Positions 1 to 64,000 of a stretch of 64,000 nucleotides of DNA are shown here, piece after piece. The stretch lies in sequence record PQ330092.1. The stretch is one strand, 5' to 3'. The notes below the pieces were generated by a model. That model was given only the letters and a program-made list of their open reading frames with translations. It was not told where the DNA came from and made no database searches. The position numbers and the translations under genes are program-made. The number at the start of each line of letters is the position of its first letter. Within the stretch, counting starts at the first letter, position 1.

Positions 1-768
1 ACGGAATGTAGTCGTACTTGAACTAAGAAAGTTTGGAGTTTGACCACATACGAAATATGATGTACCATTATAGTAATTTAATGCATTACCACCAATGGCT
101 GCATCGATTACACCAGAACTACGCAATCCCCAAGTGTTAATTTGTGTTTGGTTCCCCGTACCATGCTGCCCACTACTATTCCATCCAGAACTATATAGCT
201 TATTATCTAATGTAAGATACATACTATCATTCGCATTGGTCATTACTTTACGAACGTTCGTAGCACATTGAGTTAATGTATAAATTGATGATGAACCAAT
301 ACCCAAAGAACCACGATATCCATTATCTCCTGCACCATAGAGTACTGAATTAGTGCTAAGTACAAATATTAAACCATTTGTACATACAATATTAGCAATT
401 TCACTTACTGGTATAGCATTGGTAAACCAATTAGTCCTTTCAACTAATACAGTACTGTAAGAAGTAGTCGTAGAAGATGAGAACCAGTACGTTTGACCTG
501 ATGTCCATATAGTATTATCATTTTTAATAATAACAAGTGTACGATCACCCACGAAAAAATTAGAAACATCGGCACTTACTAATATCCATGAAGATACCGT
601 GTTGGTATTACCATTTCCAGATTCACCACCTTGATTTCTACCTATGTAATATAAATCATGTGAATCAGTCAATAAGAATTGACCTTGTGTAGAAGCACCA
701 ACTTTAATTATATTTTTAGGACCAGGTACAATATTTCCGTACTTAACCATTCTTCCAAAAGGTAACAT
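1..768 (-). CDS. RCC1/BLIP-II-like beta-propeller repeat protein, runs off window edge
   Basis: Hand translation from ATG 768 (MLPFGRMVKYGNIVPGP...) is open to base 1. SD AGGAGG. Repeats such as LYGAGDNGYRGSLGIG and LYSSGWNSSGQHGTG. Paralogue of 842..1990. Confidence 0.8.
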   Translation of the reverse strand, partial: MLPFGRMVKYGNIVPGPKNIIKVGASTQGQFLLTDSHDLYYIGRNQGGESGNGNTNTVSSWILVSADVSNFFVGDRTLVIIKNDNTIWTSGQTYWFSSSTTTSYSTVLVERTNWFTNAIPVSEIANIVCTNGLIFVLSTNSVLYGAGDNGYRGSLGIGSSSIYTLTQCATNVRKVMTNANDSMYLTLDNKLYSSGWNSSGQHGTGNQTQINTWGLRSSGVIDAAIGGNALNYYNGTSYFVCGQTPNFLSSSTTTFR

Positions 769-841
769 AAATCCCTCCTTATTCATTATACTATATTTAA
801 TACAAATAAGAAAAGCCAGTATCAAGTACTGGCATATCAAA

Positions 842-1990
842 TCACTGCAAAAATGACATATCGACTTCGGTATAATTAAGAACGTTCTGTCCAGCAATAC
901 CTCCCATTACTACAATTGAAGCCCCACAATAATATAACTTCGAAGTATCAGTAAGTATAAGTGAACCAGATGGGGTGCGTACCAAATTACACGAAGTATT
1001 AAACGAAGTATATGAAGGGGTATAAGAGTACTGATTAATATTATTACCAACACCTAATTGACCAGACGAGTTGCTTCCAGATGCATAAAGTACTTCATCA
1101 CCTTTAACTATATGTGACGCCATGTTACCAACACAAGTATATAAACTATAAACTCCTGAACTCAATAATGTTGGAGTTTTGTATTGTATATCTGTAGATG
1201 AAGAAGTACCACCTGTGCCAAATTCGTTCCCGTATTGTGCACCGAACTGTTTACCACATGCGTACAAATTATTATCTGATTTAATAAAAAATGTACTCTG
1301 ATAACTTACATCAAAATCTATAACATCCGAAGCAATCATCGTCACCCCAGTAATAGAAGTTTGATTACCTGTACCTAACTGATAGTAATAGTTAAAACCA
1401 CAACCCCATAAAGTATTATCTTCTTTTAGGTATATGTTACCAACTGCCTTTTTAACCGAAGTTATAGTATCTACCCTTTTGAATGTGTTAAAAGAATTAA
1501 TGTTTGTACCATCACCAAATGATGATAGGTTAGAGTTATTGTTAGCTCCACAACAATACAATGTACCATCGTTTGTTATCAAATTTACCTTCATATCATT
1601 AAAACTACTCATGTATTTTATATCAGAAACATTAATACCACTGGATGTTATCCACGTAGTACATTCCGTCCACAAAGTTTTTCTATCAGTTACACCAGTG
1701 AATGCCTTCGTGTTACCAGTGATAAAAACTTTTCCAGTACCTTTCTCTTCATACAATTGACAATCACTACTGTTATTTTCCAATAGAACTCGTTTAACAT
1801 TCTCCGCACTAAGAATAAATTTACTCGACGCTACACCAGTTCCAGTACCCCAATTCGTCGCAGAAGATGCATACAACTTATCAGTATAAGTATCATGAAG
1901 ATACATGGAATCACTGGAATATATTTTAAAACGTCCATCATCACCAGGGGCAATATTCCCGTAATTCATCATTCTAACAAAAGGTAACAT
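842..1990 (-). CDS. RCC1/BLIP-II-like beta-propeller repeat protein (382 aa)
   Basis: Start MLPFVRMMNYGNIAP after SD AGGAGG. Repeats LWGCGFNYYYQLGTG, LYACGKQ..EFGTG and LYASGSNSSGQLGVG. Confidence 0.85.
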   Translation of the reverse strand: MLPFVRMMNYGNIAPGDDGRFKIYSSDSMYLHDTYTDKLYASSATNWGTGTGVASSKFILSAENVKRVLLENNSSDCQLYEEKGTGKVFITGNTKAFTGVTDRKTLWTECTTWITSSGINVSDIKYMSSFNDMKVNLITNDGTLYCCGANNNSNLSSFGDGTNINSFNTFKRVDTITSVKKAVGNIYLKEDNTLWGCGFNYYYQLGTGNQTSITGVTMIASDVIDFDVSYQSTFFIKSDNNLYACGKQFGAQYGNEFGTGGTSSSTDIQYKTPTLLSSGVYSLYTCVGNMASHIVKGDEVLYASGSNSSGQLGVGNNINQYSYTPSYTSFNTSCNLVRTPSGSLILTDTSKLYYCGASIVVMGGIAGQNVLNYTEVDMSFLQ

Positions 1991-2038
1991 AAATCCCTCC
2001 TTATTCATTATATCATATTTACCCCATAAAGAAAACCC

Positions 2039-2067
2039 TTGACATCCTTTCAGTACTGGTGTACTAT
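2039..2067 (+). promoter_or_regulatory. sigma70-type promoter for the left small-gene array
   Basis: TTGACA-17-TACTAT upstream of SD AAGGAG and ATG 2093. Confidence 0.7.
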
Positions 2068-2092
2068 AGAAGGAATATAAGGAGAACTACAC

Positions 2093-2320
2093 ATGACAAA
2101 TACTCTTAAGTACTACCTCAATACTCTAAATGAACTAGAGTACGGGGAATTTCTCGCGGATAGTTCGTGGCTAATTGAGCTAAAAAATTATAATAGTCCA
2201 GGATGCACCCTTATGATGAACAATGCAATTGATACCCTCATTGTGAGTATTTTACACAGCAACATCTGCGGGGATAGCAATAAACAATTATCAAAAATCT
2301 TAGTACTGCTATCTATATGA
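2093..2320 (+). CDS. hypothetical, left array (divergent member)
   Basis: ORF with SD; Y-rich start; LLSI* end. Confidence 0.75.
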   Translation: MTNTLKYYLNTLNELEYGEFLADSSWLIELKNYNSPGCTLMMNNAIDTLIVSILHSNICGDSNKQLSKILVLLSI

Positions 2321-2520
2321 ATATCGAACAGTACTACATCGATGCACTACCAACAAAAGGTCTACGTGAAAGCCTACTGCATACACAAACTAATTTCAAA
2401 CACCTCAAACGTAGCCCTAAACTCCTGAACTCGTACAGGAATAATAACATAAGAAATGCTTTACAAGGGGTAGAATGTATGCAATACTATTACATCCTTA
2501 CCCTATTAATCGAGTACTAA
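2317..2520 (+). CDS. hypothetical, left ~60-aa paralogue array
   Basis: ATGA overlap; EQYY start; LLIEY* end. Confidence 0.75.
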   Translation: MNIEQYYIDALPTKGLRESLLHTQTNFKHLKRSPKLLNSYRNNNIRNALQGVECMQYYYILTLLIEY

Positions 2521-2521
2521 T

Positions 2522-2731
2522 ATGAATACTGAACATAAAGAATTCTACACCAAATACCTTAGCAACGAAGAACAATTGTTTCTAAGGAGTGTATCACCTG
2601 TAAGTACCAATACTCAATTCGGTAGAGATTGCTTTAATAATTGTATACGTAGTACTCTAGAAGCAATCGAATGCAATAACAAAAATATTATGTACTCAGG
2701 TTTAATAGGACTAATATATTTCTATGAATAA
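2522..2731 (+). CDS. hypothetical, left array; close paralogue of 6103
   Basis: MNTEHKEFY...FGRDCFNNCI. Confidence 0.8.
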   Translation: MNTEHKEFYTKYLSNEEQLFLRSVSPVSTNTQFGRDCFNNCIRSTLEAIECNNKNIMYSGLIGLIYFYE

Positions 2732-2918
2732 TCATAAAGATTTCTATTGTAGTAAACTACCCAAACAAGAACAGCTATCATTCTCTTTAGCACCACCTAT
2801 GAGAAAGGATAATCTGTATTATAATTACGATTTCAGGATGGTGACACGTTATGCAATAGAACATCAGTTCCCTGAAACTAAGTACCGCTCTATCCTGAAC
2901 CTCATCTTTAAGTTCTAA
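2724..2918 (+). CDS. hypothetical, left array
   Basis: MNNHKDFY...LIFKF*. Confidence 0.75.
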   Translation: MNNHKDFYCSKLPKQEQLSFSLAPPMRKDNLYYNYDFRMVTRYAIEHQFPETKYRSILNLIFKF

Positions 2919-2970
2919 AAGGTACACCAGGGACCGAGTACTTTAATATAGTAAGGCTAATTACATTATA

Positions 2971-3156
2971 ATGAATCATATAAGCTACTACTACCAACAA
3001 CTATCCGACAGAGACAAGTACAGTCACAACTCCCATGTGTGGTACTACAAACGCGGCAGTATAAGAGACAAACAACATTACTTCTGTATTTCTATTAAAG
3101 AAGCACTGACAACTAAGTACACGTACCGAGCAGTACTTAAACTTATTGAAATGTAA
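2971..3156 (+). CDS. hypothetical, left array (YRxVLKLI subfamily)
   Basis: C-terminus KYTYRAVLKLIEM*. Confidence 0.75.
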   Translation: MNHISYYYQQLSDRDKYSHNSHVWYYKRGSIRDKQHYFCISIKEALTTKYTYRAVLKLIEM

Positions 3157-3166
3157 AGAGAATACT

Positions 3167-3349
3167 ATGAACATTGAATTGTACTTAAGTAAATTACAGC
3201 CTGGCGATAGATTCATCTACAATAAGTTCGAATTCAACTACAAGAACGGGAGCAACAAATATCGTCGAGGATACCTATATACAAGCACAAGAGATGCACA
3301 AAACGAAAAGTACACATACAGAGAAGTACTTAAACTAATCTCTATTTGA
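3167..3349 (+). CDS. hypothetical, left array (YRxVLKLI subfamily)
   Basis: MNIELY...AQNEKYTYREVLKLISI*. Confidence 0.75.
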   Translation: MNIELYLSKLQPGDRFIYNKFEFNYKNGSNKYRRGYLYTSTRDAQNEKYTYREVLKLISI

Positions 3350-3357
3350 GGTAATAT

Positions 3358-3543
3358 ATGAATACATTTGAGTACTATACCAATAAACTATCTATGCCTG
3401 AAAGATCTCATCTCTATGTGTGGAGAAATGCGTATAAAAGCGGCAATAAACTTATACAAAGAAATTCCCTTACAGTGTGTACAAATTTAATTAAAGCAGA
3501 GTACCGCACATATATTGAAGTACTCAAACTGATAGCAATATAA
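3358..3543 (+). CDS. hypothetical, left array (YRxVLKLI subfamily)
   Basis: MNTFEYY...YIEVLKLIAI*. Confidence 0.75.
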   Translation: MNTFEYYTNKLSMPERSHLYVWRNAYKSGNKLIQRNSLTVCTNLIKAEYRTYIEVLKLIAI

Positions 3544-3551
3544 GGTACTCT

Positions 3552-3731
3552 ATGCAAGAATTCTATATCTATAACCTCCAGCACAAAGATAGATACAACT
3601 ATAATAAATTCCAAAGGTACTACACAGTCGGGAACAAAAGAGATAAAAAACGTTATCTACTCTCGTGTACAGTAGAAGCACAAAACGAAAAGTACACGTA
3701 CAGAGAAGTACTTAAACTAATCTCAATCTAA
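3552..3731 (+). CDS. hypothetical 59 aa, left array (below ORF-track cutoff)
   Basis: Hand translation MQEFYIYNLQHKDRY...AQNEKYTYREVLKLISI*. Confidence 0.75.
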   Translation: MQEFYIYNLQHKDRYNYNKFQRYYTVGNKRDKKRYLLSCTVEAQNEKYTYREVLKLISI

Positions 3732-3738
3732 GGTAGAC

Positions 3739-3927
3739 ATGAACACTTTTGAGTACTACTTCAATAAACTAAACCACATAGAACAAAGTATGCACCACAC
3801 ATTTATTCAGAACCATCAATCATCTTCACCTCTAATTAAAAACATATCGATTGAGATTATCACTACCCGTGTACAGTCATCTGAACGTTATATGTATATT
3901 GATGTACTGAAACTCATCTCTATGTAA
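3739..3927 (+). CDS. hypothetical, left array (YRxVLKLI subfamily)
   Basis: MNTFEYY...YIDVLKLISM*. Confidence 0.75.
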   Translation: MNTFEYYFNKLNHIEQSMHHTFIQNHQSSSPLIKNISIEIITTRVQSSERYMYIDVLKLISM

Positions 3928-3935
3928 GGAATACT

Positions 3936-4115
3936 ATGCAACAATTCTATAGAGAACACATAAGCATTAAAGACCGTTTCATGTACGACACCTTCGTGAA
4001 GTACTACAAACTAGGAACAAAAAGTACTAAAAATATTAATCTCAATAGCTGCATTTATGCTGTACTAACACAAGATAATCCCTACAGGGAAATCATTGCC
4101 CTGGCATCTATATAA
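3936..4115 (+). CDS. hypothetical 59 aa, left array (below ORF-track cutoff)
   Basis: Hand translation MQQFYREHISIKDRF...PYREIIALASI*; SD AAGGA. Confidence 0.7.
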   Translation: MQQFYREHISIKDRFMYDTFVKYYKLGTKSTKNINLNSCIYAVLTQDNPYREIIALASI

Positions 4116-4125
4116 AGGAAACCAA

Positions 4126-4785
4126 ATGAAACTTAATCCACACAGCAAACAATACCTTAAGCACTTTAAATACCTCAACAGTATTCAAGCAGAATCTTTT
4201 ACACCAGCATATACGTATCACCCAAATGTACTAAAGAAACGAAATAAAAAGAAAAAATCCAGAAATGTTCTCGTATCTAAGAACCTCAAATCGTACTTGA
4301 AGAAAAATAATATAGCTCTTGCTTTTATTAATATCTATAATACTGATTTAAAAGTATTGAGTACTAATACCAGCACAAAAGCACTAAAGAATGCATCTAT
4401 CTATATACACATGGATAATATCCCGTGCACTATAATTCTATCTTTCGGGAATGTATACTTCTTCGGGAATTGTAATAGCACCCATGATATCAGTACTGCA
4501 CAATTCCAAATCGGCGATATGTACTGCATGGGTTCAGAAAAAATACACGATAACATGCACTTCTTCCAAAAGCAACGTACTAACGAAACTGATACAGTAC
4601 TGCAATTCCTAAAAGAACTACAAAACAAAGAATTAACACCAGAAGAAGAATTCATGTACAGTACTGTAATCGATAATCCAGAACTCTATAAAAACGCGTA
4701 CAATCTAACAAAACATGTACAGGAACTTATCAGTACTGATAAGAAATTTCATCACCTCATTACGTATATTTCAAACTATGTATAA
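4126..4785 (+). CDS. hypothetical 219 aa with basic stretch and EEEFMYSTVID motif
   Basis: SD AAGGA before MKLNPHSK; KKRNKKKKSR; C-terminal variant of the EExFQxSLV motif. Confidence 0.8.
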   Translation: MKLNPHSKQYLKHFKYLNSIQAESFTPAYTYHPNVLKKRNKKKKSRNVLVSKNLKSYLKKNNIALAFINIYNTDLKVLSTNTSTKALKNASIYIHMDNIPCTIILSFGNVYFFGNCNSTHDISTAQFQIGDMYCMGSEKIHDNMHFFQKQRTNETDTVLQFLKELQNKELTPEEEFMYSTVIDNPELYKNAYNLTKHVQELISTDKKFHHLITYISNYV

Positions 4786-4960
4786 AGAATACTACAAAGA
4801 TAAAATCCCAATGCATCTACAACACCATATACCAAACGTTGCATTGGGTATCAAAGATCACGCAAAGATAATGTTCCAACAATGTACTAAGTACACGCTC
4901 ATATACGATGATAATCCATATATGCTGTACTACGTAGTAATGCTAACATTCAGGTACTAA
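4778..4960 (+). CDS. hypothetical, left array (HKEYY...RY subfamily)
   Basis: MYKEYY...LTFRY*. Confidence 0.75.
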   Translation: MYKEYYKDKIPMHLQHHIPNVALGIKDHAKIMFQQCTKYTLIYDDNPYMLYYVVMLTFRY

Positions 4961-4961
4961 T

Positions 4962-5141
4962 ATGAATACTTATAAAGAATTCTACCTCTCGTACCTTAAT
5001 TCCGATATAGTAACATCCAATACATTCAGTACTAAAATTATCTATAATGAATTAATGAAAGAATGTATTAAAGGTGCTATTAACCCTAAAGATACGTATG
5101 ACTTGTACTATGCAGTACTAACCCTTGTTTTCACGAAATAA
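4962..5141 (+). CDS. hypothetical 59 aa, left array (below ORF-track cutoff)
   Basis: Hand translation MNTYKEFYLSY...YYAVLTLVFTK*. Confidence 0.7.
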   Translation: MNTYKEFYLSYLNSDIVTSNTFSTKIIYNELMKECIKGAINPKDTYDLYYAVLTLVFTK

Positions 5142-5149
5142 CACATAAT

Positions 5150-5341
5150 ATGAATAACCACAAAGAATACTACATAGAGAAACTCCCAATGTATCTCCAA
5201 CACCTTGTACCAACAGTACCATTGGGTATAGAAAAAAACTACGAAAAAGACTACTTCATTCAGTGCACTAAATCCTCGATATATATTGAAGACTATAATC
5301 GAGTACTGTATCACATCCTTTTACTAATATATAGGTACTAA
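5150..5341 (+). CDS. hypothetical, left array
   Basis: MNNHKEYY...LIYRY*. Confidence 0.8.
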   Translation: MNNHKEYYIEKLPMYLQHLVPTVPLGIEKNYEKDYFIQCTKSSIYIEDYNRVLYHILLLIYRY

Positions 5342-5342
5342 T

Positions 5343-5525
5343 ATGCACAAAGAATACTACACACAATTTCTCCCCAGCATTTTTGAACACTACGCCAGAT
5401 ACAAAGTCCCTATGGATAACGATTTGGCAGTACTGGGATTCAATAACTGCATAGAACGAAGTATAGAAAATAGTAGTAGTTATGACCAGCTATATAACAC
5501 TATCCTACTTATATTCAGGTACTAA
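5343..5525 (+). CDS. hypothetical, left array
   Basis: MHKEYY...LIFRY*. Confidence 0.8.
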   Translation: MHKEYYTQFLPSIFEHYARYKVPMDNDLAVLGFNNCIERSIENSSSYDQLYNTILLIFRY

Positions 5526-5526
5526 T

Positions 5527-5715
5527 ATGCATAAAGAATACTACACAAAATATTTCCCAATGTACCTCAGTACTAATCTATTAGATAAACCTCGCGGTAT
5601 CAATGCACAAAACGATAAAGTGTACTTTACTATGTGCACTAAAGCATGTATACTAGATCATGACAGCTACCATCGAGTACTGTATCATACCCTGTACCTA
5701 GCTTTCGTATTCTAA
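5527..5715 (+). CDS. hypothetical, left array
   Basis: MHKEYYTKYFP start after AGGTACTAAT. Confidence 0.8.
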   Translation: MHKEYYTKYFPMYLSTNLLDKPRGINAQNDKVYFTMCTKACILDHDSYHRVLYHTLYLAFVF

Positions 5716-5724
5716 GAGAACAAT

Positions 5725-5910
5725 ATGCATAAAGAATTCTACTTAAGCCATCTCGATCTAAACTCCCAAATGCTTATACCACTAATCCCAATAGATATCA
5801 AGGATAAGAAAAATACCGAACAATTCATTTACCATACACAGTGTGCGATCACCCCAAATTACATTCCATATGAATTGTACTACATTATCGCCCTAATATA
5901 TAGGTACTAA
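5725..5910 (+). CDS. hypothetical, left array
   Basis: MHKEFY...LIYRY*. Confidence 0.8.
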   Translation: MHKEFYLSHLDLNSQMLIPLIPIDIKDKKNTEQFIYHTQCAITPNYIPYELYYIIALIYRY

Positions 5911-5911
5911 T

Positions 5912-6097
5912 ATGCATAGAGAATACTACACACAATTTGTTAAAGGGAACTACAAATGTGCCGTACCCAGAACCCCTTTAAATTCTCATGACCCAAGTAC
6001 TATATTCTTGTTTAATGACGCAATACGTACAGTACTCAATACTAAAGATGAAGATGTGCAGTACGTATTCTTACTATTACTTATATACAGACACTAA
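5912..6097 (+). CDS. hypothetical, left array
   Basis: MHREYY...LIYRH*. Confidence 0.8.
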   Translation: MHREYYTQFVKGNYKCAVPRTPLNSHDPSTIFLFNDAIRTVLNTKDEDVQYVFLLLLIYRH

Positions 6098-6102
6098 CTA
6101 AT

Positions 6103-6312
6103 ATGAATAAAGAACATAAAGAATTCTACTCCAAATACATAAGCCCCTCAGAACAAATGTTTCTAAGGACTACTCCACCTTTAAGTACTAATACATTTTT
6201 CGGCAGAGTATGCTACAATAATTGTATTCAAATGACTTTAAACGCAAATGAAGATGGTAACAGTACTAACCTGTACTCAGGTATCATAGGTATACTATTC
6301 CTGTATGAATAA
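6103..6312 (+). CDS. hypothetical, left array; close paralogue of 2522
   Basis: MNKEHKEFY...FGRVCYNNCI. Confidence 0.8.
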   Translation: MNKEHKEFYSKYISPSEQMFLRTTPPLSTNTFFGRVCYNNCIQMTLNANEDGNSTNLYSGIIGILFLYE

Positions 6313-6493
6313 TTACAAAGACTTCTATTTGAATACACTACCTACTGTACTTTCTCTAAGTGCTCAATGTAAAATCCCGCTGGATAATGCTTACGCCAGA
6401 TATAGCTATTCCATAACTGTTAATCGATGTATAGAGAATCATTGCAGTACTAACCAGTACTATAACATAATCCTACTTATATTCAGGTACTAA
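6305..6493 (+). CDS. hypothetical, left array
   Basis: MNNYKDFY...LIFRY*. Confidence 0.8.
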   Translation: MNNYKDFYLNTLPTVLSLSAQCKIPLDNAYARYSYSITVNRCIENHCSTNQYYNIILLIFRY

Positions 6494-6494
6494 T

Positions 6495-6677
6495 ATGAAT
6501 ACTGAACATAAAGAATTCTATATACGAAAACTAACATTCGTCCCCGTAAGAATATATAAAGAATGCGACCCAAGATTATACCTATGGCACTTCAATGAGT
6601 GCATAAAAGATTCTATATACCATAAGAACTATAAAGAACAATTGTGCTCAGTACTAACACTAGTACTATCATATTAA
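6495..6677 (+). CDS. hypothetical, left array
   Basis: MNTEHKEFY...FNECI. Confidence 0.8.
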   Translation: MNTEHKEFYIRKLTFVPVRIYKECDPRLYLWHFNECIKDSIYHKNYKEQLCSVLTLVLSY

Positions 6678-6692
6678 TTAATAGAGAATACT

Positions 6693-6884
6693 ATGTATAA
6701 AAACTTCTATATAAGTAAACTAAAAGAAAATGAACAAGTATGGATTAGATCTATAATTCCACTGGCATTTAATAGATATGCATTTAACAGATGTACCGAG
6801 ATTGCTATAGACCCTTATAATATCAAAGAGAATGTACAGTATAATCAGTACTACTATATCTTAATGCTTATATATAGGAAGTAA
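6693..6884 (+). CDS. hypothetical, left array
   Basis: MYKNFY...FNRC...LIYRK*. Confidence 0.75.
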   Translation: MYKNFYISKLKENEQVWIRSIIPLAFNRYAFNRCTEIAIDPYNIKENVQYNQYYYILMLIYRK

Positions 6885-6901
6885 TTAAACACAAGTAGAC
6901 A

Positions 6902-6986
6902 GGGGAAGCTCCTAGTGAACAACCTTTATGTACAGGCGAATTGTTAAAATTCAGCCTGGACAAATGCGATCACTAGGATTCTCCCC
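6902..6986. ncRNA. candidate rod-shaped structured RNA/ssDNA hairpin
   Basis: GGGGAAGCTCCTAGTGA (6902-6918) pairs with TCACTAGGATTCTCCCC (6970-6986); inner stem TGTACAGGC-GAATT / AATTC-A-GCCTGGACA; no ORF. Confidence 0.45.
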
Positions 6987-7284
6987 AGGCTAAACCCAGT
7001 AATCATAGGTAGTCATAAGTAATCATATATAAACATTTATATGAGCACCGTAGAATCACAGAATGATTATATATGATTCAGTACTGATTAGTATAGACAA
7101 GAATGCTCAAGAATGCACGGGAAGGATTCAGTACTGATATGCCACTAAGTAGGCAGAGGAAGTCTGCCGTACTTTGTAGTTTCCAAGCTCCTTTTCCATT
7201 TTGCAAATTACATCAAATGTAATCAAAAGTAATCACGCAATGATTAGTACTGAATTATTACTTTCACCTTAATTACAATTACCC

Positions 7285-7304
7285 TTTTACCCTTCGGGGT
7301 AAAA
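7285..7304. terminator. perfect hairpin TTTTACCC-TTCG-GGGTAAAA (UUCG tetraloop)
   Basis: 8-bp stem seen directly; possible terminator or end signal. Confidence 0.5.
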
Positions 7305-7512
7305 TTCAATTACCCCTTGAGGCTCCAGCAAAAAGTTGGTTAGTACTCCATCCTAAATCTCGATCCTAAAAATTTTGGAGTACCTATGAAATAAAAGTTG
7401 GATCTTCGAAAGTTGAAATTTACGTTGGGACGTTTATGATTTGTGGGATATAATGATGTTTGTAGACGGGTAGTTCTCAAGAATATCAGTACTGAATGGT
7501 GAAAGAAAGTTA

Positions 7513-7540
7513 TTGACATTATGATTCAGTACTGTATAAT
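7513..7540 (+). promoter_or_regulatory. first clear sigma70 promoter in the DTR
   Basis: TTGACA-16-TATAAT (consensus boxes). Confidence 0.85.
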
Positions 7541-7547
7541 GTTCTAC

Positions 7548-7644
7548 ATAGAGAGATGAGTTGCTGCGAACAATTCATTTACTCTACCTCCTGTCGTGAG
7601 ACAGTACAGAAAAGATAGTTCCTCCTGTGGTGGTACATCTTTTT
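7548..7644 (+). ncRNA. candidate sRNA, three hairpins, two CCUCCUGU anti-SD-like motifs
   Basis: Downstream of a consensus promoter with no ORF. ~15-bp 5' stem, CTGTC-GTGA-GACAG GNRA hairpin, AAAAGAT/ATCTTTT stem with T-run. Confidence 0.6.
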
Positions 7645-7724
7645 GAACCTCATATGAAAATTGTAATAACAGTACTGATATTAACAGAATGGTGTCAGTA
7701 CTGATTTTAATCTAAAGCATTATG

Positions 7725-7744
7725 CCACCAGCACAAGCTGGTGG
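7725..7744. other. inverted pair of Chi sites CCACCAGC-acaa-GCTGGTGG
   Basis: Exact E. coli Chi octamer on both strands. Confidence 0.8.
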
Positions 7745-7942
7745 ATTCCCTCTAACAGTATTCAGTACTACATGATAGTCTTCATCCTCCTAGGGTAACA
7801 TAGTGAGGGCTATGATGGCAGTACTGAATACTCCCTTTCAAAAGATAGATCTATGGTATAGTACTGACGGATTTTGGGTGTAGTTACCCTGGATGGATTT
7901 TGGACGTAGATATGTCTAGCCCTCCAGAAGTCTGGAAGTAAA

Positions 7943-8056
7943 GATGGCTATCCATCTAGACGGCTAAACGGCTAGATTTCTGGATGGCTGGATGGCTAGA
8001 CGTTTGGACGGCTAAACGGCTAGATGGTTACACGTCTGGAAGTATAGACGGCTAAA
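7943..8056 (+). repeat. cluster of ~9 short repeats (G/A)A(C/T)GG(C/T)T(A/G)
   Basis: GACGGCTAAACGGCTAGA twice plus GATGGCT variants; non-coding. Confidence 0.75.
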
Positions 8057-8236
8057 TCAAAATTTTATTTTGTTTTTCCAATAGTTCCCCTACCGCGTGG
8101 GGATAGTTTCCCCGCAGTATCTGTAGTTAGATTTTTCTGAATCTGGAATCATTATCTTATAAACTGGGGGCAATGTCAACGACCTGGCCGGATATTTTTA
8201 AAAATTTTTTCAGTACTGAATTTTGGGCGTAACTAT

Positions 8237-8465
8237 GCACCCGGTGGGCTTGAGTCTTTCTCGACTTGATGGAACTATTATACAGTACTGGAAAAATAAA
8301 GCAATACCCTGGATGAAAAAAGTTTTAATTAATTTGCTTGCCATCCTGGGCCGGACTATGGTACTATATTTCAGTACTGAGAAAGTGCGTTTACCTGCTA
8401 GGGTGCGGGAGTGTATCCTTTTTTTATATCTTGAATTTTGGGCGTAATTCCGCACCCTCTGGGGT
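8237..8465. promoter_or_regulatory. three CCC-Ann-GGGTGC elements with minus-strand promoters
   Basis: Motifs at 8237-8250(-), 8393-8406(+, degenerate) and 8452-8465(-). Minus-strand TTGCTT-16-TATAAT and TTGACT-16-TATAAT upstream. Confidence 0.6.
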
Positions 8466-8671
8466 TTCCGCTTTCTCGCGTCTATGTAGTAATTATACGC
8501 TTTTTCAGGATCAAGTCAATACCTAAAAACAAAATAATTGAAAATAATTTAACGCGTTTAAACGGCCTGTAAAGCCCTGGAATGATTGGAATGGTGCAAA
8601 TGTATAGCTTATGTGTATTAATGCGTTAGAATGCGTCTGAGGCCGTTTTATGGGGTGTAGTAGTGATTTGG

Positions 8672-8764
8672 TTGATTCAGTACTGAATAATAGTACTCCT
8701 ATATAGAAAGATAGTTCCCCTGGATTGATTCAGTACTGAATAATAGTACTCCTATATAGAAAGA
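8672..8764 (+). repeat. 40-bp exact direct repeat (8672-8711, 8725-8764)
   Basis: TTGATTCAGTACTGAATAATAGTACTCCTATATAGAAAGA x2. Confidence 0.9.
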
Positions 8765-8795
8765 AAACTATTTTAAAAGTATTTGTAGAAAGTAC

Positions 8796-8856
8796 TTGCA
8801 CCGTACTGATAAAAGCGTATAATGTTTTACATCGAGAGCGGGAACACTTCCCGCTA
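8796..8856 (+). promoter_or_regulatory. prototype promoter/stem-loop cassette head (~45 promoters per DTR, many with the hairpin)
   Basis: AAAGTAC-TTGCAC-16-TATAAT-GTTTTAC-ATCGAGA-GCGGGAA-cac-TTCCCGC. Variants at 9256, 9936, 11299, 11554, 13622, 13959, 15544, 15774, 16360, 16795, 19524, 21105, 23650, 23955, 24503, 24839, 25479, 26347 and others (approximate positions). Confidence 0.9.
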
Positions 8857-8878
8857 CACATTAAGAGAGATTAAAACG

Positions 8879-9241
8879 ATGGCGACTCAAATCAATAAAA
8901 TCATGCTTAACCTGGTAAACTTCCGCGAAGAGATGAAAGGTCTTCCGGCTGAAACTGTAAAAATTCACATTGCAGCTTATCGGGAACTTATTGCAATGTT
9001 GCCGCTTAAGCGTGAACAATACGCCGCTACTTTGATGCTTGATTCAATGATCCATATAATGATCTCAAATGATTTAACGATGGTTTATCAGTACATGGGC
9101 GAAAATTTCGCGGTGTGTAGTAAGCCAGTACCAGGGATGGCAACTACTGAGGAATTGCACGGTTTAAATTTAAAGCAAGATGCATGGGATAATATGCCTC
9201 GTTTCCTGGTATGGGCTGACAGTGGCAAAATTTACAAATAA
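8879..9241 (+). CDS. hypothetical early protein
   Basis: Own promoter/hairpin; MATQINK start. Confidence 0.8.
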   Translation: MATQINKIMLNLVNFREEMKGLPAETVKIHIAAYRELIAMLPLKREQYAATLMLDSMIHIMISNDLTMVYQYMGENFAVCSKPVPGMATTEELHGLNLKQDAWDNMPRFLVWADSGKIYK

Positions 9242-9333
9242 GTTTAATAAAGTACTTGCAAACTAAGTTTAAAAGCGTATAATGTTTTACATCAGGTGGG
9301 GAATAGTTCCCCACTATATAAGAGGATTAAAAA

Positions 9334-9573
9334 ATGGCTAAATCAAAAATGTTCTTAGGTCACAAAAACAAAACTCATTGGAATGTAAGCCTTTGGATTA
9401 ATAACGATGAATCATTATACCGGTTGGCCCAGGACTTTATTAACGATAGCACTAATCGCAATGATGCGGCCCGTCATATGATGTTATTTTTAGAACAGAC
9501 TGGACAAGATAAAACACCGGACGGATTCAAATATAGCACTACTGCGATCCGTGCGGCGATGGTTGGAATGTAA
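9334..9573 (+). CDS. conserved phage hypothetical (WNVSLWINNDE...TPDG type)
   Basis: Own promoter, SD GAGGA; motif recalled from phage hypothetical proteins. Confidence 0.8.
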   Translation: MAKSKMFLGHKNKTHWNVSLWINNDESLYRLAQDFINDSTNRNDAARHMMLFLEQTGQDKTPDGFKYSTTAIRAAMVGM

Positions 9574-9661
9574 TAGAATAGAATTTATTTAAAGTACTAT
9601 TGCACGCTGATAGTACTTTATAATAGTGTTTTATTCATACACCAACGATAAGGGCAACAGC

Positions 9662-9928
9662 ATGAATATTAAGTATTTTGCGACGCGTGAACAAGCTCGG
9701 ATCGCCGCACGCCAGGACGGGGCAACGTTTAAAGATATGGGCGTACAATCGGAACGTGGTAAACGTTGGGCCATTGTAAAGCGTAGTACCGCCAGATCAT
9801 TACAGTACTGGTTAGCGGCCTTAAAAAGTCCCGATAGTGTATCGCGTCGAGTGGTAGAAATAAAGCTCGACCGAAAGGGCAACCGCGTGACCGTGTACCG
9901 TACTAAAAAGATTGCAGTACTTGAATAA
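9662..9928 (+). CDS. hypothetical basic protein; paralogue of 21607
   Basis: ATRExAR...FKDMG...RWA...RKGNRVTVY shared. Confidence 0.8.
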   Translation: MNIKYFATREQARIAARQDGATFKDMGVQSERGKRWAIVKRSTARSLQYWLAALKSPDSVSRRVVEIKLDRKGNRVTVYRTKKIAVLE

Positions 9929-10015
9929 AAAGTACTTGCAAACTATGTTTAAAGGCGTATAATGTTTTACATCGAGAGCGGGAACTCTTCCCGCCTATAA
10001 CCTGGAGTAATAAAA

Positions 10016-10246
10016 ATGACTAATATGTATATGACTGAAGTTAAAACCGTAAAAGATACTACCACGAATAAAACTACTTACTTACAGCGGATCTGTGGTG
10101 TATGGCAACGTATCAGCAAATCAAAGTACTTTAAATTAACATCATATGCCAATCGTTCGGATTCATTCAGTACTGAAATAAAAGGTAATAAAGTACACCA
10201 ATACGGCACTTATTATTATTATAGCCTGGACGCGATTGTAGTATAA
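10016..10246 (+). CDS. hypothetical early protein
   Basis: Own promoter/hairpin, SD GGAG. Confidence 0.8.
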   Translation: MTNMYMTEVKTVKDTTTNKTTYLQRICGVWQRISKSKYFKLTSYANRSDSFSTEIKGNKVHQYGTYYYYSLDAIVV

Positions 10247-10278
10247 GTAGTTTACAAATCTTTACAATTGCCAGTATT

Positions 10279-10450
10279 GACTTATTTTGTCAGTACTGGC
10301 ATAATGTATTCATTGGCAGATAAGCCGTAGCCCATAGGGTGCGGAAGTGTATCTATAGAAAAAGTAGTTTAGTACAGTTACAATTGTGCACCCGGTGGGT
10401 TAGCTGTTGTCATGGGGTATATTATACCAGTACTGGATAGTGCTGTCAAT
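10279..10450. promoter_or_regulatory. convergent pair of ORF-less promoter units with CCC-Ann-GGGTGC motifs
   Basis: + TTGACT-17-CATAAT leads to AGCCCATAGGGTGC (10329); minus TTGACA..TATAAT leads to AACCCACCGGGTGC (10388-10401). Confidence 0.7.
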
Positions 10451-10531
10451 ACTTTTTTTTTACTATTCAGTACTGAAAACTATTTTTAAAAAGTACTTGC
10501 AAACTATGTTTAAAGGCGTATAATGTTTTAC

Positions 10532-10606
10532 ATCAGGACGGGGAACGAAATAAGTAACTTCCCGTTAAGTAGCCCAGGAGTAAGGCACACGAAAAACTCC
10601 CCTGAT
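10532..10606 (+). ncRNA. candidate pseudoknot ncRNA, copy A
   Basis: Own promoter, no ORF. ATCAGG/CCTGAT closing stem; core TAAGTAGCCCAGGAGTAAGGCACACGAAAAACTCC. Confidence 0.7.
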
Positions 10607-10674
10607 AAAATAGTTTGACAAATGTTTTTAAAAGCGTATAATACTTACATCAACTACTGAATGAGGGTTACAAA

Positions 10675-11286
10675 ATGAAAACTATCACTACTACTACTTT
10701 CGTTATGGATTTTTCTGAATTGAACGCAGAACAAAAAACGTCAGCTATCGAACTGGTTCGGGAACGTGAAAAAAACTCAAACGACAATTATTTTTCTGAA
10801 AGTGAAATTGAATACTATAAAGAAACAGTACTACCGGAATATGGCATTAATGACGCTGAAATACAATTCAGTGGTTTTTGGTCCCAGGGTGACGGTGCAT
10901 CAATCAGTACTGACCACGTTGACGCAGTGAAGTTTTTACGCAAGGTAAGAGCATTAACTAAGTATCGCTCAATCCGTCACCTGCTGAATGAAGATGATTT
11001 GGCGATGAGTGTAAAGCGTTCGCACTCCCACTACTCGCATGAGAATACTGTAAGCGGGTACATTGAATCGGCTTACACTGATTTAACCGCAAAACAAGAA
11101 ACGTTAGTTAATGAGCTTGAGGAATTACTCACTGAAACTATTCGTGAATTGTCACGCAAGTTGTACCGTGATTTAGAGAATGCATATGAGGATCAATTCA
11201 CTACTGAAAACATTACGGCACTGATTGAGGGTAACGAGTATCAATTCAATGTTATTGATGGCGTAGTGGAATCAATCGAATATTAA
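10675..11286 (+). CDS. conserved phage hypothetical, acidic (FSGFWSQGDGAS motif)
   Basis: 203-aa ORF; own promoter TTGACA-16-TATAAT. Confidence 0.85.
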   Translation: MKTITTTTFVMDFSELNAEQKTSAIELVREREKNSNDNYFSESEIEYYKETVLPEYGINDAEIQFSGFWSQGDGASISTDHVDAVKFLRKVRALTKYRSIRHLLNEDDLAMSVKRSHSHYSHENTVSGYIESAYTDLTAKQETLVNELEELLTETIRELSRKLYRDLENAYEDQFTTENITALIEGNEYQFNVIDGVVESIEY

Positions 11287-11378
11287 TTTAAAAAGTACTT
11301 GCAAACTAAGTTTAAAAGCGTATAATACTTTATATCGAGAGCGGGAATAGTTCCCGCTACTAATGAGGAATACTACAA

Positions 11379-11543
11379 ATGAATACTTTTACCTTCGCTC
11401 AATTGAACGCCCTGGATGTATTGTCTGATGCTTTGCGGGATGCAACTGAAAGCGGTTTATTTGACAATGTTGACATTCACCCTGATGTAATTAATAATTT
11501 TTGTGATGCTATCGCAGAAGTACTGGAAGATCTAAAAAAATAA
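11379..11543 (+). CDS. hypothetical 54-aa acidic protein (below ORF-track cutoff)
   Basis: Own promoter/hairpin, SD GAGGA; MNTFTFAQLNALDVLSDAL. Confidence 0.75.
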   Translation: MNTFTFAQLNALDVLSDALRDATESGLFDNVDIHPDVINNFCDAIAEVLEDLKK

Positions 11544-11631
11544 TAGAAAGTACTTGCAATTAGTTTTTAGTACTGTATAATAGTTTACATAGAGGGGAGA
11601 AATGGTTCTCCCTGGTAATGAGGAAAATAAA

Positions 11632-11853
11632 ATGGCAAATATCACTACTCTTTCCCAACTGGAAGCACTGGTTAAATCTATGCGGGAACATGCCGACAAA
11701 ATCGGCGTACAAGATCCAGCCGTTTGCTTCTGCGACGAATTGAATGATGATACCCTGGTAATAGCAGAAGTCCAGGACGTTTCTAACTATTCCTCGCGTT
11801 ACACTGGCGGCGTAGCAAATAAAGGTGACTTCTGTTTATACCTTACAAAATAA
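11632..11853 (+). CDS. hypothetical early protein
   Basis: MANITT start after SD GAGGA. Confidence 0.8.
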   Translation: MANITTLSQLEALVKSMREHADKIGVQDPAVCFCDELNDDTLVIAEVQDVSNYSSRYTGGVANKGDFCLYLTK

Positions 11854-11919
11854 CAACGCGGGGAGATAATAACTCCCCGTTACTTTTTCAGTACTGAATC
11901 ATTTAATAGACGGATCTCG

Positions 11920-11990
11920 GCACCCGGTGGGTTAGTGACTGTTTCGTCTTGATGTAGTAATTATGCCAGTACTGGATGCACTTGTCAACA
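11920..11990 (-). promoter_or_regulatory. minus-strand ORF-less unit with AACCCACCGGGTGC
   Basis: Reverse complement TTGACA-17-CATAAT...CATCAAGACGAAACAGTCACTAACCCACCGGGTGC, near-identical to the + unit at 17893. Confidence 0.7.
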
Positions 11991-12095
11991 ACTATTTTTC
12001 AAATACTTTTTATTAAAATACTTGCTAATAGTTTTTAAACGCGTATAATGTTTTGCATAGGGGAGCGGTTCCCCTGGTAACTAAGGAATAAGAAA

Positions 12096-12332
12096 ATGCT
12101 TGAACAAATCAAATCAACGTCTGCTAATGTAACGGGAACGGTATCACACTTTATTGGTGATGAATCGCGGGGCGTTCCCTATTGTGCTGTACATGTAAAC
12201 ACTGAGGGTAACTACTGGTTTACGGTTTACGGATCATATTCATTTGGACGGCCAGGGCATCAAAAAATTCTGGATAAAGTACAGCCAACGGGTAAAAATA
12301 TCACGGCTGAAATGTTTTATAAAAAATCATAA
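12096..12332 (+). CDS. hypothetical early protein
   Basis: Own promoter/hairpin, SD AAGGA. Confidence 0.8.
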   Translation: MLEQIKSTSANVTGTVSHFIGDESRGVPYCAVHVNTEGNYWFTVYGSYSFGRPGHQKILDKVQPTGKNITAEMFYKKS

Positions 12333-12416
12333 AGTACTTGATAATAGTTTTTAGTACTGTATAATATTTTACATAGCACGGGGGAGCGGTTCCCCCTGGT
12401 AACTAAGGATAATCAA

Positions 12417-12716
12417 ATGAAAATTGCAATCATCGCCCTGGCTTTATCTGTTTCCTCTTTCGCTGTTAATGCGTCGTTAGATGTGAGTAGTGAAAAATTC
12501 ATTCAGTGCACTGTTGCGATGACCAATGAAAGTACGGGCGAGATTGTTTTAAAGGATTTAGAGATCCAGCCACAAGCATTTAAAAACGGGCCGTTCCATG
12601 AAGAAGACGAAAACGGTAGCACAACCATTTATTATGATGCAAGTACTAAGCGTGGATCGGTCACGGTTATGGATACAGAGAAAGTAACGCACACAGGAGT
12701 AATTAACTGTTTATAA
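12417..12716 (+). CDS. putative exported protein (signal peptide)
   Basis: MKIAIIALALSVSSFAVNA: basic-hydrophobic-AxA. Confidence 0.7.
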   Translation: MKIAIIALALSVSSFAVNASLDVSSEKFIQCTVAMTNESTGEIVLKDLEIQPQAFKNGPFHEEDENGSTTIYYDASTKRGSVTVMDTEKVTHTGVINCL

Positions 12717-12733
12717 TCTAGTACTGAATCACT

Positions 12734-12760
12734 AGCCCACCTTAAACAGTGGGCTTTTTT
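12734..12760 (+). terminator. rho-independent terminator
   Basis: AGCCCAC-cttaaaca-GTGGGCT-TTTTT; part of a 43-bp repeat. Confidence 0.85.
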
Positions 12761-12839
12761 GTTTTGTAGTACTGCATACTTTAAAAATAGTTTTAAAAAA
12801 GTAGTTGACATTACCACAAAAAGGCGTAGAATGTATTAC

Positions 12840-12901
12840 ATCAAGACGGGGAGCACTAAGTAGACCGCCAGTAAGTCGAACGAAAAACTGGACACGTCGA
12901 T
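12840..12901 (+). ncRNA. candidate pseudoknot RNA, copy C (leader of H-NS-like gene)
   Basis: Core TAAGTAGACCGCCAGTAAGTCGAACGAAAAACTGG with compensatory changes vs copies A/B. Confidence 0.65.
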
Positions 12902-12955
12902 AAAACTTTGATACACTAATAAACGTAAACTAAACTTTAATTGAGGATTTATAAA

Positions 12956-13438
12956 ATGGCTAATGTAAAATCATTCCTGAAAGCACTGATTTCAAACGAT
13001 ACTGTTATTGCTGCTGAATTGCTGGCTGAACTGGATAACGATACAATGAAAGCGGTACGCAACAATTTTAACATTGCGTACAGTGAAGCTAAAGAACTGC
13101 AAGCCAAAAAGGTAGCAGAACTGGAAGAACAGAAAAAAGCCCGTGAAGCAGAACTACAAGCAACAATCGAAAGTATCCAGGCGGCAGTAGTTGGATTGGA
13201 TCTGGAAGTGGTTGTAGAAATGGCACATAAAGCCCTGGCGGTTAAGTACGGTGAAGATAAGCCGGAATCTAAGCCTAAAAAATGGATTCAGGAACGCGTA
13301 GCGGTAGTACTGGACAACGGGGAAGAATATCTTATTCCGGTGCGTGGTAACTGCATTGCGGTAGTACTGGACGCTATCAAAGAAAGCGGTATGACTCGCG
13401 AGGAATGGATCGAAGCTCATCGCAAAGTTGAAGCATAA
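12956..13438 (+). CDS. H-NS-like protein (coiled coil + degenerate DNA-binding domain)
   Basis: C-terminus LDNGEEYLIPVRGNCIAVVLDAIKESGMTREEWI aligns by eye with E. coli H-NS [35 protein letters not shown]; central coiled coil. Confidence 0.55.
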   Translation: MANVKSFLKALISNDTVIAAELLAELDNDTMKAVRNNFNIAYSEAKELQAKKVAELEEQKKAREAELQATIESIQAAVVGLDLEVVVEMAHKALAVKYGEDKPESKPKKWIQERVAVVLDNGEEYLIPVRGNCIAVVLDAIKESGMTREEWIEAHRKVEA

Positions 13439-13459
13439 CAATTAAAGTACTGAATCACT

Positions 13460-13486
13460 AGCCCACCTTAAACAGTGGGCTTTTTT
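13460..13486 (+). terminator. rho-independent terminator (identical to 12734)
   Basis: Same hairpin + T-run. Confidence 0.85.
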
Positions 13487-13505
13487 GTGTCTGTAGTATT
13501 CCAGT

Positions 13506-13575
13506 CCACCAGCACCGCCTAGAATCGATTCTAACGCATTAAACTGATTATCTGATACATCGCCCTAGCTGGTGG
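13506..13575. other. Chi sites 13506-13513(-) and 13568-13575(+) around 14-bp palindrome TAGAATCGATTCTA
   Basis: Seen directly; intergenic. Confidence 0.75.
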
Positions 13576-13723
13576 CGTTAAGGTCGTTAGAATGCGATTG
13601 AGAGCGTTTAAAGTATTTTGCAAAAAGTAATAAAAAGTACTTGCACGATAAAGAGATTAGCGTATAATGTTTTACATCGAGAGGGGGAAACGGTTCTCCT
13701 TCCAAATCAAAGGAATCAAAACA

Positions 13724-13951
13724 ATGGCTATTATCATTACTCGCGTATCTGGTACTACTGGCAACGAACAAGTAGTTGCAGTCATTACTAACAAGGCAGG
13801 TGCGGAATTGCAAAATGCAATGAATACCTGGGCCGTTAATGAGTTCGGTCAGTGGGCAAGTGTAGCATACATTGAAACCTATCAAGTGCCGTCGATTAGT
13901 TTAACTGATTTGGGCGTTGAGCGTATCCTTTGCCTGGATGAATTAAATTAA
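13724..13951 (+). CDS. hypothetical early protein
   Basis: MAIIITRV start after SD AAGGA. Confidence 0.8.
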   Translation: MAIIITRVSGTTGNEQVVAVITNKAGAELQNAMNTWAVNEFGQWASVAYIETYQVPSISLTDLGVERILCLDELN

Positions 13952-14036
13952 AAAAGTACTTGCAAAGTAAATCGAATAAAGTATAATACATTACATCAAG
14001 GGGAGAAATGATTCTCCCCACTACAAGGAAACTAAA

Positions 14037-14249
14037 ATGGCTATCATTACTAAAATCAAAGTTAACAAGACTATCGTTAAACTGGCAGAAGTGAAAGAAG
14101 GTTATAAAGTATCTTGGTGCGGTATGTATCGGACGTTCGCAGATATAGATGATGCGATCAATTATTACAGTGACACGGTTAAAAACTTTGTTCGTGCTGA
14201 TGTGGTTATGGCAGTGGCAACATATAAAGCAGCGAAAGAAAGTAAGTAA
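14037..14249 (+). CDS. hypothetical early protein; weak similarity to 17173
   Basis: Own promoter/hairpin. Confidence 0.8.
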   Translation: MAIITKIKVNKTIVKLAEVKEGYKVSWCGMYRTFADIDDAINYYSDTVKNFVRADVVMAVATYKAAKESK

Positions 14250-14340
14250 AAATATTATCACAGTACTATTGACATAGTTTGATAGTACTGGCATAATAGA
14301 TTTTATCAAGACGACACATATTAATTTAAGGAATACTAAA

Positions 14341-14664
14341 ATGGCTAAAACTATCATCAACACCGTTTCCCTGGCTGCAATCCATGCAATCAATGTTGAC
14401 GGTAAACGTTGGACTGATTCATATGGCAATACTTATCATTCTTGTCATGTAAGCGTTGAACTGGATAACGGCTTGAATGATCTGGCGGTTGAATCATTTA
14501 CTTATGGCTATGAGGATGCATATCAACAAACGGCGGTATCACTCTTAAAGGAATCAGTAGACGGGCTTGATACTGTTGAAACCTCCCTCTATCGTTTGTG
14601 CAATGATCTTAATATCCCGTTGCATTGTACTGTACAGGATGTAAAACGTAAAAAAGATCTTTAA
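14341..14664 (+). CDS. hypothetical; paralogue of 21188
   Basis: RWTD..GNTYHSC...FTYGY...DVKRKKD shared. Confidence 0.85.
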   Translation: MAKTIINTVSLAAIHAINVDGKRWTDSYGNTYHSCHVSVELDNGLNDLAVESFTYGYEDAYQQTAVSLLKESVDGLDTVETSLYRLCNDLNIPLHCTVQDVKRKKDL

Positions 14665-14744
14665 TTAGCTTTACTTTATGCAGATACTTTGATATAGTGT
14701 CTGCATAGGGGAAAGAAATTAAATCAACTTAAGAGGATAGTAAA

Positions 14745-15014
14745 ATGAAAAATATCAGTACTTTAATCGATGCAGGTACACATGTTCGTCGGTCTATGGT
14801 TGCAACCAGTACTACAAAACAAGTAGCAAGCGGTTATCTTGTATTTGTGCACGATGGTAAACTCCTGGAACGTTCAATCAATTTTGATGTTAAAAACAAT
14901 TGCCGTTTTATTATCTTTAAGCGTGAACAATATAAAATTGATTTGCCAGCGAAGCCCATAAGCGGGGCGTACAACGTGCAATCATTGTTTGAGCGTCAAC
15001 CATACACCTATTAA
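14745..15014 (+). CDS. hypothetical early protein
   Basis: SD GAGGA. Confidence 0.8.
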   Translation: MKNISTLIDAGTHVRRSMVATSTTKQVASGYLVFVHDGKLLERSINFDVKNNCRFIIFKREQYKIDLPAKPISGAYNVQSLFERQPYTY

Positions 15015-15065
15015 TCAAAACATCGTTAGCGGTCGATTCAGGCCGCTTATATTGGGGATTATACC

Positions 15066-15338
15066 ATGAACGTTAATCAAGTACTGAATGAGATCGAAAG
15101 CATCATAAAACCGATGAAGCGTACTGATGCTATGTTAACACCGGAAGAATGCCGCCTTTATGAGCGTTACAGCGTCGAACAAGTCCAGGCGATGGCTATG
15201 GCTACCCCAGCCGTTAAACCGCCTGAGAATGCGTTACAGGACGTTACAGGGGATTATATCATTAATCCAGTACTAGGGAAGATGGCGGCAATCACCGAAG
15301 ATCAACAAGACTACTTAAGCCAGTACTTAAAAGGTTAA
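15066..15338 (+). CDS. hypothetical early protein
   Basis: SD GGGGA. Confidence 0.75.
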   Translation: MNVNQVLNEIESIIKPMKRTDAMLTPEECRLYERYSVEQVQAMAMATPAVKPPENALQDVTGDYIINPVLGKMAAITEDQQDYLSQYLKG

Positions 15339-15343
15339 TTAAT

Positions 15344-15553
15344 ATGCTTACTGTACAGGATAAGATCGACATCTTAAAGGTTAATATGTATGTGATTGAT
15401 GCCGTACCTGGTAAAGTATTTGCATACGATGACACCACTGTAAGCGATTTCTACTATAGCCAGGACGTGGGGGATCTTTCTGTACAGTCGGTTATTGAAA
15501 ACGTAGTTAATGCAGCGTATGAGCATTTACTTTCAAATAGTACTTGCAATTAG
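15344..15553 (+). CDS. hypothetical early protein
   Basis: ORF track; SD AAGGT. Confidence 0.75.
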   Translation: MLTVQDKIDILKVNMYVIDAVPGKVFAYDDTTVSDFYYSQDVGDLSVQSVIENVVNAAYEHLLSNSTCN

Positions 15554-15622
15554 TTTTTAAACGCGTATAATGTTTTACATGAAGGGGAGAAATAGTACTC
15601 CCCACTAATTAAGGAATAGTAA

Positions 15623-15769
15623 ATGAAAGCATCAAAAAAGAGTACTAACAAGAAAGCACGTTCACCTTTCGCTGGGGTATTCCCTTTACGTTTCGTTGAT
15701 GAAGTAGTTTCCTACCCGCCGGGCCTTACTCCTGAGATGGTAGAAAGTTTGCGTAAATCTAAAAAATAA
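15623..15769 (+). CDS. hypothetical 48-aa basic protein (below cutoff)
   Basis: Own promoter/hairpin, SD AAGGA; MKASKKSTNKKARSPF. Confidence 0.7.
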   Translation: MKASKKSTNKKARSPFAGVFPLRFVDEVVSYPPGLTPEMVESLRKSKK

Positions 15770-15850
15770 TACTTGCAATTAGTTTTCAGTACTGTATAAT
15801 GTTTTACATCAAGGGGAGAAATGATTCTCCCCACTATCAGGAGAAACAAA

Positions 15851-16003
15851 ATGAAACAATATAATGCTCGGTTTGATGTTACTATCGGTAACGGCAAAGG
15901 TCAATTTTCTTTCAGTACTCGACGCAGTTATACAGAAAACTTCCTGCGTAATTGTGCACTGACCGCCGCTCAAATTAAACACTATTTTCAGGCTAAAAAA
16001 TGA
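15851..16003 (+). CDS. hypothetical 50 aa
   Basis: MKQYNARF after SD AGGAG. Confidence 0.75.
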   Translation: MKQYNARFDVTIGNGKGQFSFSTRRSYTENFLRNCALTAAQIKHYFQAKK

Positions 16004-16089
16004 AATCATTAGCTTATTACAGTTCGGCCCTGGTCGGTGCATTGATCGCGGCATTGTTAGTAACCTATCTATTCTTTATGGTGATTTAA
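16000..16089 (+). CDS. 29-aa hydrophobic membrane peptide
   Basis: ATGA overlap; MKSLAYYSSALVGALIAALLVTYLFFMVI. Confidence 0.55.
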   Translation: MKSLAYYSSALVGALIAALLVTYLFFMVI

Positions 16090-16224
16090 ATGAATCCTAA
16101 CGGTATAATTTACAGTACTCCTAAAACGAAAGCAGACAAGGTAAACGCTAAAAAAGCGAAAGTAAAGGAGTACATCAAACAAGGAATGACACGAAAGGCC
16201 GCAGTACTTAAAGCTAAAAAATAA
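16090..16224 (+). CDS. 44-aa Lys-rich peptide
   Basis: Abuts upstream stop; MNPNGIIYSTPKTKADKVNAKKAK. Confidence 0.55.
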   Translation: MNPNGIIYSTPKTKADKVNAKKAKVKEYIKQGMTRKAAVLKAKK

Positions 16225-16228
16225 ATGA

Positions 16229-16318
16229 AAAAAGTGGTTGACTTCGGTCAGCCATTTTGCTATTATATATTCATTGAGAGATAGCTCACTAGCCCACAGG
16301 GTGCAGGAGTGTATCTAT
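16229..16318 (+). promoter_or_regulatory. terminator hairpin fused to promoter, then CCC-ACA-GGGTGC unit
   Basis: AAAAGTGGTTGAC-TTCG-GTCAGCCATTTT overlaps TTGACT-17-TATTAT; motif 16291-16304 followed by TGTATCTAT. Confidence 0.75.
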
Positions 16319-16438
16319 TGTATAAGTATTGAGTACTGAAAACTATTTTTAAAAAGTACTTGCAAACTATCTCAATAGGCGTATAATGTTTTACATCGAA
16401 AGGGGAAACGGTTTCCCCTGGTAATAAGGAAACAAATC

Positions 16439-16780
16439 ATGACTATTGCAATTGCTCAATCTAACTTTGAAAATGAAATCATCGCTCAGACACTGCGTTT
16501 AAGTGATGGTCGGGCCGAAATTAATTACGGTTTCAATTCAGGCGGTTGTGAAAAATATCAGTACTTTGTAACGGCTGATGGCGGTGTCCTGGGTATCAAT
16601 ACAGTTATTGTAAACATCCAAAAAATTAATTTCAATGATCCAGACGATAGCCAGTTTTACATCACAGGCGTAGACGTGAACTATGAGGATGACTCACTAA
16701 CTGATGATCACACTGGCGAGCGGTTAGAAAGTGCATACGGTGAAGATGATTATCAGTCCGGTCCAGAAGATTTCGAATAA
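16439..16780 (+). CDS. conserved phage hypothetical, acidic (YFVTADGG...VNYED...ESAY)
   Basis: Own promoter/hairpin, SD AAGGA. Confidence 0.85.
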   Translation: MTIAIAQSNFENEIIAQTLRLSDGRAEINYGFNSGGCEKYQYFVTADGGVLGINTVIVNIQKINFNDPDDSQFYITGVDVNYEDDSLTDDHTGERLESAYGEDDYQSGPEDFE

Positions 16781-16876
16781 TATAAAAAAATAGTTTGACA
16801 ATAGATTATAGTACTGTATAATAGTTTACATCAAGGGGAGAAAAACTTCTCCCCACTAACAGAGAGAGAAAACAAA

Positions 16877-17089
16877 ATGGCTAATATCCGCACTGTACTG
16901 AAAAATGCAAAACAAGTTTTATTTTCTGACCACGATTATTTTAATAAAGATATTACAGGCGTTCGGAATATCAAAGATGTAAAAAGTGTTATGGGTATCT
17001 ATTGCAATATGAAACGTGTCGGCACGTTCGGCGATAAAGTACTATACCAGGCAGGGGATTACAATTTTACACTGACTATTATTAACTAA
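16877..17089 (+). CDS. hypothetical early protein
   Basis: Own promoter/hairpin. Confidence 0.8.
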   Translation: MANIRTVLKNAKQVLFSDHDYFNKDITGVRNIKDVKSVMGIYCNMKRVGTFGDKVLYQAGDYNFTLTIIN

Positions 17090-17172
17090 AAATATTATCA
17101 CAGTACTATTGACATAGTTTGATAGTACTGACATAATAACTTTTATCAACTACACTACTAAGGAATTAAAAA

Positions 17173-17352
17173 ATGGCTATCATCGCAAAAACTGAAATCG
17201 TTGGTATGGATTCTATCATCATGACGTTTGAAGATCAAAAAGGTATGTATGTAGTTTCCTATGGTGATTATGTTCGGGAGTATGAAACGGTAGACGAAGC
17301 CTTTGAAAGTTACATTCGCCAGGTGAATAAAGCATACGACGACTACCGCTAA
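17173..17352 (+). CDS. hypothetical 59 aa (below cutoff)
   Basis: Own promoter, SD AAGGA; MAIIAKTEIVGMDS. Confidence 0.75.
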   Translation: MAIIAKTEIVGMDSIIMTFEDQKGMYVVSYGDYVREYETVDEAFESYIRQVNKAYDDYR

Positions 17353-17442
17353 AATATATTACCAGTACTATTGACAACGTTTGATAGTACTGTATAATAA
17401 GTTTTATAAACAGTAGTTAACTTAACCTAAGAGAGAAATAAA

Positions 17443-17586
17443 ATGATCGCACTGGATTCATTCATCGACGCAGTACTGGCAAAAACTGGCGAGGATCTGA
17501 CCGCAGAACAATACGCGATGATCGAGCAATGTCAGCAAGACGGTAAATCGGTGAAAGATACTGTTAAGATTATCCGCAAGATGTAA
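17443..17586 (+). CDS. hypothetical 47 aa (below cutoff)
   Basis: Own promoter; MIALDSFIDAVLAKTGEDL. Confidence 0.7.
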   Translation: MIALDSFIDAVLAKTGEDLTAEQYAMIEQCQQDGKSVKDTVKIIRKM

Positions 17587-17592
17587 GATTAT

Positions 17593-17620
17593 AGCCCACT
17601 GGTTAACGCTGGTGGGCTTT
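17593..17620 (+). terminator. terminator-like hairpin containing a Chi site (17608-17615)
   Basis: AGCCCACTGG-ttaa-CGCTGGTGGGCTTT. Confidence 0.6.
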
Positions 17621-17691
17621 AATTCATCACCCTATACAATGCCAGTACTCAACCGTTTATCTCGTTAGAATGCGTTACAGGACGTTTAACA

Positions 17692-17889
17692 ATGATTAGC
17701 ATGAAATCAGTACAAAAACAAATAGAAACATTATCAAAAATTAAACGTAAACAGTACTCCTTAGAATATACAATCAATGGTAACTATCATCTAATGAAAG
17801 AGAATAATTTTATAGTCATTGATGAATCATTGCAAATCATTAGTATAGTACTGAAAGCATTAATCAATGACAGAAAAAAATTAAAATAA
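17692..17889 (+). CDS. hypothetical 65 aa
   Basis: ORF track; no clear own promoter. Confidence 0.55.
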   Translation: MISMKSVQKQIETLSKIKRKQYSLEYTINGNYHLMKENNFIVIDESLQIISIVLKALINDRKKLK

Positions 17890-17892
17890 TCT

Positions 17893-17975
17893 ATTGACAA
17901 TATCATCCAGTACTGGCATAATACTTACATCAAGACGAGAACGTCACTAACCCATAGGGTGCACAAATGTAACTG
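17893..17975 (+). promoter_or_regulatory. ORF-less unit with AACCCATAGGGTGC (17949-17962)
   Basis: TTGACA-17-CATAAT, hairpin GACG-agaa-CGTC, motif, TGTAACTGT. Confidence 0.7.
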
Positions 17976-18220
17976 TATAATATTGATCAAAAAATGATCT
18001 GATCAATACTTGATCAATTTGCGTAAAGTAGTATAATTCTATGCAGTTGGTTAGACGAAAGGTTATGATTAGTAGTGCAAGTGTATAAAAATTTTCATGG
18101 TGTATCGTTCCGCACATATGGCAATGAATATGTGGTATCATGTGGATTGGAAAAAGTAAGAACAAGTAATATTATTGTCGCATTACAGTACTATAGTATT
18201 TTTATAATGAGGTTAAAATA

Positions 18221-18478
18221 ATGGCTGTAGGATACGCGAAAGATGGGGCCGAGCAAGACGAGATTAACGCAGTGATTCAGGCCGCCGTTAACCACGCTAG
18301 AAAGCAAATTAACGCACAAATAGAATCACTGATACATTGCCTCGACTGCGGCGATAAAATCCCTGAGAATCGACGCCAGGCCGTTATAGGGTGCATGTAT
18401 TGTATTACTTGCCAGGAGGATCATGATAGTACTTTTAAAAGAGATCCGCGTAATTGTTGGCATAGATCTATGAGATAA
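18221..18478 (+). CDS. TraR/DksA-family C4 zinc-finger protein (YbiI-like)
   Basis: CLDCGDKIPENRRQAVIGCMYCITCQE matches CxxCGxxIPxxRRxAxPGxxxCxxCQ; N-terminus MAVGYAKD resembles YbiI MASGWAND. Confidence 0.85.
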   Translation: MAVGYAKDGAEQDEINAVIQAAVNHARKQINAQIESLIHCLDCGDKIPENRRQAVIGCMYCITCQEDHDSTFKRDPRNCWHRSMR

Positions 18479-18542
18479 AAAGTAATTGACAGTACTGAAA
18501 GATAGTGTATAATGTTTTATATCTTAACTGAGGATAGTAATC

Positions 18543-18899
18543 ATGGGAATACAACATATCACGCGTACTACTGACAATGGCGAGATCACTGGCTATCAAG
18601 TACAGGGCAAAGTAGCACAATTGCAGTACTGGTTTGTTAAACGTGGAATCATTGCACCGGATCTTGATTATGACCGTGTAGCGTTTATTGATTCTCTTTA
18701 TGTTGATCCTGATAGTCGGGGCAATGGTGAAGGTAACGAATTAATGAATGCCTTTATCGATGCCGCCGATGATTCAGATTGTATCATCTTAGAATGCGAT
18801 ACGGGAGAAGATAACGCCTTTAATCTTAAAGAATGGTACGAAGGTTTCGGATTCGAGGTATTGATAGATAGTGAATATCCTATCATGATTTTATCATAG
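18543..18899 (+). CDS. GNAT-family acetyltransferase
   Basis: Motif A IDSLYVDPDSRGNGEGNELM; motif B LKEWYEGFGF. Confidence 0.85.
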   Translation: MGIQHITRTTDNGEITGYQVQGKVAQLQYWFVKRGIIAPDLDYDRVAFIDSLYVDPDSRGNGEGNELMNAFIDAADDSDCIILECDTGEDNAFNLKEWYEGFGFEVLIDSEYPIMILS

Positions 18900-18977
18900 T
18901 ACTTGCATTTAGTTTTCAGTACTGTTATAGTACTTGCATCAAGGGGAAACATCTTCCCCTACTAAGAGGAAATAAAA

Positions 18978-19166
18978 ATGGAAAACTTATCAAGTATTTT
19001 AGTACAAGATGATTTCGGTAATCCTGGAAGTGCTATCATTGTTCGGGGTAATAAAGCAACATTTGTTATTGCTGGTGGACCTGTACAGCGTAGCATTAAA
19101 AACAATGCCGTTACTATTAATAATGTACGCTATCGCTTAGATAAAGAATTGATTCATAAACTGTAA
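18978..19166 (+). CDS. hypothetical early protein
   Basis: Own promoter/hairpin, SD GAGGA. Confidence 0.8.
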   Translation: MENLSSILVQDDFGNPGSAIIVRGNKATFVIAGGPVQRSIKNNAVTINNVRYRLDKELIHKL

Positions 19167-19193
19167 TATTAATTTAATAGAGGATAACAATAA

Positions 19194-19517
19194 ATGTACA
19201 TTCATACTACTATCACAAAGGAAGTCCGTTGCCAGTTCGAAAGTATTCCGGGCGTATGTTTCATCACTGGTACGTTTTCCCCTGGTGATCGTGATAATCC
19301 AGTACTGTTACAATTACGCCATCCATCATGGGATAAAGCATTTGATCTACCGTTGAATGAATTCGCAACTACTGCTGAAAAGTACATTAAAAATATTCGC
19401 GAGAATGATCGACTATTCATTAATGCTTTTAGTGATGCCGCGTTAAGTGAGATCCATGCTGTATTGGTTGCAATCATGGAATCAATGGAGAAAACTATAT
19501 TCAAACAAGGTGAATAA
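19194..19517 (+). CDS. hypothetical early protein
   Basis: SD GAGGA. Confidence 0.8.
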   Translation: MYIHTTITKEVRCQFESIPGVCFITGTFSPGDRDNPVLLQLRHPSWDKAFDLPLNEFATTAEKYIKNIRENDRLFINAFSDAALSEIHAVLVAIMESMEKTIFKQGE

Positions 19518-19600
19518 AAACTATTGACAATGCAATCTAGTACTGTATAATAAGTTACATGAAGGGGAGAAATGATTCTCCCCACTGAGAGGAAAGAAAA

Positions 19601-19813
19601 ATGCAAGGTCAACTAATCGTTCGTAAATGGTCTGATACTAACGAAAAACCGTGGGATGTACAATACATCGGACCGGATGGGGTATCACGTTATCAGCCTG
19701 GCGTAACGCATAGTACTGAGCAATATGCCGCCGCTCACCGCGAACGCCTGTTAGAATCCATGAAACAGGGATTCTGTGAAAAATTCATTCAAGATCATTG
19801 GCTGAAAGATTAA
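19601..19813 (+). CDS. hypothetical early protein
   Basis: Own promoter/hairpin. Confidence 0.8.
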   Translation: MQGQLIVRKWSDTNEKPWDVQYIGPDGVSRYQPGVTHSTEQYAAAHRERLLESMKQGFCEKFIQDHWLKD

Positions 19814-19830
19814 TAGAAGGAGTACAGCTT

Positions 19831-19923
19831 ATGCAAATGAATCCGATGATTATTGTTTTAGCTGTACTTATGATCATTCATGCAATTGTAGAAGTATTAA
19901 CGCAATCAGGAGTAATAAAATGA
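19831..19923 (+). CDS. 30-aa membrane peptide
   Basis: SD AAGGAG; MQMNPMIIVLAVLMIIHAIVEVL. Confidence 0.6.
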   Translation: MQMNPMIIVLAVLMIIHAIVEVLTQSGVIK

Positions 19924-20093
19924 TTCAAGTAGAATTATCAGTACTGAAAGATCTGTTTTATCGGATTGGTACTACTGGCGAATATCCGAAGGGTGATAAT
20001 GCAAAACTTTACGTATCACTCGACTTATGGCAACGCGAACAATTAGCAACGTCCTGGCGTAAAGGTAAAGCAGATAGCGAGGTGAAAGCATGA
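19920..20093 (+). CDS. hypothetical 57 aa (below cutoff)
   Basis: SD AGGAG, ATGA overlap; MIQVELSVLKDLFY. Confidence 0.7.
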   Translation: MIQVELSVLKDLFYRIGTTGEYPKGDNAKLYVSLDLWQREQLATSWRKGKADSEVKA

Positions 20094-20239
20094 AAGAATT
20101 CTTATTCGAAGTAGTGTTTCAAGGTGTCGGTAGTAACCAACTGATTCGCTCAAGTGGTTACAATGTTAACCAGGCATGGAATAACATTAAACAAATGTAC
20201 CCGAACGCTATCACCTATCGCAACCCGAAAGAAGTTTAA
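20090..20239 (+). CDS. hypothetical 49 aa (below cutoff)
   Basis: SD GAGGT, ATGA overlap; MKEFLFEVVFQG. Confidence 0.7.
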   Translation: MKEFLFEVVFQGVGSNQLIRSSGYNVNQAWNNIKQMYPNAITYRNPKEV

Positions 20240-20249
20240 AAAGAATTGA

Positions 20250-20346
20250 AAAAGGGATTGACTCCGGTCAGTCCCTTTGCTATTATATACGCATAGAAAC
20301 AAATCAGCCCACAGGGTGCATAAATGTATCTATTGTTAGCTGGTGG
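20250..20346 (+). promoter_or_regulatory. terminator-promoter fusion, CCC-ACA-GGGTGC unit (20306-20319) and Chi (20339-20346)
   Basis: AAAGGGATTGAC-TCCG-GTCAGTCCCTTT overlaps TTGACT-17-TATTAT. Confidence 0.75.
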
Positions 20347-20412
20347 CTAGTACTGAAAACTATTTTTAAAAAAGTACTTGCATTGTACTTAGAATCAAGT
20401 ATAATGTTTTAC

Positions 20413-20485
20413 ATCAGGACGGGGAACAAAACAAGTAACCCCGTTAAGTAGTCCAGGAGTAAGACATACGAAAACCTCCCCTGAT
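20413..20485 (+). ncRNA. candidate pseudoknot ncRNA, copy B
   Basis: Own promoter, no ORF; core TAAGTAGTCCAGGAGTAAGACATACGAAAACCTCC. Confidence 0.7.
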
Positions 20486-20554
20486 AAAAAAGATTGACAA
20501 TAGTTTGAAGTACTGATAAAATAATCACATCAACTACTGATAAGGTAATACAAA

Positions 20555-20755
20555 ATGAAACAATTCACTTTCGGCGTAGTAGGTTTCCCAGTATCTAACG
20601 GTGTTTACAATTCAGAACGCGGTGCAAAAAATGCAGCAAGCCGGGCGTATGGTAGTCAGCGTGATCTCCAAGTAGGTTATATCAGTACTATTAGTAACAT
20701 GTTTATTCCAGTATCTCAGCGTAAAGCTGGTAGCATGAAATGGGAAACTATCTAA
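20555..20755 (+). CDS. hypothetical early protein
   Basis: Own promoter. Confidence 0.8.
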   Translation: MKQFTFGVVGFPVSNGVYNSERGAKNAASRAYGSQRDLQVGYISTISNMFIPVSQRKAGSMKWETI

Positions 20756-20824
20756 TAAAATAGATTGACAAAGTATCTTAGTACTGTATAATACTTACAT
20801 CAACCACTGATAAGGAAACATAAA

Positions 20825-21100
20825 ATGCGGATTCTACTGACAGCTAACGAAATCGAGCAAGTACTGACTACTAACCTGGAAGACTGGAAACGTGAAGCAG
20901 ATATCCAGGCGGTTCAATGGCTTAACGATAAGTTAACGCCGGATGACTTAAGCAAGATTGTAGATCCTCAATTCTACGAAGATATCCACGACACCGCGTT
21001 AAGCGTCGAGGATGTACTTGATAAGCATTTTATTGATATTGATTTGCAGGTTTACGGTCGTAAAAACTTTATCACTATTCACGACATTTACAATAATTAA
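20825..21100 (+). CDS. hypothetical acidic protein
   Basis: Own promoter, SD AAGGA. Confidence 0.8.
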   Translation: MRILLTANEIEQVLTTNLEDWKREADIQAVQWLNDKLTPDDLSKIVDPQFYEDIHDTALSVEDVLDKHFIDIDLQVYGRKNFITIHDIYNN

Positions 21101-21187
21101 GTATTGACAAAGTATCTTAGTACTGTATAATAGTTTACATCAAGCGAGGGGAATGGTTCCCCTCCTAACAAAGAGAGAGAAATAAAA

Positions 21188-21511
21188 ATGACTATGATCC
21201 TTACCCAGAAAGTAGAACTGAAAATTGTAACCTCCTTTGACATTAAAGTTAATCGCTGGACTGATCGGAACGGTAACACTTACCACTCTTGCTACGTGTC
21301 CGCGTTAATTGGCGACCGCTGGGAAGACCTGGGACATGAAACCTTTACTTACGGTTACGGTACACAAGGCGAATACACGGGCTTGGAGATCATTAAAGAA
21401 ACCGTTATAGGTTTCAACCCGAAAGAAAAAGTTATTCACCGCATCGAGGAAGAGATCAACAAAGAAATAACAGTTCGCTACCACGATGTAAAACGTAAGA
21501 AAGACATGTAA
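21188..21511 (+). CDS. hypothetical; paralogue of 14341
   Basis: RWTDRNGNTYHSC...FTYGY...DVKRKKDM. Confidence 0.85.
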   Translation: MTMILTQKVELKIVTSFDIKVNRWTDRNGNTYHSCYVSALIGDRWEDLGHETFTYGYGTQGEYTGLEIIKETVIGFNPKEKVIHRIEEEINKEITVRYHDVKRKKDM

Positions 21512-21606
21512 TAGAATCCATTTAAAGTACTATTTGACATTGCCCAGATAGTACTTTATAATAGACTCTAACTTGTAGTACTAACTTAACTAATAGGATG
21601 TATACC

Positions 21607-22002
21607 ATGATTACTAAATTCTACGCTACCCGTGAAGCTGCCCGTATTGTTGCACGCGAGGAAGGCGAAACATTTAAAGACATGGGCAAAGATGCACCGA
21701 AAGGTCAACGCTGGGCCGTACAGTTCAAAGAGATCTCTGATATTGTGAATTCACCGGAGCCAGTACTAACAGCAGCAGAACTAAAACGAGCGGATTTACT
21801 GGCGTCAATACTTGATGCACAAGATGAGTTTATCGCTGATTCTGATATCAAAGTACAGACAAACCATACCGCATGGACTCACGCGGATCACCTGGCAAAC
21901 CTTAAGCGTCCAAGTGAACTGATTCGCAACCAGAAAGAGATCCGACACGACCGTAAGGGTAATCGTGTAACAGTATACAGTAAACGCCGCCAGGTTATCT
22001 AA
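21607..22002 (+). CDS. hypothetical; paralogue of 9662 with a longer middle
   Basis: ATREAAR...FKDMG...DRKGNRVTVY. Confidence 0.8.
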   Translation: MITKFYATREAARIVAREEGETFKDMGKDAPKGQRWAVQFKEISDIVNSPEPVLTAAELKRADLLASILDAQDEFIADSDIKVQTNHTAWTHADHLANLKRPSELIRNQKEIRHDRKGNRVTVYSKRRQVI

Positions 22003-22063
22003 TAACTTGCAGTACTAACAACACGGCGGGATCAGTTCCCGCCTTTTTTATAGGACAAACAAA

Positions 22064-22318
22064 ATGATTAAGGTTCAACTATATAAAGATAACATCTTAC
22101 GGGTACACTATAAAGCACCTCAGAGAATCATCACAAAGGCCGTACAGCTTGCTAATGAGTTTATTAATGGTAACCTATTACCTAGGAAGTTAAGCAACGG
22201 GAAACTGCGTGTAATCGATGTAGACACTAACAACAGAATAGTAATAGAGAACACAGGAAAGATAAACCTTTATGAGCATCAACAATACAATAAGAAAATA
22301 AAACTAATATCACGTTGA
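22064..22318 (+). CDS. hypothetical basic protein
   Basis: SD AGGA. Confidence 0.75.
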   Translation: MIKVQLYKDNILRVHYKAPQRIITKAVQLANEFINGNLLPRKLSNGKLRVIDVDTNNRIVIENTGKINLYEHQQYNKKIKLISR

Positions 22319-22371
22319 CAGTACTCAATTGTTTTAGTACTATGTACACATACCAACACGGGAGAAACAAA

Positions 22372-22590
22372 ATGAAATTATCTAAAATCGAAAAGAAAAC
22401 TATTGATGAAGCAGTTAAGCACGGTTATACCTTTCGTAATGATTCACATTTTACCAATTTTCAACAAGGGTATCGTACTATTAAAAAACTAATTGACAAA
22501 GGTTTATTAGTTGAAGTCAATAACGGTAACGGTATCGAGTATCAACCAACACAAGACGCATTTTATTTTAAGAAATATAATATTATCTAA
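22372..22590 (+). CDS. hypothetical, possible winged-helix
   Basis: YRTIKKLIDKGLLVEV resembles a wHTH recognition helix/wing; weak. Confidence 0.6.
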   Translation: MKLSKIEKKTIDEAVKHGYTFRNDSHFTNFQQGYRTIKKLIDKGLLVEVNNGNGIEYQPTQDAFYFKKYNII

Positions 22591-22648
22591 TTGACAGTAC
22601 TCAAATGTTTTAGTACTATATGTACATACCAACACGGGGAAAAACAAA

Positions 22649-22891
22649 ATGATTACTTTAGAAAAACGTATCAAAGAAACTACATCGCTGGTGGAATTGT
22701 TAACAGTACTGAAATGTAAAACTACTCGGTTTAGTACACCGGACTTTATTAATATGGTTGATGTTAACGGTCGTTATCGTATTGCAGTAGAACAAGGCAC
22801 GGCAAAAGTATTCAGTACTAAAAACACTAAGGAAGTGATTCACGCGGTTAGTGTAAAAAAAGTAGTTGCCATTGATAGTAAAGTACTGTAA
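22649..22891 (+). CDS. hypothetical early protein (contains Chi 22687-22694)
   Basis: Own promoter. Confidence 0.75.
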   Translation: MITLEKRIKETTSLVELLTVLKCKTTRFSTPDFINMVDVNGRYRIAVEQGTAKVFSTKNTKEVIHAVSVKKVVAIDSKVL

Positions 22892-22922
22892 TATAGTTTC
22901 ATTAACTCAAGGAGAACATGCA

Positions 22923-23507
22923 ATGCGTAATTATACTAAATTCATCCGTACACTGTCAGAAATGGAAACCAACAAAGAGATCCTTTCAGCTTGTCGGTTA
23001 GCTGGTCTGGAGATCATCGGGGCAGGTTCTTCCCGTATAGTTTTCGCTTTAAATGATCGGTTAGTGATCAAGGTCGCGAATTGTGATGCGGGTGTAGAAC
23101 AAAATGAAACAGAATGTAGGGTATGGAATTTTTTAGACTATGACCGCCCTCAGTTGAAACAGTTCTTCGCTAAAGTGCATATGCATTTAAGCGATCCTGA
23201 TAATATGTTTATTGTTATGGATCGGTTGAGTACTGCAAGTAAAGGCAGTGTAAAGCACGTTAACGCGTGCAATGAATTAAAGTACAATATTAAACGTAAT
23301 GCCATTGAACGCCAGCACCGCTTTGCTGATGCACTACAACACGTTGATGATACATTATCAACACTAACGATAAGAGATATCAGAAAACAGAATATCGGCC
23401 AGGATCGCAACGGCCTTATTAAAGTACTTGATTACGGTTTAACCCGCAATATCTGGAATCAGTACTATAAAAAGCGTGATGTAAAAGCCGTAACTATAAC
23501 ACGATAA
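22923..23507 (+). CDS. protein kinase-like (phage Ser/Thr kinase, T7 gp0.7-type fold)
   Basis: Gly loop IGAGSSRIVF, VIK lysine, helix-C E (QNETE), catalytic DIRKQN, DYG; SD AAGGAG. Confidence 0.8.
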   Translation: MRNYTKFIRTLSEMETNKEILSACRLAGLEIIGAGSSRIVFALNDRLVIKVANCDAGVEQNETECRVWNFLDYDRPQLKQFFAKVHMHLSDPDNMFIVMDRLSTASKGSVKHVNACNELKYNIKRNAIERQHRFADALQHVDDTLSTLTIRDIRKQNIGQDRNGLIKVLDYGLTRNIWNQYYKKRDVKAVTITR

Positions 23508-23519
23508 AAAAAGATTAAA

Positions 23520-23608
23520 AAAGGGATTGACTCCGGTCAGTCCCTTTGCTATTATATATTCATTGAGAGATAACTCACTGACCCATAGGGTGCGGAAGTG
23601 TATCTATT
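23520..23608 (+). promoter_or_regulatory. terminator-promoter fusion and CCC-ATA-GGGTGC unit (23580-23593)
   Basis: Same block as 20250 and 25780. Confidence 0.75.
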
Positions 23609-23729
23609 ATATAAGTATTCAGTACTGAAAACTATTTGATAAAAAGTACTTGCATTGTACTTAGAATCAAGTATAATGTTTTATATCGAGAGGGGGAAAC
23701 GGTTCTCCCTGGCAATAAGGAATAAAATC

Positions 23730-23951
23730 ATGACTACAATGACTTGCATTTACGCTTCCAATCTTCTGAATGATGCGGCCTTTAATGTTGATTCAGAATA
23801 TCAATGTTATCGGGATGAAAATAAAAAAGTTTTTGTAGTTGATAATAATGGTTTCCATATTGAATTACAATCCGGCTTCACTGGTGTTGATGGTAAATCA
23901 GTATGGGGCGTACAGGATGATAAAGGCACATATCATTTTAAACGTAATTAA
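23730..23951 (+). CDS. hypothetical early protein
   Basis: MTTMTC after SD AAGGA. Confidence 0.8.
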   Translation: MTTMTCIYASNLLNDAAFNVDSEYQCYRDENKKVFVVDNNGFHIELQSGFTGVDGKSVWGVQDDKGTYHFKRN

Positions 23952-24035
23952 GTATTGACAAAGTATATTAGTACTGTATAATAGTTTACATCAAGGGGAG
24001 AATAGTTCTCCCCGATACTAAAAGGAAACAAAATT

Positions 24036-24308
24036 ATGTCCAGCTACTCCGCTACTATGATCATTAAAGATATGAACGGTAATCCTACTTCTGCTGGTGG
24101 ATCATTTGGAAACATTAATTTAGATGGTCGGTTATCCATGCAATCAGCCATCGATGCAGCGAAAGAAGTTTTTAAGAATGAATGTACTGTTAGTAAGCTG
24201 GATTATATGGGATTCGCTATCGAAAAAACTAATCGTTTTGTGAACTACAAAAAACCATTGATGATTGATACTAACCTGAAAGCTAACGAAGTGGAGTACT
24301 TATTATGA
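24036..24308 (+). CDS. hypothetical early protein (contains Chi 24093-24100)
   Basis: Own promoter/hairpin. Confidence 0.8.
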   Translation: MSSYSATMIIKDMNGNPTSAGGSFGNINLDGRLSMQSAIDAAKEVFKNECTVSKLDYMGFAIEKTNRFVNYKKPLMIDTNLKANEVEYLL

Positions 24309-24496
24309 CAGTTGAAGAAGTTAAAAAAGTACTGGCAGTACTACGCTATCATAATCATTGCAAGGTGAAGAATGATCCTGATTATCTCGATTCATCCCTG
24401 GAAGAGGATACACTACAAGCAATAAGCCATATGCAAAAAATGCTTAAGCGTATGACTGAAAAGAATAGACCGGACTATATCGGAAATAAAATTTAA
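24305..24496 (+). CDS. hypothetical
   Basis: SD GGAG, ATGA overlap. Confidence 0.75.
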   Translation: MTVEEVKKVLAVLRYHNHCKVKNDPDYLDSSLEEDTLQAISHMQKMLKRMTEKNRPDYIGNKI

Positions 24497-24582
24497 AAAG
24501 TACTTGCATTGTAGTTAGATTAACGTATAATGTTTTACATAGAGCGGGGGAATAGTTCTCCCGCCAGTCCAGGAGATACACC

Positions 24583-24846
24583 ATGAACACTATCGAAATC
24601 ACTATCAATGCACACGTATACGACAACGTAGTACTGCAAACTACTATGACCGCTAATGATACCAGTACTTTGCGGAATACTGTTATTAGTGCCGTATGTG
24701 CTGCAATCGGTGATGTCGCCCTGGAAAATGCAAAACACGTAAACGATGGTTTCACTATGTGCAAACGTGATAACGCAAAACATATCATCGTAGAAGGTTA
24801 CGGCGGTGTAGAATATAATGTTTATATGAAAAAAGTACTTGCATAA
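24583..24846 (+). CDS. hypothetical early protein
   Basis: Own promoter/hairpin, SD AGGAG. Confidence 0.8.
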   Translation: MNTIEITINAHVYDNVVLQTTMTANDTSTLRNTVISAVCAAIGDVALENAKHVNDGFTMCKRDNAKHIIVEGYGGVEYNVYMKKVLA

Positions 24847-24913
24847 TAACTAAAACAAAGTATAATGTTTTGCATAGGGGGAGATATCCTCCCCCACTAA
24901 AAGGAGTAATAAA

Positions 24914-25138
24914 ATGGCTAACTTTGATGAACTGATGCGGGAAGTAGCTAACCTGGCAGAAGAGAAGAAATCATTCGATTCTATCTATAACACCGCTCAC
25001 CGTGATTCAGTACTGGCATGTAACCAGGATCAAAAAGATGAACTAATCGCCACCTATCATGAAGCATGGAAGTACTACCGACAATGGGAGAAAGAAGAAA
25101 GAGAGTCTACCATTGACGGCCTCAATAATCTAATCTAA
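24914..25138 (+). CDS. hypothetical helical protein
   Basis: Own promoter/hairpin, SD AAGGAG. Confidence 0.8.
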   Translation: MANFDELMREVANLAEEKKSFDSIYNTAHRDSVLACNQDQKDELIATYHEAWKYYRQWEKEERESTIDGLNNLI

Positions 25139-25214
25139 AAGTTTTATTTCAGTACTATTGACATAGCTTGATAGTACTGATGTAATAACTTTACTAACTA
25201 CAAGGGGAAACATA

Positions 25215-25472
25215 ATGGAACAGTTCACACAATATCGGGTAAATCCTCAAGCGATGGCCTACGTAGAAGACCATAAAACGTTACCAGTACTAACACCAAT
25301 TAAAGGCCATATCTATCGTGCAATGTCGTGGTGTACGGCCCAGGATGGCTATAAAACCGTAGCCGTTGGTATGTATTGCGGTAATGGTGAATGGTTTGAT
25401 CCAAATAATCCGGTAGCCATTGACAGTACTGAAAAAATGAAATGGGCCGACTACATCGAAGATATTTCATAA
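25215..25472 (+). CDS. hypothetical early protein
   Basis: Own promoter. Confidence 0.8.
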   Translation: MEQFTQYRVNPQAMAYVEDHKTLPVLTPIKGHIYRAMSWCTAQDGYKTVAVGMYCGNGEWFDPNNPVAIDSTEKMKWADYIEDIS

Positions 25473-25561
25473 AACTATTTGACAGTACTAACCAGTAATG
25501 TATAATGTTTTACATAGAGCGGGGGAATAGTTCTCCCGCCAATAGTTTGGAGTAAAATATT

Positions 25562-25762
25562 ATGTCTATCGCTCTCGCCCTGGTTGAAGTACTGAAAGAA
25601 GCTAAAGCCAACCTTATCGATGTACAGATTAAGGAATTGCAAAACGGCTTAATCGGCTGTACTTGTACCGCTGGCGGTGCGGCAGACTATCGAGAACACG
25701 AATCACTCGAATCACTGGTTCGGTATCTTACCATGATCGTTGATGATTGGAGAATCATCTAA
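25562..25762 (+). CDS. hypothetical early protein
   Basis: Own promoter/hairpin, SD GGAG. Confidence 0.8.
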   Translation: MSIALALVEVLKEAKANLIDVQIKELQNGLIGCTCTAGGAADYREHESLESLVRYLTMIVDDWRII

Positions 25763-25779
25763 CAAAAAAGAATAAAAAA

Positions 25780-25900
25780 AGGGATTGACTCCGGTCAGTC
25801 CCTTTGCTATTATATACGCATAGACAAAAACTAGCCCACAGGGTGCATAGGTGTATCTAAAATATATAGTTAATAACGGTGAGTAACTATCTGCTGGTGG
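25780..25900 (+). promoter_or_regulatory. terminator-promoter fusion, CCC-ACA-GGGTGC unit (25833-25846) and Chi (25893-25900)
   Basis: Same block as 20250 and 23520. Confidence 0.75.
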
Positions 25901-26007
25901 AACTAAAACTATTAATAAAAAAGTATTGACAAAGTATATCAGTACTGCGATAATGTATCTCGTAGGGCGGCAATGGTGCGACGGCCCACAAAGTTAGGAG
26001 CTTCAAA

Positions 26008-26340
26008 ATGACTACTTCAATCGCTATCGTTAAAGCTTTCATCCGTACCAATGTTTCTTCTGTATTCATCGACGGTATGGATCGGGAAGTAGAATACTCA
26101 ATCATTATCGCACAGACTGCAAACGGTGCTCGGTATATCCTTAATGATAGTGAAGCAAATCACTACTACTTCACTAAAGCCACTGGCTTTAAACGCATCG
26201 ATGCTGATGTAGTATACGCTAAGATGAATAAGCTGGTAGACAAGATTAACGCTAAAGGCACTATTGATTTACAGTACTGGACCGAAACCGATCCAGAATA
26301 TGGATCTCACCGCTACCTGAATCCAGGAATTAAAATGTAA
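26008..26340 (+). CDS. hypothetical early protein
   Basis: SD AGGAG. Confidence 0.8.
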   Translation: MTTSIAIVKAFIRTNVSSVFIDGMDREVEYSIIIAQTANGARYILNDSEANHYYFTKATGFKRIDADVVYAKMNKLVDKINAKGTIDLQYWTETDPEYGSHRYLNPGIKM

Positions 26341-26429
26341 AAAGTACTTGCATAGTACTTAGATTCATGTATAATGTTTTACATAGAGAGGGGGAAATGG
26401 TTCTCCCTCCTAAATTAAGGAGTTTTATC

Positions 26430-26831
26430 ATGACCTTCTCAATCACTTCCTTCGCTGACGTTTTAGTACTGGCTCGGACTTTTGGTAAAGATGCACTGGA
26501 GTACGCTGTAAGTAATGGCACTATCCAACCGGAACAGTGCCGCATCATTGGAAACTGCAAACGTTGGGCGGTATCCAATACTATTGCACTGGAAAACTTC
26601 CACGATGGCAACAATGAATATTCTGTTGATGTAGTATTCGAAGCCGTTGATCTCGGCGGTATCTATAATACTAACCTGAATGATGTGCGTATCGTTCGCA
26701 CGGGGTTCGGTGCTTATGATGTATCTATTCGTGAAGCTATGAACACCGGATACATTAGCAAGGACTTACTTGCTCACATCATGCAGCTGTGTACGGAACG
26801 TAACGAAGCACGCACAATCTTAGGACTGTAA
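26430..26831 (+). CDS. hypothetical early protein
   Basis: MTFSITSF after SD AAGGAG. Confidence 0.8.
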   Translation: MTFSITSFADVLVLARTFGKDALEYAVSNGTIQPEQCRIIGNCKRWAVSNTIALENFHDGNNEYSVDVVFEAVDLGGIYNTNLNDVRIVRTGFGAYDVSIREAMNTGYISKDLLAHIMQLCTERNEARTILGL

Positions 26832-26899
26832 GCGTTACACATCACCAAACATCATAGGCCGCTCTCTAGCGGCCTTAACTATATCAGGAGTACATACAC

Positions 26900-27109
26900 A
26901 TGATCTATACAGTATACAGCGTCCTAGGCACTATTGCAGGCGTACATGATAACGTCGATAGTGCTATGCGTACAGTACTGCAACAGGTTCCACTAAAGCC
27001 TAAGACCATTAAGCAGATGACAGCACGACTAACCAGGGCGACCGATGGCGTGGAAGTATGGCAGGACTACGGGGATACACAGATAATCGTTAGCGTAACG
27101 AAGGATTAA
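26900..27109 (+). CDS. hypothetical, last gene of the DTR
   Basis: SD AGGAG. Confidence 0.75.
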   Translation: MIYTVYSVLGTIAGVHDNVDSAMRTVLQQVPLKPKTIKQMTARLTRATDGVEVWQDYGDTQIIVSVTKD

Positions 27110-27137
27110 TGCGTAAAGGGATCTAGTACTGATTCAG

Positions 27138-27203
27138 AAAAAAGTCAAGGCGTTTTTAAAATTATGCGTTAAAAAAATGCATAGGTAATCCCTTGACTTT
27201 TTT
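27138..27203. repeat. 13-bp inverted repeat near the DTR right end
   Basis: AAAAAAGTCAAGG (27138-27150) / CCTTGACTTTTTT (27191-27203). Confidence 0.7.
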
Positions 27204-27661
27204 GAAATAAAAGGGATTGGACTATGGCAAAATGCGTAGGGGGCTAAAGGGCGGGTAACCTAGTAGGCAGAGGAAGTCTGCCGTACTTTGTAGTTTCCAA
27301 GCTCCTTTTCCATTTTGCAAATTACATCAAATGTAATCAAAAGTAATCACGCAATGATTAGTACTGAATTATTACTTTCACCTTAATTACAATTACCCTT
27401 TTACCCTTCGGGGTAAAATTCAATTACCCCTTGAGGCTCCAGCAAAAAGTTGGTTAGTACTCCATCCTAAATCTCGATCCTAAAAATTTTGGAGTACCTA
27501 TGAAATAAAAGTTGGATCTTCGAAAGTTGAAATTTACGTTGGGACGTTTATGATTTGTGGGATATAATGATGTTTGTAGACGGGTAGTTCTCAAGAATAT
27601 CAGTACTGAATGGTGAAAGAAAGTTATTGACATTATGATTCAGTACTGTATAATGTTCTAC

Positions 27662-27758
27662 ATAGAGAGATGAGTTGCTGCGAACAATTCATTTACTCTA
27701 CCTCCTGTCGTGAGACAGTACAGAAAAGATAGTTCCTCCTGTGGTGGTACATCTTTTT
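27662..27758 (+). ncRNA. copy of anti-SD-like sRNA candidate
   Basis: 7548+20114. Confidence 0.6.
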
Positions 27759-28992
27759 GAACCTCATATGAAAATTGTAATAACAGTACTGATATTAACA
27801 GAATGGTGTCAGTACTGATTTTAATCTAAAGCATTATGCCACCAGCACAAGCTGGTGGATTCCCTCTAACAGTATTCAGTACTACATGATAGTCTTCATC
27901 CTCCTAGGGTAACATAGTGAGGGCTATGATGGCAGTACTGAATACTCCCTTTCAAAAGATAGATCTATGGTATAGTACTGACGGATTTTGGGTGTAGTTA
28001 CCCTGGATGGATTTTGGACGTAGATATGTCTAGCCCTCCAGAAGTCTGGAAGTAAAGATGGCTATCCATCTAGACGGCTAAACGGCTAGATTTCTGGATG
28101 GCTGGATGGCTAGACGTTTGGACGGCTAAACGGCTAGATGGTTACACGTCTGGAAGTATAGACGGCTAAATCAAAATTTTATTTTGTTTTTCCAATAGTT
28201 CCCCTACCGCGTGGGGATAGTTTCCCCGCAGTATCTGTAGTTAGATTTTTCTGAATCTGGAATCATTATCTTATAAACTGGGGGCAATGTCAACGACCTG
28301 GCCGGATATTTTTAAAAATTTTTTCAGTACTGAATTTTGGGCGTAACTATGCACCCGGTGGGCTTGAGTCTTTCTCGACTTGATGGAACTATTATACAGT
28401 ACTGGAAAAATAAAGCAATACCCTGGATGAAAAAAGTTTTAATTAATTTGCTTGCCATCCTGGGCCGGACTATGGTACTATATTTCAGTACTGAGAAAGT
28501 GCGTTTACCTGCTAGGGTGCGGGAGTGTATCCTTTTTTTATATCTTGAATTTTGGGCGTAATTCCGCACCCTCTGGGGTTTCCGCTTTCTCGCGTCTATG
28601 TAGTAATTATACGCTTTTTCAGGATCAAGTCAATACCTAAAAACAAAATAATTGAAAATAATTTAACGCGTTTAAACGGCCTGTAAAGCCCTGGAATGAT
28701 TGGAATGGTGCAAATGTATAGCTTATGTGTATTAATGCGTTAGAATGCGTCTGAGGCCGTTTTATGGGGTGTAGTAGTGATTTGGTTGATTCAGTACTGA
28801 ATAATAGTACTCCTATATAGAAAGATAGTTCCCCTGGATTGATTCAGTACTGAATAATAGTACTCCTATATAGAAAGAAAACTATTTTAAAAGTATTTGT
28901 AGAAAGTACTTGCACCGTACTGATAAAAGCGTATAATGTTTTACATCGAGAGCGGGAACACTTCCCGCTACACATTAAGAGAGATTAAAACG

Positions 28993-29355
28993 ATGGCGAC
29001 TCAAATCAATAAAATCATGCTTAACCTGGTAAACTTCCGCGAAGAGATGAAAGGTCTTCCGGCTGAAACTGTAAAAATTCACATTGCAGCTTATCGGGAA
29101 CTTATTGCAATGTTGCCGCTTAAGCGTGAACAATACGCCGCTACTTTGATGCTTGATTCAATGATCCATATAATGATCTCAAATGATTTAACGATGGTTT
29201 ATCAGTACATGGGCGAAAATTTCGCGGTGTGTAGTAAGCCAGTACCAGGGATGGCAACTACTGAGGAATTGCACGGTTTAAATTTAAAGCAAGATGCATG
29301 GGATAATATGCCTCGTTTCCTGGTATGGGCTGACAGTGGCAAAATTTACAAATAA
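28993..29355 (+). CDS. hypothetical (DTR copy 2)
   Basis: copy of 8879. Confidence 0.8.
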   Translation: MATQINKIMLNLVNFREEMKGLPAETVKIHIAAYRELIAMLPLKREQYAATLMLDSMIHIMISNDLTMVYQYMGENFAVCSKPVPGMATTEELHGLNLKQDAWDNMPRFLVWADSGKIYK

Positions 29356-29447
29356 GTTTAATAAAGTACTTGCAAACTAAGTTTAAAAGCGTATAATGTT
29401 TTACATCAGGTGGGGAATAGTTCCCCACTATATAAGAGGATTAAAAA

Positions 29448-29687
29448 ATGGCTAAATCAAAAATGTTCTTAGGTCACAAAAACAAAACTCATTGGAATGT
29501 AAGCCTTTGGATTAATAACGATGAATCATTATACCGGTTGGCCCAGGACTTTATTAACGATAGCACTAATCGCAATGATGCGGCCCGTCATATGATGTTA
29601 TTTTTAGAACAGACTGGACAAGATAAAACACCGGACGGATTCAAATATAGCACTACTGCGATCCGTGCGGCGATGGTTGGAATGTAA
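29448..29687 (+). CDS. conserved hypothetical (DTR copy 2)
   Basis: copy of 9334. Confidence 0.8.
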   Translation: MAKSKMFLGHKNKTHWNVSLWINNDESLYRLAQDFINDSTNRNDAARHMMLFLEQTGQDKTPDGFKYSTTAIRAAMVGM

Positions 29688-29775
29688 TAGAATAGAATTT
29701 ATTTAAAGTACTATTGCACGCTGATAGTACTTTATAATAGTGTTTTATTCATACACCAACGATAAGGGCAACAGC

Positions 29776-30042
29776 ATGAATATTAAGTATTTTGCGACGC
29801 GTGAACAAGCTCGGATCGCCGCACGCCAGGACGGGGCAACGTTTAAAGATATGGGCGTACAATCGGAACGTGGTAAACGTTGGGCCATTGTAAAGCGTAG
29901 TACCGCCAGATCATTACAGTACTGGTTAGCGGCCTTAAAAAGTCCCGATAGTGTATCGCGTCGAGTGGTAGAAATAAAGCTCGACCGAAAGGGCAACCGC
30001 GTGACCGTGTACCGTACTAAAAAGATTGCAGTACTTGAATAA
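29776..30042 (+). CDS. hypothetical (DTR copy 2)
   Basis: copy of 9662. Confidence 0.8.
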   Translation: MNIKYFATREQARIAARQDGATFKDMGVQSERGKRWAIVKRSTARSLQYWLAALKSPDSVSRRVVEIKLDRKGNRVTVYRTKKIAVLE

Positions 30043-30129
30043 AAAGTACTTGCAAACTATGTTTAAAGGCGTATAATGTTTTACATCGAGAGCGGGAACT
30101 CTTCCCGCCTATAACCTGGAGTAATAAAA

Positions 30130-30360
30130 ATGACTAATATGTATATGACTGAAGTTAAAACCGTAAAAGATACTACCACGAATAAAACTACTTACTTACA
30201 GCGGATCTGTGGTGTATGGCAACGTATCAGCAAATCAAAGTACTTTAAATTAACATCATATGCCAATCGTTCGGATTCATTCAGTACTGAAATAAAAGGT
30301 AATAAAGTACACCAATACGGCACTTATTATTATTATAGCCTGGACGCGATTGTAGTATAA
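30130..30360 (+). CDS. hypothetical (DTR copy 2)
   Basis: copy of 10016. Confidence 0.8.
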   Translation: MTNMYMTEVKTVKDTTTNKTTYLQRICGVWQRISKSKYFKLTSYANRSDSFSTEIKGNKVHQYGTYYYYSLDAIVV

Positions 30361-30645
30361 GTAGTTTACAAATCTTTACAATTGCCAGTATTGACTTATT
30401 TTGTCAGTACTGGCATAATGTATTCATTGGCAGATAAGCCGTAGCCCATAGGGTGCGGAAGTGTATCTATAGAAAAAGTAGTTTAGTACAGTTACAATTG
30501 TGCACCCGGTGGGTTAGCTGTTGTCATGGGGTATATTATACCAGTACTGGATAGTGCTGTCAATACTTTTTTTTTACTATTCAGTACTGAAAACTATTTT
30601 TAAAAAGTACTTGCAAACTATGTTTAAAGGCGTATAATGTTTTAC

Positions 30646-30720
30646 ATCAGGACGGGGAACGAAATAAGTAACTTCCCGTTAAGTAGCCCAGGAGTAAGGC
30701 ACACGAAAAACTCCCCTGAT
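30646..30720 (+). ncRNA. pseudoknot ncRNA candidate A (copy 2)
   Basis: copy of 10532. Confidence 0.7.
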
Positions 30721-30788
30721 AAAATAGTTTGACAAATGTTTTTAAAAGCGTATAATACTTACATCAACTACTGAATGAGGGTTACAAA

Positions 30789-31400
30789 ATGAAAACTATC
30801 ACTACTACTACTTTCGTTATGGATTTTTCTGAATTGAACGCAGAACAAAAAACGTCAGCTATCGAACTGGTTCGGGAACGTGAAAAAAACTCAAACGACA
30901 ATTATTTTTCTGAAAGTGAAATTGAATACTATAAAGAAACAGTACTACCGGAATATGGCATTAATGACGCTGAAATACAATTCAGTGGTTTTTGGTCCCA
31001 GGGTGACGGTGCATCAATCAGTACTGACCACGTTGACGCAGTGAAGTTTTTACGCAAGGTAAGAGCATTAACTAAGTATCGCTCAATCCGTCACCTGCTG
31101 AATGAAGATGATTTGGCGATGAGTGTAAAGCGTTCGCACTCCCACTACTCGCATGAGAATACTGTAAGCGGGTACATTGAATCGGCTTACACTGATTTAA
31201 CCGCAAAACAAGAAACGTTAGTTAATGAGCTTGAGGAATTACTCACTGAAACTATTCGTGAATTGTCACGCAAGTTGTACCGTGATTTAGAGAATGCATA
31301 TGAGGATCAATTCACTACTGAAAACATTACGGCACTGATTGAGGGTAACGAGTATCAATTCAATGTTATTGATGGCGTAGTGGAATCAATCGAATATTAA
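30789..31400 (+). CDS. conserved hypothetical (DTR copy 2)
   Basis: copy of 10675. Confidence 0.85.
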   Translation: MKTITTTTFVMDFSELNAEQKTSAIELVREREKNSNDNYFSESEIEYYKETVLPEYGINDAEIQFSGFWSQGDGASISTDHVDAVKFLRKVRALTKYRSIRHLLNEDDLAMSVKRSHSHYSHENTVSGYIESAYTDLTAKQETLVNELEELLTETIRELSRKLYRDLENAYEDQFTTENITALIEGNEYQFNVIDGVVESIEY

Positions 31401-31492
31401 TTTAAAAAGTACTTGCAAACTAAGTTTAAAAGCGTATAATACTTTATATCGAGAGCGGGAATAGTTCCCGCTACTAATGAGGAATACTACAA

Positions 31493-31657
31493 ATGAATAC
31501 TTTTACCTTCGCTCAATTGAACGCCCTGGATGTATTGTCTGATGCTTTGCGGGATGCAACTGAAAGCGGTTTATTTGACAATGTTGACATTCACCCTGAT
31601 GTAATTAATAATTTTTGTGATGCTATCGCAGAAGTACTGGAAGATCTAAAAAAATAA
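31493..31657 (+). CDS. hypothetical (DTR copy 2)
   Basis: copy of 11379. Confidence 0.75.
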   Translation: MNTFTFAQLNALDVLSDALRDATESGLFDNVDIHPDVINNFCDAIAEVLEDLKK

Positions 31658-31745
31658 TAGAAAGTACTTGCAATTAGTTTTTAGTACTGTATAATAGTTT
31701 ACATAGAGGGGAGAAATGGTTCTCCCTGGTAATGAGGAAAATAAA

Positions 31746-31967
31746 ATGGCAAATATCACTACTCTTTCCCAACTGGAAGCACTGGTTAAATCTATGCGGG
31801 AACATGCCGACAAAATCGGCGTACAAGATCCAGCCGTTTGCTTCTGCGACGAATTGAATGATGATACCCTGGTAATAGCAGAAGTCCAGGACGTTTCTAA
31901 CTATTCCTCGCGTTACACTGGCGGCGTAGCAAATAAAGGTGACTTCTGTTTATACCTTACAAAATAA
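31746..31967 (+). CDS. hypothetical (DTR copy 2)
   Basis: copy of 11632. Confidence 0.8.
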   Translation: MANITTLSQLEALVKSMREHADKIGVQDPAVCFCDELNDDTLVIAEVQDVSNYSSRYTGGVANKGDFCLYLTK

Positions 31968-32209
31968 CAACGCGGGGAGATAATAACTCCCCGTTACTTT
32001 TTCAGTACTGAATCATTTAATAGACGGATCTCGGCACCCGGTGGGTTAGTGACTGTTTCGTCTTGATGTAGTAATTATGCCAGTACTGGATGCACTTGTC
32101 AACAACTATTTTTCAAATACTTTTTATTAAAATACTTGCTAATAGTTTTTAAACGCGTATAATGTTTTGCATAGGGGAGCGGTTCCCCTGGTAACTAAGG
32201 AATAAGAAA

Positions 32210-32446
32210 ATGCTTGAACAAATCAAATCAACGTCTGCTAATGTAACGGGAACGGTATCACACTTTATTGGTGATGAATCGCGGGGCGTTCCCTATTGTG
32301 CTGTACATGTAAACACTGAGGGTAACTACTGGTTTACGGTTTACGGATCATATTCATTTGGACGGCCAGGGCATCAAAAAATTCTGGATAAAGTACAGCC
32401 AACGGGTAAAAATATCACGGCTGAAATGTTTTATAAAAAATCATAA
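32210..32446 (+). CDS. hypothetical (DTR copy 2)
   Basis: copy of 12096. Confidence 0.8.
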   Translation: MLEQIKSTSANVTGTVSHFIGDESRGVPYCAVHVNTEGNYWFTVYGSYSFGRPGHQKILDKVQPTGKNITAEMFYKKS

Positions 32447-32530
32447 AGTACTTGATAATAGTTTTTAGTACTGTATAATATTTTACATAGCACGGGGGAG
32501 CGGTTCCCCCTGGTAACTAAGGATAATCAA

Positions 32531-32830
32531 ATGAAAATTGCAATCATCGCCCTGGCTTTATCTGTTTCCTCTTTCGCTGTTAATGCGTCGTTAGATGTGA
32601 GTAGTGAAAAATTCATTCAGTGCACTGTTGCGATGACCAATGAAAGTACGGGCGAGATTGTTTTAAAGGATTTAGAGATCCAGCCACAAGCATTTAAAAA
32701 CGGGCCGTTCCATGAAGAAGACGAAAACGGTAGCACAACCATTTATTATGATGCAAGTACTAAGCGTGGATCGGTCACGGTTATGGATACAGAGAAAGTA
32801 ACGCACACAGGAGTAATTAACTGTTTATAA
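32531..32830 (+). CDS. putative exported protein (DTR copy 2)
   Basis: copy of 12417. Confidence 0.7.
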   Translation: MKIAIIALALSVSSFAVNASLDVSSEKFIQCTVAMTNESTGEIVLKDLEIQPQAFKNGPFHEEDENGSTTIYYDASTKRGSVTVMDTEKVTHTGVINCL

Positions 32831-32953
32831 TCTAGTACTGAATCACTAGCCCACCTTAAACAGTGGGCTTTTTTGTTTTGTAGTACTGCATACTTTAAAA
32901 ATAGTTTTAAAAAAGTAGTTGACATTACCACAAAAAGGCGTAGAATGTATTAC

Positions 32954-33015
32954 ATCAAGACGGGGAGCACTAAGTAGACCGCCAGTAAGTCGAACGAAAA
33001 ACTGGACACGTCGAT
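32954..33015 (+). ncRNA. pseudoknot RNA candidate C (copy 2)
   Basis: copy of 12840. Confidence 0.65.
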
Positions 33016-33069
33016 AAAACTTTGATACACTAATAAACGTAAACTAAACTTTAATTGAGGATTTATAAA

Positions 33070-33552
33070 ATGGCTAATGTAAAATCATTCCTGAAAGCAC
33101 TGATTTCAAACGATACTGTTATTGCTGCTGAATTGCTGGCTGAACTGGATAACGATACAATGAAAGCGGTACGCAACAATTTTAACATTGCGTACAGTGA
33201 AGCTAAAGAACTGCAAGCCAAAAAGGTAGCAGAACTGGAAGAACAGAAAAAAGCCCGTGAAGCAGAACTACAAGCAACAATCGAAAGTATCCAGGCGGCA
33301 GTAGTTGGATTGGATCTGGAAGTGGTTGTAGAAATGGCACATAAAGCCCTGGCGGTTAAGTACGGTGAAGATAAGCCGGAATCTAAGCCTAAAAAATGGA
33401 TTCAGGAACGCGTAGCGGTAGTACTGGACAACGGGGAAGAATATCTTATTCCGGTGCGTGGTAACTGCATTGCGGTAGTACTGGACGCTATCAAAGAAAG
33501 CGGTATGACTCGCGAGGAATGGATCGAAGCTCATCGCAAAGTTGAAGCATAA
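33070..33552 (+). CDS. H-NS-like protein (DTR copy 2)
   Basis: copy of 12956. Confidence 0.55.
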   Translation: MANVKSFLKALISNDTVIAAELLAELDNDTMKAVRNNFNIAYSEAKELQAKKVAELEEQKKAREAELQATIESIQAAVVGLDLEVVVEMAHKALAVKYGEDKPESKPKKWIQERVAVVLDNGEEYLIPVRGNCIAVVLDAIKESGMTREEWIEAHRKVEA

Positions 33553-33837
33553 CAATTAAAGTACTGAATCACTAGCCCACCTTAAACAGTGGGCTTTTTT
33601 GTGTCTGTAGTATTCCAGTCCACCAGCACCGCCTAGAATCGATTCTAACGCATTAAACTGATTATCTGATACATCGCCCTAGCTGGTGGCGTTAAGGTCG
33701 TTAGAATGCGATTGAGAGCGTTTAAAGTATTTTGCAAAAAGTAATAAAAAGTACTTGCACGATAAAGAGATTAGCGTATAATGTTTTACATCGAGAGGGG
33801 GAAACGGTTCTCCTTCCAAATCAAAGGAATCAAAACA

Positions 33838-34065
33838 ATGGCTATTATCATTACTCGCGTATCTGGTACTACTGGCAACGAACAAGTAGTTGCAGTCATT
33901 ACTAACAAGGCAGGTGCGGAATTGCAAAATGCAATGAATACCTGGGCCGTTAATGAGTTCGGTCAGTGGGCAAGTGTAGCATACATTGAAACCTATCAAG
34001 TGCCGTCGATTAGTTTAACTGATTTGGGCGTTGAGCGTATCCTTTGCCTGGATGAATTAAATTAA
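33838..34065 (+). CDS. hypothetical (DTR copy 2)
   Basis: copy of 13724. Confidence 0.8.
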   Translation: MAIIITRVSGTTGNEQVVAVITNKAGAELQNAMNTWAVNEFGQWASVAYIETYQVPSISLTDLGVERILCLDELN

Positions 34066-34150
34066 AAAAGTACTTGCAAAGTAAATCGAATAAAGTATAA
34101 TACATTACATCAAGGGGAGAAATGATTCTCCCCACTACAAGGAAACTAAA

Positions 34151-34363
34151 ATGGCTATCATTACTAAAATCAAAGTTAACAAGACTATCGTTAAACTGGC
34201 AGAAGTGAAAGAAGGTTATAAAGTATCTTGGTGCGGTATGTATCGGACGTTCGCAGATATAGATGATGCGATCAATTATTACAGTGACACGGTTAAAAAC
34301 TTTGTTCGTGCTGATGTGGTTATGGCAGTGGCAACATATAAAGCAGCGAAAGAAAGTAAGTAA
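34151..34363 (+). CDS. hypothetical (DTR copy 2)
   Basis: copy of 14037. Confidence 0.8.
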   Translation: MAIITKIKVNKTIVKLAEVKEGYKVSWCGMYRTFADIDDAINYYSDTVKNFVRADVVMAVATYKAAKESK

Positions 34364-34454
34364 AAATATTATCACAGTACTATTGACATAGTTTGATAGT
34401 ACTGGCATAATAGATTTTATCAAGACGACACATATTAATTTAAGGAATACTAAA

Positions 34455-34778
34455 ATGGCTAAAACTATCATCAACACCGTTTCCCTGGCTGCAATCCATG
34501 CAATCAATGTTGACGGTAAACGTTGGACTGATTCATATGGCAATACTTATCATTCTTGTCATGTAAGCGTTGAACTGGATAACGGCTTGAATGATCTGGC
34601 GGTTGAATCATTTACTTATGGCTATGAGGATGCATATCAACAAACGGCGGTATCACTCTTAAAGGAATCAGTAGACGGGCTTGATACTGTTGAAACCTCC
34701 CTCTATCGTTTGTGCAATGATCTTAATATCCCGTTGCATTGTACTGTACAGGATGTAAAACGTAAAAAAGATCTTTAA
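34455..34778 (+). CDS. hypothetical (DTR copy 2)
   Basis: copy of 14341. Confidence 0.85.
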   Translation: MAKTIINTVSLAAIHAINVDGKRWTDSYGNTYHSCHVSVELDNGLNDLAVESFTYGYEDAYQQTAVSLLKESVDGLDTVETSLYRLCNDLNIPLHCTVQDVKRKKDL

Positions 34779-34858
34779 TTAGCTTTACTTTATGCAGATA
34801 CTTTGATATAGTGTCTGCATAGGGGAAAGAAATTAAATCAACTTAAGAGGATAGTAAA

Positions 34859-35128
34859 ATGAAAAATATCAGTACTTTAATCGATGCAGGTACACATGTT
34901 CGTCGGTCTATGGTTGCAACCAGTACTACAAAACAAGTAGCAAGCGGTTATCTTGTATTTGTGCACGATGGTAAACTCCTGGAACGTTCAATCAATTTTG
35001 ATGTTAAAAACAATTGCCGTTTTATTATCTTTAAGCGTGAACAATATAAAATTGATTTGCCAGCGAAGCCCATAAGCGGGGCGTACAACGTGCAATCATT
35101 GTTTGAGCGTCAACCATACACCTATTAA
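34859..35128 (+). CDS. hypothetical (DTR copy 2)
   Basis: copy of 14745. Confidence 0.8.
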   Translation: MKNISTLIDAGTHVRRSMVATSTTKQVASGYLVFVHDGKLLERSINFDVKNNCRFIIFKREQYKIDLPAKPISGAYNVQSLFERQPYTY

Positions 35129-35179
35129 TCAAAACATCGTTAGCGGTCGATTCAGGCCGCTTATATTGGGGATTATACC

Positions 35180-35452
35180 ATGAACGTTAATCAAGTACTG
35201 AATGAGATCGAAAGCATCATAAAACCGATGAAGCGTACTGATGCTATGTTAACACCGGAAGAATGCCGCCTTTATGAGCGTTACAGCGTCGAACAAGTCC
35301 AGGCGATGGCTATGGCTACCCCAGCCGTTAAACCGCCTGAGAATGCGTTACAGGACGTTACAGGGGATTATATCATTAATCCAGTACTAGGGAAGATGGC
35401 GGCAATCACCGAAGATCAACAAGACTACTTAAGCCAGTACTTAAAAGGTTAA
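35180..35452 (+). CDS. hypothetical (DTR copy 2)
   Basis: copy of 15066. Confidence 0.75.
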   Translation: MNVNQVLNEIESIIKPMKRTDAMLTPEECRLYERYSVEQVQAMAMATPAVKPPENALQDVTGDYIINPVLGKMAAITEDQQDYLSQYLKG

Positions 35453-35457
35453 TTAAT

Positions 35458-35667
35458 ATGCTTACTGTACAGGATAAGATCGACATCTTAAAGGTTAATA
35501 TGTATGTGATTGATGCCGTACCTGGTAAAGTATTTGCATACGATGACACCACTGTAAGCGATTTCTACTATAGCCAGGACGTGGGGGATCTTTCTGTACA
35601 GTCGGTTATTGAAAACGTAGTTAATGCAGCGTATGAGCATTTACTTTCAAATAGTACTTGCAATTAG
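35458..35667 (+). CDS. hypothetical (DTR copy 2)
   Basis: copy of 15344. Confidence 0.75.
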   Translation: MLTVQDKIDILKVNMYVIDAVPGKVFAYDDTTVSDFYYSQDVGDLSVQSVIENVVNAAYEHLLSNSTCN

Positions 35668-35736
35668 TTTTTAAACGCGTATAATGTTTTACATGAAGGG
35701 GAGAAATAGTACTCCCCACTAATTAAGGAATAGTAA

Positions 35737-35883
35737 ATGAAAGCATCAAAAAAGAGTACTAACAAGAAAGCACGTTCACCTTTCGCTGGGGTATTCCCTT
35801 TACGTTTCGTTGATGAAGTAGTTTCCTACCCGCCGGGCCTTACTCCTGAGATGGTAGAAAGTTTGCGTAAATCTAAAAAATAA
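35737..35883 (+). CDS. hypothetical (DTR copy 2)
   Basis: copy of 15623. Confidence 0.7.
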   Translation: MKASKKSTNKKARSPFAGVFPLRFVDEVVSYPPGLTPEMVESLRKSKK

Positions 35884-35964
35884 TACTTGCAATTAGTTTT
35901 CAGTACTGTATAATGTTTTACATCAAGGGGAGAAATGATTCTCCCCACTATCAGGAGAAACAAA

Positions 35965-36117
35965 ATGAAACAATATAATGCTCGGTTTGATGTTACTATC
36001 GGTAACGGCAAAGGTCAATTTTCTTTCAGTACTCGACGCAGTTATACAGAAAACTTCCTGCGTAATTGTGCACTGACCGCCGCTCAAATTAAACACTATT
36101 TTCAGGCTAAAAAATGA
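35965..36117 (+). CDS. hypothetical (DTR copy 2)
   Basis: copy of 15851. Confidence 0.75.
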   Translation: MKQYNARFDVTIGNGKGQFSFSTRRSYTENFLRNCALTAAQIKHYFQAKK

Positions 36118-36203
36118 AATCATTAGCTTATTACAGTTCGGCCCTGGTCGGTGCATTGATCGCGGCATTGTTAGTAACCTATCTATTCTTTATGGTGATT
36201 TAA
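36114..36203 (+). CDS. membrane peptide (DTR copy 2)
   Basis: copy of 16000. Confidence 0.55.
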   Translation: MKSLAYYSSALVGALIAALLVTYLFFMVI

Positions 36204-36338
36204 ATGAATCCTAACGGTATAATTTACAGTACTCCTAAAACGAAAGCAGACAAGGTAAACGCTAAAAAAGCGAAAGTAAAGGAGTACATCAAACAAGGAA
36301 TGACACGAAAGGCCGCAGTACTTAAAGCTAAAAAATAA
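36204..36338 (+). CDS. Lys-rich peptide (DTR copy 2)
   Basis: copy of 16090. Confidence 0.55.
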   Translation: MNPNGIIYSTPKTKADKVNAKKAKVKEYIKQGMTRKAAVLKAKK

Positions 36339-36552
36339 ATGAAAAAAGTGGTTGACTTCGGTCAGCCATTTTGCTATTATATATTCATTGAGAGATAGCT
36401 CACTAGCCCACAGGGTGCAGGAGTGTATCTATTGTATAAGTATTGAGTACTGAAAACTATTTTTAAAAAGTACTTGCAAACTATCTCAATAGGCGTATAA
36501 TGTTTTACATCGAAAGGGGAAACGGTTTCCCCTGGTAATAAGGAAACAAATC

Positions 36553-36894
36553 ATGACTATTGCAATTGCTCAATCTAACTTTGAAAATGAAATCATCGCT
36601 CAGACACTGCGTTTAAGTGATGGTCGGGCCGAAATTAATTACGGTTTCAATTCAGGCGGTTGTGAAAAATATCAGTACTTTGTAACGGCTGATGGCGGTG
36701 TCCTGGGTATCAATACAGTTATTGTAAACATCCAAAAAATTAATTTCAATGATCCAGACGATAGCCAGTTTTACATCACAGGCGTAGACGTGAACTATGA
36801 GGATGACTCACTAACTGATGATCACACTGGCGAGCGGTTAGAAAGTGCATACGGTGAAGATGATTATCAGTCCGGTCCAGAAGATTTCGAATAA
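36553..36894 (+). CDS. conserved hypothetical (DTR copy 2)
   Basis: copy of 16439. Confidence 0.85.
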   Translation: MTIAIAQSNFENEIIAQTLRLSDGRAEINYGFNSGGCEKYQYFVTADGGVLGINTVIVNIQKINFNDPDDSQFYITGVDVNYEDDSLTDDHTGERLESAYGEDDYQSGPEDFE

Positions 36895-36990
36895 TATAAA
36901 AAAATAGTTTGACAATAGATTATAGTACTGTATAATAGTTTACATCAAGGGGAGAAAAACTTCTCCCCACTAACAGAGAGAGAAAACAAA

Positions 36991-37203
36991 ATGGCTAATA
37001 TCCGCACTGTACTGAAAAATGCAAAACAAGTTTTATTTTCTGACCACGATTATTTTAATAAAGATATTACAGGCGTTCGGAATATCAAAGATGTAAAAAG
37101 TGTTATGGGTATCTATTGCAATATGAAACGTGTCGGCACGTTCGGCGATAAAGTACTATACCAGGCAGGGGATTACAATTTTACACTGACTATTATTAAC
37201 TAA
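36991..37203 (+). CDS. hypothetical (DTR copy 2)
   Basis: copy of 16877. Confidence 0.8.
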   Translation: MANIRTVLKNAKQVLFSDHDYFNKDITGVRNIKDVKSVMGIYCNMKRVGTFGDKVLYQAGDYNFTLTIIN

Positions 37204-37286
37204 AAATATTATCACAGTACTATTGACATAGTTTGATAGTACTGACATAATAACTTTTATCAACTACACTACTAAGGAATTAAAAA

Positions 37287-37466
37287 ATGGCTATCATCGC
37301 AAAAACTGAAATCGTTGGTATGGATTCTATCATCATGACGTTTGAAGATCAAAAAGGTATGTATGTAGTTTCCTATGGTGATTATGTTCGGGAGTATGAA
37401 ACGGTAGACGAAGCCTTTGAAAGTTACATTCGCCAGGTGAATAAAGCATACGACGACTACCGCTAA
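37287..37466 (+). CDS. hypothetical (DTR copy 2)
   Basis: copy of 17173. Confidence 0.75.
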   Translation: MAIIAKTEIVGMDSIIMTFEDQKGMYVVSYGDYVREYETVDEAFESYIRQVNKAYDDYR

Positions 37467-37556
37467 AATATATTACCAGTACTATTGACAACGTTTGATA
37501 GTACTGTATAATAAGTTTTATAAACAGTAGTTAACTTAACCTAAGAGAGAAATAAA

Positions 37557-37700
37557 ATGATCGCACTGGATTCATTCATCGACGCAGTACTGGCAAAAAC
37601 TGGCGAGGATCTGACCGCAGAACAATACGCGATGATCGAGCAATGTCAGCAAGACGGTAAATCGGTGAAAGATACTGTTAAGATTATCCGCAAGATGTAA
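37557..37700 (+). CDS. hypothetical (DTR copy 2)
   Basis: copy of 17443. Confidence 0.7.
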   Translation: MIALDSFIDAVLAKTGEDLTAEQYAMIEQCQQDGKSVKDTVKIIRKM

Positions 37701-37805
37701 GATTATAGCCCACTGGTTAACGCTGGTGGGCTTTAATTCATCACCCTATACAATGCCAGTACTCAACCGTTTATCTCGTTAGAATGCGTTACAGGACGTT
37801 TAACA

Positions 37806-38003
37806 ATGATTAGCATGAAATCAGTACAAAAACAAATAGAAACATTATCAAAAATTAAACGTAAACAGTACTCCTTAGAATATACAATCAATGGTAACTA
37901 TCATCTAATGAAAGAGAATAATTTTATAGTCATTGATGAATCATTGCAAATCATTAGTATAGTACTGAAAGCATTAATCAATGACAGAAAAAAATTAAAA
38001 TAA
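37806..38003 (+). CDS. hypothetical (DTR copy 2)
   Basis: copy of 17692. Confidence 0.55.
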   Translation: MISMKSVQKQIETLSKIKRKQYSLEYTINGNYHLMKENNFIVIDESLQIISIVLKALINDRKKLK

Positions 38004-38334
38004 TCTATTGACAATATCATCCAGTACTGGCATAATACTTACATCAAGACGAGAACGTCACTAACCCATAGGGTGCACAAATGTAACTGTATAATATTGA
38101 TCAAAAAATGATCTGATCAATACTTGATCAATTTGCGTAAAGTAGTATAATTCTATGCAGTTGGTTAGACGAAAGGTTATGATTAGTAGTGCAAGTGTAT
38201 AAAAATTTTCATGGTGTATCGTTCCGCACATATGGCAATGAATATGTGGTATCATGTGGATTGGAAAAAGTAAGAACAAGTAATATTATTGTCGCATTAC
38301 AGTACTATAGTATTTTTATAATGAGGTTAAAATA

Positions 38335-38592
38335 ATGGCTGTAGGATACGCGAAAGATGGGGCCGAGCAAGACGAGATTAACGCAGTGATTCAGGCCGCC
38401 GTTAACCACGCTAGAAAGCAAATTAACGCACAAATAGAATCACTGATACATTGCCTCGACTGCGGCGATAAAATCCCTGAGAATCGACGCCAGGCCGTTA
38501 TAGGGTGCATGTATTGTATTACTTGCCAGGAGGATCATGATAGTACTTTTAAAAGAGATCCGCGTAATTGTTGGCATAGATCTATGAGATAA
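38335..38592 (+). CDS. TraR/DksA-family C4 zinc finger (DTR copy 2)
   Basis: copy of 18221. Confidence 0.85.
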   Translation: MAVGYAKDGAEQDEINAVIQAAVNHARKQINAQIESLIHCLDCGDKIPENRRQAVIGCMYCITCQEDHDSTFKRDPRNCWHRSMR

Positions 38593-38656
38593 AAAGTAAT
38601 TGACAGTACTGAAAGATAGTGTATAATGTTTTATATCTTAACTGAGGATAGTAATC

Positions 38657-39013
38657 ATGGGAATACAACATATCACGCGTACTACTGACAATGGCGAGAT
38701 CACTGGCTATCAAGTACAGGGCAAAGTAGCACAATTGCAGTACTGGTTTGTTAAACGTGGAATCATTGCACCGGATCTTGATTATGACCGTGTAGCGTTT
38801 ATTGATTCTCTTTATGTTGATCCTGATAGTCGGGGCAATGGTGAAGGTAACGAATTAATGAATGCCTTTATCGATGCCGCCGATGATTCAGATTGTATCA
38901 TCTTAGAATGCGATACGGGAGAAGATAACGCCTTTAATCTTAAAGAATGGTACGAAGGTTTCGGATTCGAGGTATTGATAGATAGTGAATATCCTATCAT
39001 GATTTTATCATAG
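38657..39013 (+). CDS. GNAT acetyltransferase (DTR copy 2)
   Basis: copy of 18543. Confidence 0.85.
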   Translation: MGIQHITRTTDNGEITGYQVQGKVAQLQYWFVKRGIIAPDLDYDRVAFIDSLYVDPDSRGNGEGNELMNAFIDAADDSDCIILECDTGEDNAFNLKEWYEGFGFEVLIDSEYPIMILS

Positions 39014-39091
39014 TACTTGCATTTAGTTTTCAGTACTGTTATAGTACTTGCATCAAGGGGAAACATCTTCCCCTACTAAGAGGAAATAAAA

Positions 39092-39280
39092 ATGGAAAAC
39101 TTATCAAGTATTTTAGTACAAGATGATTTCGGTAATCCTGGAAGTGCTATCATTGTTCGGGGTAATAAAGCAACATTTGTTATTGCTGGTGGACCTGTAC
39201 AGCGTAGCATTAAAAACAATGCCGTTACTATTAATAATGTACGCTATCGCTTAGATAAAGAATTGATTCATAAACTGTAA
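39092..39280 (+). CDS. hypothetical (DTR copy 2)
   Basis: copy of 18978. Confidence 0.8.
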   Translation: MENLSSILVQDDFGNPGSAIIVRGNKATFVIAGGPVQRSIKNNAVTINNVRYRLDKELIHKL

Positions 39281-39307
39281 TATTAATTTAATAGAGGATA
39301 ACAATAA

Positions 39308-39631
39308 ATGTACATTCATACTACTATCACAAAGGAAGTCCGTTGCCAGTTCGAAAGTATTCCGGGCGTATGTTTCATCACTGGTACGTTTTCCCCTGGT
39401 GATCGTGATAATCCAGTACTGTTACAATTACGCCATCCATCATGGGATAAAGCATTTGATCTACCGTTGAATGAATTCGCAACTACTGCTGAAAAGTACA
39501 TTAAAAATATTCGCGAGAATGATCGACTATTCATTAATGCTTTTAGTGATGCCGCGTTAAGTGAGATCCATGCTGTATTGGTTGCAATCATGGAATCAAT
39601 GGAGAAAACTATATTCAAACAAGGTGAATAA
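39308..39631 (+). CDS. hypothetical (DTR copy 2)
   Basis: copy of 19194. Confidence 0.8.
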   Translation: MYIHTTITKEVRCQFESIPGVCFITGTFSPGDRDNPVLLQLRHPSWDKAFDLPLNEFATTAEKYIKNIRENDRLFINAFSDAALSEIHAVLVAIMESMEKTIFKQGE

Positions 39632-39714
39632 AAACTATTGACAATGCAATCTAGTACTGTATAATAAGTTACATGAAGGGGAGAAATGATTCTCCCCACT
39701 GAGAGGAAAGAAAA

Positions 39715-39927
39715 ATGCAAGGTCAACTAATCGTTCGTAAATGGTCTGATACTAACGAAAAACCGTGGGATGTACAATACATCGGACCGGATGGGGTATC
39801 ACGTTATCAGCCTGGCGTAACGCATAGTACTGAGCAATATGCCGCCGCTCACCGCGAACGCCTGTTAGAATCCATGAAACAGGGATTCTGTGAAAAATTC
39901 ATTCAAGATCATTGGCTGAAAGATTAA
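39715..39927 (+). CDS. hypothetical (DTR copy 2)
   Basis: copy of 19601. Confidence 0.8.
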   Translation: MQGQLIVRKWSDTNEKPWDVQYIGPDGVSRYQPGVTHSTEQYAAAHRERLLESMKQGFCEKFIQDHWLKD

Positions 39928-39944
39928 TAGAAGGAGTACAGCTT

Positions 39945-40037
39945 ATGCAAATGAATCCGATGATTATTGTTTTAGCTGTACTTATGATCATTCATGCAAT
40001 TGTAGAAGTATTAACGCAATCAGGAGTAATAAAATGA
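39945..40037 (+). CDS. membrane peptide (DTR copy 2)
   Basis: copy of 19831. Confidence 0.6.
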   Translation: MQMNPMIIVLAVLMIIHAIVEVLTQSGVIK

Positions 40038-40207
40038 TTCAAGTAGAATTATCAGTACTGAAAGATCTGTTTTATCGGATTGGTACTACTGGCGAATATC
40101 CGAAGGGTGATAATGCAAAACTTTACGTATCACTCGACTTATGGCAACGCGAACAATTAGCAACGTCCTGGCGTAAAGGTAAAGCAGATAGCGAGGTGAA
40201 AGCATGA
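40034..40207 (+). CDS. hypothetical (DTR copy 2)
   Basis: copy of 19920. Confidence 0.7.
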   Translation: MIQVELSVLKDLFYRIGTTGEYPKGDNAKLYVSLDLWQREQLATSWRKGKADSEVKA

Positions 40208-40353
40208 AAGAATTCTTATTCGAAGTAGTGTTTCAAGGTGTCGGTAGTAACCAACTGATTCGCTCAAGTGGTTACAATGTTAACCAGGCATGGAATAACA
40301 TTAAACAAATGTACCCGAACGCTATCACCTATCGCAACCCGAAAGAAGTTTAA
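40204..40353 (+). CDS. hypothetical (DTR copy 2)
   Basis: copy of 20090. Confidence 0.7.
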   Translation: MKEFLFEVVFQGVGSNQLIRSSGYNVNQAWNNIKQMYPNAITYRNPKEV

Positions 40354-40526
40354 AAAGAATTGAAAAAGGGATTGACTCCGGTCAGTCCCTTTGCTATTAT
40401 ATACGCATAGAAACAAATCAGCCCACAGGGTGCATAAATGTATCTATTGTTAGCTGGTGGCTAGTACTGAAAACTATTTTTAAAAAAGTACTTGCATTGT
40501 ACTTAGAATCAAGTATAATGTTTTAC

Positions 40527-40599
40527 ATCAGGACGGGGAACAAAACAAGTAACCCCGTTAAGTAGTCCAGGAGTAAGACATACGAAAACCTCCCCTGAT
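40527..40599 (+). ncRNA. pseudoknot ncRNA candidate B (copy 2)
   Basis: copy of 20413. Confidence 0.7.
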
Positions 40600-40668
40600 A
40601 AAAAAGATTGACAATAGTTTGAAGTACTGATAAAATAATCACATCAACTACTGATAAGGTAATACAAA

Positions 40669-40869
40669 ATGAAACAATTCACTTTCGGCGTAGTAGGTTT
40701 CCCAGTATCTAACGGTGTTTACAATTCAGAACGCGGTGCAAAAAATGCAGCAAGCCGGGCGTATGGTAGTCAGCGTGATCTCCAAGTAGGTTATATCAGT
40801 ACTATTAGTAACATGTTTATTCCAGTATCTCAGCGTAAAGCTGGTAGCATGAAATGGGAAACTATCTAA
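40669..40869 (+). CDS. hypothetical (DTR copy 2)
   Basis: copy of 20555. Confidence 0.8.
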   Translation: MKQFTFGVVGFPVSNGVYNSERGAKNAASRAYGSQRDLQVGYISTISNMFIPVSQRKAGSMKWETI

Positions 40870-40938
40870 TAAAATAGATTGACAAAGTATCTTAGTACTG
40901 TATAATACTTACATCAACCACTGATAAGGAAACATAAA

Positions 40939-41214
40939 ATGCGGATTCTACTGACAGCTAACGAAATCGAGCAAGTACTGACTACTAACCTGGAAGACTG
41001 GAAACGTGAAGCAGATATCCAGGCGGTTCAATGGCTTAACGATAAGTTAACGCCGGATGACTTAAGCAAGATTGTAGATCCTCAATTCTACGAAGATATC
41101 CACGACACCGCGTTAAGCGTCGAGGATGTACTTGATAAGCATTTTATTGATATTGATTTGCAGGTTTACGGTCGTAAAAACTTTATCACTATTCACGACA
41201 TTTACAATAATTAA
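40939..41214 (+). CDS. hypothetical (DTR copy 2)
   Basis: copy of 20825. Confidence 0.8.
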   Translation: MRILLTANEIEQVLTTNLEDWKREADIQAVQWLNDKLTPDDLSKIVDPQFYEDIHDTALSVEDVLDKHFIDIDLQVYGRKNFITIHDIYNN

Positions 41215-41301
41215 GTATTGACAAAGTATCTTAGTACTGTATAATAGTTTACATCAAGCGAGGGGAATGGTTCCCCTCCTAACAAAGAGAGAGAAATAAA
41301 A

Positions 41302-41625
41302 ATGACTATGATCCTTACCCAGAAAGTAGAACTGAAAATTGTAACCTCCTTTGACATTAAAGTTAATCGCTGGACTGATCGGAACGGTAACACTTACCAC
41401 TCTTGCTACGTGTCCGCGTTAATTGGCGACCGCTGGGAAGACCTGGGACATGAAACCTTTACTTACGGTTACGGTACACAAGGCGAATACACGGGCTTGG
41501 AGATCATTAAAGAAACCGTTATAGGTTTCAACCCGAAAGAAAAAGTTATTCACCGCATCGAGGAAGAGATCAACAAAGAAATAACAGTTCGCTACCACGA
41601 TGTAAAACGTAAGAAAGACATGTAA
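41302..41625 (+). CDS. hypothetical (DTR copy 2)
   Basis: copy of 21188. Confidence 0.85.
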   Translation: MTMILTQKVELKIVTSFDIKVNRWTDRNGNTYHSCYVSALIGDRWEDLGHETFTYGYGTQGEYTGLEIIKETVIGFNPKEKVIHRIEEEINKEITVRYHDVKRKKDM

Positions 41626-41720
41626 TAGAATCCATTTAAAGTACTATTTGACATTGCCCAGATAGTACTTTATAATAGACTCTAACTTGTAGTACTAACT
41701 TAACTAATAGGATGTATACC

Positions 41721-42116
41721 ATGATTACTAAATTCTACGCTACCCGTGAAGCTGCCCGTATTGTTGCACGCGAGGAAGGCGAAACATTTAAAGACATGGG
41801 CAAAGATGCACCGAAAGGTCAACGCTGGGCCGTACAGTTCAAAGAGATCTCTGATATTGTGAATTCACCGGAGCCAGTACTAACAGCAGCAGAACTAAAA
41901 CGAGCGGATTTACTGGCGTCAATACTTGATGCACAAGATGAGTTTATCGCTGATTCTGATATCAAAGTACAGACAAACCATACCGCATGGACTCACGCGG
42001 ATCACCTGGCAAACCTTAAGCGTCCAAGTGAACTGATTCGCAACCAGAAAGAGATCCGACACGACCGTAAGGGTAATCGTGTAACAGTATACAGTAAACG
42101 CCGCCAGGTTATCTAA
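41721..42116 (+). CDS. hypothetical (DTR copy 2)
   Basis: copy of 21607. Confidence 0.8.
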   Translation: MITKFYATREAARIVAREEGETFKDMGKDAPKGQRWAVQFKEISDIVNSPEPVLTAAELKRADLLASILDAQDEFIADSDIKVQTNHTAWTHADHLANLKRPSELIRNQKEIRHDRKGNRVTVYSKRRQVI

Positions 42117-42177
42117 TAACTTGCAGTACTAACAACACGGCGGGATCAGTTCCCGCCTTTTTTATAGGACAAACAAA

Positions 42178-42432
42178 ATGATTAAGGTTCAACTATATAA
42201 AGATAACATCTTACGGGTACACTATAAAGCACCTCAGAGAATCATCACAAAGGCCGTACAGCTTGCTAATGAGTTTATTAATGGTAACCTATTACCTAGG
42301 AAGTTAAGCAACGGGAAACTGCGTGTAATCGATGTAGACACTAACAACAGAATAGTAATAGAGAACACAGGAAAGATAAACCTTTATGAGCATCAACAAT
42401 ACAATAAGAAAATAAAACTAATATCACGTTGA
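42178..42432 (+). CDS. hypothetical (DTR copy 2)
   Basis: copy of 22064. Confidence 0.75.
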   Translation: MIKVQLYKDNILRVHYKAPQRIITKAVQLANEFINGNLLPRKLSNGKLRVIDVDTNNRIVIENTGKINLYEHQQYNKKIKLISR

Positions 42433-42485
42433 CAGTACTCAATTGTTTTAGTACTATGTACACATACCAACACGGGAGAAACAAA

Positions 42486-42704
42486 ATGAAATTATCTAAA
42501 ATCGAAAAGAAAACTATTGATGAAGCAGTTAAGCACGGTTATACCTTTCGTAATGATTCACATTTTACCAATTTTCAACAAGGGTATCGTACTATTAAAA
42601 AACTAATTGACAAAGGTTTATTAGTTGAAGTCAATAACGGTAACGGTATCGAGTATCAACCAACACAAGACGCATTTTATTTTAAGAAATATAATATTAT
42701 CTAA
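42486..42704 (+). CDS. hypothetical, possible wHTH (DTR copy 2)
   Basis: copy of 22372. Confidence 0.6.
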   Translation: MKLSKIEKKTIDEAVKHGYTFRNDSHFTNFQQGYRTIKKLIDKGLLVEVNNGNGIEYQPTQDAFYFKKYNII

Positions 42705-42762
42705 TTGACAGTACTCAAATGTTTTAGTACTATATGTACATACCAACACGGGGAAAAACAAA

Positions 42763-43005
42763 ATGATTACTTTAGAAAAACGTATCAAAGAAACTACATC
42801 GCTGGTGGAATTGTTAACAGTACTGAAATGTAAAACTACTCGGTTTAGTACACCGGACTTTATTAATATGGTTGATGTTAACGGTCGTTATCGTATTGCA
42901 GTAGAACAAGGCACGGCAAAAGTATTCAGTACTAAAAACACTAAGGAAGTGATTCACGCGGTTAGTGTAAAAAAAGTAGTTGCCATTGATAGTAAAGTAC
43001 TGTAA
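42763..43005 (+). CDS. hypothetical (DTR copy 2)
   Basis: copy of 22649. Confidence 0.75.
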   Translation: MITLEKRIKETTSLVELLTVLKCKTTRFSTPDFINMVDVNGRYRIAVEQGTAKVFSTKNTKEVIHAVSVKKVVAIDSKVL

Positions 43006-43036
43006 TATAGTTTCATTAACTCAAGGAGAACATGCA

Positions 43037-43621
43037 ATGCGTAATTATACTAAATTCATCCGTACACTGTCAGAAATGGAAACCAACAAAGAGATCCTTT
43101 CAGCTTGTCGGTTAGCTGGTCTGGAGATCATCGGGGCAGGTTCTTCCCGTATAGTTTTCGCTTTAAATGATCGGTTAGTGATCAAGGTCGCGAATTGTGA
43201 TGCGGGTGTAGAACAAAATGAAACAGAATGTAGGGTATGGAATTTTTTAGACTATGACCGCCCTCAGTTGAAACAGTTCTTCGCTAAAGTGCATATGCAT
43301 TTAAGCGATCCTGATAATATGTTTATTGTTATGGATCGGTTGAGTACTGCAAGTAAAGGCAGTGTAAAGCACGTTAACGCGTGCAATGAATTAAAGTACA
43401 ATATTAAACGTAATGCCATTGAACGCCAGCACCGCTTTGCTGATGCACTACAACACGTTGATGATACATTATCAACACTAACGATAAGAGATATCAGAAA
43501 ACAGAATATCGGCCAGGATCGCAACGGCCTTATTAAAGTACTTGATTACGGTTTAACCCGCAATATCTGGAATCAGTACTATAAAAAGCGTGATGTAAAA
43601 GCCGTAACTATAACACGATAA
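43037..43621 (+). CDS. protein kinase-like (DTR copy 2)
   Basis: copy of 22923. Confidence 0.8.
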   Translation: MRNYTKFIRTLSEMETNKEILSACRLAGLEIIGAGSSRIVFALNDRLVIKVANCDAGVEQNETECRVWNFLDYDRPQLKQFFAKVHMHLSDPDNMFIVMDRLSTASKGSVKHVNACNELKYNIKRNAIERQHRFADALQHVDDTLSTLTIRDIRKQNIGQDRNGLIKVLDYGLTRNIWNQYYKKRDVKAVTITR

Positions 43622-43843
43622 AAAAAGATTAAAAAAGGGATTGACTCCGGTCAGTCCCTTTGCTATTATATATTCATTGAGAGATAACTCACTGACCCAT
43701 AGGGTGCGGAAGTGTATCTATTATATAAGTATTCAGTACTGAAAACTATTTGATAAAAAGTACTTGCATTGTACTTAGAATCAAGTATAATGTTTTATAT
43801 CGAGAGGGGGAAACGGTTCTCCCTGGCAATAAGGAATAAAATC

Positions 43844-44065
43844 ATGACTACAATGACTTGCATTTACGCTTCCAATCTTCTGAATGATGCGGCCTTTAAT
43901 GTTGATTCAGAATATCAATGTTATCGGGATGAAAATAAAAAAGTTTTTGTAGTTGATAATAATGGTTTCCATATTGAATTACAATCCGGCTTCACTGGTG
44001 TTGATGGTAAATCAGTATGGGGCGTACAGGATGATAAAGGCACATATCATTTTAAACGTAATTAA
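43844..44065 (+). CDS. hypothetical (DTR copy 2)
   Basis: copy of 23730. Confidence 0.8.
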   Translation: MTTMTCIYASNLLNDAAFNVDSEYQCYRDENKKVFVVDNNGFHIELQSGFTGVDGKSVWGVQDDKGTYHFKRN

Positions 44066-44149
44066 GTATTGACAAAGTATATTAGTACTGTATAATAGTT
44101 TACATCAAGGGGAGAATAGTTCTCCCCGATACTAAAAGGAAACAAAATT

Positions 44150-44422
44150 ATGTCCAGCTACTCCGCTACTATGATCATTAAAGATATGAACGGTAATCCT
44201 ACTTCTGCTGGTGGATCATTTGGAAACATTAATTTAGATGGTCGGTTATCCATGCAATCAGCCATCGATGCAGCGAAAGAAGTTTTTAAGAATGAATGTA
44301 CTGTTAGTAAGCTGGATTATATGGGATTCGCTATCGAAAAAACTAATCGTTTTGTGAACTACAAAAAACCATTGATGATTGATACTAACCTGAAAGCTAA
44401 CGAAGTGGAGTACTTATTATGA
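44150..44422 (+). CDS. hypothetical (DTR copy 2)
   Basis: copy of 24036. Confidence 0.8.
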   Translation: MSSYSATMIIKDMNGNPTSAGGSFGNINLDGRLSMQSAIDAAKEVFKNECTVSKLDYMGFAIEKTNRFVNYKKPLMIDTNLKANEVEYLL

Positions 44423-44610
44423 CAGTTGAAGAAGTTAAAAAAGTACTGGCAGTACTACGCTATCATAATCATTGCAAGGTGAAGAATGATCCTGATTATC
44501 TCGATTCATCCCTGGAAGAGGATACACTACAAGCAATAAGCCATATGCAAAAAATGCTTAAGCGTATGACTGAAAAGAATAGACCGGACTATATCGGAAA
44601 TAAAATTTAA
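44419..44610 (+). CDS. hypothetical (DTR copy 2)
   Basis: copy of 24305. Confidence 0.75.
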   Translation: MTVEEVKKVLAVLRYHNHCKVKNDPDYLDSSLEEDTLQAISHMQKMLKRMTEKNRPDYIGNKI

Positions 44611-44696
44611 AAAGTACTTGCATTGTAGTTAGATTAACGTATAATGTTTTACATAGAGCGGGGGAATAGTTCTCCCGCCAGTCCAGGAGATACACC

Positions 44697-44960
44697 ATGA
44701 ACACTATCGAAATCACTATCAATGCACACGTATACGACAACGTAGTACTGCAAACTACTATGACCGCTAATGATACCAGTACTTTGCGGAATACTGTTAT
44801 TAGTGCCGTATGTGCTGCAATCGGTGATGTCGCCCTGGAAAATGCAAAACACGTAAACGATGGTTTCACTATGTGCAAACGTGATAACGCAAAACATATC
44901 ATCGTAGAAGGTTACGGCGGTGTAGAATATAATGTTTATATGAAAAAAGTACTTGCATAA
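44697..44960 (+). CDS. hypothetical (DTR copy 2)
   Basis: copy of 24583. Confidence 0.8.
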   Translation: MNTIEITINAHVYDNVVLQTTMTANDTSTLRNTVISAVCAAIGDVALENAKHVNDGFTMCKRDNAKHIIVEGYGGVEYNVYMKKVLA

Positions 44961-45027
44961 TAACTAAAACAAAGTATAATGTTTTGCATAGGGGGAGATA
45001 TCCTCCCCCACTAAAAGGAGTAATAAA

Positions 45028-45252
45028 ATGGCTAACTTTGATGAACTGATGCGGGAAGTAGCTAACCTGGCAGAAGAGAAGAAATCATTCGATTCTATCT
45101 ATAACACCGCTCACCGTGATTCAGTACTGGCATGTAACCAGGATCAAAAAGATGAACTAATCGCCACCTATCATGAAGCATGGAAGTACTACCGACAATG
45201 GGAGAAAGAAGAAAGAGAGTCTACCATTGACGGCCTCAATAATCTAATCTAA
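45028..45252 (+). CDS. hypothetical (DTR copy 2)
   Basis: copy of 24914. Confidence 0.8.
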   Translation: MANFDELMREVANLAEEKKSFDSIYNTAHRDSVLACNQDQKDELIATYHEAWKYYRQWEKEERESTIDGLNNLI

Positions 45253-45328
45253 AAGTTTTATTTCAGTACTATTGACATAGCTTGATAGTACTGATGTAAT
45301 AACTTTACTAACTACAAGGGGAAACATA

Positions 45329-45586
45329 ATGGAACAGTTCACACAATATCGGGTAAATCCTCAAGCGATGGCCTACGTAGAAGACCATAAAACGTTACCA
45401 GTACTAACACCAATTAAAGGCCATATCTATCGTGCAATGTCGTGGTGTACGGCCCAGGATGGCTATAAAACCGTAGCCGTTGGTATGTATTGCGGTAATG
45501 GTGAATGGTTTGATCCAAATAATCCGGTAGCCATTGACAGTACTGAAAAAATGAAATGGGCCGACTACATCGAAGATATTTCATAA
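45329..45586 (+). CDS. hypothetical (DTR copy 2)
   Basis: copy of 25215. Confidence 0.8.
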   Translation: MEQFTQYRVNPQAMAYVEDHKTLPVLTPIKGHIYRAMSWCTAQDGYKTVAVGMYCGNGEWFDPNNPVAIDSTEKMKWADYIEDIS

Positions 45587-45675
45587 AACTATTTGACAGT
45601 ACTAACCAGTAATGTATAATGTTTTACATAGAGCGGGGGAATAGTTCTCCCGCCAATAGTTTGGAGTAAAATATT

Positions 45676-45876
45676 ATGTCTATCGCTCTCGCCCTGGTTG
45701 AAGTACTGAAAGAAGCTAAAGCCAACCTTATCGATGTACAGATTAAGGAATTGCAAAACGGCTTAATCGGCTGTACTTGTACCGCTGGCGGTGCGGCAGA
45801 CTATCGAGAACACGAATCACTCGAATCACTGGTTCGGTATCTTACCATGATCGTTGATGATTGGAGAATCATCTAA
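45676..45876 (+). CDS. hypothetical (DTR copy 2)
   Basis: copy of 25562. Confidence 0.8.
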   Translation: MSIALALVEVLKEAKANLIDVQIKELQNGLIGCTCTAGGAADYREHESLESLVRYLTMIVDDWRII

Positions 45877-46121
45877 CAAAAAAGAATAAAAAAAGGGATT
45901 GACTCCGGTCAGTCCCTTTGCTATTATATACGCATAGACAAAAACTAGCCCACAGGGTGCATAGGTGTATCTAAAATATATAGTTAATAACGGTGAGTAA
46001 CTATCTGCTGGTGGAACTAAAACTATTAATAAAAAAGTATTGACAAAGTATATCAGTACTGCGATAATGTATCTCGTAGGGCGGCAATGGTGCGACGGCC
46101 CACAAAGTTAGGAGCTTCAAA

Positions 46122-46454
46122 ATGACTACTTCAATCGCTATCGTTAAAGCTTTCATCCGTACCAATGTTTCTTCTGTATTCATCGACGGTATGGATCGGG
46201 AAGTAGAATACTCAATCATTATCGCACAGACTGCAAACGGTGCTCGGTATATCCTTAATGATAGTGAAGCAAATCACTACTACTTCACTAAAGCCACTGG
46301 CTTTAAACGCATCGATGCTGATGTAGTATACGCTAAGATGAATAAGCTGGTAGACAAGATTAACGCTAAAGGCACTATTGATTTACAGTACTGGACCGAA
46401 ACCGATCCAGAATATGGATCTCACCGCTACCTGAATCCAGGAATTAAAATGTAA
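46122..46454 (+). CDS. hypothetical (DTR copy 2)
   Basis: copy of 26008. Confidence 0.8.
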   Translation: MTTSIAIVKAFIRTNVSSVFIDGMDREVEYSIIIAQTANGARYILNDSEANHYYFTKATGFKRIDADVVYAKMNKLVDKINAKGTIDLQYWTETDPEYGSHRYLNPGIKM

Positions 46455-46543
46455 AAAGTACTTGCATAGTACTTAGATTCATGTATAATGTTTTACATAG
46501 AGAGGGGGAAATGGTTCTCCCTCCTAAATTAAGGAGTTTTATC

Positions 46544-46945
46544 ATGACCTTCTCAATCACTTCCTTCGCTGACGTTTTAGTACTGGCTCGGACTTTTGGT
46601 AAAGATGCACTGGAGTACGCTGTAAGTAATGGCACTATCCAACCGGAACAGTGCCGCATCATTGGAAACTGCAAACGTTGGGCGGTATCCAATACTATTG
46701 CACTGGAAAACTTCCACGATGGCAACAATGAATATTCTGTTGATGTAGTATTCGAAGCCGTTGATCTCGGCGGTATCTATAATACTAACCTGAATGATGT
46801 GCGTATCGTTCGCACGGGGTTCGGTGCTTATGATGTATCTATTCGTGAAGCTATGAACACCGGATACATTAGCAAGGACTTACTTGCTCACATCATGCAG
46901 CTGTGTACGGAACGTAACGAAGCACGCACAATCTTAGGACTGTAA
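46544..46945 (+). CDS. hypothetical (DTR copy 2)
   Basis: copy of 26430. Confidence 0.8.
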   Translation: MTFSITSFADVLVLARTFGKDALEYAVSNGTIQPEQCRIIGNCKRWAVSNTIALENFHDGNNEYSVDVVFEAVDLGGIYNTNLNDVRIVRTGFGAYDVSIREAMNTGYISKDLLAHIMQLCTERNEARTILGL

Positions 46946-47013
46946 GCGTTACACATCACCAAACATCATAGGCCGCTCTCTAGCGGCCTTAACTATATCA
47001 GGAGTACATACAC

Positions 47014-47223
47014 ATGATCTATACAGTATACAGCGTCCTAGGCACTATTGCAGGCGTACATGATAACGTCGATAGTGCTATGCGTACAGTACTGCAACAG
47101 GTTCCACTAAAGCCTAAGACCATTAAGCAGATGACAGCACGACTAACCAGGGCGACCGATGGCGTGGAAGTATGGCAGGACTACGGGGATACACAGATAA
47201 TCGTTAGCGTAACGAAGGATTAA
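47014..47223 (+). CDS. hypothetical (DTR copy 2)
   Basis: copy of 26900. Confidence 0.75.
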   Translation: MIYTVYSVLGTIAGVHDNVDSAMRTVLQQVPLKPKTIKQMTARLTRATDGVEVWQDYGDTQIIVSVTKD

Positions 47224-47414
47224 TGCGTAAAGGGATCTAGTACTGATTCAGAAAAAAGTCAAGGCGTTTTTAAAATTATGCGTTAAAAAAATGCATAGGT
47301 AATCCCTTGACTTTTTTGAAATAAAAGGGATTGGACTATGGCAAAATGCGTAGGGGGCTAAAGGGCGGGTAACCTTAGCGACTTCGATAAAGGGGTATTA
47401 CGAATAAAATGTTA

Positions 47415-47442
47415 TTGATTTTTTATACGAATCGTATATTAT
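47415..47442 (+). promoter_or_regulatory. probable promoter of the LGTxxQE array with a palindrome in the spacer
   Basis: TTGATT-16-TATTAT; TATACG-aat-CGTATA overlaps spacer/-10. Confidence 0.5.
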
Positions 47443-47472
47443 AGGATTGATATTATTTTTAATGGAGTCCCT

Positions 47473-47670
47473 ATGCGTATTTTAACTAAAGAACAGCACC
47501 ACGAAAGACTTATCAATAACATGGCTATGATAATGTATAAGTCCCATGACCGTGGTATTGCCTATAAGCGTGAATTAATTATGGCACTATTCATTGGAAC
47601 TAACTTTCAGGAAAGGTATGTCAACGATTGGATTTGGTATTTAATTGAAGATATAACGAGTAAACTATGA
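47473..47670 (+). CDS. LGTxxQE-family paralogue 1
   Basis: FIGTNFQE; SD GGAG. Confidence 0.85.
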   Translation: MRILTKEQHHERLINNMAMIMYKSHDRGIAYKRELIMALFIGTNFQERYVNDWIWYLIEDITSKL

Positions 47671-47867
47671 AAATGCGTATTTTAAATAAAGAAGAATATC
47701 AATCACTGTTACGTAAAAACTTCACAAAGATTTATAATACAGACACACACGTAGAACGAATGGAGTTATACCTTTTGATTACTTTGGGAACTAACTATCA
47801 GGAAAGATGGGTGATTCAATATATGGATACATTGAAAAATAAAATATTGTCCACGAGGAAACAATGA
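47667..47867 (+). CDS. LGTxxQE-family paralogue 2
   Basis: TLGTNYQE. Confidence 0.85.
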   Translation: MKMRILNKEEYQSLLRKNFTKIYNTDTHVERMELYLLITLGTNYQERWVIQYMDTLKNKILSTRKQ

Positions 47868-48073
47868 AAACTATAACACGAACCCAATCATACGGTCTTA
47901 TCTTGAAATACATGGACTTAATGGTGGATATCAGCAAAGACCTTCCTAAAACTGAAATTCAAGTTGCAAGAGCAGAGATCCGTATGTTGGCTGTACTGAA
48001 CACAAACCATCAGGAAGAGTATGTTGAAGAATGGATTCGATTTTTAATAGAAGATATAAAGAGTAAATTATGA
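47864..48073 (+). CDS. LGTxxQE-family paralogue 3
   Basis: VLNTNHQE. Confidence 0.85.
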   Translation: MKTITRTQSYGLILKYMDLMVDISKDLPKTEIQVARAEIRMLAVLNTNHQEEYVEEWIRFLIEDIKSKL

Positions 48074-48285
48074 TTATTATAGAAAACTCATATCAATATA
48101 CTGAACGCATCGCTGCCAGACAACTTGAAATCCTCATAATATACGAAGAGACTTCTGATTTAAACTTAGCCGAGGTATTGGAAAATGATATACTATTGGG
48201 TGCATTCTTAGGAACAGACTATCAGAAGTATTATGAGGAAAAGTATTTGTCATCTCTTGAGAAATATATCAGGAGCAAATTATGA
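48070..48285 (+). CDS. LGTxxQE-family paralogue 4
   Basis: FLGTDYQK. Confidence 0.85.
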   Translation: MIIIENSYQYTERIAARQLEILIIYEETSDLNLAEVLENDILLGAFLGTDYQKYYEEKYLSSLEKYIRSKL

Positions 48286-48494
48286 TTTTTTTAACACCAG
48301 AAGAATATAAGAAACGTTTCAATTCCGCACAGGGTGAAATCTTACTTATATACCTTTCAAATGCAGACCTTAACTTATCAAGGGTATTAGAAAAAGATTT
48401 ACTTATGGGTGCATTCCTTGATACAGACTTTCAGGTGTATTATGTAGGGGAATACTTAATTGCACTTCAGAATTATATCAGGAGTAAACTATGA
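48282..48494 (+). CDS. LGTxxQE-family paralogue 5
   Basis: FLDTDFQV; close to paralogue 4. Confidence 0.85.
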   Translation: MIFLTPEEYKKRFNSAQGEILLIYLSNADLNLSRVLEKDLLMGAFLDTDFQVYYVGEYLIALQNYIRSKL

Positions 48495-48718
48495 AACATT
48501 TAAGTAATATTGAGAAGATGAGAATTATCATTGATGCATTAAACAAATACGATACCCTTTTACAAATAAAAGGTTTAACTCGATTGGAACACAAGATAAA
48601 CACCACCGATGTACGCATGTTGGCTGTACTGGGGACAAACTATCAGGAAGGTTATGTTCATGAGCACATAGTTGCACTCACTAATTACATAATGGACAAA
48701 TGTAATGAACATCATTAA
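48491..48718 (+). CDS. LGTxxQE-family paralogue 6
   Basis: VLGTNYQE. Confidence 0.85.
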   Translation: MKHLSNIEKMRIIIDALNKYDTLLQIKGLTRLEHKINTTDVRMLAVLGTNYQEGYVHEHIVALTNYIMDKCNEHH

Positions 48719-48929
48719 TAACTTTGAATACGAGGCCCGTGCTAAGAGTGCCAGAAAAAAAGAGAACACCATTTACTTCACTATGATGTACTTACAATGG
48801 ACTGAAATTGAAGAAAAGGTTGCTGAAGTATGGATGTTGGAATTCATGGGGACGCAGTATCAGAATAGGTTTGCGGGTGAGTATATCAATGTTCTTATGA
48901 AACAAATAGAAAGAAAGGAAAAGAACTAA
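48705..48929 (+). CDS. LGTxxQE-family paralogue 7
   Basis: FMGTQYQN. Confidence 0.85.
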   Translation: MNIINNFEYEARAKSARKKENTIYFTMMYLQWTEIEEKVAEVWMLEFMGTQYQNRFAGEYINVLMKQIERKEKN

Positions 48930-49087
48930 TGGTTTTCATTAACATATCTGACCAACTCGATACTAAACTAGAAGTCGAGCAGAGTGAGGGATGGATGCTG
49001 TACTTTCTTGGAACTTCTCATCAAAATTTTTATATCCATGAACACATAGTTGCACTCACAAATCTAATAAGGGATAAATGTAAATGA
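48929..49087 (+). CDS. LGTxxQE-family paralogue 8, shortened 52 aa (below cutoff)
   Basis: Hand translation ...FLGTSHQNFYIHEHIVALTNLIRDKCK*. Confidence 0.7.
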   Translation: MVFINISDQLDTKLEVEQSEGWMLYFLGTSHQNFYIHEHIVALTNLIRDKCK

Positions 49088-49341
49088 AACACTTAACACA
49101 AGATGAATTTGAAACTATAATTCGTAAACTAACCCCCATCACAAGGATAGTCTACGGTGACCCCAGCCTTACATGGAACCAAATGCGAGCTAAAGTTAAT
49201 GAGCTATGGTTGCTGTACTTTATGGGGACTCAATATCAAGATAAGTTTTGCACAGAATATATCGAACAATTAACGAATGTTATACAGGATAAACTAGATG
49301 ATTATTTGCTCACAAAACATGAAGACTTTATCAGGAGTTGA
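49084..49341 (+). CDS. LGTxxQE-family paralogue 9
   Basis: FMGTQYQD. Confidence 0.85.
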   Translation: MKHLTQDEFETIIRKLTPITRIVYGDPSLTWNQMRAKVNELWLLYFMGTQYQDKFCTEYIEQLTNVIQDKLDDYLLTKHEDFIRS

Positions 49342-49570
49342 GTATCAAACTGCCCTATTCTCTTTAATCCATGCCCTTAGAAAAAACAATGCCTTATATG
49401 GTGCACCTGAAGTGGATGTTATCAACGGTGAACTTTATCTTATGAAATTCATTGGAACAAACTATCAAGATCTGTTCATTCAACGATACTTATCAGCATT
49501 AAGAAACCAAATCCAATATAAAACCCAGAGAGCCAAAAAAGAATGGAATAAACAATGCGACACAGACTAA
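49319..49570 (+). CDS. LGTxxQE-family paralogue 10
   Basis: MKTLSGVEY start; FIGTNYQD. Confidence 0.8.
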   Translation: MKTLSGVEYQTALFSLIHALRKNNALYGAPEVDVINGELYLMKFIGTNYQDLFIQRYLSALRNQIQYKTQRAKKEWNKQCDTD

Positions 49571-49806
49571 ATCACAAAATGTATTGTAAACTATTGCAGA
49601 CACTGGCACAGAAACACTATGACACGGTATCTGAAATATTACCCTATGATATCATGCGTTTACTTCACTGTGAGGCCGAGATGCTTGTACTGATGACAGG
49701 CACTGATAAAAAAGCAATTGCCAAATCAATAGATATGTTCATCGAAGCACAATGTCAACACATTAGAACCGAGATATGGAGACGAGAGAATGATAACACT
49801 AAATGA
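49555..49806 (+). CDS. LGTxxQE-family paralogue 11 (divergent)
   Basis: EAEMLVLMTGTDKK. Confidence 0.7.
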   Translation: MRHRLNHKMYCKLLQTLAQKHYDTVSEILPYDIMRLLHCEAEMLVLMTGTDKKAIAKSIDMFIEAQCQHIRTEIWRRENDNTK

Positions 49807-50005
49807 GTTTCAGTATCATTGGAGGTTACAAGCTATAAGAAGGAAAGTTGTTAGTATTTCTTTAGACAAGTCTATTGCACAAGAGGACAAATGTGTTATA
49901 ATAGCTGAAATGAAGTTGGGTGCTTTCGTAGGGACAAACTATCAAAACATCTACACTGACGTATTGTTAAGTGCCTTACGTAACAAGGTGATATCAAAAG
50001 AATGA
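49790..50005 (+). CDS. LGTxxQE-family paralogue 12
   Basis: FVGTNYQN. Confidence 0.85.
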   Translation: MITLNEFQYHWRLQAIRRKVVSISLDKSIAQEDKCVIIAEMKLGAFVGTNYQNIYTDVLLSALRNKVISKE

Positions 50006-50220
50006 GAAATTTACAAGGCTTTGAATACATCAGACTCCTGAAAACATGCACCAGCAGAAGGAAAATCTTATCAAGCGATAAGAGCATCCAAGCTAACCTT
50101 AAGCACGCACTAGTAACTGAACTCTATGTAGGTGCACTCTTAGGCACAAACTATCAACAAATGTATGTAGATCTATGGATTGACGCTCTACAGAAAGAGG
50201 TTAAAAGTAAATGCAAATGA
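50002..50220 (+). CDS. LGTxxQE-family paralogue 13
   Basis: LLGTNYQQ. Confidence 0.85.
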   Translation: MRNLQGFEYIRLLKTCTSRRKILSSDKSIQANLKHALVTELYVGALLGTNYQQMYVDLWIDALQKEVKSKCK

Positions 50221-50429
50221 TTAATTTAAGTAAAGACGAATTTTATGTTATACTGGCGAAAACTTATCCAGCACGTAAGGCCGTTTATGATAGTCACATT
50301 ATTGAACCCTCAAAGAAGTTGATTTTAGTAAATGAGATAAAGATGCTTTCAGTCTTAGGAACAAACTATCAAGAGAATGCTGTACTGATGTTAATTGATG
50401 CCCTCCAGAGAGAGGTTAAACGTAAATGA
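50211..50429 (+). CDS. LGTxxQE-family paralogue 14
   Basis: VLGTNYQE. Confidence 0.85.
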   Translation: MQMINLSKDEFYVILAKTYPARKAVYDSHIIEPSKKLILVNEIKMLSVLGTNYQENAVLMLIDALQREVKRK

Positions 50430-50656
50430 AAATGATTAATTTAACTTACCATGAATATCAAAAACGTTTAAATGCATCCAGAGATATAAGGATTCAAATA
50501 TTCAATAACAAAAAATTGAAACCTGATACCAGAAGAATCAAAATCATAGAAGCCGTGTTGTGTAACTTCCTAGGGACTAACTATCAGGAAGGTAAGGTAG
50601 AAAACTATCTTATAGAACTCATGAATAGTATTGAAAATAAATGTAAGGGTAATTAA
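50426..50656 (+). CDS. LGTxxQE-family paralogue 15
   Basis: FLGTNYQE. Confidence 0.85.
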   Translation: MKMINLTYHEYQKRLNASRDIRIQIFNNKKLKPDTRRIKIIEAVLCNFLGTNYQEGKVENYLIELMNSIENKCKGN

Positions 50657-50657
50657 C

Positions 50658-50897
50658 ATGAAAATGATTAAATTATCTCAAGCAAAATATAAAGAACGCC
50701 TGGTGAAAATTGCACCTGGACTTAATGAAATCCATCACGGAGAAGTCATTAAACACGGAAATAAGATGATTATGAAACTTGAGTTAAAGGTGGGTGCATT
50801 CATAGGAACAAACTATCAGGAGTATTATGTAGATGAATACATAATCGCACTTAAGAGATATATTGGAAGAAAACTATATCTACAAACTAAAGAATAG
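50658..50897 (+). CDS. LGTxxQE-family paralogue 16
   Basis: MKMIKLSQ start; FIGTNYQE. Confidence 0.85.
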   Translation: MKMIKLSQAKYKERLVKIAPGLNEIHHGEVIKHGNKMIMKLELKVGAFIGTNYQEYYVDEYIIALKRYIGRKLYLQTKE

Positions 50898-50926
50898 TAT
50901 TGAAAATAAATGTAAGGGTAATTAAC

Positions 50927-51190
50927 ATGCAAATGATCAATTTAAGTAAAGATGAATATACCGAGCGTATGACAAAAATTACGCACAAACGTAATACAAT
51001 CTATCACAACCCAGAAATTCAACACAGTAAGAAAATGATTATGATGCGTGAGTTAAAGATGGGTGTATTCTTAGGAACAAACTATCAAGATACAGAAGTA
51101 AATCGCTTAATCGCGGAGTTACTACTGGAAATCAGAGGTAAGCTGTACTTTCATCAAATGACCCAACCACTGAGGTGTACTAAGAAATGA
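50927..51190 (+). CDS. LGTxxQE-family paralogue 17
   Basis: MQMINLSK start; FLGTNYQD. Confidence 0.85.
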   Translation: MQMINLSKDEYTERMTKITHKRNTIYHNPEIQHSKKMIMMRELKMGVFLGTNYQDTEVNRLIAELLLEIRGKLYFHQMTQPLRCTKK

Positions 51191-51402
51191 TCAACATCAC
51201 ATTGCAAGAAAGATTCATCCGAATCAACTATGCAATTACCAAATTAGATGCTACTATAGGATTCCAAAGTCTACCATACAAAACCAGATTGTTATTAGAG
51301 TGTGAAGCTAAGTTGGGTGTACTATTAGGGACGCAACACCAACAACGATATGTGGAAATCTGGATTGATCTTTTAACCCAGGATGTACATGAGAGAATGT
51401 AA
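51187..51402 (+). CDS. LGTxxQE-family paralogue 18
   Basis: LLGTQHQQ. Confidence 0.85.
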   Translation: MINITLQERFIRINYAITKLDATIGFQSLPYKTRLLLECEAKLGVLLGTQHQQRYVEIWIDLLTQDVHERM

Positions 51403-51657
51403 ATGCAAAATGAAATGATATACTTAACCTATAATGAATACGTCGAGAGATTAGTTCGTGCCAAGAGATATACCAATAAACGTCCAATTGACCTAAACCA
51501 AACCCCTGCCGAAAGGAGTGCAGAAGTTTTATTCCAATCACTACCATACCTTCTTGGAACTGATAGACAAGAGGAATATGTTGCACGTATGATTAGATAT
51601 CTTAAAATCACTATTAAGGAAAAAGTAAATGCAAATGAAATACTTAACAGACGATGA
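51403..51657 (+). CDS. LGTxxQE-family paralogue 19
   Basis: AERSAEVL...LLGTDRQE. Confidence 0.85.
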   Translation: MQNEMIYLTYNEYVERLVRAKRYTNKRPIDLNQTPAERSAEVLFQSLPYLLGTDRQEEYVARMIRYLKITIKEKVNANEILNRR

Positions 51658-51880
51658 GTTAAAAGAACGACTAATTAAATCCAGAAAACTTACAAATCAA
51701 CTTCCAAACGACACAAACAAGTCACATGCCGAAAGGAGTGCAGAAGTTTTATACATTCAACTCATGTACTTTCTTGGCACTGACAGACAAGAGTATTACA
51801 TTGAAAGTATGCTTCGATATCTTAAATTCTCTATAAAGGAAAAGATACATGCTCAAGAATTTAAAAATCCTAACAGTTAA
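51629..51880 (+). CDS. LGTxxQE-family paralogue 20
   Basis: AERSAEVL...FLGTDRQE; recent duplicate of 19. Confidence 0.85.
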   Translation: MQMKYLTDDELKERLIKSRKLTNQLPNDTNKSHAERSAEVLYIQLMYFLGTDRQEYYIESMLRYLKFSIKEKIHAQEFKNPNS

Positions 51881-52091
51881 TGAATATCATACGATTGTAA
51901 TGAAAACTAATAGTGCAATTTCTAAAAAATCAAACCCCAAGTACATACTGGAACACACATTCGAAGAACGTCAATTAGCTTTAGTTGAAGCAAAACTTCT
52001 TGCACTCCTAGGAACAAACTATCAGGAAGAATACATCAGAAAACTAATATACCTTTTAACTAAACATATAAGAAAAAGAAAAAATGCATGA
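51849..52091 (+). CDS. LGTxxQE-family paralogue 21
   Basis: LLGTNYQE. Confidence 0.85.
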   Translation: MLKNLKILTVNEYHTIVMKTNSAISKKSNPKYILEHTFEERQLALVEAKLLALLGTNYQEEYIRKLIYLLTKHIRKRKNA

Positions 52092-52318
52092 AACACTTGA
52101 CAGATGATGAACATGGACTTATAGTAATGGATGTAATCAACATCGAATACAAAAAGTTGATACGCTACCGTTGTTATGAAGATAAGCAACTCGTTCTAGC
52201 AGAACAGAAGTTGTTTCGACTCTTAAACACAAACTTCCAAGCACAATACGAAGAATCGTATATGTACCTTTTGGCGAGGAAAGCAAAAAGAGATTATGAA
52301 AATTTTAAGCAAAGGTGA
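52088..52318 (+). CDS. LGTxxQE-family paralogue 22
   Basis: LLNTNFQA. Confidence 0.85.
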   Translation: MKHLTDDEHGLIVMDVINIEYKKLIRYRCYEDKQLVLAEQKLFRLLNTNFQAQYEESYMYLLARKAKRDYENFKQR

Positions 52319-52517
52319 TTCAGTAATATTACTTATAGAGAGTTCAAGTAAATTCTTAAACATAACACTGTCTGATATAGATGAAGATGACAAAGAAGTA
52401 CTGAGAGCAGATTTAAGAGTACTGTTACATATCGGAACAAACCTACAAGAAGAATATGTAGAGTGCTACATTAATGAACTTAAAGAATCAGTACTGAGAA
52501 AATGCAAATGCAAATGA
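52296..52517 (+). CDS. LGTxxQE-family paralogue 23
   Basis: HIGTNLQE. Confidence 0.85.
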   Translation: MKILSKGDSVILLIESSSKFLNITLSDIDEDDKEVLRADLRVLLHIGTNLQEEYVECYINELKESVLRKCKCK

Positions 52518-52741
52518 AAATCATTTCACCCACAGAATACAACCAACTATTAAGTAGTTTAATTCTAAAGCTGTTTATAACAAAAAGCATGAAATTACCA
52601 GATGATGAAATAAGTATTCTAGTAAGTGAAATCTATGTTCAAGCTACACTAGGGACTAACTATCAAGAATGCAATATTAATGATTACATCAATGAACTAA
52701 AAAGGTTTATCCAATGCAAATGCGAATCATTACCGAAGTAG
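52502..52741 (+). CDS. LGTxxQE-family paralogue 24
   Basis: EIYVQATLGTNYQE. Confidence 0.85.
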   Translation: MQMQMKIISPTEYNQLLSSLILKLFITKSMKLPDDEISILVSEIYVQATLGTNYQECNINDYINELKRFIQCKCESLPK

Positions 52742-52956
52742 AATACCTAACAATCATAAATGGACTGTTTTCGAAGTTATTTGCCATTAACACATCAAAA
52801 CTTCCAGATTCTGATAAAATTATTAAGTTAAATGAAATCTACGTTCAAGCTACTCTAGGAACAAACTATCAAGAAGCCAATGTGTATAATTACATTAATA
52901 CACTCAAAAGGGTAATACAATTAAAATGCACAGACAGCACACACACAAACCCCTAG
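52714..52956 (+). CDS. LGTxxQE-family paralogue 25
   Basis: EIYVQATLGTNYQE; recent duplicate of 24. Confidence 0.85.
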   Translation: MQMRIITEVEYLTIINGLFSKLFAINTSKLPDSDKIIKLNEIYVQATLGTNYQEANVYNYINTLKRVIQLKCTDSTHTNP

Positions 52957-53156
52957 GAACAGCAGAATACATTGAACTAATGGCTGCAAACTTCTCATCC
53001 TTTAAGAAACTGATGCAAGAATCAAAGAATGATTTAGAATATCACATCAAAAGTTCAGATTTAAGATTGCTACTCACTCTAGGAACAGATTCCCAAGAGC
53101 GATTTGTCAATGAGCATATTAGAGCACTTTTAAATGGCATCAGGAATAAACTATGA
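52926..53156 (+). CDS. LGTxxQE-family paralogue 26
   Basis: TLGTDSQE; start uncertain. Confidence 0.8.
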   Translation: MHRQHTHKPLGTAEYIELMAANFSSFKKLMQESKNDLEYHIKSSDLRLLLTLGTDSQERFVNEHIRALLNGIRNKL

Positions 53157-53368
53157 AGGAAATATCAAATCAAGAGTACTTGGCACTATTCAGGAAGAAT
53201 AATCACAAATATATGGCACTTGATTCAAGAACTGATATAAGTGAACTTGAAAAAAATCTTTTGCGTTCAGAGATGATAGTACTGACACTCTTAGGAACAC
53301 AGCATCAAGAGAGAACTGTTAATTCACACATAGGGATTCTTATGCAGATAGTTCAGGAAAAGATATGA
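53153..53368 (+). CDS. LGTxxQE-family paralogue 27
   Basis: LLGTQHQE. Confidence 0.85.
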   Translation: MKEISNQEYLALFRKNNHKYMALDSRTDISELEKNLLRSEMIVLTLLGTQHQERTVNSHIGILMQIVQEKI

Positions 53369-53586
53369 GAATCATAACACAACAAGATATTCTTAAGTTC
53401 ACAAGGGTTCATGCATCTGAATTTGATGCTATATTATCAAAAAGTTACAACAACCCTTATACACAAGATGTACATTACAGTGAATTATGGATGTATATAC
53501 TTTTAGGTACAAATAAGCAAGAGCAAGCCGTACAGAAGTATTTGACAGCTTTACGTGATGCTACTGCTAATGGAGTACATGTTTAA
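53365..53586 (+). CDS. LGTxxQE-family paralogue 28
   Basis: LLGTNKQE. Confidence 0.85.
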   Translation: MRIITQQDILKFTRVHASEFDAILSKSYNNPYTQDVHYSELWMYILLGTNKQEQAVQKYLTALRDATANGVHV

Positions 53587-53587
53587 T

Positions 53588-53830
53588 ATGAAAGTACTGA
53601 CAGAACTAGAAATGTATCATAGATTTAATAAGTACTATCATTTACTTAAGCCTATACAGAGGATTAAATGTCCATTTGAAGAGAAACAGGTTTTAATCTA
53701 TGAGCACAAGTTCTTTGTATCATTAGGTACAGATCAACAAGAGTACTATTTGACGTTGTACTTGATTACATTAATAGATTTAATTCACTATAAAACCAAA
53801 CAAGCTAATAAAGAGAAATATGAAAACTAA
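53588..53830 (+). CDS. LGTxxQE-family paralogue 29
   Basis: MKVLTELEMY start (uncertain); SLGTDQQE. Confidence 0.8.
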   Translation: MKVLTELEMYHRFNKYYHLLKPIQRIKCPFEEKQVLIYEHKFFVSLGTDQQEYYLTLYLITLIDLIHYKTKQANKEKYEN

Positions 53831-54164
53831 TATACAACTCAAGGTATATAAATCATTTGAACATACATATATCAAAAGTAGTCTATGTAGAGATGTAATG
53901 GATTACAAGGGTAAGCCATTCACAATTACCTATGATTCTTATGTTAGTGATTTATATATATCATTTGTTAATTACGAAAATAAAATATACAAGCACGTTG
54001 ATATTAAAGATTTAAGTACTTTATCACCAGAGGAATACTTTCAGGAATCATTAGTATGGGATTTAGAGTTTCCTATGCCATTAGTACATAAGATGATAGT
54101 ACTAATGAAAGAATCTAAACAGGAGCCTAATGGTGATTATGAAGAACACACAGTTGAGTATTAA
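53820..54164 (+). CDS. EExFQxSLV-motif protein
   Basis: LSTLSPEEYFQESLVWD. Confidence 0.85.
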   Translation: MKTNIQLKVYKSFEHTYIKSSLCRDVMDYKGKPFTITYDSYVSDLYISFVNYENKIYKHVDIKDLSTLSPEEYFQESLVWDLEFPMPLVHKMIVLMKESKQEPNGDYEEHTVEY

Positions 54165-54534
54165 AAGTACTGATAATATTAAGAGTTATACAAGCTCAAG
54201 TACTGTGACAATCGAAGTGAATTCTCTTAATGCTGGTAATACAGTAGATAAGTTCTTTATTGCTCAAGGGTACAGGAAAGATATTCATCAATATTGTTCA
54301 GTATATGGGGAGTACAATAGTACTGAAGATATAATTTATTGGTCAACACATCAAGATTATATAACTAAAATTGGCGTTCCAGATGTTAGTACTTTATCTG
54401 AAGAAGAATACTTTCAGTACAGCTTAGTACATGATGTACCTATACCTTTAGGGTTAATCAAGGGTATACAGGAAGAGGTTCATAAGCTTAAATCCATGAG
54501 TAAAGGTACTTTCATTAGAACAGTGCAGTACTAG
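54139..54534 (+). CDS. EExFQxSLV-motif protein
   Basis: VSTLSEEEYFQYSLVHD; SD GGTG. Confidence 0.85.
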   Translation: MKNTQLSIKSTDNIKSYTSSSTVTIEVNSLNAGNTVDKFFIAQGYRKDIHQYCSVYGEYNSTEDIIYWSTHQDYITKIGVPDVSTLSEEEYFQYSLVHDVPIPLGLIKGIQEEVHKLKSMSKGTFIRTVQY

Positions 54535-54535
54535 C

Positions 54536-54564
54536 TTGACAGAACTTTTCATTACTGATATAGT
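54536..54564 (+). promoter_or_regulatory. sigma70-type promoter
   Basis: TTGACA-17-TATAGT. Confidence 0.7.
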
Positions 54565-54593
54565 ACACTAACGTTAATCATAGGGTAAAAATT

Positions 54594-54839
54594 ATGTTAA
54601 ATTTTTTAAATTTTCTTATCGTCTTGTGTATTGTTCTTGGGATTGCACCATTTGTATTGTATTTCATGGATTCAGATGAAATGCAAAAGATGAATTGCAC
54701 AAGGACAGGACAGAGTAGAGTAGAGACGATTCTTATGCCTGTTACGGTTATTGTTAATAATATGCCCATTACCAACATGGTCCCTACCCTAACGACAACG
54801 TACCAGTACTCTTGTGCTGACGGAGAGAGGTGGAGATGA
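54594..54839 (+). CDS. membrane-anchored small protein
   Basis: N-terminal TM FLIVLCIVLGIAPFVLYF; two Cys in the soluble part. Confidence 0.75.
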   Translation: MLNFLNFLIVLCIVLGIAPFVLYFMDSDEMQKMNCTRTGQSRVETILMPVTVIVNNMPITNMVPTLTTTYQYSCADGERWR

Positions 54840-55147
54840 AATTTAATATAGCAAAAACATCGAGTATATGTATTTTTGGTTATGCTGATGAGTTAGGTGA
54901 TATTGACATTCTTTTGTACAAAAAGGATGGTGTTATGCATTTCAAGTACCAGGATGAAGAGGCAGACAATTATCTTTTACCTAATTTAGTACAAATGCAG
55001 GAAGAGGAATTATTCCAGTACAGCTTAGTATACGACATTGATATTTGCACGATGCCAGTACTAATTAGTATTCAAAAAGTGATGCTCGATATGTATGATA
55101 AGCTAATACAAGGTATGTCAGGGAGGATCATTGAAATTGACATATAA
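54836..55147 (+). CDS. EExFQxSLV-motif protein
   Basis: MQEEELFQYSLVYD. Confidence 0.85.
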   Translation: MKFNIAKTSSICIFGYADELGDIDILLYKKDGVMHFKYQDEEADNYLLPNLVQMQEEELFQYSLVYDIDICTMPVLISIQKVMLDMYDKLIQGMSGRIIEIDI

Positions 55148-55343
55148 GAATATACCTAATGCATATGAAATGAAGTACAGGGAGTTTATTAAAAATGTAC
55201 ACACCGATCCTTTTAATATCAAAATATCAGAGTTTGATGTATTATTTTATCTAGGGTCAATAGCACAGGATCAATGCGTTGATAAGCTCATATGGTCCTT
55301 GAAAATGGAGATACAATGCAGACCCAAATATATAAAAAGGTAG
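55131..55343 (+). CDS. outlying LGTxxQE-like paralogue
   Basis: SEFDVLFYLGSIAQD; TTG start. Confidence 0.7.
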   Translation: MKLTYKNIPNAYEMKYREFIKNVHTDPFNIKISEFDVLFYLGSIAQDQCVDKLIWSLKMEIQCRPKYIKR

Positions 55344-55579
55344 ATTCTTTATTGTACGCTTCAAAGTACAGGGATTTTTGTTTACGAGGGGGAGAGGAAG
55401 ATTTCTCTCTGAGATTATCTGAATTTAATATGTTATTTTATCTTGGTACAAAAGATCAAGAAGATACAGTACAGAAATTTATCAAGCACCTTGAACAAAA
55501 AATTCATATGCAAATTTTTATGCTTAAGGTACATAATGAGATAAACAAATATGAACCCAACAATAGTACAGGATCTTAA
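55316..55579 (+). CDS. outlying LGTxxQE-like paralogue
   Basis: SEFNMLFYLGTKDQE. Confidence 0.75.
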   Translation: MQTQIYKKVDSLLYASKYRDFCLRGGEEDFSLRLSEFNMLFYLGTKDQEDTVQKFIKHLEQKIHMQIFMLKVHNEINKYEPNNSTGS

Positions 55580-55937
55580 AAAAGTAATATTTCTTTTGAA
55601 TACCAGAAGTGAATTGTATACAGAGTTAAAAGAGATTAATGCATTTTATCAGAATTTTGTAATCCAAGAGATCAGTGATTTAATTACAGATGCATTATTT
55701 GAATTCTCGGAGAAATACAAAGGTTCAGAGTTCAGTGTTAAGAATGTTATTCGTCCAAGTGCAAGGAAAATTATATTATCACATTTTACATTTGACAATA
55801 AAGATTTATTCAGTCATAATCCAAGTACAGCTTTATATTTTATTCCTGATTCAGACAAAAATCATCCTATTCATTACGGATGGATTTTGTCATATATAGT
55901 ACAAGGAAAGGAGTATCCTATTAAATGGAAAGATTAG
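55551..55937 (+). CDS. hypothetical
   Basis: 128-aa ORF in an overlapping chain. Confidence 0.75.
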   Translation: MNPTIVQDLKKVIFLLNTRSELYTELKEINAFYQNFVIQEISDLITDALFEFSEKYKGSEFSVKNVIRPSARKIILSHFTFDNKDLFSHNPSTALYFIPDSDKNHPIHYGWILSYIVQGKEYPIKWKD

Positions 55938-56086
55938 GGCGATTAGATTATTACACAATTAATACAAATTATTTGTTGCGTAATATAAAATCCGATTACA
56001 AAATATGGATAAAGAACAGAGATAGCATGTGTTATGAATTTTATTTAGATTATGCTATCAAACGATTTTTAAGAGAAGAACATTAA
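55925..56086 (+). CDS. hypothetical 53 aa (below cutoff)
   Basis: Hand translation MERLGRLDYY...FLREEH*; TAATG coupling to the next gene. Confidence 0.55.
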   Translation: MERLGRLDYYTINTNYLLRNIKSDYKIWIKNRDSMCYEFYLDYAIKRFLREEH

Positions 56087-56289
56087 TGCAAAAGATTAAT
56101 ACGATAACATTAAATGCATTACAGGATTCATTATTAGATAGTATTAAGATGTATTACAATATACATTTGAAGGGTGGTATTGATAATTACGATTATTATT
56201 TGAGTTTAATTACATTTGAGCACCTTTCAGTACAGGACAGGATTTTACATCCTACAAATCCTAGGTATCCATCGATAGGTAAATTATGA
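56086..56289 (+). CDS. hypothetical
   Basis: ORF track. Confidence 0.7.
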   Translation: MQKINTITLNALQDSLLDSIKMYYNIHLKGGIDNYDYYLSLITFEHLSVQDRILHPTNPRYPSIGKL

Positions 56290-56840
56290 ATGAGATAGAG
56301 TTATTAGCACACAAGATAAGTACAATAATGCTTATCCTCAATAACAACCATCCTATATCGCATATAGATGGAATCCTGAGTCAGAGGACAGGTGGTAGTT
56401 TATATTTGTCCATAAACGCAGATATCGCAAGGAAATACATTGATATTGACATTGATGTTGAAATCGAATATGATACAACGGGGATTGTTGATGTAGGTGC
56501 ATTAATCAGTTCAAATCCAGTATCAGCATCCCCATTGACCAAAGGTGTTAGTACAGGATTCGAAGGGTATTTGTGGTACAATACCAATGATGATTATTTT
56601 ATATATCAGCATTCCAATACAAATTATGATGAAGACAAATTTCAGTTCATAGACCCTTATGATGAAGCTGGCGTATTCCAACAATCATTAATCACAAAAC
56701 CGCATGAGATGATGTATCTAATGTTATTCAGTACAATGCATTTGAATTCATTAATTAAAGGTTTAAAATTTTATATTCAATTAAATTTAGTCCATGTAGT
56801 TTATGATTTATTAATGCAAGGATACAGTTATGAAGTATAA
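56286..56840 (+). CDS. FQxSL-motif protein; paralogue of 56912
   Basis: MNEIELLAHKIST...EGYLW...VFQQSLI...LMQGYSYEV. Confidence 0.85.
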   Translation: MNEIELLAHKISTIMLILNNNHPISHIDGILSQRTGGSLYLSINADIARKYIDIDIDVEIEYDTTGIVDVGALISSNPVSASPLTKGVSTGFEGYLWYNTNDDYFIYQHSNTNYDEDKFQFIDPYDEAGVFQQSLITKPHEMMYLMLFSTMHLNSLIKGLKFYIQLNLVHVVYDLLMQGYSYEV

Positions 56841-56890
56841 AATGATGTATACCCAAAGATATGATTTATGTTGAATTAGAAGATGATGCA
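56830..56890 (+). pseudogene. frameshifted, truncated copy of the 5' end of 57408
   Basis: Near-identical to 57408-57466 but ACCCAAAGAT vs ACCCCAGAT (+1) gives an early stop. Confidence 0.7.
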
Positions 56891-56911
56891 TCCATCAATA
56901 GGTAATAATAT

Positions 56912-57418
56912 ATGAATGAGATAGAATTATTAGCACACAAGATTAGTACAGTAATGCTTATGCTCAAGAATAATCATTCTATGCATAAGTACATTTATAT
57001 AGGTGATTTACGCATAGAAGATAGATATGATAAATTATCGTTTTTGTTTAAAGATGAAAGTAATGCAAAAGTTTGTTTTGCAGCATTTGCCCAAGGCAAT
57101 CCAGAACAAGCATCTCCTGTTATATACGAAAATAGTGAAGGGTATTTGTGGGTCAACACAAACGATTATTTCTTTTATGATTTGAAACAAAATGATGAAG
57201 TAGAAGCACGAATTGATTTAATTGATATTAGTTCAGATTGTAGTTCTGAATTATTTCAGAAATCGTTATTATACAGTCCTCGTCAAATACATTATCTAAA
57301 GTTATTCAGTTCATTGTACGCGAATCCTTTAATTAAGGGTTTTAAATTTTATATCAAAATTCCGTACCTTTCAAACGTTTATGATATTTTGATGCAAGGA
57401 TATAGTTATGAAGTATAA
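56912..57418 (+). CDS. FQxSL-motif protein; paralogue of 56286
   Basis: SSELFQKSLLYS. Confidence 0.85.
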   Translation: MNEIELLAHKISTVMLMLKNNHSMHKYIYIGDLRIEDRYDKLSFLFKDESNAKVCFAAFAQGNPEQASPVIYENSEGYLWVNTNDYFFYDLKQNDEVEARIDLIDISSDCSSELFQKSLLYSPRQIHYLKLFSSLYANPLIKGFKFYIKIPYLSNVYDILMQGYSYEV

Positions 57419-57719
57419 AATGATGTATACCCCAGATATGATTTATGTTGAATTAGAAGATGATGACGATGGGTGGAATTTGATTTATTCAAGAAGTTCA
57501 GGTTGGTACATGGCACATTTAAATGATTCGATAGTTACAGATTATTTTGTAGATTTCAATACATTATCCGATGAAGAATTGTTCCAACAGCAATTAGTGA
57601 TTGACACGGGTGGTTATGATGTCTTATTATTAAAAAAGATACAGAAAGCTGTTATTGATTTTAAGCCCATGATATGGCAAAGGAAATATTATGACCTCGA
57701 AGTACCGTACCAGCAATGA
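57408..57719 (+). CDS. EExFQ-motif protein
   Basis: FNTLSDEELFQQQLVID. Confidence 0.85.
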   Translation: MKYKMMYTPDMIYVELEDDDDGWNLIYSRSSGWYMAHLNDSIVTDYFVDFNTLSDEELFQQQLVIDTGGYDVLLLKKIQKAVIDFKPMIWQRKYYDLEVPYQQ

Positions 57720-58257
57720 TATTCAGTACACCTACGCTAATGCAATCCTTATGGGACAAAAGTTAGCTTGTATTGTTGCAGCCTTATATAATGCACAGAA
57801 AGATTACAAGCGTCACATCCACAAATGTATTGGTATTATTCCATCGAAGTACAATACATATATTACGTGCACGAGTCATTTTGATAAACGATTCAATACA
57901 CCTGATACACCAAATGCCCGTAGTGTTATTGGTCTTTTGGATTTTGCACCTGGTGCTGTTATTGGAAAGAATGATTTAGAGTACGCATGGTATAATAAAA
58001 ATGCCCCGTTAGTAATGGTAAAATATGATACAGAAACGAACAAAGCAATAGAGTACAATACATATAAATCAGAGGAAGAATTTTTCCAAGGTTCAATGCT
58101 TGTACCAGTGCGTTTGTTATTTTATAATGTCATAATGAGTACAGTACACAATAGTCCATTACACAAGAATCACAAAATTAATTTCAATTTTTGTGCTTAT
58201 GCGATTGATGGTGTGTATGAGTGTTTAATGGAGGTATTGAGTTATGAAGCTGAATAA
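57691..58257 (+). CDS. EExFQ-motif protein
   Basis: YKSEEEFFQGSMLV. Confidence 0.8.
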   Translation: MTSKYRTSNDIQYTYANAILMGQKLACIVAALYNAQKDYKRHIHKCIGIIPSKYNTYITCTSHFDKRFNTPDTPNARSVIGLLDFAPGAVIGKNDLEYAWYNKNAPLVMVKYDTETNKAIEYNTYKSEEEFFQGSMLVPVRLLFYNVIMSTVHNSPLHKNHKINFNFCAYAIDGVYECLMEVLSYEAE

Positions 58258-58585
58258 TACATTTGATATTAATAAGTTAAGAGAATGGTTTTATAGTATT
58301 GAAATTGAAGCCATCCCGTATCATAGATATGAACAATATAATTTAACCAGTATTGATATCCGTGAGTTGTACGCGTATTATCAAAGTGCATTAGAGATGC
58401 ATAAGTTATTTTTGAGTACAGATTTTGTTCTAAATTACAATTTTGAGGAATTTAAAAATTATAATTTAGTACAGAAATATGTAGTAGCAAAGTACATGTA
58501 CAATCAAGGAATCAAAGGTTGCATCGAATTCAATACCGTTCTTATTTTAGTTGAGGTAATTTTATGCACCGCATGTCTGATTTAG
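58244..58585 (+). CDS. hypothetical
   Basis: SD GGAGGT; ORF track. Confidence 0.75.
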   Translation: MKLNNTFDINKLREWFYSIEIEAIPYHRYEQYNLTSIDIRELYAYYQSALEMHKLFLSTDFVLNYNFEEFKNYNLVQKYVVAKYMYNQGIKGCIEFNTVLILVEVILCTACLI

Positions 58586-59070
58586 AGTTCAGTTTAGATG
58601 CAGCCTTTAAATTTGTTCACAAAATAGAAACAATATACAGTACATTATGTGCAATAACATCAGTATCAAAAGAGTTTGATGTTGGTGAAAGGTATCAGGT
58701 GTGGAATAATTCATTTTATAATAAAGAACATTCTGCGACGGCATTTTATATTTTAGCATTTAATCCCAGCAATTGTTACCCAGAGAAGCATGAACGTTAT
58801 CCAAATGACGACATGTGGTTTGAGTACAAAGAAGATTCTGATATGTCGTCAATTGTAGTTCCTGATGATTTTAATGCACAAGATTTAACAGAAGAGTGGT
58901 GGTTCCAGCAGAATTTAGTACATGATGATATTGATTTATTTTTCTATATTGCATTTAAAATGCTTTATCACAACAATATAGTTAAAGAAAGTGTATCGTT
59001 TTCATGTCTATATATTGATGATTTGTACAATGAAATTCAAATAAACATGCCCAGAACGCCTGTATCGTAA
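58573..59070 (+). CDS. EExFQ-motif protein
   Basis: LTEEWWFQQNLVHD. Confidence 0.8.
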   Translation: MSDLEFSLDAAFKFVHKIETIYSTLCAITSVSKEFDVGERYQVWNNSFYNKEHSATAFYILAFNPSNCYPEKHERYPNDDMWFEYKEDSDMSSIVVPDDFNAQDLTEEWWFQQNLVHDDIDLFFYIAFKMLYHNNIVKESVSFSCLYIDDLYNEIQINMPRTPVS

Positions 59071-59095
59071 GATATGGGCTTTTTTCGTTTTGGTA

Positions 59096-59124
59096 TTGAC
59101 ATAGAAGACCAAAGCTGTTATCAT
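59096..59124 (+). promoter_or_regulatory. sigma70-type promoter with extended -10
   Basis: TTGACA-17-TATCAT with TGn, after a GCCCA/TGGGC-TTTTTT terminator-like element. Confidence 0.65.
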
Positions 59125-59152
59125 GTGTAATCATTTTAAAGGAGAACATATA

Positions 59153-59665
59153 GTGAGTTTCATAATCCCAAGTACATACGAAGATGCATCAAGTGCAGTT
59201 CATAAGATTCATTATATTTTTAATTTAATTATTAGATCTGCAAAAATTAAAATGTATGCACCTCTTGTGACAAATAATCGAAATGAAGAAATTTTTATTA
59301 GCACAGACAAAATTATTTTTCCATCTTTCCATGAAGATAGATTGTGGTTCATGCATTTAGCTGCATTACAAAAATATAAAATGTCAATTCGTAATAATTT
59401 GGATATACCGTTATATCATCCTGATATTGGAGAGGATGAATATTTTCAGTACAGTACAGTACACCGCCATGAAGATATCTTTGTTGCTATGCTTATTGCT
59501 AAATTGAATACCGTTGATTTGGAGCAGCACAAATATAATAATACATCATGTAAGATCATAATCCCTGCATTCATAGCTCTTTATGATTATGTGGTGCATA
59601 ACATAAAAGATGATACATATGCTTTCAATGAAGAGTATTTGGATTTTTTTAAGGAGAACATATGA
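59153..59665 (+). CDS. EExFQ-motif protein
   Basis: Probable GTG start after GGAGA; IGEDEYFQYSTVHR. Confidence 0.75.
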   Translation: MSFIIPSTYEDASSAVHKIHYIFNLIIRSAKIKMYAPLVTNNRNEEIFISTDKIIFPSFHEDRLWFMHLAALQKYKMSIRNNLDIPLYHPDIGEDEYFQYSTVHRHEDIFVAMLIAKLNTVDLEQHKYNNTSCKIIIPAFIALYDYVVHNIKDDTYAFNEEYLDFFKENI

Positions 59666-60192
59666 GCAGTACAACAGTACAGAAAGCAATGTCATTCAAT
59701 GAAATTGGTACATTTAAAGATAAGATCATTGATTGCCTTGAATACATGATTTGTAGTAATATCGAAAGTATCGAGATATTTAACAAGACAAATCGCTCTT
59801 ACCATATGATGTACATTGCAAACAATAATGGTATCATTCCATTTATTTCGGATAGTACAATATGGTACGCATGTGATACGAAAAAAACCACAATAGGTTT
59901 ACATTTATTTGAGACACATTATGATCTAATTATTCCTGAACATTGTATGCAAGAAGAAGAATATTTTCAAATGCAATGTATACATTCACCATTAGTGTTG
60001 TTTAGTTTATATATTATACCTTATATCACCAAATGTGTTCATGAGAATAAAGCTCCGTGGAATCATGAATTTGTATCGTTGAAGTTATTGTATAATGTAT
60101 TAGTAGAATATTATGATTACAGGCACAATGGTACAATCAGTGATGTATGGGATTTTGAATCGCTAAGGGTGAAAACATACACAGGTGAATGA
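59662..60192 (+). CDS. EExFQ-motif protein
   Basis: MQEEEYFQMQCIHS. Confidence 0.8.
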   Translation: MSSTTVQKAMSFNEIGTFKDKIIDCLEYMICSNIESIEIFNKTNRSYHMMYIANNNGIIPFISDSTIWYACDTKKTTIGLHLFETHYDLIIPEHCMQEEEYFQMQCIHSPLVLFSLYIIPYITKCVHENKAPWNHEFVSLKLLYNVLVEYYDYRHNGTISDVWDFESLRVKTYTGE

Positions 60193-60808
60193 TATGACCA
60201 GAATTAAAATGTATGATTTGATGCAGTACAGTAAAAATGCCATTCCAGTGCTTAATAAAGTGCTGGATGCATTCATTGCCAAATACCCTGAGAATTCAGT
60301 GTTATGTATTCCATTTAGCGTTCCAGATAAAGATGATATATTCCAAGTGAATGTCAGTACACGTGGTATTACATTACAGCAGAAATACATGGATACGGAA
60401 TATTATGGAATAAAGTTGGATTCAGTACAGGGTTCAAAATCAGCCTATGATTTTTTTGTTCCTAATAATATAGAGTCATGGGAAACAAACATTTCAAAGA
60501 AAGATGAAAATGATGTTCCTATTAGTGGTGTGTTCAACAATAAAGTTTTTTATTATTACGAAACCGACAAATTCCCTGAAGAGTTATATTACAATTCAGA
60601 AATGAATGAAGATGTAGATGCATTCATGTTTCAATTATCTTTAGTACATGATATCATTGATGTTCAAGAGTTAAGAGCAGAAATCAATTTAGCTAAAGAG
60701 TTATCGGACATGCTGCCACCGTTTAGTATGCTTTTTTGTGAAGGTGGTTATTTTTCAAAAGAAGTGTTTGAACATTTCGTAGATGTTGTAAAAGGGTTGG
60801 ATATATAG
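60185..60808 (+). CDS. FQxSLV-motif protein
   Basis: DAFMFQLSLVHD. Confidence 0.8.
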   Translation: MNDMTRIKMYDLMQYSKNAIPVLNKVLDAFIAKYPENSVLCIPFSVPDKDDIFQVNVSTRGITLQQKYMDTEYYGIKLDSVQGSKSAYDFFVPNNIESWETNISKKDENDVPISGVFNNKVFYYYETDKFPEELYYNSEMNEDVDAFMFQLSLVHDIIDVQELRAEINLAKELSDMLPPFSMLFCEGGYFSKEVFEHFVDVVKGLDI

Positions 60809-60809
60809 T

Positions 60810-61004
60810 ATGCTTACAGTTGATGTTAAACAAAAATACCGTAAGTTTGATTGGTTCACCGACAGTTTCCAGCTTGAATTATTACATTTGAATATCTGTG
60901 AAACATTATGTGCAGAAACACAAGATGAATTTGATGATAGAGTGCTTCACATCGTAGTTCTTTCTTGCTTTAAACATTTTGGTTATTTTTTCGGACAGAA
61001 TTGA
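60810..61004 (+). CDS. hypothetical
   Basis: ORF track. Confidence 0.65.
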   Translation: MLTVDVKQKYRKFDWFTDSFQLELLHLNICETLCAETQDEFDDRVLHIVVLSCFKHFGYFFGQN

Positions 61005-61012
61005 GGTAAAAA

Positions 61013-61528
61013 ATGCATCAACACAAGCATCATTCATATGATTTTGCAATTAACATTATGAAGTTCATTCGAGCGTTGGAGGATGGGAAGCTTAGTCATA
61101 AGTACAGGAAAGAGGGTAACAATTGGTTCAGAAATGATTCCGAGTTCAGTTGTCATAAAATCGTGTATAGTAATCAGTACAGTGCCAATTACCTACAAGA
61201 TGTAGTGATGTGTTTTGAATACGTGTTGCAGTTCAGGGGTTCAATCCAAGATGAGTTGATGGAGAACATGTACATCCGATACCTTCCAATGCTCAAAGAT
61301 GAAAATGTATTATTAAATTCAATATACCAACGAGTTCGTGAAATTGAGTGCAGGGATATATTAGATACAGAAGAATCGTATTTCCAGCAATCCCTGATTT
61401 ATTCACCTGATTTATTACAGGTACATAATTTGTTTAATACATTACGTCAGAACATCAGTACAGACATATTTTTGTCATTATCGGATTATGATACATTTGT
61501 TAAAGATTTAGAGGAAATAGGTTTATGA
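61013..61528 (+). CDS. EExFQxSL-motif protein
   Basis: DTEESYFQQSLIYS; SD GAGGT. Confidence 0.8.
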   Translation: MHQHKHHSYDFAINIMKFIRALEDGKLSHKYRKEGNNWFRNDSEFSCHKIVYSNQYSANYLQDVVMCFEYVLQFRGSIQDELMENMYIRYLPMLKDENVLLNSIYQRVREIECRDILDTEESYFQQSLIYSPDLLQVHNLFNTLRQNISTDIFLSLSDYDTFVKDLEEIGL

Positions 61529-61869
61529 GTCAATTTTCGGTTTATATAGTAAACGTCAGTAAAGATGGTAGTTTAATTGAATTTGATGTAGTTGATAACA
61601 ATGATAATTCATATGGTATTAAGGTACAGGACAATGATGTACAGTTCAGTACAAGGACAAATTTTGAAAATCCAGTCCAAGTTCCGAATTTCATAGAAGA
61701 TGAAGCTGCACGATTCCAATACGAAACGGCATATGACAATGTACATATGCATATTATTATGCAAACGAGTTTAGTTCAATTAGTTCCTTTGTTCAGACAA
61801 AATATATATGTACATGAAGTGTCGATTAATGGCATTCAAAGTTCCGTTTTGTTCGGTACAAATATGTAA
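61525..61869 (+). CDS. EExFQ-motif protein
   Basis: EDEAARFQYETAYD. Confidence 0.8.
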   Translation: MSQFSVYIVNVSKDGSLIEFDVVDNNDNSYGIKVQDNDVQFSTRTNFENPVQVPNFIEDEAARFQYETAYDNVHMHIIMQTSLVQLVPLFRQNIYVHEVSINGIQSSVLFGTNM

Positions 61870-61879
61870 GGAAAGTATA

Positions 61880-62422
61880 ATGAGTTTATTAGATACATTA
61901 GAAAAAGACAGAAGTGCAATTAAGCGTTTAAAAGAGCAAGTACAAAAGATTGTATACAACGTTGATAAGTTTGAAGTCCCAGGAAGATTTGGTGATATTT
62001 CCCATACGGAGATCAAATCCCTTAAGTCAGATTTGTTGATTAAAAATAAAAATGGGTTGATTTTAGTTTTGAGTTCAGATATGATGGGGGCAACACATAG
62101 TTATAATGCAGTATCGGTGCGTTCAGAGTGTGAAGGTATATATCTATCACAGGGTTTCAATAGCGAGACACAGGTTTGTTTTTGTGATGCAGTACATGAC
62201 CCTATGAAGTTCACGAGAAGTGAAGCCCAAGCGTTATTAGAGATATCAGACGAGAGTTTGTTTCAGTACAGTACAATGTATGACAATGATAAGCTTCGTT
62301 GTATGTACGCTGTAAAGCATTATACACAGGAGTTTTCTGGATTTGCATACCTTTTAGTTAGAACCAATACCAGATATATTGATATGTTAGAAGATTACAT
62401 CGATAAAGTTGTTAATGTATGA
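61880..62422 (+). CDS. EExFQ-motif protein
   Basis: MSLLDTL after SD AAGGA; ISDESLFQYSTMYD. Confidence 0.8.
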   Translation: MSLLDTLEKDRSAIKRLKEQVQKIVYNVDKFEVPGRFGDISHTEIKSLKSDLLIKNKNGLILVLSSDMMGATHSYNAVSVRSECEGIYLSQGFNSETQVCFCDAVHDPMKFTRSEAQALLEISDESLFQYSTMYDNDKLRCMYAVKHYTQEFSGFAYLLVRTNTRYIDMLEDYIDKVVNV

Positions 62423-62444
62423 TGTATGATTATGGGATGGGATA

Positions 62445-62612
62445 ATGCTGATGAAAGAGTTATTTGAAGATCAGTTCGATACATATGTGGATAATATTCT
62501 TTATTCCAGCCGTGCTAGTCAACGAGGAAATCGTGCTTACAATATAGATTACCTATTAGTGGTGCTGAGTTCACAGTACACCTACGCTGTACAGAGGACA
62601 TATTATGAATAA
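62445..62612 (+). CDS. hypothetical 55 aa (below cutoff)
   Basis: Hand translation MLMKELFEDQFDTY... Confidence 0.5.
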   Translation: MLMKELFEDQFDTYVDNILYSSRASQRGNRAYNIDYLLVVLSSQYTYAVQRTYYE

Positions 62613-62808
62613 TTTTAGAGATGTTGCTAAGGAGAAGTTCAAGTGCAGTTTAGATTACGGTTTAAATGATTTTCTTACATGCACAATGTACAGGAATGAT
62701 GATTATGAGCAATCCGTAATTTCGTTGCACAGATATTTCGAAATAATTTACGCAAGATATCTTAGAAGGTTAGATGGGATAGGGGATTGGAATTATGATT
62801 ACGTTTGA
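62605..62808 (+). CDS. hypothetical
   Basis: SD GAGGA. Confidence 0.7.
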   Translation: MNNFRDVAKEKFKCSLDYGLNDFLTCTMYRNDDYEQSVISLHRYFEIIYARYLRRLDGIGDWNYDYV

Positions 62809-63004
62809 AGAGCCGGAAGTGTTAAGTTCGCATAGTATTAAGGGTTTTGAATACATGATGGATTTGATTTTGAAGGATACATATTTGGTTCAGAGTGTAG
62901 ATAATACGGTACACCGAGTATTGAATTTATACGAGATGACGAGTCGAAGGCTTTGTGCGATGAAAAGGATTGAAGAAATTAAGCTTTCTAGGCTGAATAA
63001 ATAG
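62795..63004 (+). CDS. hypothetical
   Basis: ORF track. Confidence 0.65.
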   Translation: MITFEEPEVLSSHSIKGFEYMMDLILKDTYLVQSVDNTVHRVLNLYEMTSRRLCAMKRIEEIKLSRLNK

Positions 63005-63036
63005 AGACGTTTCATTTTGACAGGCCGCAGGGGGGT

Positions 63037-63091
63037 NNNNNNNNNNNNNNNNNNNNNNNNNNNNNNNNNNNNNNNNNNNNNNNNNNNNNNN
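63037..63091. other. assembly gap (55 N)
   Basis: N run preceded by GCAGGGGGGT; CCCCGCCCCCGC ~45 bp downstream. Confidence 1.
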
Positions 63092-63201
63092 TATTGTGTT
63101 TTTCAGAGTACAGTTCATGTTTCCTGAAACAAAAAATACCCCGCCCCCGCAACGTGCTCCTTATATTGGAGTTTACCTTATTAATTATAGTAGAGATTAA
63201 G

Positions 63202-63579
63202 ATGGAAATAAAATATAATGAATTTTGTGCAAGGACATGGATGTACACTGGTGAGTTAGTTACGCACTCTAACTTATACAAGGGTGATTTAAACTACGCT
63301 AGGGACAAGATTTTAAAGTACTGGAATGCTGACTTTTATTTGATGGATTTTAGTACTGGGTTTCATGGGATATCTATCGAGATGCCGGACTATACAGTAC
63401 TTGATGATGCTGCACTGTTCCAGGAGGCATTAGTATTTGATAAGAAGTACATCTGTACATTAGAAGAGATGATTGAATTACAGCGTAGAATTAAATGTAT
63501 TCACAGGGAATGTATAGATATCTGGTGCAGTACTGGTGAAGATAATTTTTGTAATCATTTCAATCTAGGGGAAGTGTGA
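63202..63579 (+). CDS. FQxxLVFD-motif protein; paralogue of 63576
   Basis: MPDYTVLDDAALFQEALVFDKKYICT. Confidence 0.8.
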   Translation: MEIKYNEFCARTWMYTGELVTHSNLYKGDLNYARDKILKYWNADFYLMDFSTGFHGISIEMPDYTVLDDAALFQEALVFDKKYICTLEEMIELQRRIKCIHRECIDIWCSTGEDNFCNHFNLGEV

Positions 63580-63935
63580 TGGAATTTGATTTTTTAATAT
63601 CAGTACATACTTTCAAGCACAGTTATCAGTACTTTTGTAATTTAAACAAAGGTGATTTAATGCACAGTGCGAATGAGTATATTCATTACACTCAGGGTAA
63701 ATTTACATTCATTGATTACAGTTCATTACAGTATCCACACCAAGATATGCCGGACTATACATTAATGGATACCGCAGAACTATTCCAAGAATCATTAGTA
63801 TTTGATAAGAAGTACTTGTGTACATTTGAAGAAGTTATTGCAATACAAAATGAAATGAAAGAGTATGCTGCTTTGCATAAACCCAATGCAAGTATTAATC
63901 AAGAATACAAATTCAATTTAGGAATTCAAGAATGA
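63576..63935 (+). CDS. FQxSLVFD-motif protein; paralogue of 63202
   Basis: MPDYTLMDTAELFQESLVFDKKYLCT. Confidence 0.8.
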   Translation: MMEFDFLISVHTFKHSYQYFCNLNKGDLMHSANEYIHYTQGKFTFIDYSSLQYPHQDMPDYTLMDTAELFQESLVFDKKYLCTFEEVIAIQNEMKEYAALHKPNASINQEYKFNLGIQE

Positions 63936-64000
63936 CATATGATTATTCTATGTACTATTATAAGTTACCTAAAGGATGGGACTTGTGCTGTAATCTTATT

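What the first reader, a model, noticed from the sequence alone, without database searches (positions are those of the whole stretch)
7513..7644. First DTR transcript looks like an sRNA carrying two anti-Shine-Dalgarno motifs
Seen: consensus TTGACA-16-TATAAT, then ~97 nt with no ORF folding into three hairpins (15-bp 5' stem, GNRA-capped CTGTC/GACAG, terminal AAAAGAT/ATCTTTT plus T-run). CCTCCTGT occurs twice (7587-7594, 7621-7628), and the first reads ACCTCCT. Established: the 16S rRNA 3' tail is ACCUCCUUA. Inference: an immediately expressed phage RNA that mimics the anti-SD and occludes strong AGGAGG-type ribosome-binding sites, or pairs with CAGGA-rich RNAs such as CsrB/C. I know of no description of it.
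Basis: partly seen in the sequence, partly recalled or inferred. Interest (0 to 1): 0.7.

Follow-up and report, generated by a model that had tools for sequence, protein, structure and literature searches.

The report
Conserved early small RNA of jumbo coliphages
About 400 bases from the left end of an Asteriusvirus jumbo coliphage genome, a perfect host-type promoter drives a roughly 100-base, three-hairpin non-coding RNA that is kept across the genus and not described anywhere I could search; its proposed role as a mimic of the ribosome's anti-Shine-Dalgarno tail is possible but untested.

Summary
The window is an Asteriusvirus jumbo coliphage (PBECO4/121Q/G17 group). It holds two tandem copies of the ~20.1 kb direct terminal repeat (DTR), so the locus occurs twice: 7513-7644 and 27627-27758.

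A 12/12 sigma-70 consensus promoter lies 365 bp inside the physical left end. The RNA behind it folds into three hairpins, a fold kept in all 11 distinct relatives. 93% of pair cells are paired against ~45% when the partners are slid, and 10 of 34 pairs show compensatory changes. G:U pairs place it on the + strand. The small ORFs on either strand are not conserved.

Rfam has no match, and none of 34 Asteriusvirus papers describes it.

The anti-SD reading is only partly supported:
- CCUCCU #2 is invariant, but it is base-paired to an invariant GGUGG.
- CCUCCU #1 exposes only about 4 nt and is lost in 2 of 11 lineages.
- The U-run after hairpin 3 decays in four relatives.
- No conserved complementary target exists in the phage genomes.
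- Transcript ends could not be seen.

One unexpected lead: the invariant hairpin 2 matches 13 nt of 23S rRNA helix 93.

Verdict: a real new phage RNA family with an open mechanism.

The parts
7513..7540 (+). Sigma-70 consensus promoter: -35 TTGACA at 7513-7518, 16-nt spacer holding the CAGTACTG palindrome (7527-7534), -10 TATAAT at 7535-7540. Predicted start at A7546 or A7548.
   Evidence: 12/12 match. Invariant in 11 relatives. Shares the -10 and the initial transcribed sequence TATAATGTT(C/T)TACAT(A/C)GAG with about 15 other early promoters of the DTR. The start site is an inference.
7549..7586 (+). Hairpin 1: 5'-terminal stem of 15 pairs with one bulge and a 7-nt loop.
   Evidence: MFE fold. 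6 of its 15 pairs show changes on both sides across relatives, e.g. GAGUUG/CAAUUC becomes GGGAAC/GUUCCU or GAAAUC/GAUUUU.
7586..7592 (+). Motif 1, ACCUCCU, identical to 16S rRNA 1535-1541. ACCUC is an unpaired linker and the last CU opens hairpin 2.
   Evidence: Unpaired probabilities are 0.9-1.0 for CCUC and under 0.1 for the last CU. Kept in 9 of 11 distinct sequences; UAUCAU in Turkey5 and JNE01. 16S 3' end read from K-12 rrsH.
7591..7604 (+). Hairpin 2: CUGUC-GUGA-GACAG, a GNRA tetraloop. The core GUCGUGAGACA is invariant.
   Evidence: Invariant in 11 relatives, except that the closing C-G becomes A-U in two (compensatory). 7593-7605 equals E. coli 23S rRNA 2592-2604.
7609..7644 (+). Hairpin 3: base helix GAAAAGAU/AUCUUUUU around an inner CC-U-CC / GG-U-GG helix. 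This is motif 2 (CCUCCU, 7621-7626) paired with GGUGG (7629-7633) and a conserved U.U mismatch. The U-run is 7640-7644. It has weak terminator-like architecture.
   Evidence: CCUCC and GGUGG are invariant in all 11, while loop length varies from 3 to 13 nt. The base helix covaries (GU to CG, AU to GC). The U-run is lost in 4 relatives.
7670..7712 (+). Inverted repeat of two CAGTACTG palindromes followed by ATTTTAAT. A second terminator-like site and a possible alternative 3' end at about 165 nt.
   Evidence: Terminator-like site listed. About 91% conserved across divergent relatives.
7725..7744 (.). Hairpin made of two opposed Chi octamers (CCACCAGC-ACAA-GCTGGTGG), 577 bp from the left end. 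Annotated as a terminator in phage G17.
   Evidence: The loop is flipped (ACAA/TTGT) among relatives.
27627..27758 (+). Identical second copy of promoter plus RNA in the second tandem DTR copy (offset 20114).
   Evidence: model R1 hit at 27660-27764, 128.9 bits.

Best explanation
This is a genus-specific, non-coding, three-hairpin RNA of Asteriusvirus jumbo phages. Host RNA polymerase transcribes it from a perfect sigma-70 promoter 365 bp inside the physical left end. Because it lies in the DTR it is present twice per packaged genome.

It is built on the same frame as the phage's early mRNAs: the same -10 and initial transcribed sequence, then a 5' hairpin. Where those mRNAs carry their Shine-Dalgarno sequence and ORF, it carries ACCUCCU, an invariant GUGA hairpin, and a second CCUCCU held in a deliberately imperfect helix with GGUGG.

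The RNA and its fold are shown. The rest is inferred. The likeliest mechanism is a stable, abundant trans-acting RNA of about 100 nt (up to about 165-200 nt where the U-run is weak). Its C-rich motifs would pair with purine-rich ribosome-binding sites of the (C)AGGAG(G) type and block initiation. The phage's own genes use mostly 4-nt SDs, so strong-SD host mRNAs, or the subset of phage mRNAs with CAGGAG, would be hit preferentially.

My odds are about 0.85 that it is a functional RNA, about 0.65 that it is a separate small RNA rather than a leader, and about 0.3 that it acts by anti-SD-type pairing.
For: - Genome identity and position.
- Promoter 12/12 and invariant.
- Three hairpins recur in independent MFE folds of divergent relatives.
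- RNAalifold on an unfitted MAFFT alignment gives 22 pairs, 7 of them compensatory.
- On the model-fitted alignment 93.2% of cells are paired against 44-50% when slid. 10 of 34 pairs change on both sides (shuffles average 4.7 +/- 1.4; 1 of 500 reach 10).
- G:U is the commonest pair at 4 positions, and the + strand folds better than the - strand in 10 of 11 sequences.
- One copy per DTR and no paralogues.
- The first gene (about 8879) has its own promoter at 8796-8823, so this unit is not needed as its leader.
- CCUCCU #2 is invariant in 11/11 and #1 kept in 9/11; the U.U mismatch in CCUCC/GGUGG is kept everywhere, although CCACC would pair perfectly.
- Of 133 ORFs in the window, none has AGGAGG and 2 have GGAGG. 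7 of the 15 AGGAG-type SDs read CAGGAG, which complements CUCCUG.
- E. coli K-12 has about 50 more CAGGAGG-N3-10-ATG sites than the control pattern.
- A related jumbo phage, PA5oct, has highly transcribed ncRNAs in its DTR: PMC7318152.
Against: - No direct evidence of the transcript, its ends or its timing. Only metatranscriptome contigs were available, and they also cover DNA upstream of the promoter.
- Motif 2 is fully paired and motif 1 offers about 4 free nt.
- Motif 1 is absent in Turkey5 and JNE01.
- The U-run is only 5 nt and decays to UUU, UCUU or UU in four relatives, so this is a weak terminator and a poor Hfq-type 3' end.
- No conserved ACAGGAGG target exists in five phage genomes.
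- Six-base complementarity to SDs is generic.
- The conserved GGTGG may be constrained as DNA, since it is a perfect Chi site in JNE01 and EJP2.
- Fold z-scores are unremarkable in A4, Turkey5 and G17.
- Only 11 distinct sequences were available, and the alignment used for the counts was fitted to the structure.
Confidence: 0.3

Rival explanations
1. rRNA-fragment mimic or protein decoy. The RNA displays copies of two functional rRNA pieces side by side: ACCUCCU (the 16S 3' tail) and GUCGUGAGACAGU (the 23S helix 93 apex with its GUGA loop and A2602). It would titrate a protein that normally binds them. Candidates are a ribosome-assembly or modification factor, or an rRNA-directed nuclease of a defence or toxin system. 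It would not pair with mRNAs.
For: - A 13-nt identity to 23S 2592-2604. The 13-mer occurs 7 times in K-12, only in the seven rrl genes and in sense orientation.
- Only 11 of 2000 shuffles of the RNA share a 13-mer or longer with sense rRNAs.
- The identical part is exactly the invariant part of the RNA.
- ACCUCCU equals the 16S 3' tail.
- Era's KH domain binds GAUCA plus CCUCC next to a tetraloop hairpin (PMC10582724).
- Sequence invariance of paired stems is more typical of protein recognition than of a simple helix.
Against: - The rRNA comparison was post hoc.
- Two short GNRA hairpins can coincide by chance.
- The GAUCA element that Era needs is absent.
- A2602 is bulged in 23S but paired here.
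- Motif 1 is lost in two lineages.
- No protein partner was tested, and no literature links helix 93 to phage.
Confidence: 0.15
2. The act of transcription, or a cis role, is what matters. Options are a promoter-proximal antitermination element (put/nut-like); a transcript that activates or primes the neighbouring origin-like iteron and AT-rich region; or a strong end-proximal promoter whose RNA is stopped at once by three successive hairpins to insulate that region. In each case the free RNA has no trans target.
For: - The hairpins start at +4 from a strong promoter.
- The U-run is not conserved, so read-through is likely in some relatives.
- Iteron-like repeats at 7945-8060 and an AT-rich stretch follow, with convergent minus-strand promoters at 8179-8151 and 8519-8492.
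- The whole 1.7 kb non-coding terminus is conserved, and 8085-8660 more so than the RNA itself.
- The GNRA-capped 5-bp hairpin resembles boxB in form.
Against: - Covariation shows selection on RNA pairing in all three hairpins, including the base of hairpin 3 where the U-run is lost.
- Three terminator-like hairpins follow within 200 nt.
- The next gene has its own promoter.
- No put, nut or other Rfam match.
- No N-like protein was identified (not searched).
Confidence: 0.2
3. A DNA-level element. The conserved CCTCCT, GGTGG and CAGTAC-like words are protein or RecBCD (Chi-like) sites in the terminal control region, and the RNA fold is incidental.
For: - GGTGG is part of a perfect Chi site in JNE01 and EJP2.
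- ATAGTTCCYC, which overlaps motif 2, recurs 25 times in the window against 6.3 expected.
- The 3' arm of hairpin 2 is a one-mismatch CAGTACTG, and a perfect one in metagenome variant L037.
Against: - There are compensatory changes and G:U pairs specific to the + strand.
- Most ATAGTTCCYC copies are the loop and 3' arm of the 5' hairpins of early mRNAs, so they are RNA features too.
- In most genomes hairpin 3 is not a Chi site.
Confidence: 0.1
4. A decayed early transcription unit: promoter and 5' hairpin of a lost gene, with no present function. Or a tiny protein gene: the 20-aa ORF at 7556-7618 (+), or the 19-aa minus-strand ORF behind AGGAGG-N8-ATG.
For: - It shares the promoter, initial transcribed sequence and 5' hairpin frame of early genes.
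- Fragments of that frame are scattered in the non-coding terminus.
- Short ORFs exist in the window.
Against: - It is kept in all 37 or more Asteriusvirus records, with covariation.
- The + ORF is frameshifted in A4 and has no start in EJP2. The GTG-started frames in Turkey5 and JNE01 give unrelated peptides.
- The minus-strand ORF has no start in A4 or EJP2, and in Turkey5 and JNE01 its AGGAGG is gone. The only other start there is a TTG behind the motif-2 AGGAGG, with an unrelated frame.
- The + ORF has no spaced SD.
Confidence: 0.07

Closest known systems
Base-pairing sRNAs with C-rich, anti-SD-like seeds (Staphylococcus aureus RsaE and RNAIII, Bacillus subtilis RoxS); from my own knowledge
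   Same: A small non-coding RNA with repeated C-rich motifs complementary to GGAGG-type ribosome-binding sites. It has its own promoter and a terminal hairpin.
   Different: In those RNAs the UCCC/CCUCC motifs sit exposed in hairpin loops or linkers. Here one motif is a 4-5 nt linker and the other lies inside a helix. There is no sequence or Rfam relation, it is phage-encoded in a Gram-negative host, and targets are unknown.
ncRNA001 and ncRNA002 in the DTR of Pseudomonas jumbo phage PA5oct (PMC7318152)
   Same: ORF-free, highly transcribed regions inside the long DTR of a jumbo phage that its authors relate to 121Q and PBECO4. That phage also depends on host RNA polymerase.
   Different: They are 236-451 nt, were described there as lacking known promoters, and resemble nothing but the close isolate MIJ3 in sequence. 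I did not fetch PA5oct to compare. Their functions are equally unknown.
phi29 pRNA (packaging RNA); from my own knowledge
   Same: A structured non-coding RNA made from the first early promoter at the left end of a linear phage genome.
   Different: There is no match to any Rfam model, the fold is different, and this is a myovirus of a different phage group, so no packaging RNA is expected. No intermolecular loop-loop design is evident.
Lambda nut boxB and HK022 put RNAs; from my own knowledge
   Same: Promoter-proximal stem-loops. Hairpin 2 is a 5-bp stem with a GNRA loop, like a boxB fold.
   Different: No boxA, no N-like protein identified, no Rfam hit. It is followed directly by terminator-like hairpins and not by a long operon that depends on it.
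E. coli rRNA segments: 16S 3' tail (1535-1541) and 23S helix 93 (2592-2604)
   Same: Identity over 7 nt and 13 nt, lying adjacent in the RNA. The hairpin identity includes the GUGA loop and the 3-bp apex.
   Different: The order and context are unlike rRNA, A2602 is paired here, and the comparison was post hoc (p about 0.005 against shuffles).

Membership tests
Any Rfam 15 family | Covariance-model score at or near the family's gathering threshold | tested here: not met
   window 6500-9500, E up to 10. The only hits are chance snoRNA or miRNA models, all far below their gathering scores (best 25.6 bits against 50) with E of 0.95 or more. None covers the RNA as a whole.
Hfq-type trans-acting sRNA of enterobacteria | Own promoter and no conserved ORF | tested here: met
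   12/12 promoter. The ORFs are not conserved.
Hfq-type trans-acting sRNA of enterobacteria | Rho-independent terminator with a long U tail (about 6-7 U or more) as the 3' end | tested here: inconclusive
   Five U in the window lineage, four of them pairable with the A-tract. UUU, UCUU or UU in A4, Turkey5, JNE01 and EJP2. The simple scan does not list it as a terminator.
Hfq-type trans-acting sRNA of enterobacteria | Conserved single-stranded seed | tested here: inconclusive
   Motif 1 has 4 nt unpaired and is lost in 2 of 11. Motif 2 is invariant but paired.
Hfq-type trans-acting sRNA of enterobacteria | Binding to Hfq or ProQ and identified mRNA targets | not testable with these tools
   Needs RIL-seq, CLIP or EMSA. 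In silico, five phage genomes hold no conserved 8-nt target, and K-12 has only generic SD complementarity.
   ACCUCCU equals 16S 1535-1541. CCUCCU #2 is in 11/11 and #1 in 9/11.
   The conserved U.U mismatch in CCUCC/GGUGG would let a true GGAGG displace the internal partner; that is an inference and is not shown.
phi29-type pRNA | pRNA fold and a phi29-type packaging motor | tested here: not met
   No Rfam hit of any kind. Only the left-end position with an early promoter is shared.
put/nut processive antitermination RNA | Two-stem put fold, or boxA plus boxB with a cognate N protein, acting on downstream terminators | tested here: inconclusive
   No Rfam hit. A GNRA hairpin is present. I did not search for boxA or an N-like gene, and function is not testable here.

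The most novel reading that the evidence does not exclude
As soon as its DNA enters the cell, a virulent jumbo phage floods it with a small RNA that copies functional pieces of the host ribosome's RNAs: the 16S anti-SD tail and the 23S helix 93 apex. By that mimicry it either occupies strong Shine-Dalgarno sites or titrates a factor that binds those rRNA pieces, such as an assembly GTPase like Era or an rRNA-directed defence nuclease. Translation would then shift towards the phage's own weak-SD mRNAs.
Probability: 0.12. Interest if true: 0.85.

Novelty: new member of a known kind. Interest (0 to 1): 0.5.

Why it matters
Asteriusvirus phages are popular therapy candidates, yet about 80% of their genes, and all of their non-coding DNA, have no assigned function. 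No transcriptome for the genus turned up in the searched library.

This locus is a concrete, testable candidate for the first RNA the phage makes. It has a consensus host promoter, two copies per packaged genome, and lies about 400 bp from the left end. Lytic-phage small RNAs with known mechanisms are very few.

If the C-rich motifs do act on ribosome-binding sites, or on proteins that bind rRNA tails, this would be a new route of host take-over by RNA mimicry. Even if not, the RNA defines a new family restricted to one genus. It also marks a dense terminal control region (Chi cluster, palindromic operator-like sites, iterons) that would repay study.

Tried and rejected
- **Rfam**, permissive search of 6500-9500: nothing.
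- **IMG/VR scan** for the invariant hairpin: 21 hits, of which only 121Q is a true homologue.
- **Metagenome scan** for promoter plus hairpin: 6 hits, 2 true and both UE-S1-like.
- **Salmonella phage 7t3:** it shares only the promoter, in front of an ordinary gene. Model R1 gives E of about 1 there.
- **Paralogues** of the RNA in five whole genomes: none beyond one per DTR.
- **Small ORFs** on both strands: rejected, because frame or start is not conserved.
- **RNA evidence:**
  - Two run searches found the stretch in contigs of 7 runs recorded as RNA (wastewater, soil, others).
Those contigs also cover 7318-7512, upstream of the promoter, so they say nothing about transcription or transcript ends. 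I count this as no evidence either way.
- **Target scans with RNAduplex in the window:**
  - The best hits were about -21 kcal/mol, with no control showing significance.
  - The full-length scan gave meaningless long-loop duplexes, and one run timed out.
  - In one search my script replaced the masked N run by A so that the routine would run. The hits touching it (about 63000-63060) were discarded, and nothing there was looked up or filled.
- **ACAGGAGG in five phage genomes:** only the locus's own antisense plus 0-2 scattered, non-conserved sites.
- **No whole genome** is held for this window.
- **Literature:** no transcriptome or sRNA for the genus, nothing on a phage sRNA with an anti-SD motif, nothing on helix 93 and phage.
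- **Era-decoy idea:** the GAUCA element Era needs is absent, so I keep it only as a low-probability variant.

Full report
**Where the window lies.** The 601 bases around the finding match 44 phage records. 37 of them match nearly full length, and all of those are Asteriusvirus jumbo coliphages or Salmonella phages of the PBECO4/121Q/G17 group. SHEFM2K and JP4 are 100% identical.

Records that begin at the experimentally assigned physical end place window position 7300 at base 153. One of them annotates bases 1-21525 as direct terminal repeats, and PhageTerm plus restriction mapping support repeats of about 21 kb in fEgEco12 (PMC13070987). A self-comparison shows two identical tandem copies of the repeat in the window, 7148-27261 and 27262-47375. 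The left physical end is therefore about 7148. The promoter lies 365 bp inside it, and the whole locus recurs at 27627-27758.

**The observation.**
- A 12/12 TTGACA-16-TATAAT promoter at 7513-7540.
- A 105-nt stretch that folds into three hairpins at -30.9 kcal/mol, z = -3.3.
- CCTCCTGT at 7587 and at 7621, the first as ACCTCCT.

CCTCCT is expected about once per 10 kb per strand, so two copies in 40 nt, plus a third at 7786, are more than chance.

Three corrections apply.
- A 20-codon ORF (7556-7618) and short minus-strand ORFs exist.
- Four of the five T's belong to the stem of hairpin 3.
- Motif 2 is paired, not free.

**Is it a real RNA element?** I collected ten Asteriusvirus relatives and one metagenome variant, with identity in this region down to about 70%.
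- The promoter is invariant.
- Independent MFE folds of A4, Turkey5, EJP2, UE-S1 and G17 give the same three hairpins although the sequences differ.
- RNAalifold on a plain MAFFT alignment finds 22 pairs, 7 with compensatory changes.
- I built a covariance model from six close sequences. It finds one copy per DTR in every genome and aligns the divergent ones.
- On that alignment 93.2% of pair cells are standard pairs, against 44-50% when partners are slid by 1-3 columns.
- 10 of 34 pairs change on both sides; shuffles average 4.7 +/- 1.4 and 1 of 500 reach 10.

The caveats are that there are only 11 distinct sequences and that the alignment was fitted to the model.

G:U is the commonest pair at four positions, and the + strand folds better than its complement in 10 of 11 cases. 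That fits an RNA read from the + strand rather than a symmetric DNA element.

The + strand ORF is frameshifted in A4 and has no start in EJP2. The GTG-started frames in Turkey5 and JNE01 give unrelated peptides. The minus-strand ORF behind AGGAGG-N8-ATG has no start in A4 or EJP2, and in Turkey5 and JNE01 its AGGAGG is gone. Coding is rejected.

**What is conserved.** Hairpin 1 is conserved as structure, not sequence: 6 of its 15 pairs covary. Hairpin 2 is conserved as sequence. GUCGUGAGACA is invariant, and the closing C-G is swapped to A-U in two genomes.

In hairpin 3 the base helix covaries, the loop varies from 3 to 13 nt, and both CCUCC(U) and GGUGG are invariant. So is the U.U mismatch between them, although CCACC would pair perfectly.

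Motif 1 is replaced by UAUCAU in Turkey5 and JNE01. The U-run after hairpin 3 (UUUUU in the window lineage) becomes UUU, UCUU or UU in A4, Turkey5, JNE01 and EJP2, yet the helix at its base is kept by compensatory change. Selection therefore acts on the helix and on the C-rich and G-rich words, not on termination at that exact place.

Two further terminator-like hairpins follow: the CAGTACTG inverted repeat at 7670-7703, and a GC-rich hairpin at 7725-7744 that G17's annotators called a terminator. The RNA may be about 100, 165 or 200 nt long.

**Context.** The DTR's early promoters are highly stereotyped. Each has AGTACTTGCA, a 17-nt spacer, TATAATGTTTTACAT(C/A)GAG, then a 5' hairpin of the GGGGAA..UUCCCC type, then an SD and ATG. 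The locus uses the same -10, the same initial transcribed sequence and a 5' hairpin. Where the mRNAs carry their SD, it carries the complement of an SD.

The first protein gene of the DTR (about 8879) has its own promoter of this type at 8796-8823, so the RNA is not needed as its leader.

The surrounding 1.7 kb (7148-8822) is non-coding in all relatives and strongly conserved. The stretch 8085-8660 is more conserved than the RNA itself.

**Testing the anti-SD idea.** Points in favour:
- Identity to the 16S tail is confirmed and the motif is conserved.
- The imperfect internal partner (GGUGG) would be displaced by a true GGAGG; this is an inference.
- The phage's own 133 ORFs in the window use mostly 4-nt SDs. 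None has AGGAGG and 2 have GGAGG. 7 of the 15 AGGAG-type sites read CAGGAG, complementary to the CUCCUG present in both motifs.
- E. coli K-12 has 72 CAGGAGG-N3-10-ATG sites against 19 for the control pattern.

Points against:
- Accessibility is poor.
- Motif 1 is lost in two lineages.
- Five phage genomes hold no conserved ACAGGAGG target.
- Six-base SD complementarity is generic.
- The 3' end is not a good Hfq-type terminator.

The CsrB/C suggestion has nothing in the sequence to support it.

**An unexpected lead.** While listing K-12 sites, I found that the invariant part of hairpin 2 (7593-7605, GUCGUGAGACAGU) is identical to 23S rRNA 2592-2604. That is the apex of helix 93, with its GUGA loop and A2602. 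The 13-mer occurs only in the seven rrl genes of K-12. It lies directly after ACCUCCU, the 16S tail.

Only 11 of 2000 shuffles of the RNA share a 13-mer or longer with sense rRNAs. The test was post hoc, and two short GNRA hairpins can coincide.

Even so, it gives a rival reading: a decoy for proteins that bind these rRNA pieces. Era binds GAUCA plus CCUCC next to a tetraloop hairpin (PMC10582724), but GAUCA is missing here.

**Expression.** No infection transcriptome of this genus was found. The stretch is present in contigs of seven runs recorded as RNA. The contigs I could lay also cover DNA upstream of the promoter, and the depth pattern equally fits 2x DTR DNA. That is no evidence either way.

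**Comparison with known systems.** There is no Rfam family and no description in the searchable literature.
- In kind, it is closest to trans-acting sRNAs with C-rich anti-SD-like motifs (RsaE, RNAIII; my own knowledge).
- By position, it is closest to the highly transcribed DTR ncRNAs of jumbo phage PA5oct (PMC7318152).
- phi29 pRNA shares only the left-end, first-promoter position.
- put and nut share only promoter-proximal hairpins.

**Verdict.** This is a genuine, genus-wide, structured non-coding RNA unit behind the first consensus promoter of the DTR, and I found no prior description of it.

I put it at about 0.3, the decoy reading at about 0.15, and cis or transcription-level roles at about 0.2. 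The novelty class is a new member (a new family) of a known kind, phage-encoded small RNA. Interest is 0.5.

Noticed in passing
window 7148-27261 and 27262-47375: The window holds two identical tandem copies of the ~20.1 kb direct terminal repeat, a concatemer-junction-like layout, flanked by right-end unique DNA (1-7147) and left-side unique DNA (47376 onward). Every DTR feature therefore appears twice, at offset 20114.
   Followed up: yes
window 7725-7744, 13506-13575, 17608-25900 (and the copies at +20114): The E. coli Chi octamer GCTGGTGG occurs 20 times in the window against 0.64 expected, and all copies are inside the DTR. Each DTR copy has 8 on the + strand, the orientation that should stop RecBCD entering at the right end, with the nearest about 1.4 kb from that end. 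It has 2 on the - strand, correct for the left end, with the nearest 577 bp from it. The 7725-7744 pair forms a hairpin of two opposed Chi sites. Whole genomes of relatives carry 23-45 Chi sites against 3-6 for the reversed control, concentrated in the DTR. This looks like end protection against RecBCD.
   Followed up: partly
window, 77 sites, e.g. 7487, 7527, 7670, 7696, 7819, 8211, 8283, 8372: The palindrome CAGTACTG occurs 77 times against about 1 expected. It lies in the spacer of early promoters, abutting the -10, and also stands alone as (T)TCAGTACTGA(A), mostly in the DTR and the right-end region. It looks like an operator for a dimeric regulator of early transcription.
   Followed up: partly
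window 7945-8060 and 8085-8660: Iteron-like repeats of the CTAGACGGCTAAACGGCTAGA type are followed by an AT-rich stretch. After that comes about 600 bp of non-coding DNA that stays 90-100% identical even in relatives only about 70-80% identical elsewhere. That stretch holds two minus-strand near-consensus promoters (8179-8151 and 8519-8492) and a repeated unit AATTTTGGGCGTAA..GCACCC. It could be an origin, a packaging region or further ncRNAs.
   Followed up: partly
window 8796-8860, 9256-9330, 9936-10010, 13640-13720, 15545-15850, 16360-16440, 23650-23730, 24505-24585, 25480-25560, 26350-26430: The early transcription units are stereotyped. Each has AGTACTTGCA, a 17-nt spacer, TATAATGTTTTACAT(C/A)GAG, then a 5' hairpin GGGGAA-loop-UUCCCC, then an SD and ATG. 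The recurrent word ATAGTTCCYC (25 copies against 6.3 expected) is mostly the loop and 3' arm of these 5' hairpins.
   Followed up: partly
window 10530-10605 and 20411-20486 (weaker 12838): Paralogous structured segments of about 75 nt lie directly behind early promoters. Each pairs an internal CCAGGAG with CUCCCCUG and is followed by a second TTGACA promoter. They could be long leaders or further small RNAs. Fold z-scores are only -1.4 to -1.6.
   Followed up: partly
window 7593-7605: A 13-nt identity of the invariant hairpin 2 with E. coli 23S rRNA 2592-2604 (helix 93 apex), next to the 16S-tail heptamer ACCUCCU.
   Followed up: partly
window about 63030-63085: A run of 55 N (masked or a gap). 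It was left alone. One local folding script substituted A so that it could run, and the hits touching the run were discarded.
   Followed up: no

Follow-up and report, generated by a model that had tools for sequence, protein, structure and literature searches.

Results

A cluster of Chi octamers in the terminal repeat of phage JP4

The window analyzed here is a 64,000-nucleotide stretch of sequence record PQ330092.1, the genome of Escherichia phage JP4 (Asteriusvirus), a 121Q-like jumbo phage. It contains two perfect tandem copies of a 20,114-bp direct terminal repeat (DTR), which appear side by side because the public record is permuted (record length 370,741 = 330,513 + 2 x 20,114). The repeat begins at exactly the base where the records of vB_Ec-M-J (annotated DTR 1-21525), E9.1 and fEgEco12 begin, and its last bases match the end of the vB_Ec-M-J DTR. 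The fEgEco12 DTR was found by PhageTerm and confirmed by restriction digests, and that of Sharanji is supported by PhageTerm. The proposal of the sequence-only reading that this block is a terminal repeat is therefore supported, although the physical ends of JP4 itself are inferred from these relatives and from assembled contigs. The features of the region, with Chi being the host DNA-repair signal GCTGGTGG (read as CCACCAGC when it lies on the bottom strand), are as follows.

7148-27261 (+), DTR copy 1 (20,114 bp), an early-gene region with about 60 small + strand genes and at least 24 near-consensus sigma-70 promoters
27262-47375 (+), DTR copy 2, identical to copy 1
7725-7732 (-), Chi, 578 bp from the left end, where it would be active for RecBCD entering at that end; left half of a perfect palindrome with 7737-7744; conserved in all 5 other Asteriusvirus genomes compared
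7737-7744 (+), Chi, right half of the palindrome
13506-13513 (-), Chi, intergenic, 6.36 kb from the left end and the second site that would be active against left-end entry; conserved in 4 of 5 relatives, with 121Q having CCGTCAGC
13568-13575 (+), Chi, separated by 54 nt from the (-) site at 13506-13513, with flanks that are not palindromic
17608-17615 (+), Chi, intergenic, inside an imperfect hairpin
19071-19078 (+), Chi, inside a 62-aa gene (frame GCT GGT GG)
20339-20346 (+), Chi, intergenic, about 30 nt upstream of an early promoter
22687-22694 (+), Chi, inside an 80-aa gene (frame G CTG GTG G)
24093-24100 (+), Chi, inside a 90-aa gene; the CBB and GAP32 orthologues read GCTTGCGG at this position
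25670-25677 (+), GCTGGCGG, a one-base-off relic whose orthologous position is an exact Chi in vB_Ec-M-J, E9.1 and fEgEco12
25893-25900 (+), Chi, intergenic, ending 1,361 bp from the right end and the first site that RecBCD entering there would meet
27839-46014, the same ten Chi sites in copy 2, at 27839 (-), 27851 (+), 33620 (-), 33682 (+), and 37722, 39185, 40453, 42801, 44207 and 46007 (all +)

The observation made from the sequence alone holds, and is stronger than first described. All ten positions listed in that reading are exact Chi octamers (8 on + and 2 on -), and because the block recurs exactly 20,114 bp further on, the window holds 20 sites in total. Both inverted pairs noted in that reading are real, with 7725/7737 forming a perfect 8-bp palindrome with a 4-nt spacer. 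Its statement that seven sites are intergenic holds against + strand genes, although two of the seven fall in 30-39-aa minus-strand ORF calls that look spurious. The claim that the first sites met from the left and right ends lie about 580 bp and 1.4 kb in and are both in the active orientation is likewise correct.

Chi is enriched in the repeat and not in the rest of the genome

Dinucleotide shuffles of the window gave 0.64 +/- 0.87 sites, with a maximum of 5, against the 20 observed. Markov models of order 0-4 fitted to one repeat copy predicted 0.17-0.40 sites against 10 observed, roughly a 30-fold excess, so the earlier rough estimate of about 0.2 per 20 kb was right. The claim that no sites lie outside the repeat is true only of the window, where the 23.8 kb of unique sequence has none. 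A genome-wide count against Markov models, a check proposed along with the original observation, showed that the 330.5 kb of unique DNA in the record has 14 sites (7 on each strand) against 8-12 expected at orders 3-6, and so is not enriched. Chi density is 11.7 times higher in the repeat than in unique DNA (binomial p = 3.6e-7).

The excess is specific for the exact octamer. Its 24 one-mismatch variants total 5 observed against 8.6 expected, and Chi ranks first among all 168 octamers of the same base composition in JP4, vB_Ec-M-J, CBB, GAP32 and RaK2, with 9-11 copies against a mean of 0.1-0.3. Among octamers over-represented in the repeat, Chi comes next after the AGTACT palindrome and the early-promoter words. 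We found no indication that it is a by-product of another element: the sites share no flanks and so are not part of a larger repeat, they do not coincide with scanned terminators, and the repeat has no match to E. coli DNA. Moreover, 7 of the 10 sites lie outside + strand genes although only 31% of the repeat is non-coding (p = 0.012).

Conservation and recurrence in other phage lineages

Across the 5 other Asteriusvirus repeats compared, 49 of 50 site-by-genome comparisons are conserved, and only 2 of 80 octamer columns vary, against 239 of 1,658 flank columns (Fisher p = 5e-4), as expected of purifying selection. Three other Rak2-like genera carry clusters of 6-9 sites. In Mimasvirus, CBB has 9 sites in its annotated 22.5-kb repeat, a 6.7-fold excess (p = 5e-5), and GAP32 has 9. 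In Alcyoneusvirus, RaK2 and K64-1 each have 9 sites in about 14 kb, and in Eneladusvirus, fHe-Yen9-03 has 6 in 8 kb whereas BF has 6 in 11 kb, which is marginal. No JP4 site has an orthologous Chi in CBB, GAP32 or RaK2. The first site from the left end is (-) and the last from the right is (+) in JP4, its relatives, and CBB and GAP32.

A parallel was found in an unrelated phage family with a different host. In Staphylococcus phage K, all 40 copies of the S. aureus Chi, GAAGCGG, lie in the two 8.5-kb terminal repeats (20 in each) and none in the 131 kb between them, while in Twort 15 of 15 and in Romulus 8 of 9 copies lie in the region homologous to that repeat. As in JP4, these repeats carry early genes and include hairpin pairs like that at 7725/7737. 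The family (Herelleviridae, Twortvirinae), the host enzyme (AddAB) and the Chi word all differ, the density is higher (1 per 0.42 kb in K), and the orientation is mixed (13:7 in K). We found no published description of this pattern, so it is a parallel identified here rather than an established family.

Anti-RecBCD and recombination functions

T4 gp2 (a DNA end protector), lambda Gam, Mu Gam and T7 gp5.9 are proteins that block or inhibit RecBCD and so keep it from destroying an injected linear genome, whereas the device proposed here for the same problem is a DNA signal that would re-program the enzyme. Searches with the PHROG families for these four (phrog_429, 259, 9014 and 491), which did not extend to P22 Abc2, returned nothing at E <= 1 in JP4, CBB or RaK2, genomes in which most genes are unannotated. 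JP4 does encode a RecA/UvsX-like ORF of 389 aa at 363.1-364.0 kb of the record, and UvsX, gp46/47 and UvsW are reported in CBB and a recombinase A in Sharanji. The DNA of fEgEco12 cuts as predicted in silico, and is therefore probably not heavily modified.

Discussion

Our analysis indicates that the 20-kb repeat of JP4 is a Chi island kept by selection. RecBCD is switched by Chi when it approaches from the 3' side of the octamer, and with the repeat boundaries taken as the physical ends, the two (-) sites face the left end and all eight (+) sites face the right end. We suspect that when the linear genome enters the cell, host RecBCD loads on a blunt end and degrades inwards, meeting eight correctly oriented sites from the right, the first after 1.4 kb, or two from the left, at 0.58 and 6.4 kb. 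At Chi, the enzyme would stop destroying the 3'-ended strand and load RecA on it. Because that tail is still inside the repeat, it would be homologous to the repeat at the other end of the same molecule or of a sister molecule, and strand invasion could then circularize or concatenate the genome and prime replication, all before the phage's own T4-like recombination proteins are made.

What the sequences establish is the enrichment, its restriction to the exact octamer, its orientation, its conservation and its recurrence in other lineages; that these octamers act as functional Chi sites, that RecBCD acts on these ends, that growth depends on recA and recBC, and that the outcome is recombination between repeats are inferences, and a literature search found no host-mutant data for any Asteriusvirus. 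We consider this scenario only somewhat more likely than not. The phage's own RecA/UvsX-like gene, together with gp46/47 and UvsW in relatives, may make host recombination dispensable. The 8:2 strand asymmetry leaves the left end with a predicted capture of only about 50-65%, assuming 30-40% recognition per site, and the (+) half of the palindrome near that end would protect almost nothing. In addition, an unrecognized RecBCD inhibitor or end binder among several hundred unannotated small proteins would make Chi at the ends irrelevant early in infection.

The interpretation offered by the sequence-only reading is thus partly supported. Selection for Chi oriented to meet RecBCD from each end is supported by sequence evidence, and recombination of the repeats by RecBCD and RecA, which it raised as a possibility, is the most likely function but remains inferred. 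Its suggestion that the phage disguises its ends as self is the weakest part, since Subramaniam and Smith argue that Chi is not a self marker because Chi-bearing phages kill E. coli normally.

Other explanations are also consistent with parts of the data, although we regard each as unlikely. The array may serve for protection only, acting as a brake on degradation of the early-gene region until phage functions take over, with recombination left to the phage's own UvsX and gp46/47 system. The value of keeping a repeat with so many strong host-type promoters intact and the failure to find gp2, Gam or gp5.9 homologues in the families searched fit this view. However, after Chi, RecBCD still unwinds and degrades the 5'-ended strand, so duplex early genes beyond Chi are not simply preserved. 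The confinement of Chi to the repeated DNA, the only part with a homologous partner, is better explained by recombination, to which P1 genetics also point. Slightly less likely is a late-stage role, in which the array protects, or makes recombinogenic, the free ends produced by rolling-circle replication or by terminase cuts at concatemer junctions, much as lambda Chi is active only in one orientation relative to cos. The (+) bias (8:2 in JP4, and 7:2, 8:1 and 6:0 in the other genera) fits one dominant direction of RecBCD entry, and lambda and LLS show packaging-linked orientation. Nevertheless, an unknown inhibitor or host shut-off may have removed RecBCD by this stage, phage K has a mixed orientation, and the idea does not explain why the left-most site is (-) in the two lineages whose repeat ends are known, Asteriusvirus and Mimasvirus.

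More doubtful still is that the sites serve mainly to limit CRISPR spacer acquisition, or as self camouflage, by shortening the tract that RecBCD or AddAB turns into spacer substrates. Free ends are acquisition hotspots bounded by Chi, and spacers from a Thermus phage came mainly from its terminal repeat. This would, however, be a side effect of the same RecBCD switch rather than a separate mechanism, the same pattern occurs in phages of S. aureus, a host that rarely carries CRISPR, and the E. coli type I-E system is usually silent. Least likely is that the octamer signals to something other than RecBCD, such as a phage DNA-binding protein or an RNA element, or that the excess is compositional. 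Two sites do form a perfect hairpin downstream of a promoter, and other short motifs such as AGTACT are strongly over-represented in this genome. Against this, sites occur in both coding and non-coding DNA without shared flanks, composition and k-mer models fail by 25-50 fold while one-mismatch variants are not enriched, and an unrelated phage family shows the same pattern with a word that is exactly its own host's Chi.

The closest precedent is phage P1 (and P7 and D6), for which a Chi-dense terminal redundancy, proposed to be used for RecBCD/RecA cyclization, has been described (Subramaniam and Smith, bioRxiv 10.1101/2021.07.08.451572; Genome Res 2025, PMC12315714). P1 has 50 Chi sites in 94.8 kb (0.53 per kb), similar to the 10 in 20.1 kb found here (0.50 per kb), and both densities are more than twice that of E. 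coli (1 per 4.6 kb, or 0.22 per kb). In both phages the sites are concentrated in the DNA repeated at the two ends of the packaged molecule, both orientations are present, and the sites are not preferentially in ORFs. P1, however, is temperate, is packaged by headful so that its ends are spread over 20-40 kb from pac, and also has Cre-lox, whereas JP4 is a virulent 350-kb myovirus with a fixed, exact repeat full of early genes, only background Chi in its unique DNA, and a T4-like UvsX. The requirement of P1 for recA and recBC to form plaques is shown genetically, while any such dependence in JP4 is by analogy. Abundant (1 per 1.86 kb), orientation-biased and unevenly placed Chi has also been interpreted as selection to use host RecBCD in a class of phages where it accompanies the absence of a phage recombinase and of anti-RecBCD functions. 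JP4 has a recombinase, so the rule of lambdoid phages that those without a Rec module have many Chi sites does not apply, and its enrichment is confined to the terminal repeat. The T5 terminal repeat (first-step-transfer DNA) is also long, exact and home to the earliest genes, and has 5 times the Chi density of the unique part (2 sites per 10.2 kb against 4 in 101 kb), but there are only two sites, both (+), and the excess is not significant on its own (p = 0.10).

The sharing of this trait by related and unrelated large phages suggests that they use the host's end-degrading enzyme to save and join their own DNA ends. Four Rak2-like genera of Enterobacterales carry GCTGGTGG and three Twortvirinae genera of Staphylococcus carry GAAGCGG. 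If this broader reading is correct, which we put forward only tentatively, these phages depend on the host RecBCD or AddAB enzyme to process their genome ends, and the over-represented GC-rich word in a phage's terminal repeat could then be used to read off the unknown Chi sequence of its host.

Genome layout and the terminal repeat

The window matches Escherichia phage JP4 (PQ330092.1, 370,741 bp, host E. coli O157:H7) at 100% identity, with window position 1 corresponding to record position 115,645. JP4 is a 121Q/PBECO4-like jumbo myovirus of the genus Asteriusvirus, part of the "Rak2-like" group. Its main landmarks, in window coordinates, are as follows.

2093-6884: left unique flank, a long array of back-to-back 60-80-aa genes on the + strand, with a negative GC skew although it is coded on the + strand
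7148-27261: first copy of a 20,114-bp segment
27262-47375: second, perfect tandem copy of the same segment
27180-27275: right end of the repeat and the junction between the copies
47376-63000: right unique flank, also a long array of back-to-back 60-80-aa genes on the + strand

Several lines of evidence show that the 20,114-bp segment is the direct terminal repeat (DTR), written twice side by side in a permuted record. Its first base is base 1 of the records of vB_Ec-M-J (annotated "Direct Terminal Repeats" 1-21525), E9.1 and fEgEco12, and its last bases match the end of the vB_Ec-M-J repeat. The 20,993-bp repeat of fEgEco12 was found by PhageTerm and confirmed by restriction digests, and the 20,668-bp repeat of Sharanji was found by PhageTerm; the termini of JP4 itself are inferred here from those of its relatives. 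Because the record is permuted, the two end copies lie in tandem in the middle of the sequence, a layout that cannot exist in a packaged genome or in a concatemer junction, and the annotation is duplicated accordingly. The right boundary of the repeat is conserved between genera: JP4 and vB_Ec-M-J end in ...GGGTAACCT, Pectobacterium phage CBB ends in ...CAGTAACGCT, and in all three TAGCGA follows within one base of the boundary, with a shared TAGGTAATCCCTT about 80 nt upstream. This may be the terminase cut signal. The end motif shared by JP4 and CBB was absent from the stretch of Klebsiella phage RaK2 that we examined, and only a Chi cluster is therefore claimed for RaK2.

Chi sites are concentrated in the repeat

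The observation made in the sequence-only reading, that Chi octamers crowd the repeat and are missing from the unique part of the window, held. All ten of the positions it listed are exact Chi octamers, and the same ten recur 20,114 bp further on to give 20 in the window, whereas shuffles of the window give 0.64. One copy of the repeat has 8 sites on the + strand and 2 on the - strand, and Markov models of order 0-4 predict 0.17-0.40 in total. The 23.8 kb of unique sequence in the window has none. Genome-wide, the 330.5 kb of unique DNA has 14 sites (7+, 7-) against 8-12 expected at orders 3-6, and it is therefore neither enriched nor depleted; these genome-wide counts include the 55 nucleotides at window 63037-63091, in which no Chi lies. 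Three of the 14, at PQ330092.1 110814, 111072 and 111327, just left of the window, are spaced about 255 bp apart on the minus strand just upstream of genes annotated as regulator of chromosome condensation, and are probably copies within a coding repeat rather than selected Chi sites. Density in the repeat is 11.7 times that of unique DNA (p = 3.6e-7). At 0.50 per kb, it is more than twice the E. coli density and about equal to that of phage P1.

The enrichment is specific to the exact octamer

We tested whether the excess of Chi might be a side effect of something else, and each of five alternatives failed. Base composition or k-mer bias does not account for it: among all 168 octamers with the base composition of Chi, Chi ranks first in the repeats of JP4, vB_Ec-M-J, CBB and Cronobacter phage GAP32 and in the RaK2 cluster, with 9-11 copies against a mean of 0.1-0.3 and a maximum of 2-5. 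A relaxed motif is likewise ruled out, since the 24 one-mismatch variants together occur 5 times against 8.6 expected. The sites are not part of a larger repeat, as they share no flanks and none of the repeat families in the DTR (the early promoters, their leader hairpins and a 95-nt module) contains Chi. Neither terminators nor known RNAs explain the sites: no scanned terminator overlaps a Chi site, only 7725/7737 and 17608 lie in hairpins, and a search of Rfam found nothing in the repeat at E <= 0.1. Finally, the repeat is not host-derived, because megablast found no match to it in 5,426 E. coli genomes. Seven of the ten sites lie outside + strand genes although only 31% of the repeat is non-coding (p = 0.012).

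After the AGTACT palindrome and the promoter words, Chi is the next most over-represented octamer in the repeat. AGTACT is the most frequent hexamer of the whole JP4 genome, with 915 copies against 349 expected, and within the window it is densest at 7148-47375. CAGTACTG occurs 191 times against 24 expected and TCAGTACTGA 48 times against 2.7, and the word often sits in the spacer of early promoters. The other sequence elements found in the repeat are listed here in window coordinates.

7513-7540: perfect sigma-70 promoter
7894-8053 (and 28008-28167): about 14 tandem 8-bp units of the form RRAYGGCT, 0.75-0.9 kb from the left end of the repeat and downstream of the promoter at 7513-7540, in a stretch with no convincing ORF; they look like iterons, a packaging site or a non-coding RNA
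8786-26421: about 24 copies of an early-promoter cassette consisting of AAAGTACTTGCA, a 16-17-nt spacer and TATAATGTTTTACAT, followed by a leader hairpin (GGGGAGAAA...TTCTCCCC) and a ribosome-binding site
16231-16258, 20251-20278, 23520-23547 and 25778-25805: a 95-nt module with a promoter-like TTGACT...TATTAT buried in a 12-bp-stem hairpin; pieces of it are among the few DNA stretches shared with the repeats of RaK2, GAP32 and CBB

Conservation within the genus and recurrence in other genera

Within Asteriusvirus the sites are orthologous and under selection. Across the repeats of vB_Ec-M-J, E9.1, fEgEco12, BF17 and 121Q, 49 of 50 site-by-genome comparisons keep the exact octamer, while the flanks are 80-100% identical. 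In multiple alignments, 2 of 80 octamer columns vary against 239 of 1,658 flank columns (Fisher p = 5e-4). There is also turnover: JP4 has GCTGGCGG at 25670, where three relatives have Chi, and fEgEco12 and 121Q each have a private extra site.

Each Rak2-like genus examined has a cluster of sites, mostly on the strand of early transcription.

Table. Chi clusters in other Rak2-like genera (genus; phage; cluster; statistic)
Mimasvirus; Pectobacterium phage CBB; 9 sites (7+, 2-) in its annotated 22,456-bp repeat, 20 in 333 kb outside; p = 5e-5
Mimasvirus; Cronobacter phage GAP32; 9 sites (7+, 2-) in the homologous region; scan p = 2e-5
Alcyoneusvirus; Klebsiella phages RaK2 and K64-1; 9 sites (8+, 1-) in about 14 kb; scan p < 2e-5
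Eneladusvirus; Yersinia phage fHe-Yen9-03; 6 (+) sites in 8 kb; scan p = 3e-4
Eneladusvirus; Serratia phage BF; 6 (+) sites in 11 kb; scan p = 0.04, marginal

Inheritance of one ancestral set of sites is rejected between genera. At the DNA level, the JP4 repeat shares only short intergenic modules with the repeat regions of CBB, GAP32 and RaK2, and no JP4 Chi has an orthologous Chi in those three phages. Where a gene is shared, JP4 reads GCTGGTGG and CBB and GAP32 read GCTTGCGG. The number and orientation of sites are therefore maintained while the positions are not.

A parallel in Staphylococcus phages

An unrelated family shows the same pattern with a different word. Staphylococcus phage K (Herelleviridae) has an annotated 8,486-bp terminal repeat (KF766114.1 1-8486 and 139832-148317), and all 40 copies of the S. 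aureus Chi, GAAGCGG, lie in the two repeat copies. That is 20 per copy (13+, 7-), with none in the 131 kb between them, against an expectation per repeat of 0.15-0.4. The word ranks first of 105 same-composition heptamers, its flanks are diverse, and two pairs form hairpins like 7725/7737 in JP4. In phage Twort (NC_007021.1 88424-96009) 15 of 15 copies, and in Romulus (NC_020877.1 100833-105530) 8 of 9, lie in a 5-8-kb stretch homologous to the K repeat. T5 shows the same direction only weakly, with 2 sites per 10.2-kb repeat against 4 in 101 kb. Both T5 repeat sites (NC_005859.1 8127 and 8689, and again at 119658 and 120220) are (+) and lie near the inner end of the repeat, and these 2 of 6 non-redundant sites amount to a 5-fold excess that is not significant alone. 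We found no paper describing Chi in the terminal repeats of Rak2-like or Twort-like phages in a literature search that did not cover most subscription journals.

Orientation of the sites

RecBCD recognizes Chi on the strand that ends 3' at the entry point. Taking the repeat boundaries as the physical ends, the two (-) sites, 578 bp and 6.36 kb in, face the left end, and all eight (+) sites face the right end. The nearest of these ends 1,361 bp in, and six of them lie in the outer 9.7 kb on that side. The left-most site is (-) and the right-most is (+) in every Asteriusvirus checked and in CBB and GAP32, which is suggestive but rests on few independent lineages. If each site is recognized 30-40% of the time, in line with published values, eight sites would capture 94-98% of enzymes and two would capture 51-64%.

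A possible role for Chi in the repeat

We propose that RecBCD enters at a genome end and is switched by Chi while still inside the repeat. It would then load RecA on a 3' tail that has a homologous partner only because the DNA is repeated at the other end, and strand invasion would circularize or concatenate the genome and could prime replication. This is the model put forward for P1. In line with it, no homologue of T4 gp2, lambda Gam, T7 gp5.9 or Mu Gam was found in JP4, CBB or RaK2. The repeat is also the earliest-expressed DNA, with at least 24 near-consensus sigma-70 promoters, and the DNA of a close relative cuts normally with restriction enzymes. Weighing against the model, the phage has its own UvsX-like recombinase, and relatives have gp46/47 and UvsW. 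Several hundred small proteins are unannotated, and the ten largest encoded in the repeat include no known nuclease inhibitor; they match only families of unknown function, apart from one DksA-like protein, one acetyltransferase and a weak secondary DNA-ligase match.

Our analysis establishes that the feature is real, specific and selected, whereas its function, including any action of RecBCD and RecA on these ends, is inferred from sequence alone. We are highly confident that RecBCD recognition is what selection acts on, but only somewhat more inclined toward than against the recombination model itself. The interpretation in the sequence-only reading, that the phage disguises its ends as self and may use RecBCD and RecA to recombine its repeats, is supported in part, the disguise being its weakest element. 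Other possibilities are that Chi affords protection without recombination, that it has a late role at replication or packaging ends, or that it limits CRISPR adaptation. A target other than RecBCD is made unlikely by the staphylococcal parallel, which uses a different word that is exactly that host's Chi.

The closest known case is the Chi-dense terminal redundancy of P1. JP4 differs from it in that JP4 is virulent, has a fixed exact repeat of early genes, has only background Chi in its unique DNA, and has its own recombinase. Because a recombinase is present, JP4 does not fit the "no Rec module, high Chi" class of lambdoid phages.

A Chi island confined to the repeat gives a concrete and readily testable hypothesis for how the giant linear genomes of Rak2-like phages survive RecBCD in the first minutes of infection, and for how exact terminal repeats are turned into circles or concatemers. 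The idea was so far argued mainly for temperate P1 and some lambdoid phages, and our finding extends it to virulent jumbo phages used in therapy studies. The most interesting reading is a possible general rule, in which the long terminal repeats of large virulent phages carry host-matched Chi islands. The parallel in staphylococcal Twort-like phages, with their own host's Chi, suggests such a rule, and it also suggests a way to predict Chi sequences, or hosts, from phage genomes.

What the first reader, a model, noticed from the sequence alone, without database searches (positions are those of the whole stretch)
8237..25860. Eleven ORF-less promoter units built around RCCC-Ann-GGGTGC-N5-TGTA(T/A)CT, on both strands and in convergent pairs
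Seen: motifs at 8237(-), 8393(+, degenerate), 8452(-), 10329(+), 10388(-), 11920(-), 16291(+), 17949(+), 20306(+), 23580(+) and 25833(+). Each lies ~25-40 nt downstream of its own sigma70 promoter, usually behind a tiny hairpin, with no SD or ORF. The core can form a triloop hairpin. The leaders of 11920(-) and 17949(+) are near-identical. The 10329/10388 and 8393/8452 pairs face each other. These include essentially all minus-strand promoters I found in the DTR. Inference: a family of short decoy RNAs, R-loop primers for multiple origins, or promoter-proximal RNAP-modifying (put-like) elements. I cannot match it to any known element.
Basis: partly seen in the sequence, partly recalled or inferred. 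Interest (0 to 1): 0.8.

Follow-up and report, generated by a model that had tools for sequence, protein, structure and literature searches.

The report
Repeated early RNA module, jumbo phage
The 20-kb terminal repeat of this 350-kb E. coli jumbo phage carries eleven copies of a small, previously undescribed structured RNA, each with its own very strong promoter, that is shared by all related enterobacterial jumbo phages and whose job is still unknown.

Summary
The window comes from Escherichia phage JP4 (Asteriusvirus, Rak2-like) and holds its 20,114-bp terminal repeat twice in tandem.

Each unit is a near-consensus sigma-70 promoter followed by a 40-46 nt element at the inferred 5' end of the transcript. 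The element has three parts:
- H1, a 4-5 bp hairpin whose stem covaries and whose loop is purine-rich.
- H2, the invariant RCCC-AYA-GGGU.
- H3, GGGUGCR-N4-URYRYCY, which shares GGG with H2 and is about as stable.

A covariance model finds 9-13 units per genome in JP4, CBB, GAP32, RaK2 and an Erwinia phage. All lie inside the roughly 20-kb terminal repeat or its equivalent early block, on either strand.

The element gave no match in Rfam or the searched literature, no enrichment in E. coli K-12, only chance-level hits in bacterial genomes, and it is absent from Pseudomonas phage PA5oct.

Solitary units pointing against the genes end at a bidirectional terminator 35-45 nt later, giving RNAs of about 100 nt. 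Face-to-face pairs keep a fixed 45-nt gap at conserved distances from the left genome end.

My best reading (about 0.4) is a multi-copy family of immediate-early small RNAs that act by binding a conserved partner. A put-like RNA polymerase modifier and R-loop or end-related roles are not excluded. No expression data were available.

The parts
8225..8304 (-). Unit 1. Promoter TTGCTT-16-TATAAT, inferred start 8270. H1 AGUC-GAGAAA-GACU. 12-mer CCCACCGGGUGC at 8237-8248. H3 arm ACGCCC. Transcribed towards the left genome end.
   Evidence: (48.9 bits)
8338..8418 (+). Unit 2, degenerate. Promoter TTGCCA-18-TACTAT. The CCC arm of H2 is lost. H3 AGGGUGCG-GGAG-UGUAUCCU is followed by U7, so it looks like a constitutive terminator. 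Faces unit 3.
   Evidence: terminator-like 8400-8419; 20 bits, E 0.05
8440..8519 (-). Unit 3. Promoter TTGACT-16-TATAAT, inferred start 8485. H1 CGC-GAGAAA-GCG. 12-mer CCCAGAGGGUGC at 8452-8463. Convergent with unit 2, with a 45-nt gap.
   Evidence: (34.8 bits)
10277..10354 (+). Unit 4. Promoter TTGACT-17-CATAAT with extended -10, inferred start 10312. H1 UGGC-AGAUAA-GCCG. 12-mer at 10331-10342. H3 ends at 10354. Convergent with unit 5.
   Evidence: (53.8 bits)
10376..10449 (-). Unit 5. Perfect TTGACA-17-TATAAT promoter. H1 is degenerate. 12-mer CCCACCGGGUGC at 10388-10399. H3 arm GUAACU.
   Evidence: (22.1 bits)
11908..11988 (-). Unit 6, solitary and antisense to the genes. Promoter TTGACA-17-CATAAT, inferred start 11953. 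12-mer at 11920-11931. Leader near-identical to unit 8.
   Evidence: (40.6 bits)
11858..11880 (.). Bidirectional intrinsic terminator (GCGGGGAG...CUCCCCG with T-rich tails on both strands). It would end the unit 6 transcript at about 95-100 nt. It also ends the plus-strand gene 11602-11853.
16238..16316 (+). Unit 7. The -35 TTGACT lies inside a 12-bp hairpin (PeSL-like). -10 TGcTATTAT, inferred start 16273. H1 UGAG-AGAUAG-CUCA. 12-mer at 16293-16304. H3 ends at 16316. A second promoter (16360-16387) and gene 16439-16780 follow.
   Evidence: (59.7 bits)
17894..17974 (+). Unit 8. Promoter TTGACA-17-CATAAT, inferred start 17929. H1 GACG-AGAA-CGUC. 12-mer at 17951-17962. Followed by a GATC-rich stretch, a promoter at 18010-18037 and the DksA-like gene.
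   Evidence: (36.7 bits)
20258..20331 (+). Unit 9. PeSL-like hairpin promoter, inferred start 20293. The H1 stem is lost but the A-rich AGAAACAA is kept. 12-mer at 20308-20319.
   Evidence: (37 bits)
23527..23605 (+). Unit 10. PeSL-like hairpin promoter, inferred start 23562. H1 UGAG-AGAUAA-CUCA. 12-mer at 23582-23593.
   Evidence: (67.8 bits)
25785..25858 (+). Unit 11. PeSL-like hairpin promoter, inferred start 25820. H1 is degenerate. 12-mer at 25835-25846.
   Evidence: (42 bits)
28339..45972 (.). Second, identical copy of the terminal repeat. It holds the same eleven units at +20114: 28339-28418(-), 28452-28532(+), 28554-28633(-), 30391-30468(+), 30490-30563(-), 32022-32102(-), 36352-36430(+), 38008-38088(+), 40372-40445(+), 43641-43719(+), 45899-45972(+). 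The terminator recurs at 31972-31994.
   Evidence: (0 mismatches over 20,114 bp)

Best explanation
The units are genes for a clade-specific family of immediate-early small RNAs.

Host sigma-70 RNA polymerase fires from about eleven very strong promoters per terminal repeat, 22 per packaged genome, as soon as the DNA enters. The first 40-46 nt of every transcript fold into a common module:
- a 5'-terminal hairpin (H1) with a free-to-vary stem and a purine-rich loop;
- the invariant RCCC-AYA-GGGUGC, which can close either as a 4-bp triloop hairpin (H2) or, using the same GGG, as a 7-bp hairpin with the following URYRYCY (H3).

Both hairpins are weak (about -3 kcal/mol) and the 12-mer does not change across phages of five host genera. 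I therefore infer that the module works by being bound by a conserved partner, a host core protein or a phage protein, rather than by base pairing to a target. On this reading the many copies exist to supply a high dose very early, as a sponge, decoy or recruiter.

Transcripts are kept short in two ways: a bidirectional terminator after solitary antisense units, and the facing partner in convergent pairs. In units that point the same way as the genes, the module simply forms the 5' end of a longer RNA.

Shown: the family exists, its structure, its copy number and its restriction to the terminal repeat. Inferred: transcription start sites and RNA ends, action in trans, and the existence of a protein partner.
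For: A real and conserved family:
- 105 covariance-model hits in the window plus relatives.
- All hits lie in the terminal repeat or early block of JP4, CBB, RaK2, GAP32 and pEa_SNUABM_12, with none in the remaining ~330 kb of each genome.

RNA-level structure:
- All four H1 pairs show compensatory changes in 29-43 of 92 distinct sequences. 87.6% of cells are paired, and 0 of 500 shuffles reach the observed covariation.
- H2 shows A-U/G-U alternation, two compensatory CCU/AGG variants, and loops of 3-5 nt.
- The 3' arm of H3 varies only in ways that keep pairing with GGGUGC: 88.5% paired, against 30-58% in slid registers. In both G57-to-A variants, column 46 is U and column 74 is U.
- H2 and H3 are nearly equal in energy.

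The product is the RNA, not a downstream gene:
- There is no conserved ORF.
- Units occur in both orientations relative to an all-plus-strand gene array.
- Every solitary antisense unit checked, in six phage genomes or contigs, has a terminator hairpin 35-45 nt after the module.
- Codirectional units are separated from the gene by that gene's own promoter and 5' UTR.

Not a base-pairing seed against an obvious host target, and not a host mimic:
- The motif and its complement are at control level in MG1655, 24 against 19.
- Hits in bacterial genomes are at or below chance, with low model scores.

Precedent: a distant relative, PA5oct, makes two highly abundant non-coding RNAs from its terminal repeat (PMC7318152).
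Against: - There are no expression data. Start sites are inferred from promoter geometry only, and the only RNA libraries available were assembled contigs that show neither ends nor strand.
- Codirectional units have no terminator, so there the module may act as a leader in cis.
- No partner was identified. No N-like arginine-rich protein turned up among the terminal-repeat ORFs, and PHROGs hits were uninformative.
- The exact 45-nt gap of convergent pairs, and their conserved distance from the genome end next to an 8-bp iteron array, are not explained by a simple sponge model.
- The antisense-side terminator tails are interrupted U-tracts and may leak.
Confidence: 0.4

Rival explanations
1. 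Put-like or nut-like element acting in cis. The nascent 5' module binds the RNA polymerase that made it, alone or with a phage or host factor. It makes that polymerase resistant to pausing and termination, so that transcripts from the unit promoters run through the many terminators of the early region.
For: - The module starts at about +3 of the transcript, like HK022 putL (first paired base A3; PMC9378689).
- It is made of small stem-loops, and its invariant segment is conserved across hosts that share a near-identical RNA polymerase.
- The early region is full of intrinsic terminators (30 found against 13 expected).
- Codirectional units have no terminator before the gene.
- The H1 loops (GAGAAA, GCGAAA, AGAACAA) loosely recall boxB loops. 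This comparison is from memory only.
Against: - About 40% of units point against all genes, and several of these are followed within 35-45 nt by a terminator.
- Every downstream gene has its own promoter, so read-through is not needed for expression.
- The module is 40-46 nt with 4-7 bp stems, whereas put is about 70 nt with two long irregular stems.
- There is no boxA, and the hairpin precedes the conserved linear segment.
- No N-like arginine-rich ORF was found, and no NusG/RfaH paralogue.
Confidence: 0.15
2. The purpose is transcription-coupled DNA transactions. The G-rich 5' RNA seeds a persistent R-loop in the A+T-rich DNA just downstream and primes replication, as at T4 oriF/oriG or with ColE1 RNA II. 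Or transcription towards the end helps terminal-repeat duplication or concatemer processing, as T7 needs transcription near its ends.
For: - Orientation independence.
- Convergent pairs keep an invariant 45-nt A+T-rich gap in JP4, CBB, GAP32 and the Erwinia phage.
- The pairs sit at conserved positions, about 1.0-1.3 kb and 3.2-3.8 kb from the left end.
- Pair 1 lies 150-300 bp from a conserved 8-bp-period repeat array (window 7955-8054; CBB 715-805), and the minus-strand units fire into that array.
- Face-to-face promoters about 100-115 bp apart have the same geometry as ColE1 RNA I/RNA II. This comparison rests on established knowledge and was not tested here.
Against: - 9-13 copies per repeat is many for origins.
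- The covarying H1 with a conserved loop, and the H2/H3 switch, are not needed for an R-loop.
- There is only one G-cluster per unit.
- Most units are not near iterons.
- No replication data exist.
Confidence: 0.12
3. Regulated leader or attenuator. A phage early protein or a host factor binds H1 plus H2 (or H3) and sets which hairpin forms. This switches the unit promoters' output on or off as infection proceeds, a temporal control of early transcription.
For: - H2 and H3 are mutually exclusive and nearly equal in energy.
- In three units H3 is followed directly by U5-U7 and would be a classical terminator: JP4 8400-8419, GAP32 17348 and CBB 15231.
- In JP4 unit 2 the competing CCC arm is lost.
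Against: - In about 95% of units H3 is followed by AUAG or AAAAUU, not a U-tract.
- Antisense and paired units have nothing to regulate downstream.
Confidence: 0.1
4. A mobile promoter cassette with a stabilising 5' end and no dedicated function. The units are PeSL-type terminator/promoter modules that spread by recombination. The leader merely protects transcripts from 5'-end-dependent decay.
For: - Four JP4 units have the -35 inside an A3G3...C3T3 hairpin, like the PeSLs of KVP40-type phages (PMC4122927).
- BLAST hits to KVP40-like Vibrio phages cover only that part, query positions 4-43.
- Contigs from related phages join one unit to another (16331 to 20349; 17926 to 20292).
- Mosaic breakpoints between relatives fall next to units.
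- H1 sits at the 5' end.
Against: - The 12-mer is invariant while H1 stems differ between copies of the same genome, so homogenisation cannot explain it.
- The same H1 variants are shared by different genera, so the paralogues are old and individually conserved.
- Seven of eleven JP4 units lack the PeSL hairpin.
- Antisense units stabilise no message.
Confidence: 0.1
5. A new small self-cleaving ribozyme or other catalytic or ligand-binding RNA.
For: Its size, a roughly 12-nt invariant core flanked by a covarying helix, alternative or overlapping pairings, and a phage context are all typical of small ribozyme classes.
Against: - No match to any Rfam ribozyme at E up to 5.
- No supported pseudoknot. 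The H1-loop to H3 complementarity exists only in the AGAUAA subclass.
- The helices are very short.
Confidence: 0.03

Closest known systems
HK022 put RNAs (putL/putR), nascent RNAs that make E. coli RNA polymerase resistant to termination
   Same: Both are promoter-proximal and begin about 3 nt into a strong early phage transcript. Both are multi-hairpin RNAs with no protein-coding role, conserved where the host polymerase is conserved (PMC9378689).
   Different: Put is about 70 nt, with two long irregular stems and a triplex, present in two copies that always sit ahead of operons. Here the module is 40-46 nt with three short hairpins, two of which compete. There are 9-13 copies, about 40% of them pointing away from genes, some followed at once by terminators. 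No sequence similarity could be assessed, because put has no Rfam model.
PeSL (promoter-early stem-loop) cassettes of T4-type phages
   Same: Both are repeated composite hairpin plus near-consensus sigma-70 promoter modules in the plastic early regions of T4-related myoviruses, and both are associated with mosaic breakpoints. The JP4 hairpin AAAGGGATTGAC...GTCAGTCCCTTT matches the A3-4G3-loop-C3T3-4 type (PMC4122927).
   Different: A PeSL is defined by the hairpin and the promoter only. The conserved transcribed module (H1, 12-mer, H3) is not part of it and is absent from the KVP40-like hits. Most units here have ordinary promoters without the hairpin.
Lambda-type nut sites (boxA + boxB)
   Same: Both combine a short hairpin, whose stem varies freely and whose loop is purine-rich and conserved, with a nearby conserved linear segment in an early leader.
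   Different: The order is reversed, with the hairpin first. There is no boxA-like sequence. The loops are 6-8 nt rather than 5. There are many copies on both strands. No N-like arginine-rich protein was found.
R-loop origins (T4 oriF/oriG) and the ColE1 RNA I/RNA II convergent pair
   Same: Both have a strong promoter followed by A+T-rich DNA. Face-to-face promoters lie about 100-115 bp apart, and each RNA carries three small stem-loops.
   Different: There is no evidence of replication initiation. Most units are not paired. The conserved RNA core has no counterpart in those origins.
ncRNA001/002 of Pseudomonas phage PA5oct
   Same: These are abundant non-coding transcripts from the long terminal repeat of a distantly related jumbo myovirus, with function unknown (PMC7318152).
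   Different: They are 236 and 451 nt, with no annotated promoter. They lack the motif: CCCNNNGGGTGC has no exact copy and is at control level in PA5oct, and the model gave no hit to ncRNA001.

Membership tests
Any Rfam 15 family | Covariance-model match at or near the gathering score | tested here: not met
   cmscan of 7000-27400 at E up to 5 gave four weak chance hits, none at a unit.
HK022 put RNA | Located at the 5' end or leader of an early transcript | tested here: met
   H1 starts at inferred +3 to +6. putL is paired from A3.
HK022 put RNA | About 70 nt with two long stem-loops forming a V | tested here: not met
   The module is 40-46 nt, with stems of 4, 4 and 7 bp, the last two mutually exclusive.
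HK022 put RNA | Placed upstream of operons whose terminators must be read through | tested here: not met
   Antisense and convergent units have no downstream genes. The downstream genes of codirectional units have their own promoters.
HK022 put RNA | Confers terminator read-through on E. coli RNA polymerase through the beta' zinc-binding domain | not testable with these tools
   This needs in vitro transcription or genetics.
Lambda-type nut site | boxA followed by a boxB hairpin with a 5-nt GNRA-like loop, plus an N-type arginine-rich protein | tested here: not met
   There is no boxA, the hairpin precedes the conserved segment, and the loops are 6-8 nt. No terminal-repeat ORF has an arginine- or lysine-rich 18-residue window of 8 or more.
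PeSL cassette | Stem-loop (terminator-like) fused to a near-consensus early sigma-70 promoter, repeated in plastic regions | tested here: inconclusive
   Met by four of eleven JP4 units (16231-16258, 20251-20278, 23520-23547, 25778-25805). The other seven have no such hairpin. The conserved transcribed module lies outside the PeSL definition.
RfaH/ops-type recruitment site | ops consensus GGCGGTAGnnTG in the leader, and a NusG paralogue to read it | tested here: not met
   The motif is CCCAYAGGGTGC, not ops. No NusG (TIGR00922) or RfaH (TIGR01955) match was found in JP4, CBB or RaK2, while the control genomes were positive.
Intrinsic terminator / classical attenuator | G+C-rich hairpin followed directly by a U-tract, with a competing upstream hairpin | tested here: not met
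   The competing hairpins are present. A U-tract follows H3 in only about 3 of 92 distinct units.
Host RNA mimic or antisense to a host RNA | The same or the complementary sequence enriched or placed in a host RNA gene | tested here: not met
   MG1655 has 24 hits at up to 1 mismatch against 19 for the reversed control. The coordinates were compared with rRNA operon positions from memory and appear to miss them. The single exact hit lies at 3,885,989-3,886,000 and was not checked against the annotation. A scan of 185,579 bacterial genomes gave 45 scattered hits at chance level, none in Enterobacterales.
R-loop replication origin | A persistent RNA-DNA hybrid that primes DNA synthesis | not testable with these tools
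   Only the geometry (promoter, G-cluster, A+T-rich stretch, iterons near pair 1) could be described.

The most novel reading that the evidence does not exclude
The module is a new class of protein-binding phage RNA. Large amounts would be made in the first minutes of infection from about 22 promoters per genome. The RNA would capture or reprogramme a core host machine conserved across Enterobacterales, with RNA polymerase itself as the prime candidate. The H2/H3 switch would be the part that is read. That would make it an RNA-only host-takeover device in T4-related jumbo phages, distinct from put and from 6S RNA.
Probability: 0.25. Interest if true: 0.85.

Novelty: new variant of a known kind. 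Interest (0 to 1): 0.62.

Why it matters
Rak2-like jumbo phages are being developed for therapy against E. coli, Klebsiella, Salmonella and plant pathogens, yet their roughly 20-kb early terminal repeat is almost entirely 'hypothetical'.

This work shows that about a tenth of that region's intergenic space is taken by one conserved, multi-copy RNA family that current annotations miss or mis-call as 30-aa proteins, terminators or stem-loops. It supplies a model that finds every copy and a concrete secondary structure with a testable switch.

If the RNA binds RNA polymerase or another core host factor, it would be a new way for a virulent phage to take over a cell. If it marks origins or end-processing sites, it would locate functions that are unknown for this whole group.

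Tried and rejected
- Rfam scan at permissive E-values: nothing at the units.
- tRNA/tmRNA scan: none.
- Full-text search for the 12-mer and its complement: only unrelated primer hits.
- The genome papers on CBB, Sharanji, JP4 and fEgEco12 do not describe the element.
- PA5oct terminal-repeat ncRNAs as homologues: no motif and no model hit.
- Host mimic or antisense target in E. coli K-12: at control level.
- Bacterial genome scan: at or below chance, and the high-GC viral contigs L015 and L024 are chance matches.
- Phage NusG/RfaH paralogue: none.
- N-like arginine-rich early protein: none obvious.
- PHROGs on the ten largest terminal-repeat proteins: only a DksA-like zinc finger and an acetyltransferase carry names.
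- Expression from public RNA libraries: only assembled contigs of related phages at low depth, which could be DNA carry-over, so no ends and no strand.
- Leaderless micro-ORF idea: only 3 of about 50 units start with AUG, the frame is not conserved, and the substitution pattern is that of a helix.
- CsrA-sponge idea: GGA appears in the H3 loop in only about 60% of units.
- H1-loop to H3 pseudoknot: complementary only in the AGAUAA subclass.
- MAFFT alignment A1 misaligned H1, so it was replaced by a gap-free seed and a model-based alignment.
- No whole genome is held for the window, so the public JP4 record was used instead.

Full report
**What the window is.**
Megablast places window 8000-20000 at 100% identity on Escherichia phage JP4 (PQ330092, 370,741 bp). 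It also matches the 121Q/PBECO4 group (Asteriusvirus) at 90-97% in patches.

The window contains an exact tandem duplication of 20,114 bp: 7148-27261 equals 27262-47375 with no mismatch. Close relatives have direct terminal repeats of 20.7-21.5 kb, shown by PhageTerm and, for fEgEco12, by restriction mapping. CBB has one of 22.5 kb. The duplicated block is therefore the terminal repeat written twice in a permuted record, and the finding covers one copy.

All annotated genes of the block are small, almost all 'hypothetical', and on the plus strand.

- The 3' half-motif occurs 18 times in the window against 1.5 expected.
- The 5' half, CCCANNGGGTGC, occurs 21 times in the whole JP4 record. Twenty are in the two repeat copies, and the reversed control gives none.
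- Every copy lies 21-28 nt after the -10 box of a strong sigma-70-type promoter, most with an extended -10.
- Three of the minus-strand units lack TGTAWCT but carry another sequence that pairs with GGGUGC.
- One plus-strand unit (8369-8426) is degenerate.

**It is a conserved family.**
The unit is found in five groups of enterobacterial jumbo phages:
- Escherichia and Salmonella Asteriusvirus-like phages
- Klebsiella RaK2 (Alcyoneusvirus)
- Cronobacter GAP32 and Pectobacterium CBB (Mimasvirus)
- Erwinia pEa_SNUABM_12 (Eneladusvirus)
- Yersinia fHe-Yen9-04 (Eneladusvirus)

.

Whole-record scans of five genomes give 9-13 units each, all inside the roughly 20-kb repeat or its equivalent block, and none in the remaining ~330 kb. 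Pseudomonas phage PA5oct, a distant relative, lacks the element. Exact-pattern scans of 2.9 million viral contigs hit only such jumbo-phage contigs plus two unrelated high-GC chance matches. A scan of 185,579 bacterial genomes gave 45 scattered single hits, at or below chance, with low model scores.

**Anatomy.**
Taking the start site as the A of the conserved CAU seven nucleotides after the -10 box (an inference), the RNA begins with H1 at +3 to +6.

*H1* is a 4-5 bp stem with a 6-8 nt purine-rich loop (AGAUAA, GAGAAA, GCGAAA, AGAACAA).
- The stem sequence differs between copies: GCC/GGC, GGAG/CUCC, ACCG/CGGU, GACG/CGUC and others.
- All four modelled pairs show changes on both sides in 29-43 of 92 distinct sequences.
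- 87.6% of cells are paired, against 24-55% when the partner is slid.
- No shuffle of 500 reaches the observed covariation.
- Because the alignment was fitted to the model, I also checked the raw leaders. 37 of 50 have a hairpin of at least 4 bp at that place, against a mean of 15 and a maximum of 23 in shuffles.
- The same H1 variants recur in different genera, so the paralogues are old.

*H2* follows after 3-5 nt. It is the invariant RCCC-AYA-GGGU, then GC.
- The R is A or G opposite an invariant U.
- The loop is 3, 4 or 5 nt.
- Two units, in CBB and the Yersinia phage, carry CCU...AGG, a compensated pair.

*H3* pairs the same GGGUGC(R) with URYRYCY downstream.
- The 3' arm varies only between bases that keep the pair: A or G opposite U, C or U opposite G.
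- 88.5% of cells are paired, against 30-58% in other registers.
- In both G-to-A variants the downstream partner is U.

H2 and H3 therefore compete for GGG. Their predicted energies are close (means -3.0 and -3.4 kcal/mol), and the minimum-energy fold picks H2 in 46 sequences and H3 in 36. The whole module ends at +38 to +46.

**Three contexts.**
1. *Codirectional units* (JP4 10331, 16293, 17951, 20308, 23582, 25835). These have no terminator downstream. They are followed by an A+T-rich stretch flanked by AGTACT, a second strong promoter, a separate hairpin-bearing 5' UTR and the gene. Four of them have their -35 inside a 12-bp A3G3...C3T3 hairpin. This is the PeSL architecture of T4-type phages, and it alone accounts for the BLAST hits to KVP40-like Vibrio phages.
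2. *Solitary units against the gene direction* (JP4 11931; CBB 10245; RaK2 10930 and 17998; Erwinia 9147; others). These run into a bidirectional terminator 35-45 nt after the module, which predicts RNAs of about 100 nt.
3. *Convergent pairs.* The two 12-mers are separated by exactly 45 nt in JP4, CBB, GAP32 and one Erwinia pair, and the inferred start sites are 102-113 bp apart. Pairs lie about 1.0-1.3 kb and 3.2-3.8 kb from the left end of the repeat in all four phages. Pair 1 sits next to a conserved array of 8-bp repeats.

**What it probably does.**
The RNA-level constraints, the fixed polarity relative to the promoter, the absence of any conserved ORF and the indifference to gene orientation all say that the RNA, or the act of making it, is the product.

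The two hairpins are weak and interchangeable, and the 12-mer is invariant across phages of five host genera. That argues for recognition by a conserved macromolecule rather than for a self-sufficient fold. The lack of enrichment of the sequence or its complement in E. coli argues against a simple antisense seed or a host mimic.

The terminators behind solitary units and the copy number lead me to favour a dosage-driven family of immediate-early small RNAs that bind a protein partner (about 0.4).

- *Put-like modification of the transcribing polymerase* (about 0.15) remains attractive for the codirectional units, because putL also starts at +3. It explains neither the antisense units nor the gene-proximal promoters. 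No NusG/RfaH paralogue or N-like protein was found.
- *R-loop or end-processing roles* (about 0.12) fit the conserved pairs near the terminus but not the rest.
- *An attenuator* (0.1), *a mere mobile promoter cassette* (0.1) and *a ribozyme* (0.03) are less likely, for the reasons given under rivals.

**Limits.**
No transcription data could be obtained. The only RNA libraries holding related sequence are kept as contigs at low depth and may contain phage DNA. Start sites, RNA ends and action in trans are inferences. E-values from the model are rough, although bit scores of 30-72 for units against 23 or less for chance matches separate cleanly.

**Novelty.**
The element is not in Rfam. It is not in the searched literature. 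Deposited records label parts of it as tiny CDSs, 'terminator' or 'stem_loop'. It is a new RNA family. Its kind, a phage early leader or small RNA, is known, but its multi-copy, bistable, terminal-repeat-restricted form is not.

Noticed in passing
window 1-47375, densest in 7148-27261: The palindrome AGTACT (often CAGTACTG) is about 20-fold over-represented. It occurs 133 times in the repeat against 6.5 expected, 42 times against 2.3 in 1-7147, and 23 times against 5.4 after the repeat. It brackets promoters (AGTACTTGACA..., ...AGTACTGGYATAAT) and follows most units by 10-25 nt. The related contig L010 has 86 copies in 12.6 kb. It may be a binding site for a factor that controls early promoters.
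   Followed up: partly
window 7148-47375 (record PQ330092 positions ~122.8-163.0 kb): The deposited JP4 genome carries the 20,114-bp terminal repeat twice in tandem in the middle of the record. The unique sequence is therefore about 350.6 kb, not 370.7 kb, and about 90 CDSs are annotated twice.
   Followed up: yes
window 7955-8054 (also 7868-7914); CBB L002:715-805: A conserved array of 8-bp-period repeats (consensus about nAGAYGGCT) lies 0.7-0.9 kb from the left end of the repeat, in an otherwise gene-poor terminal kilobase. It sits just downstream of the leftward units 8248(-) and 8463(-). It is a candidate origin or packaging/terminase site.
   Followed up: partly
window 16388-16438, 10526-10600, 20523-20560, 23660-23730: The gene-proximal promoters give a second conserved leader, ACAUC(G/A)...GGGGAAAC..CCCC hairpin, then the Shine-Dalgarno sequence and the start codon. 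This is a separate 5'-UTR family of the early genes.
   Followed up: no
window 10339-10440, 16238-16339, 23527-23628, 8235-8447, 17947-18141(-): Several 30-70 aa CDSs annotated in the JP4 record lie on top of unit promoters and modules, starting upstream of the inferred transcription start. They are probably not genes.
   Followed up: partly
window 16331/20349, 17926/20292, 17689/20304: Contigs from wastewater libraries join the sequence beside one unit to the sequence beside another, skipping 2.4-4.0 kb. This means either gene-cassette differences between related phages with breakpoints at the units, or assembly jumps across the repeats.
   Followed up: no
window 17985-18040: Four GATC sites fall within about 40 bp directly after unit 17951(+), overlapping the -35 (TTGATC) of the next promoter. 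This is a possible Dam-sensitive promoter ahead of the DksA-like gene.
   Followed up: no
window 2093-6885: A run of about 24 consecutive ORFs of 59-69 aa sits on the plus strand just before the repeat, in a stretch with strongly negative GC skew despite the plus-strand coding.
   Followed up: no
window 63037-63091: A run of 55 N (gap or masked). It was left untouched.
   Followed up: no
window 9662-9928 and 21607-22002: Two terminal-repeat proteins share a basic C-terminal motif, (D/H)RKGNRVTVY. They are possible paralogues of unknown role.
   Followed up: no
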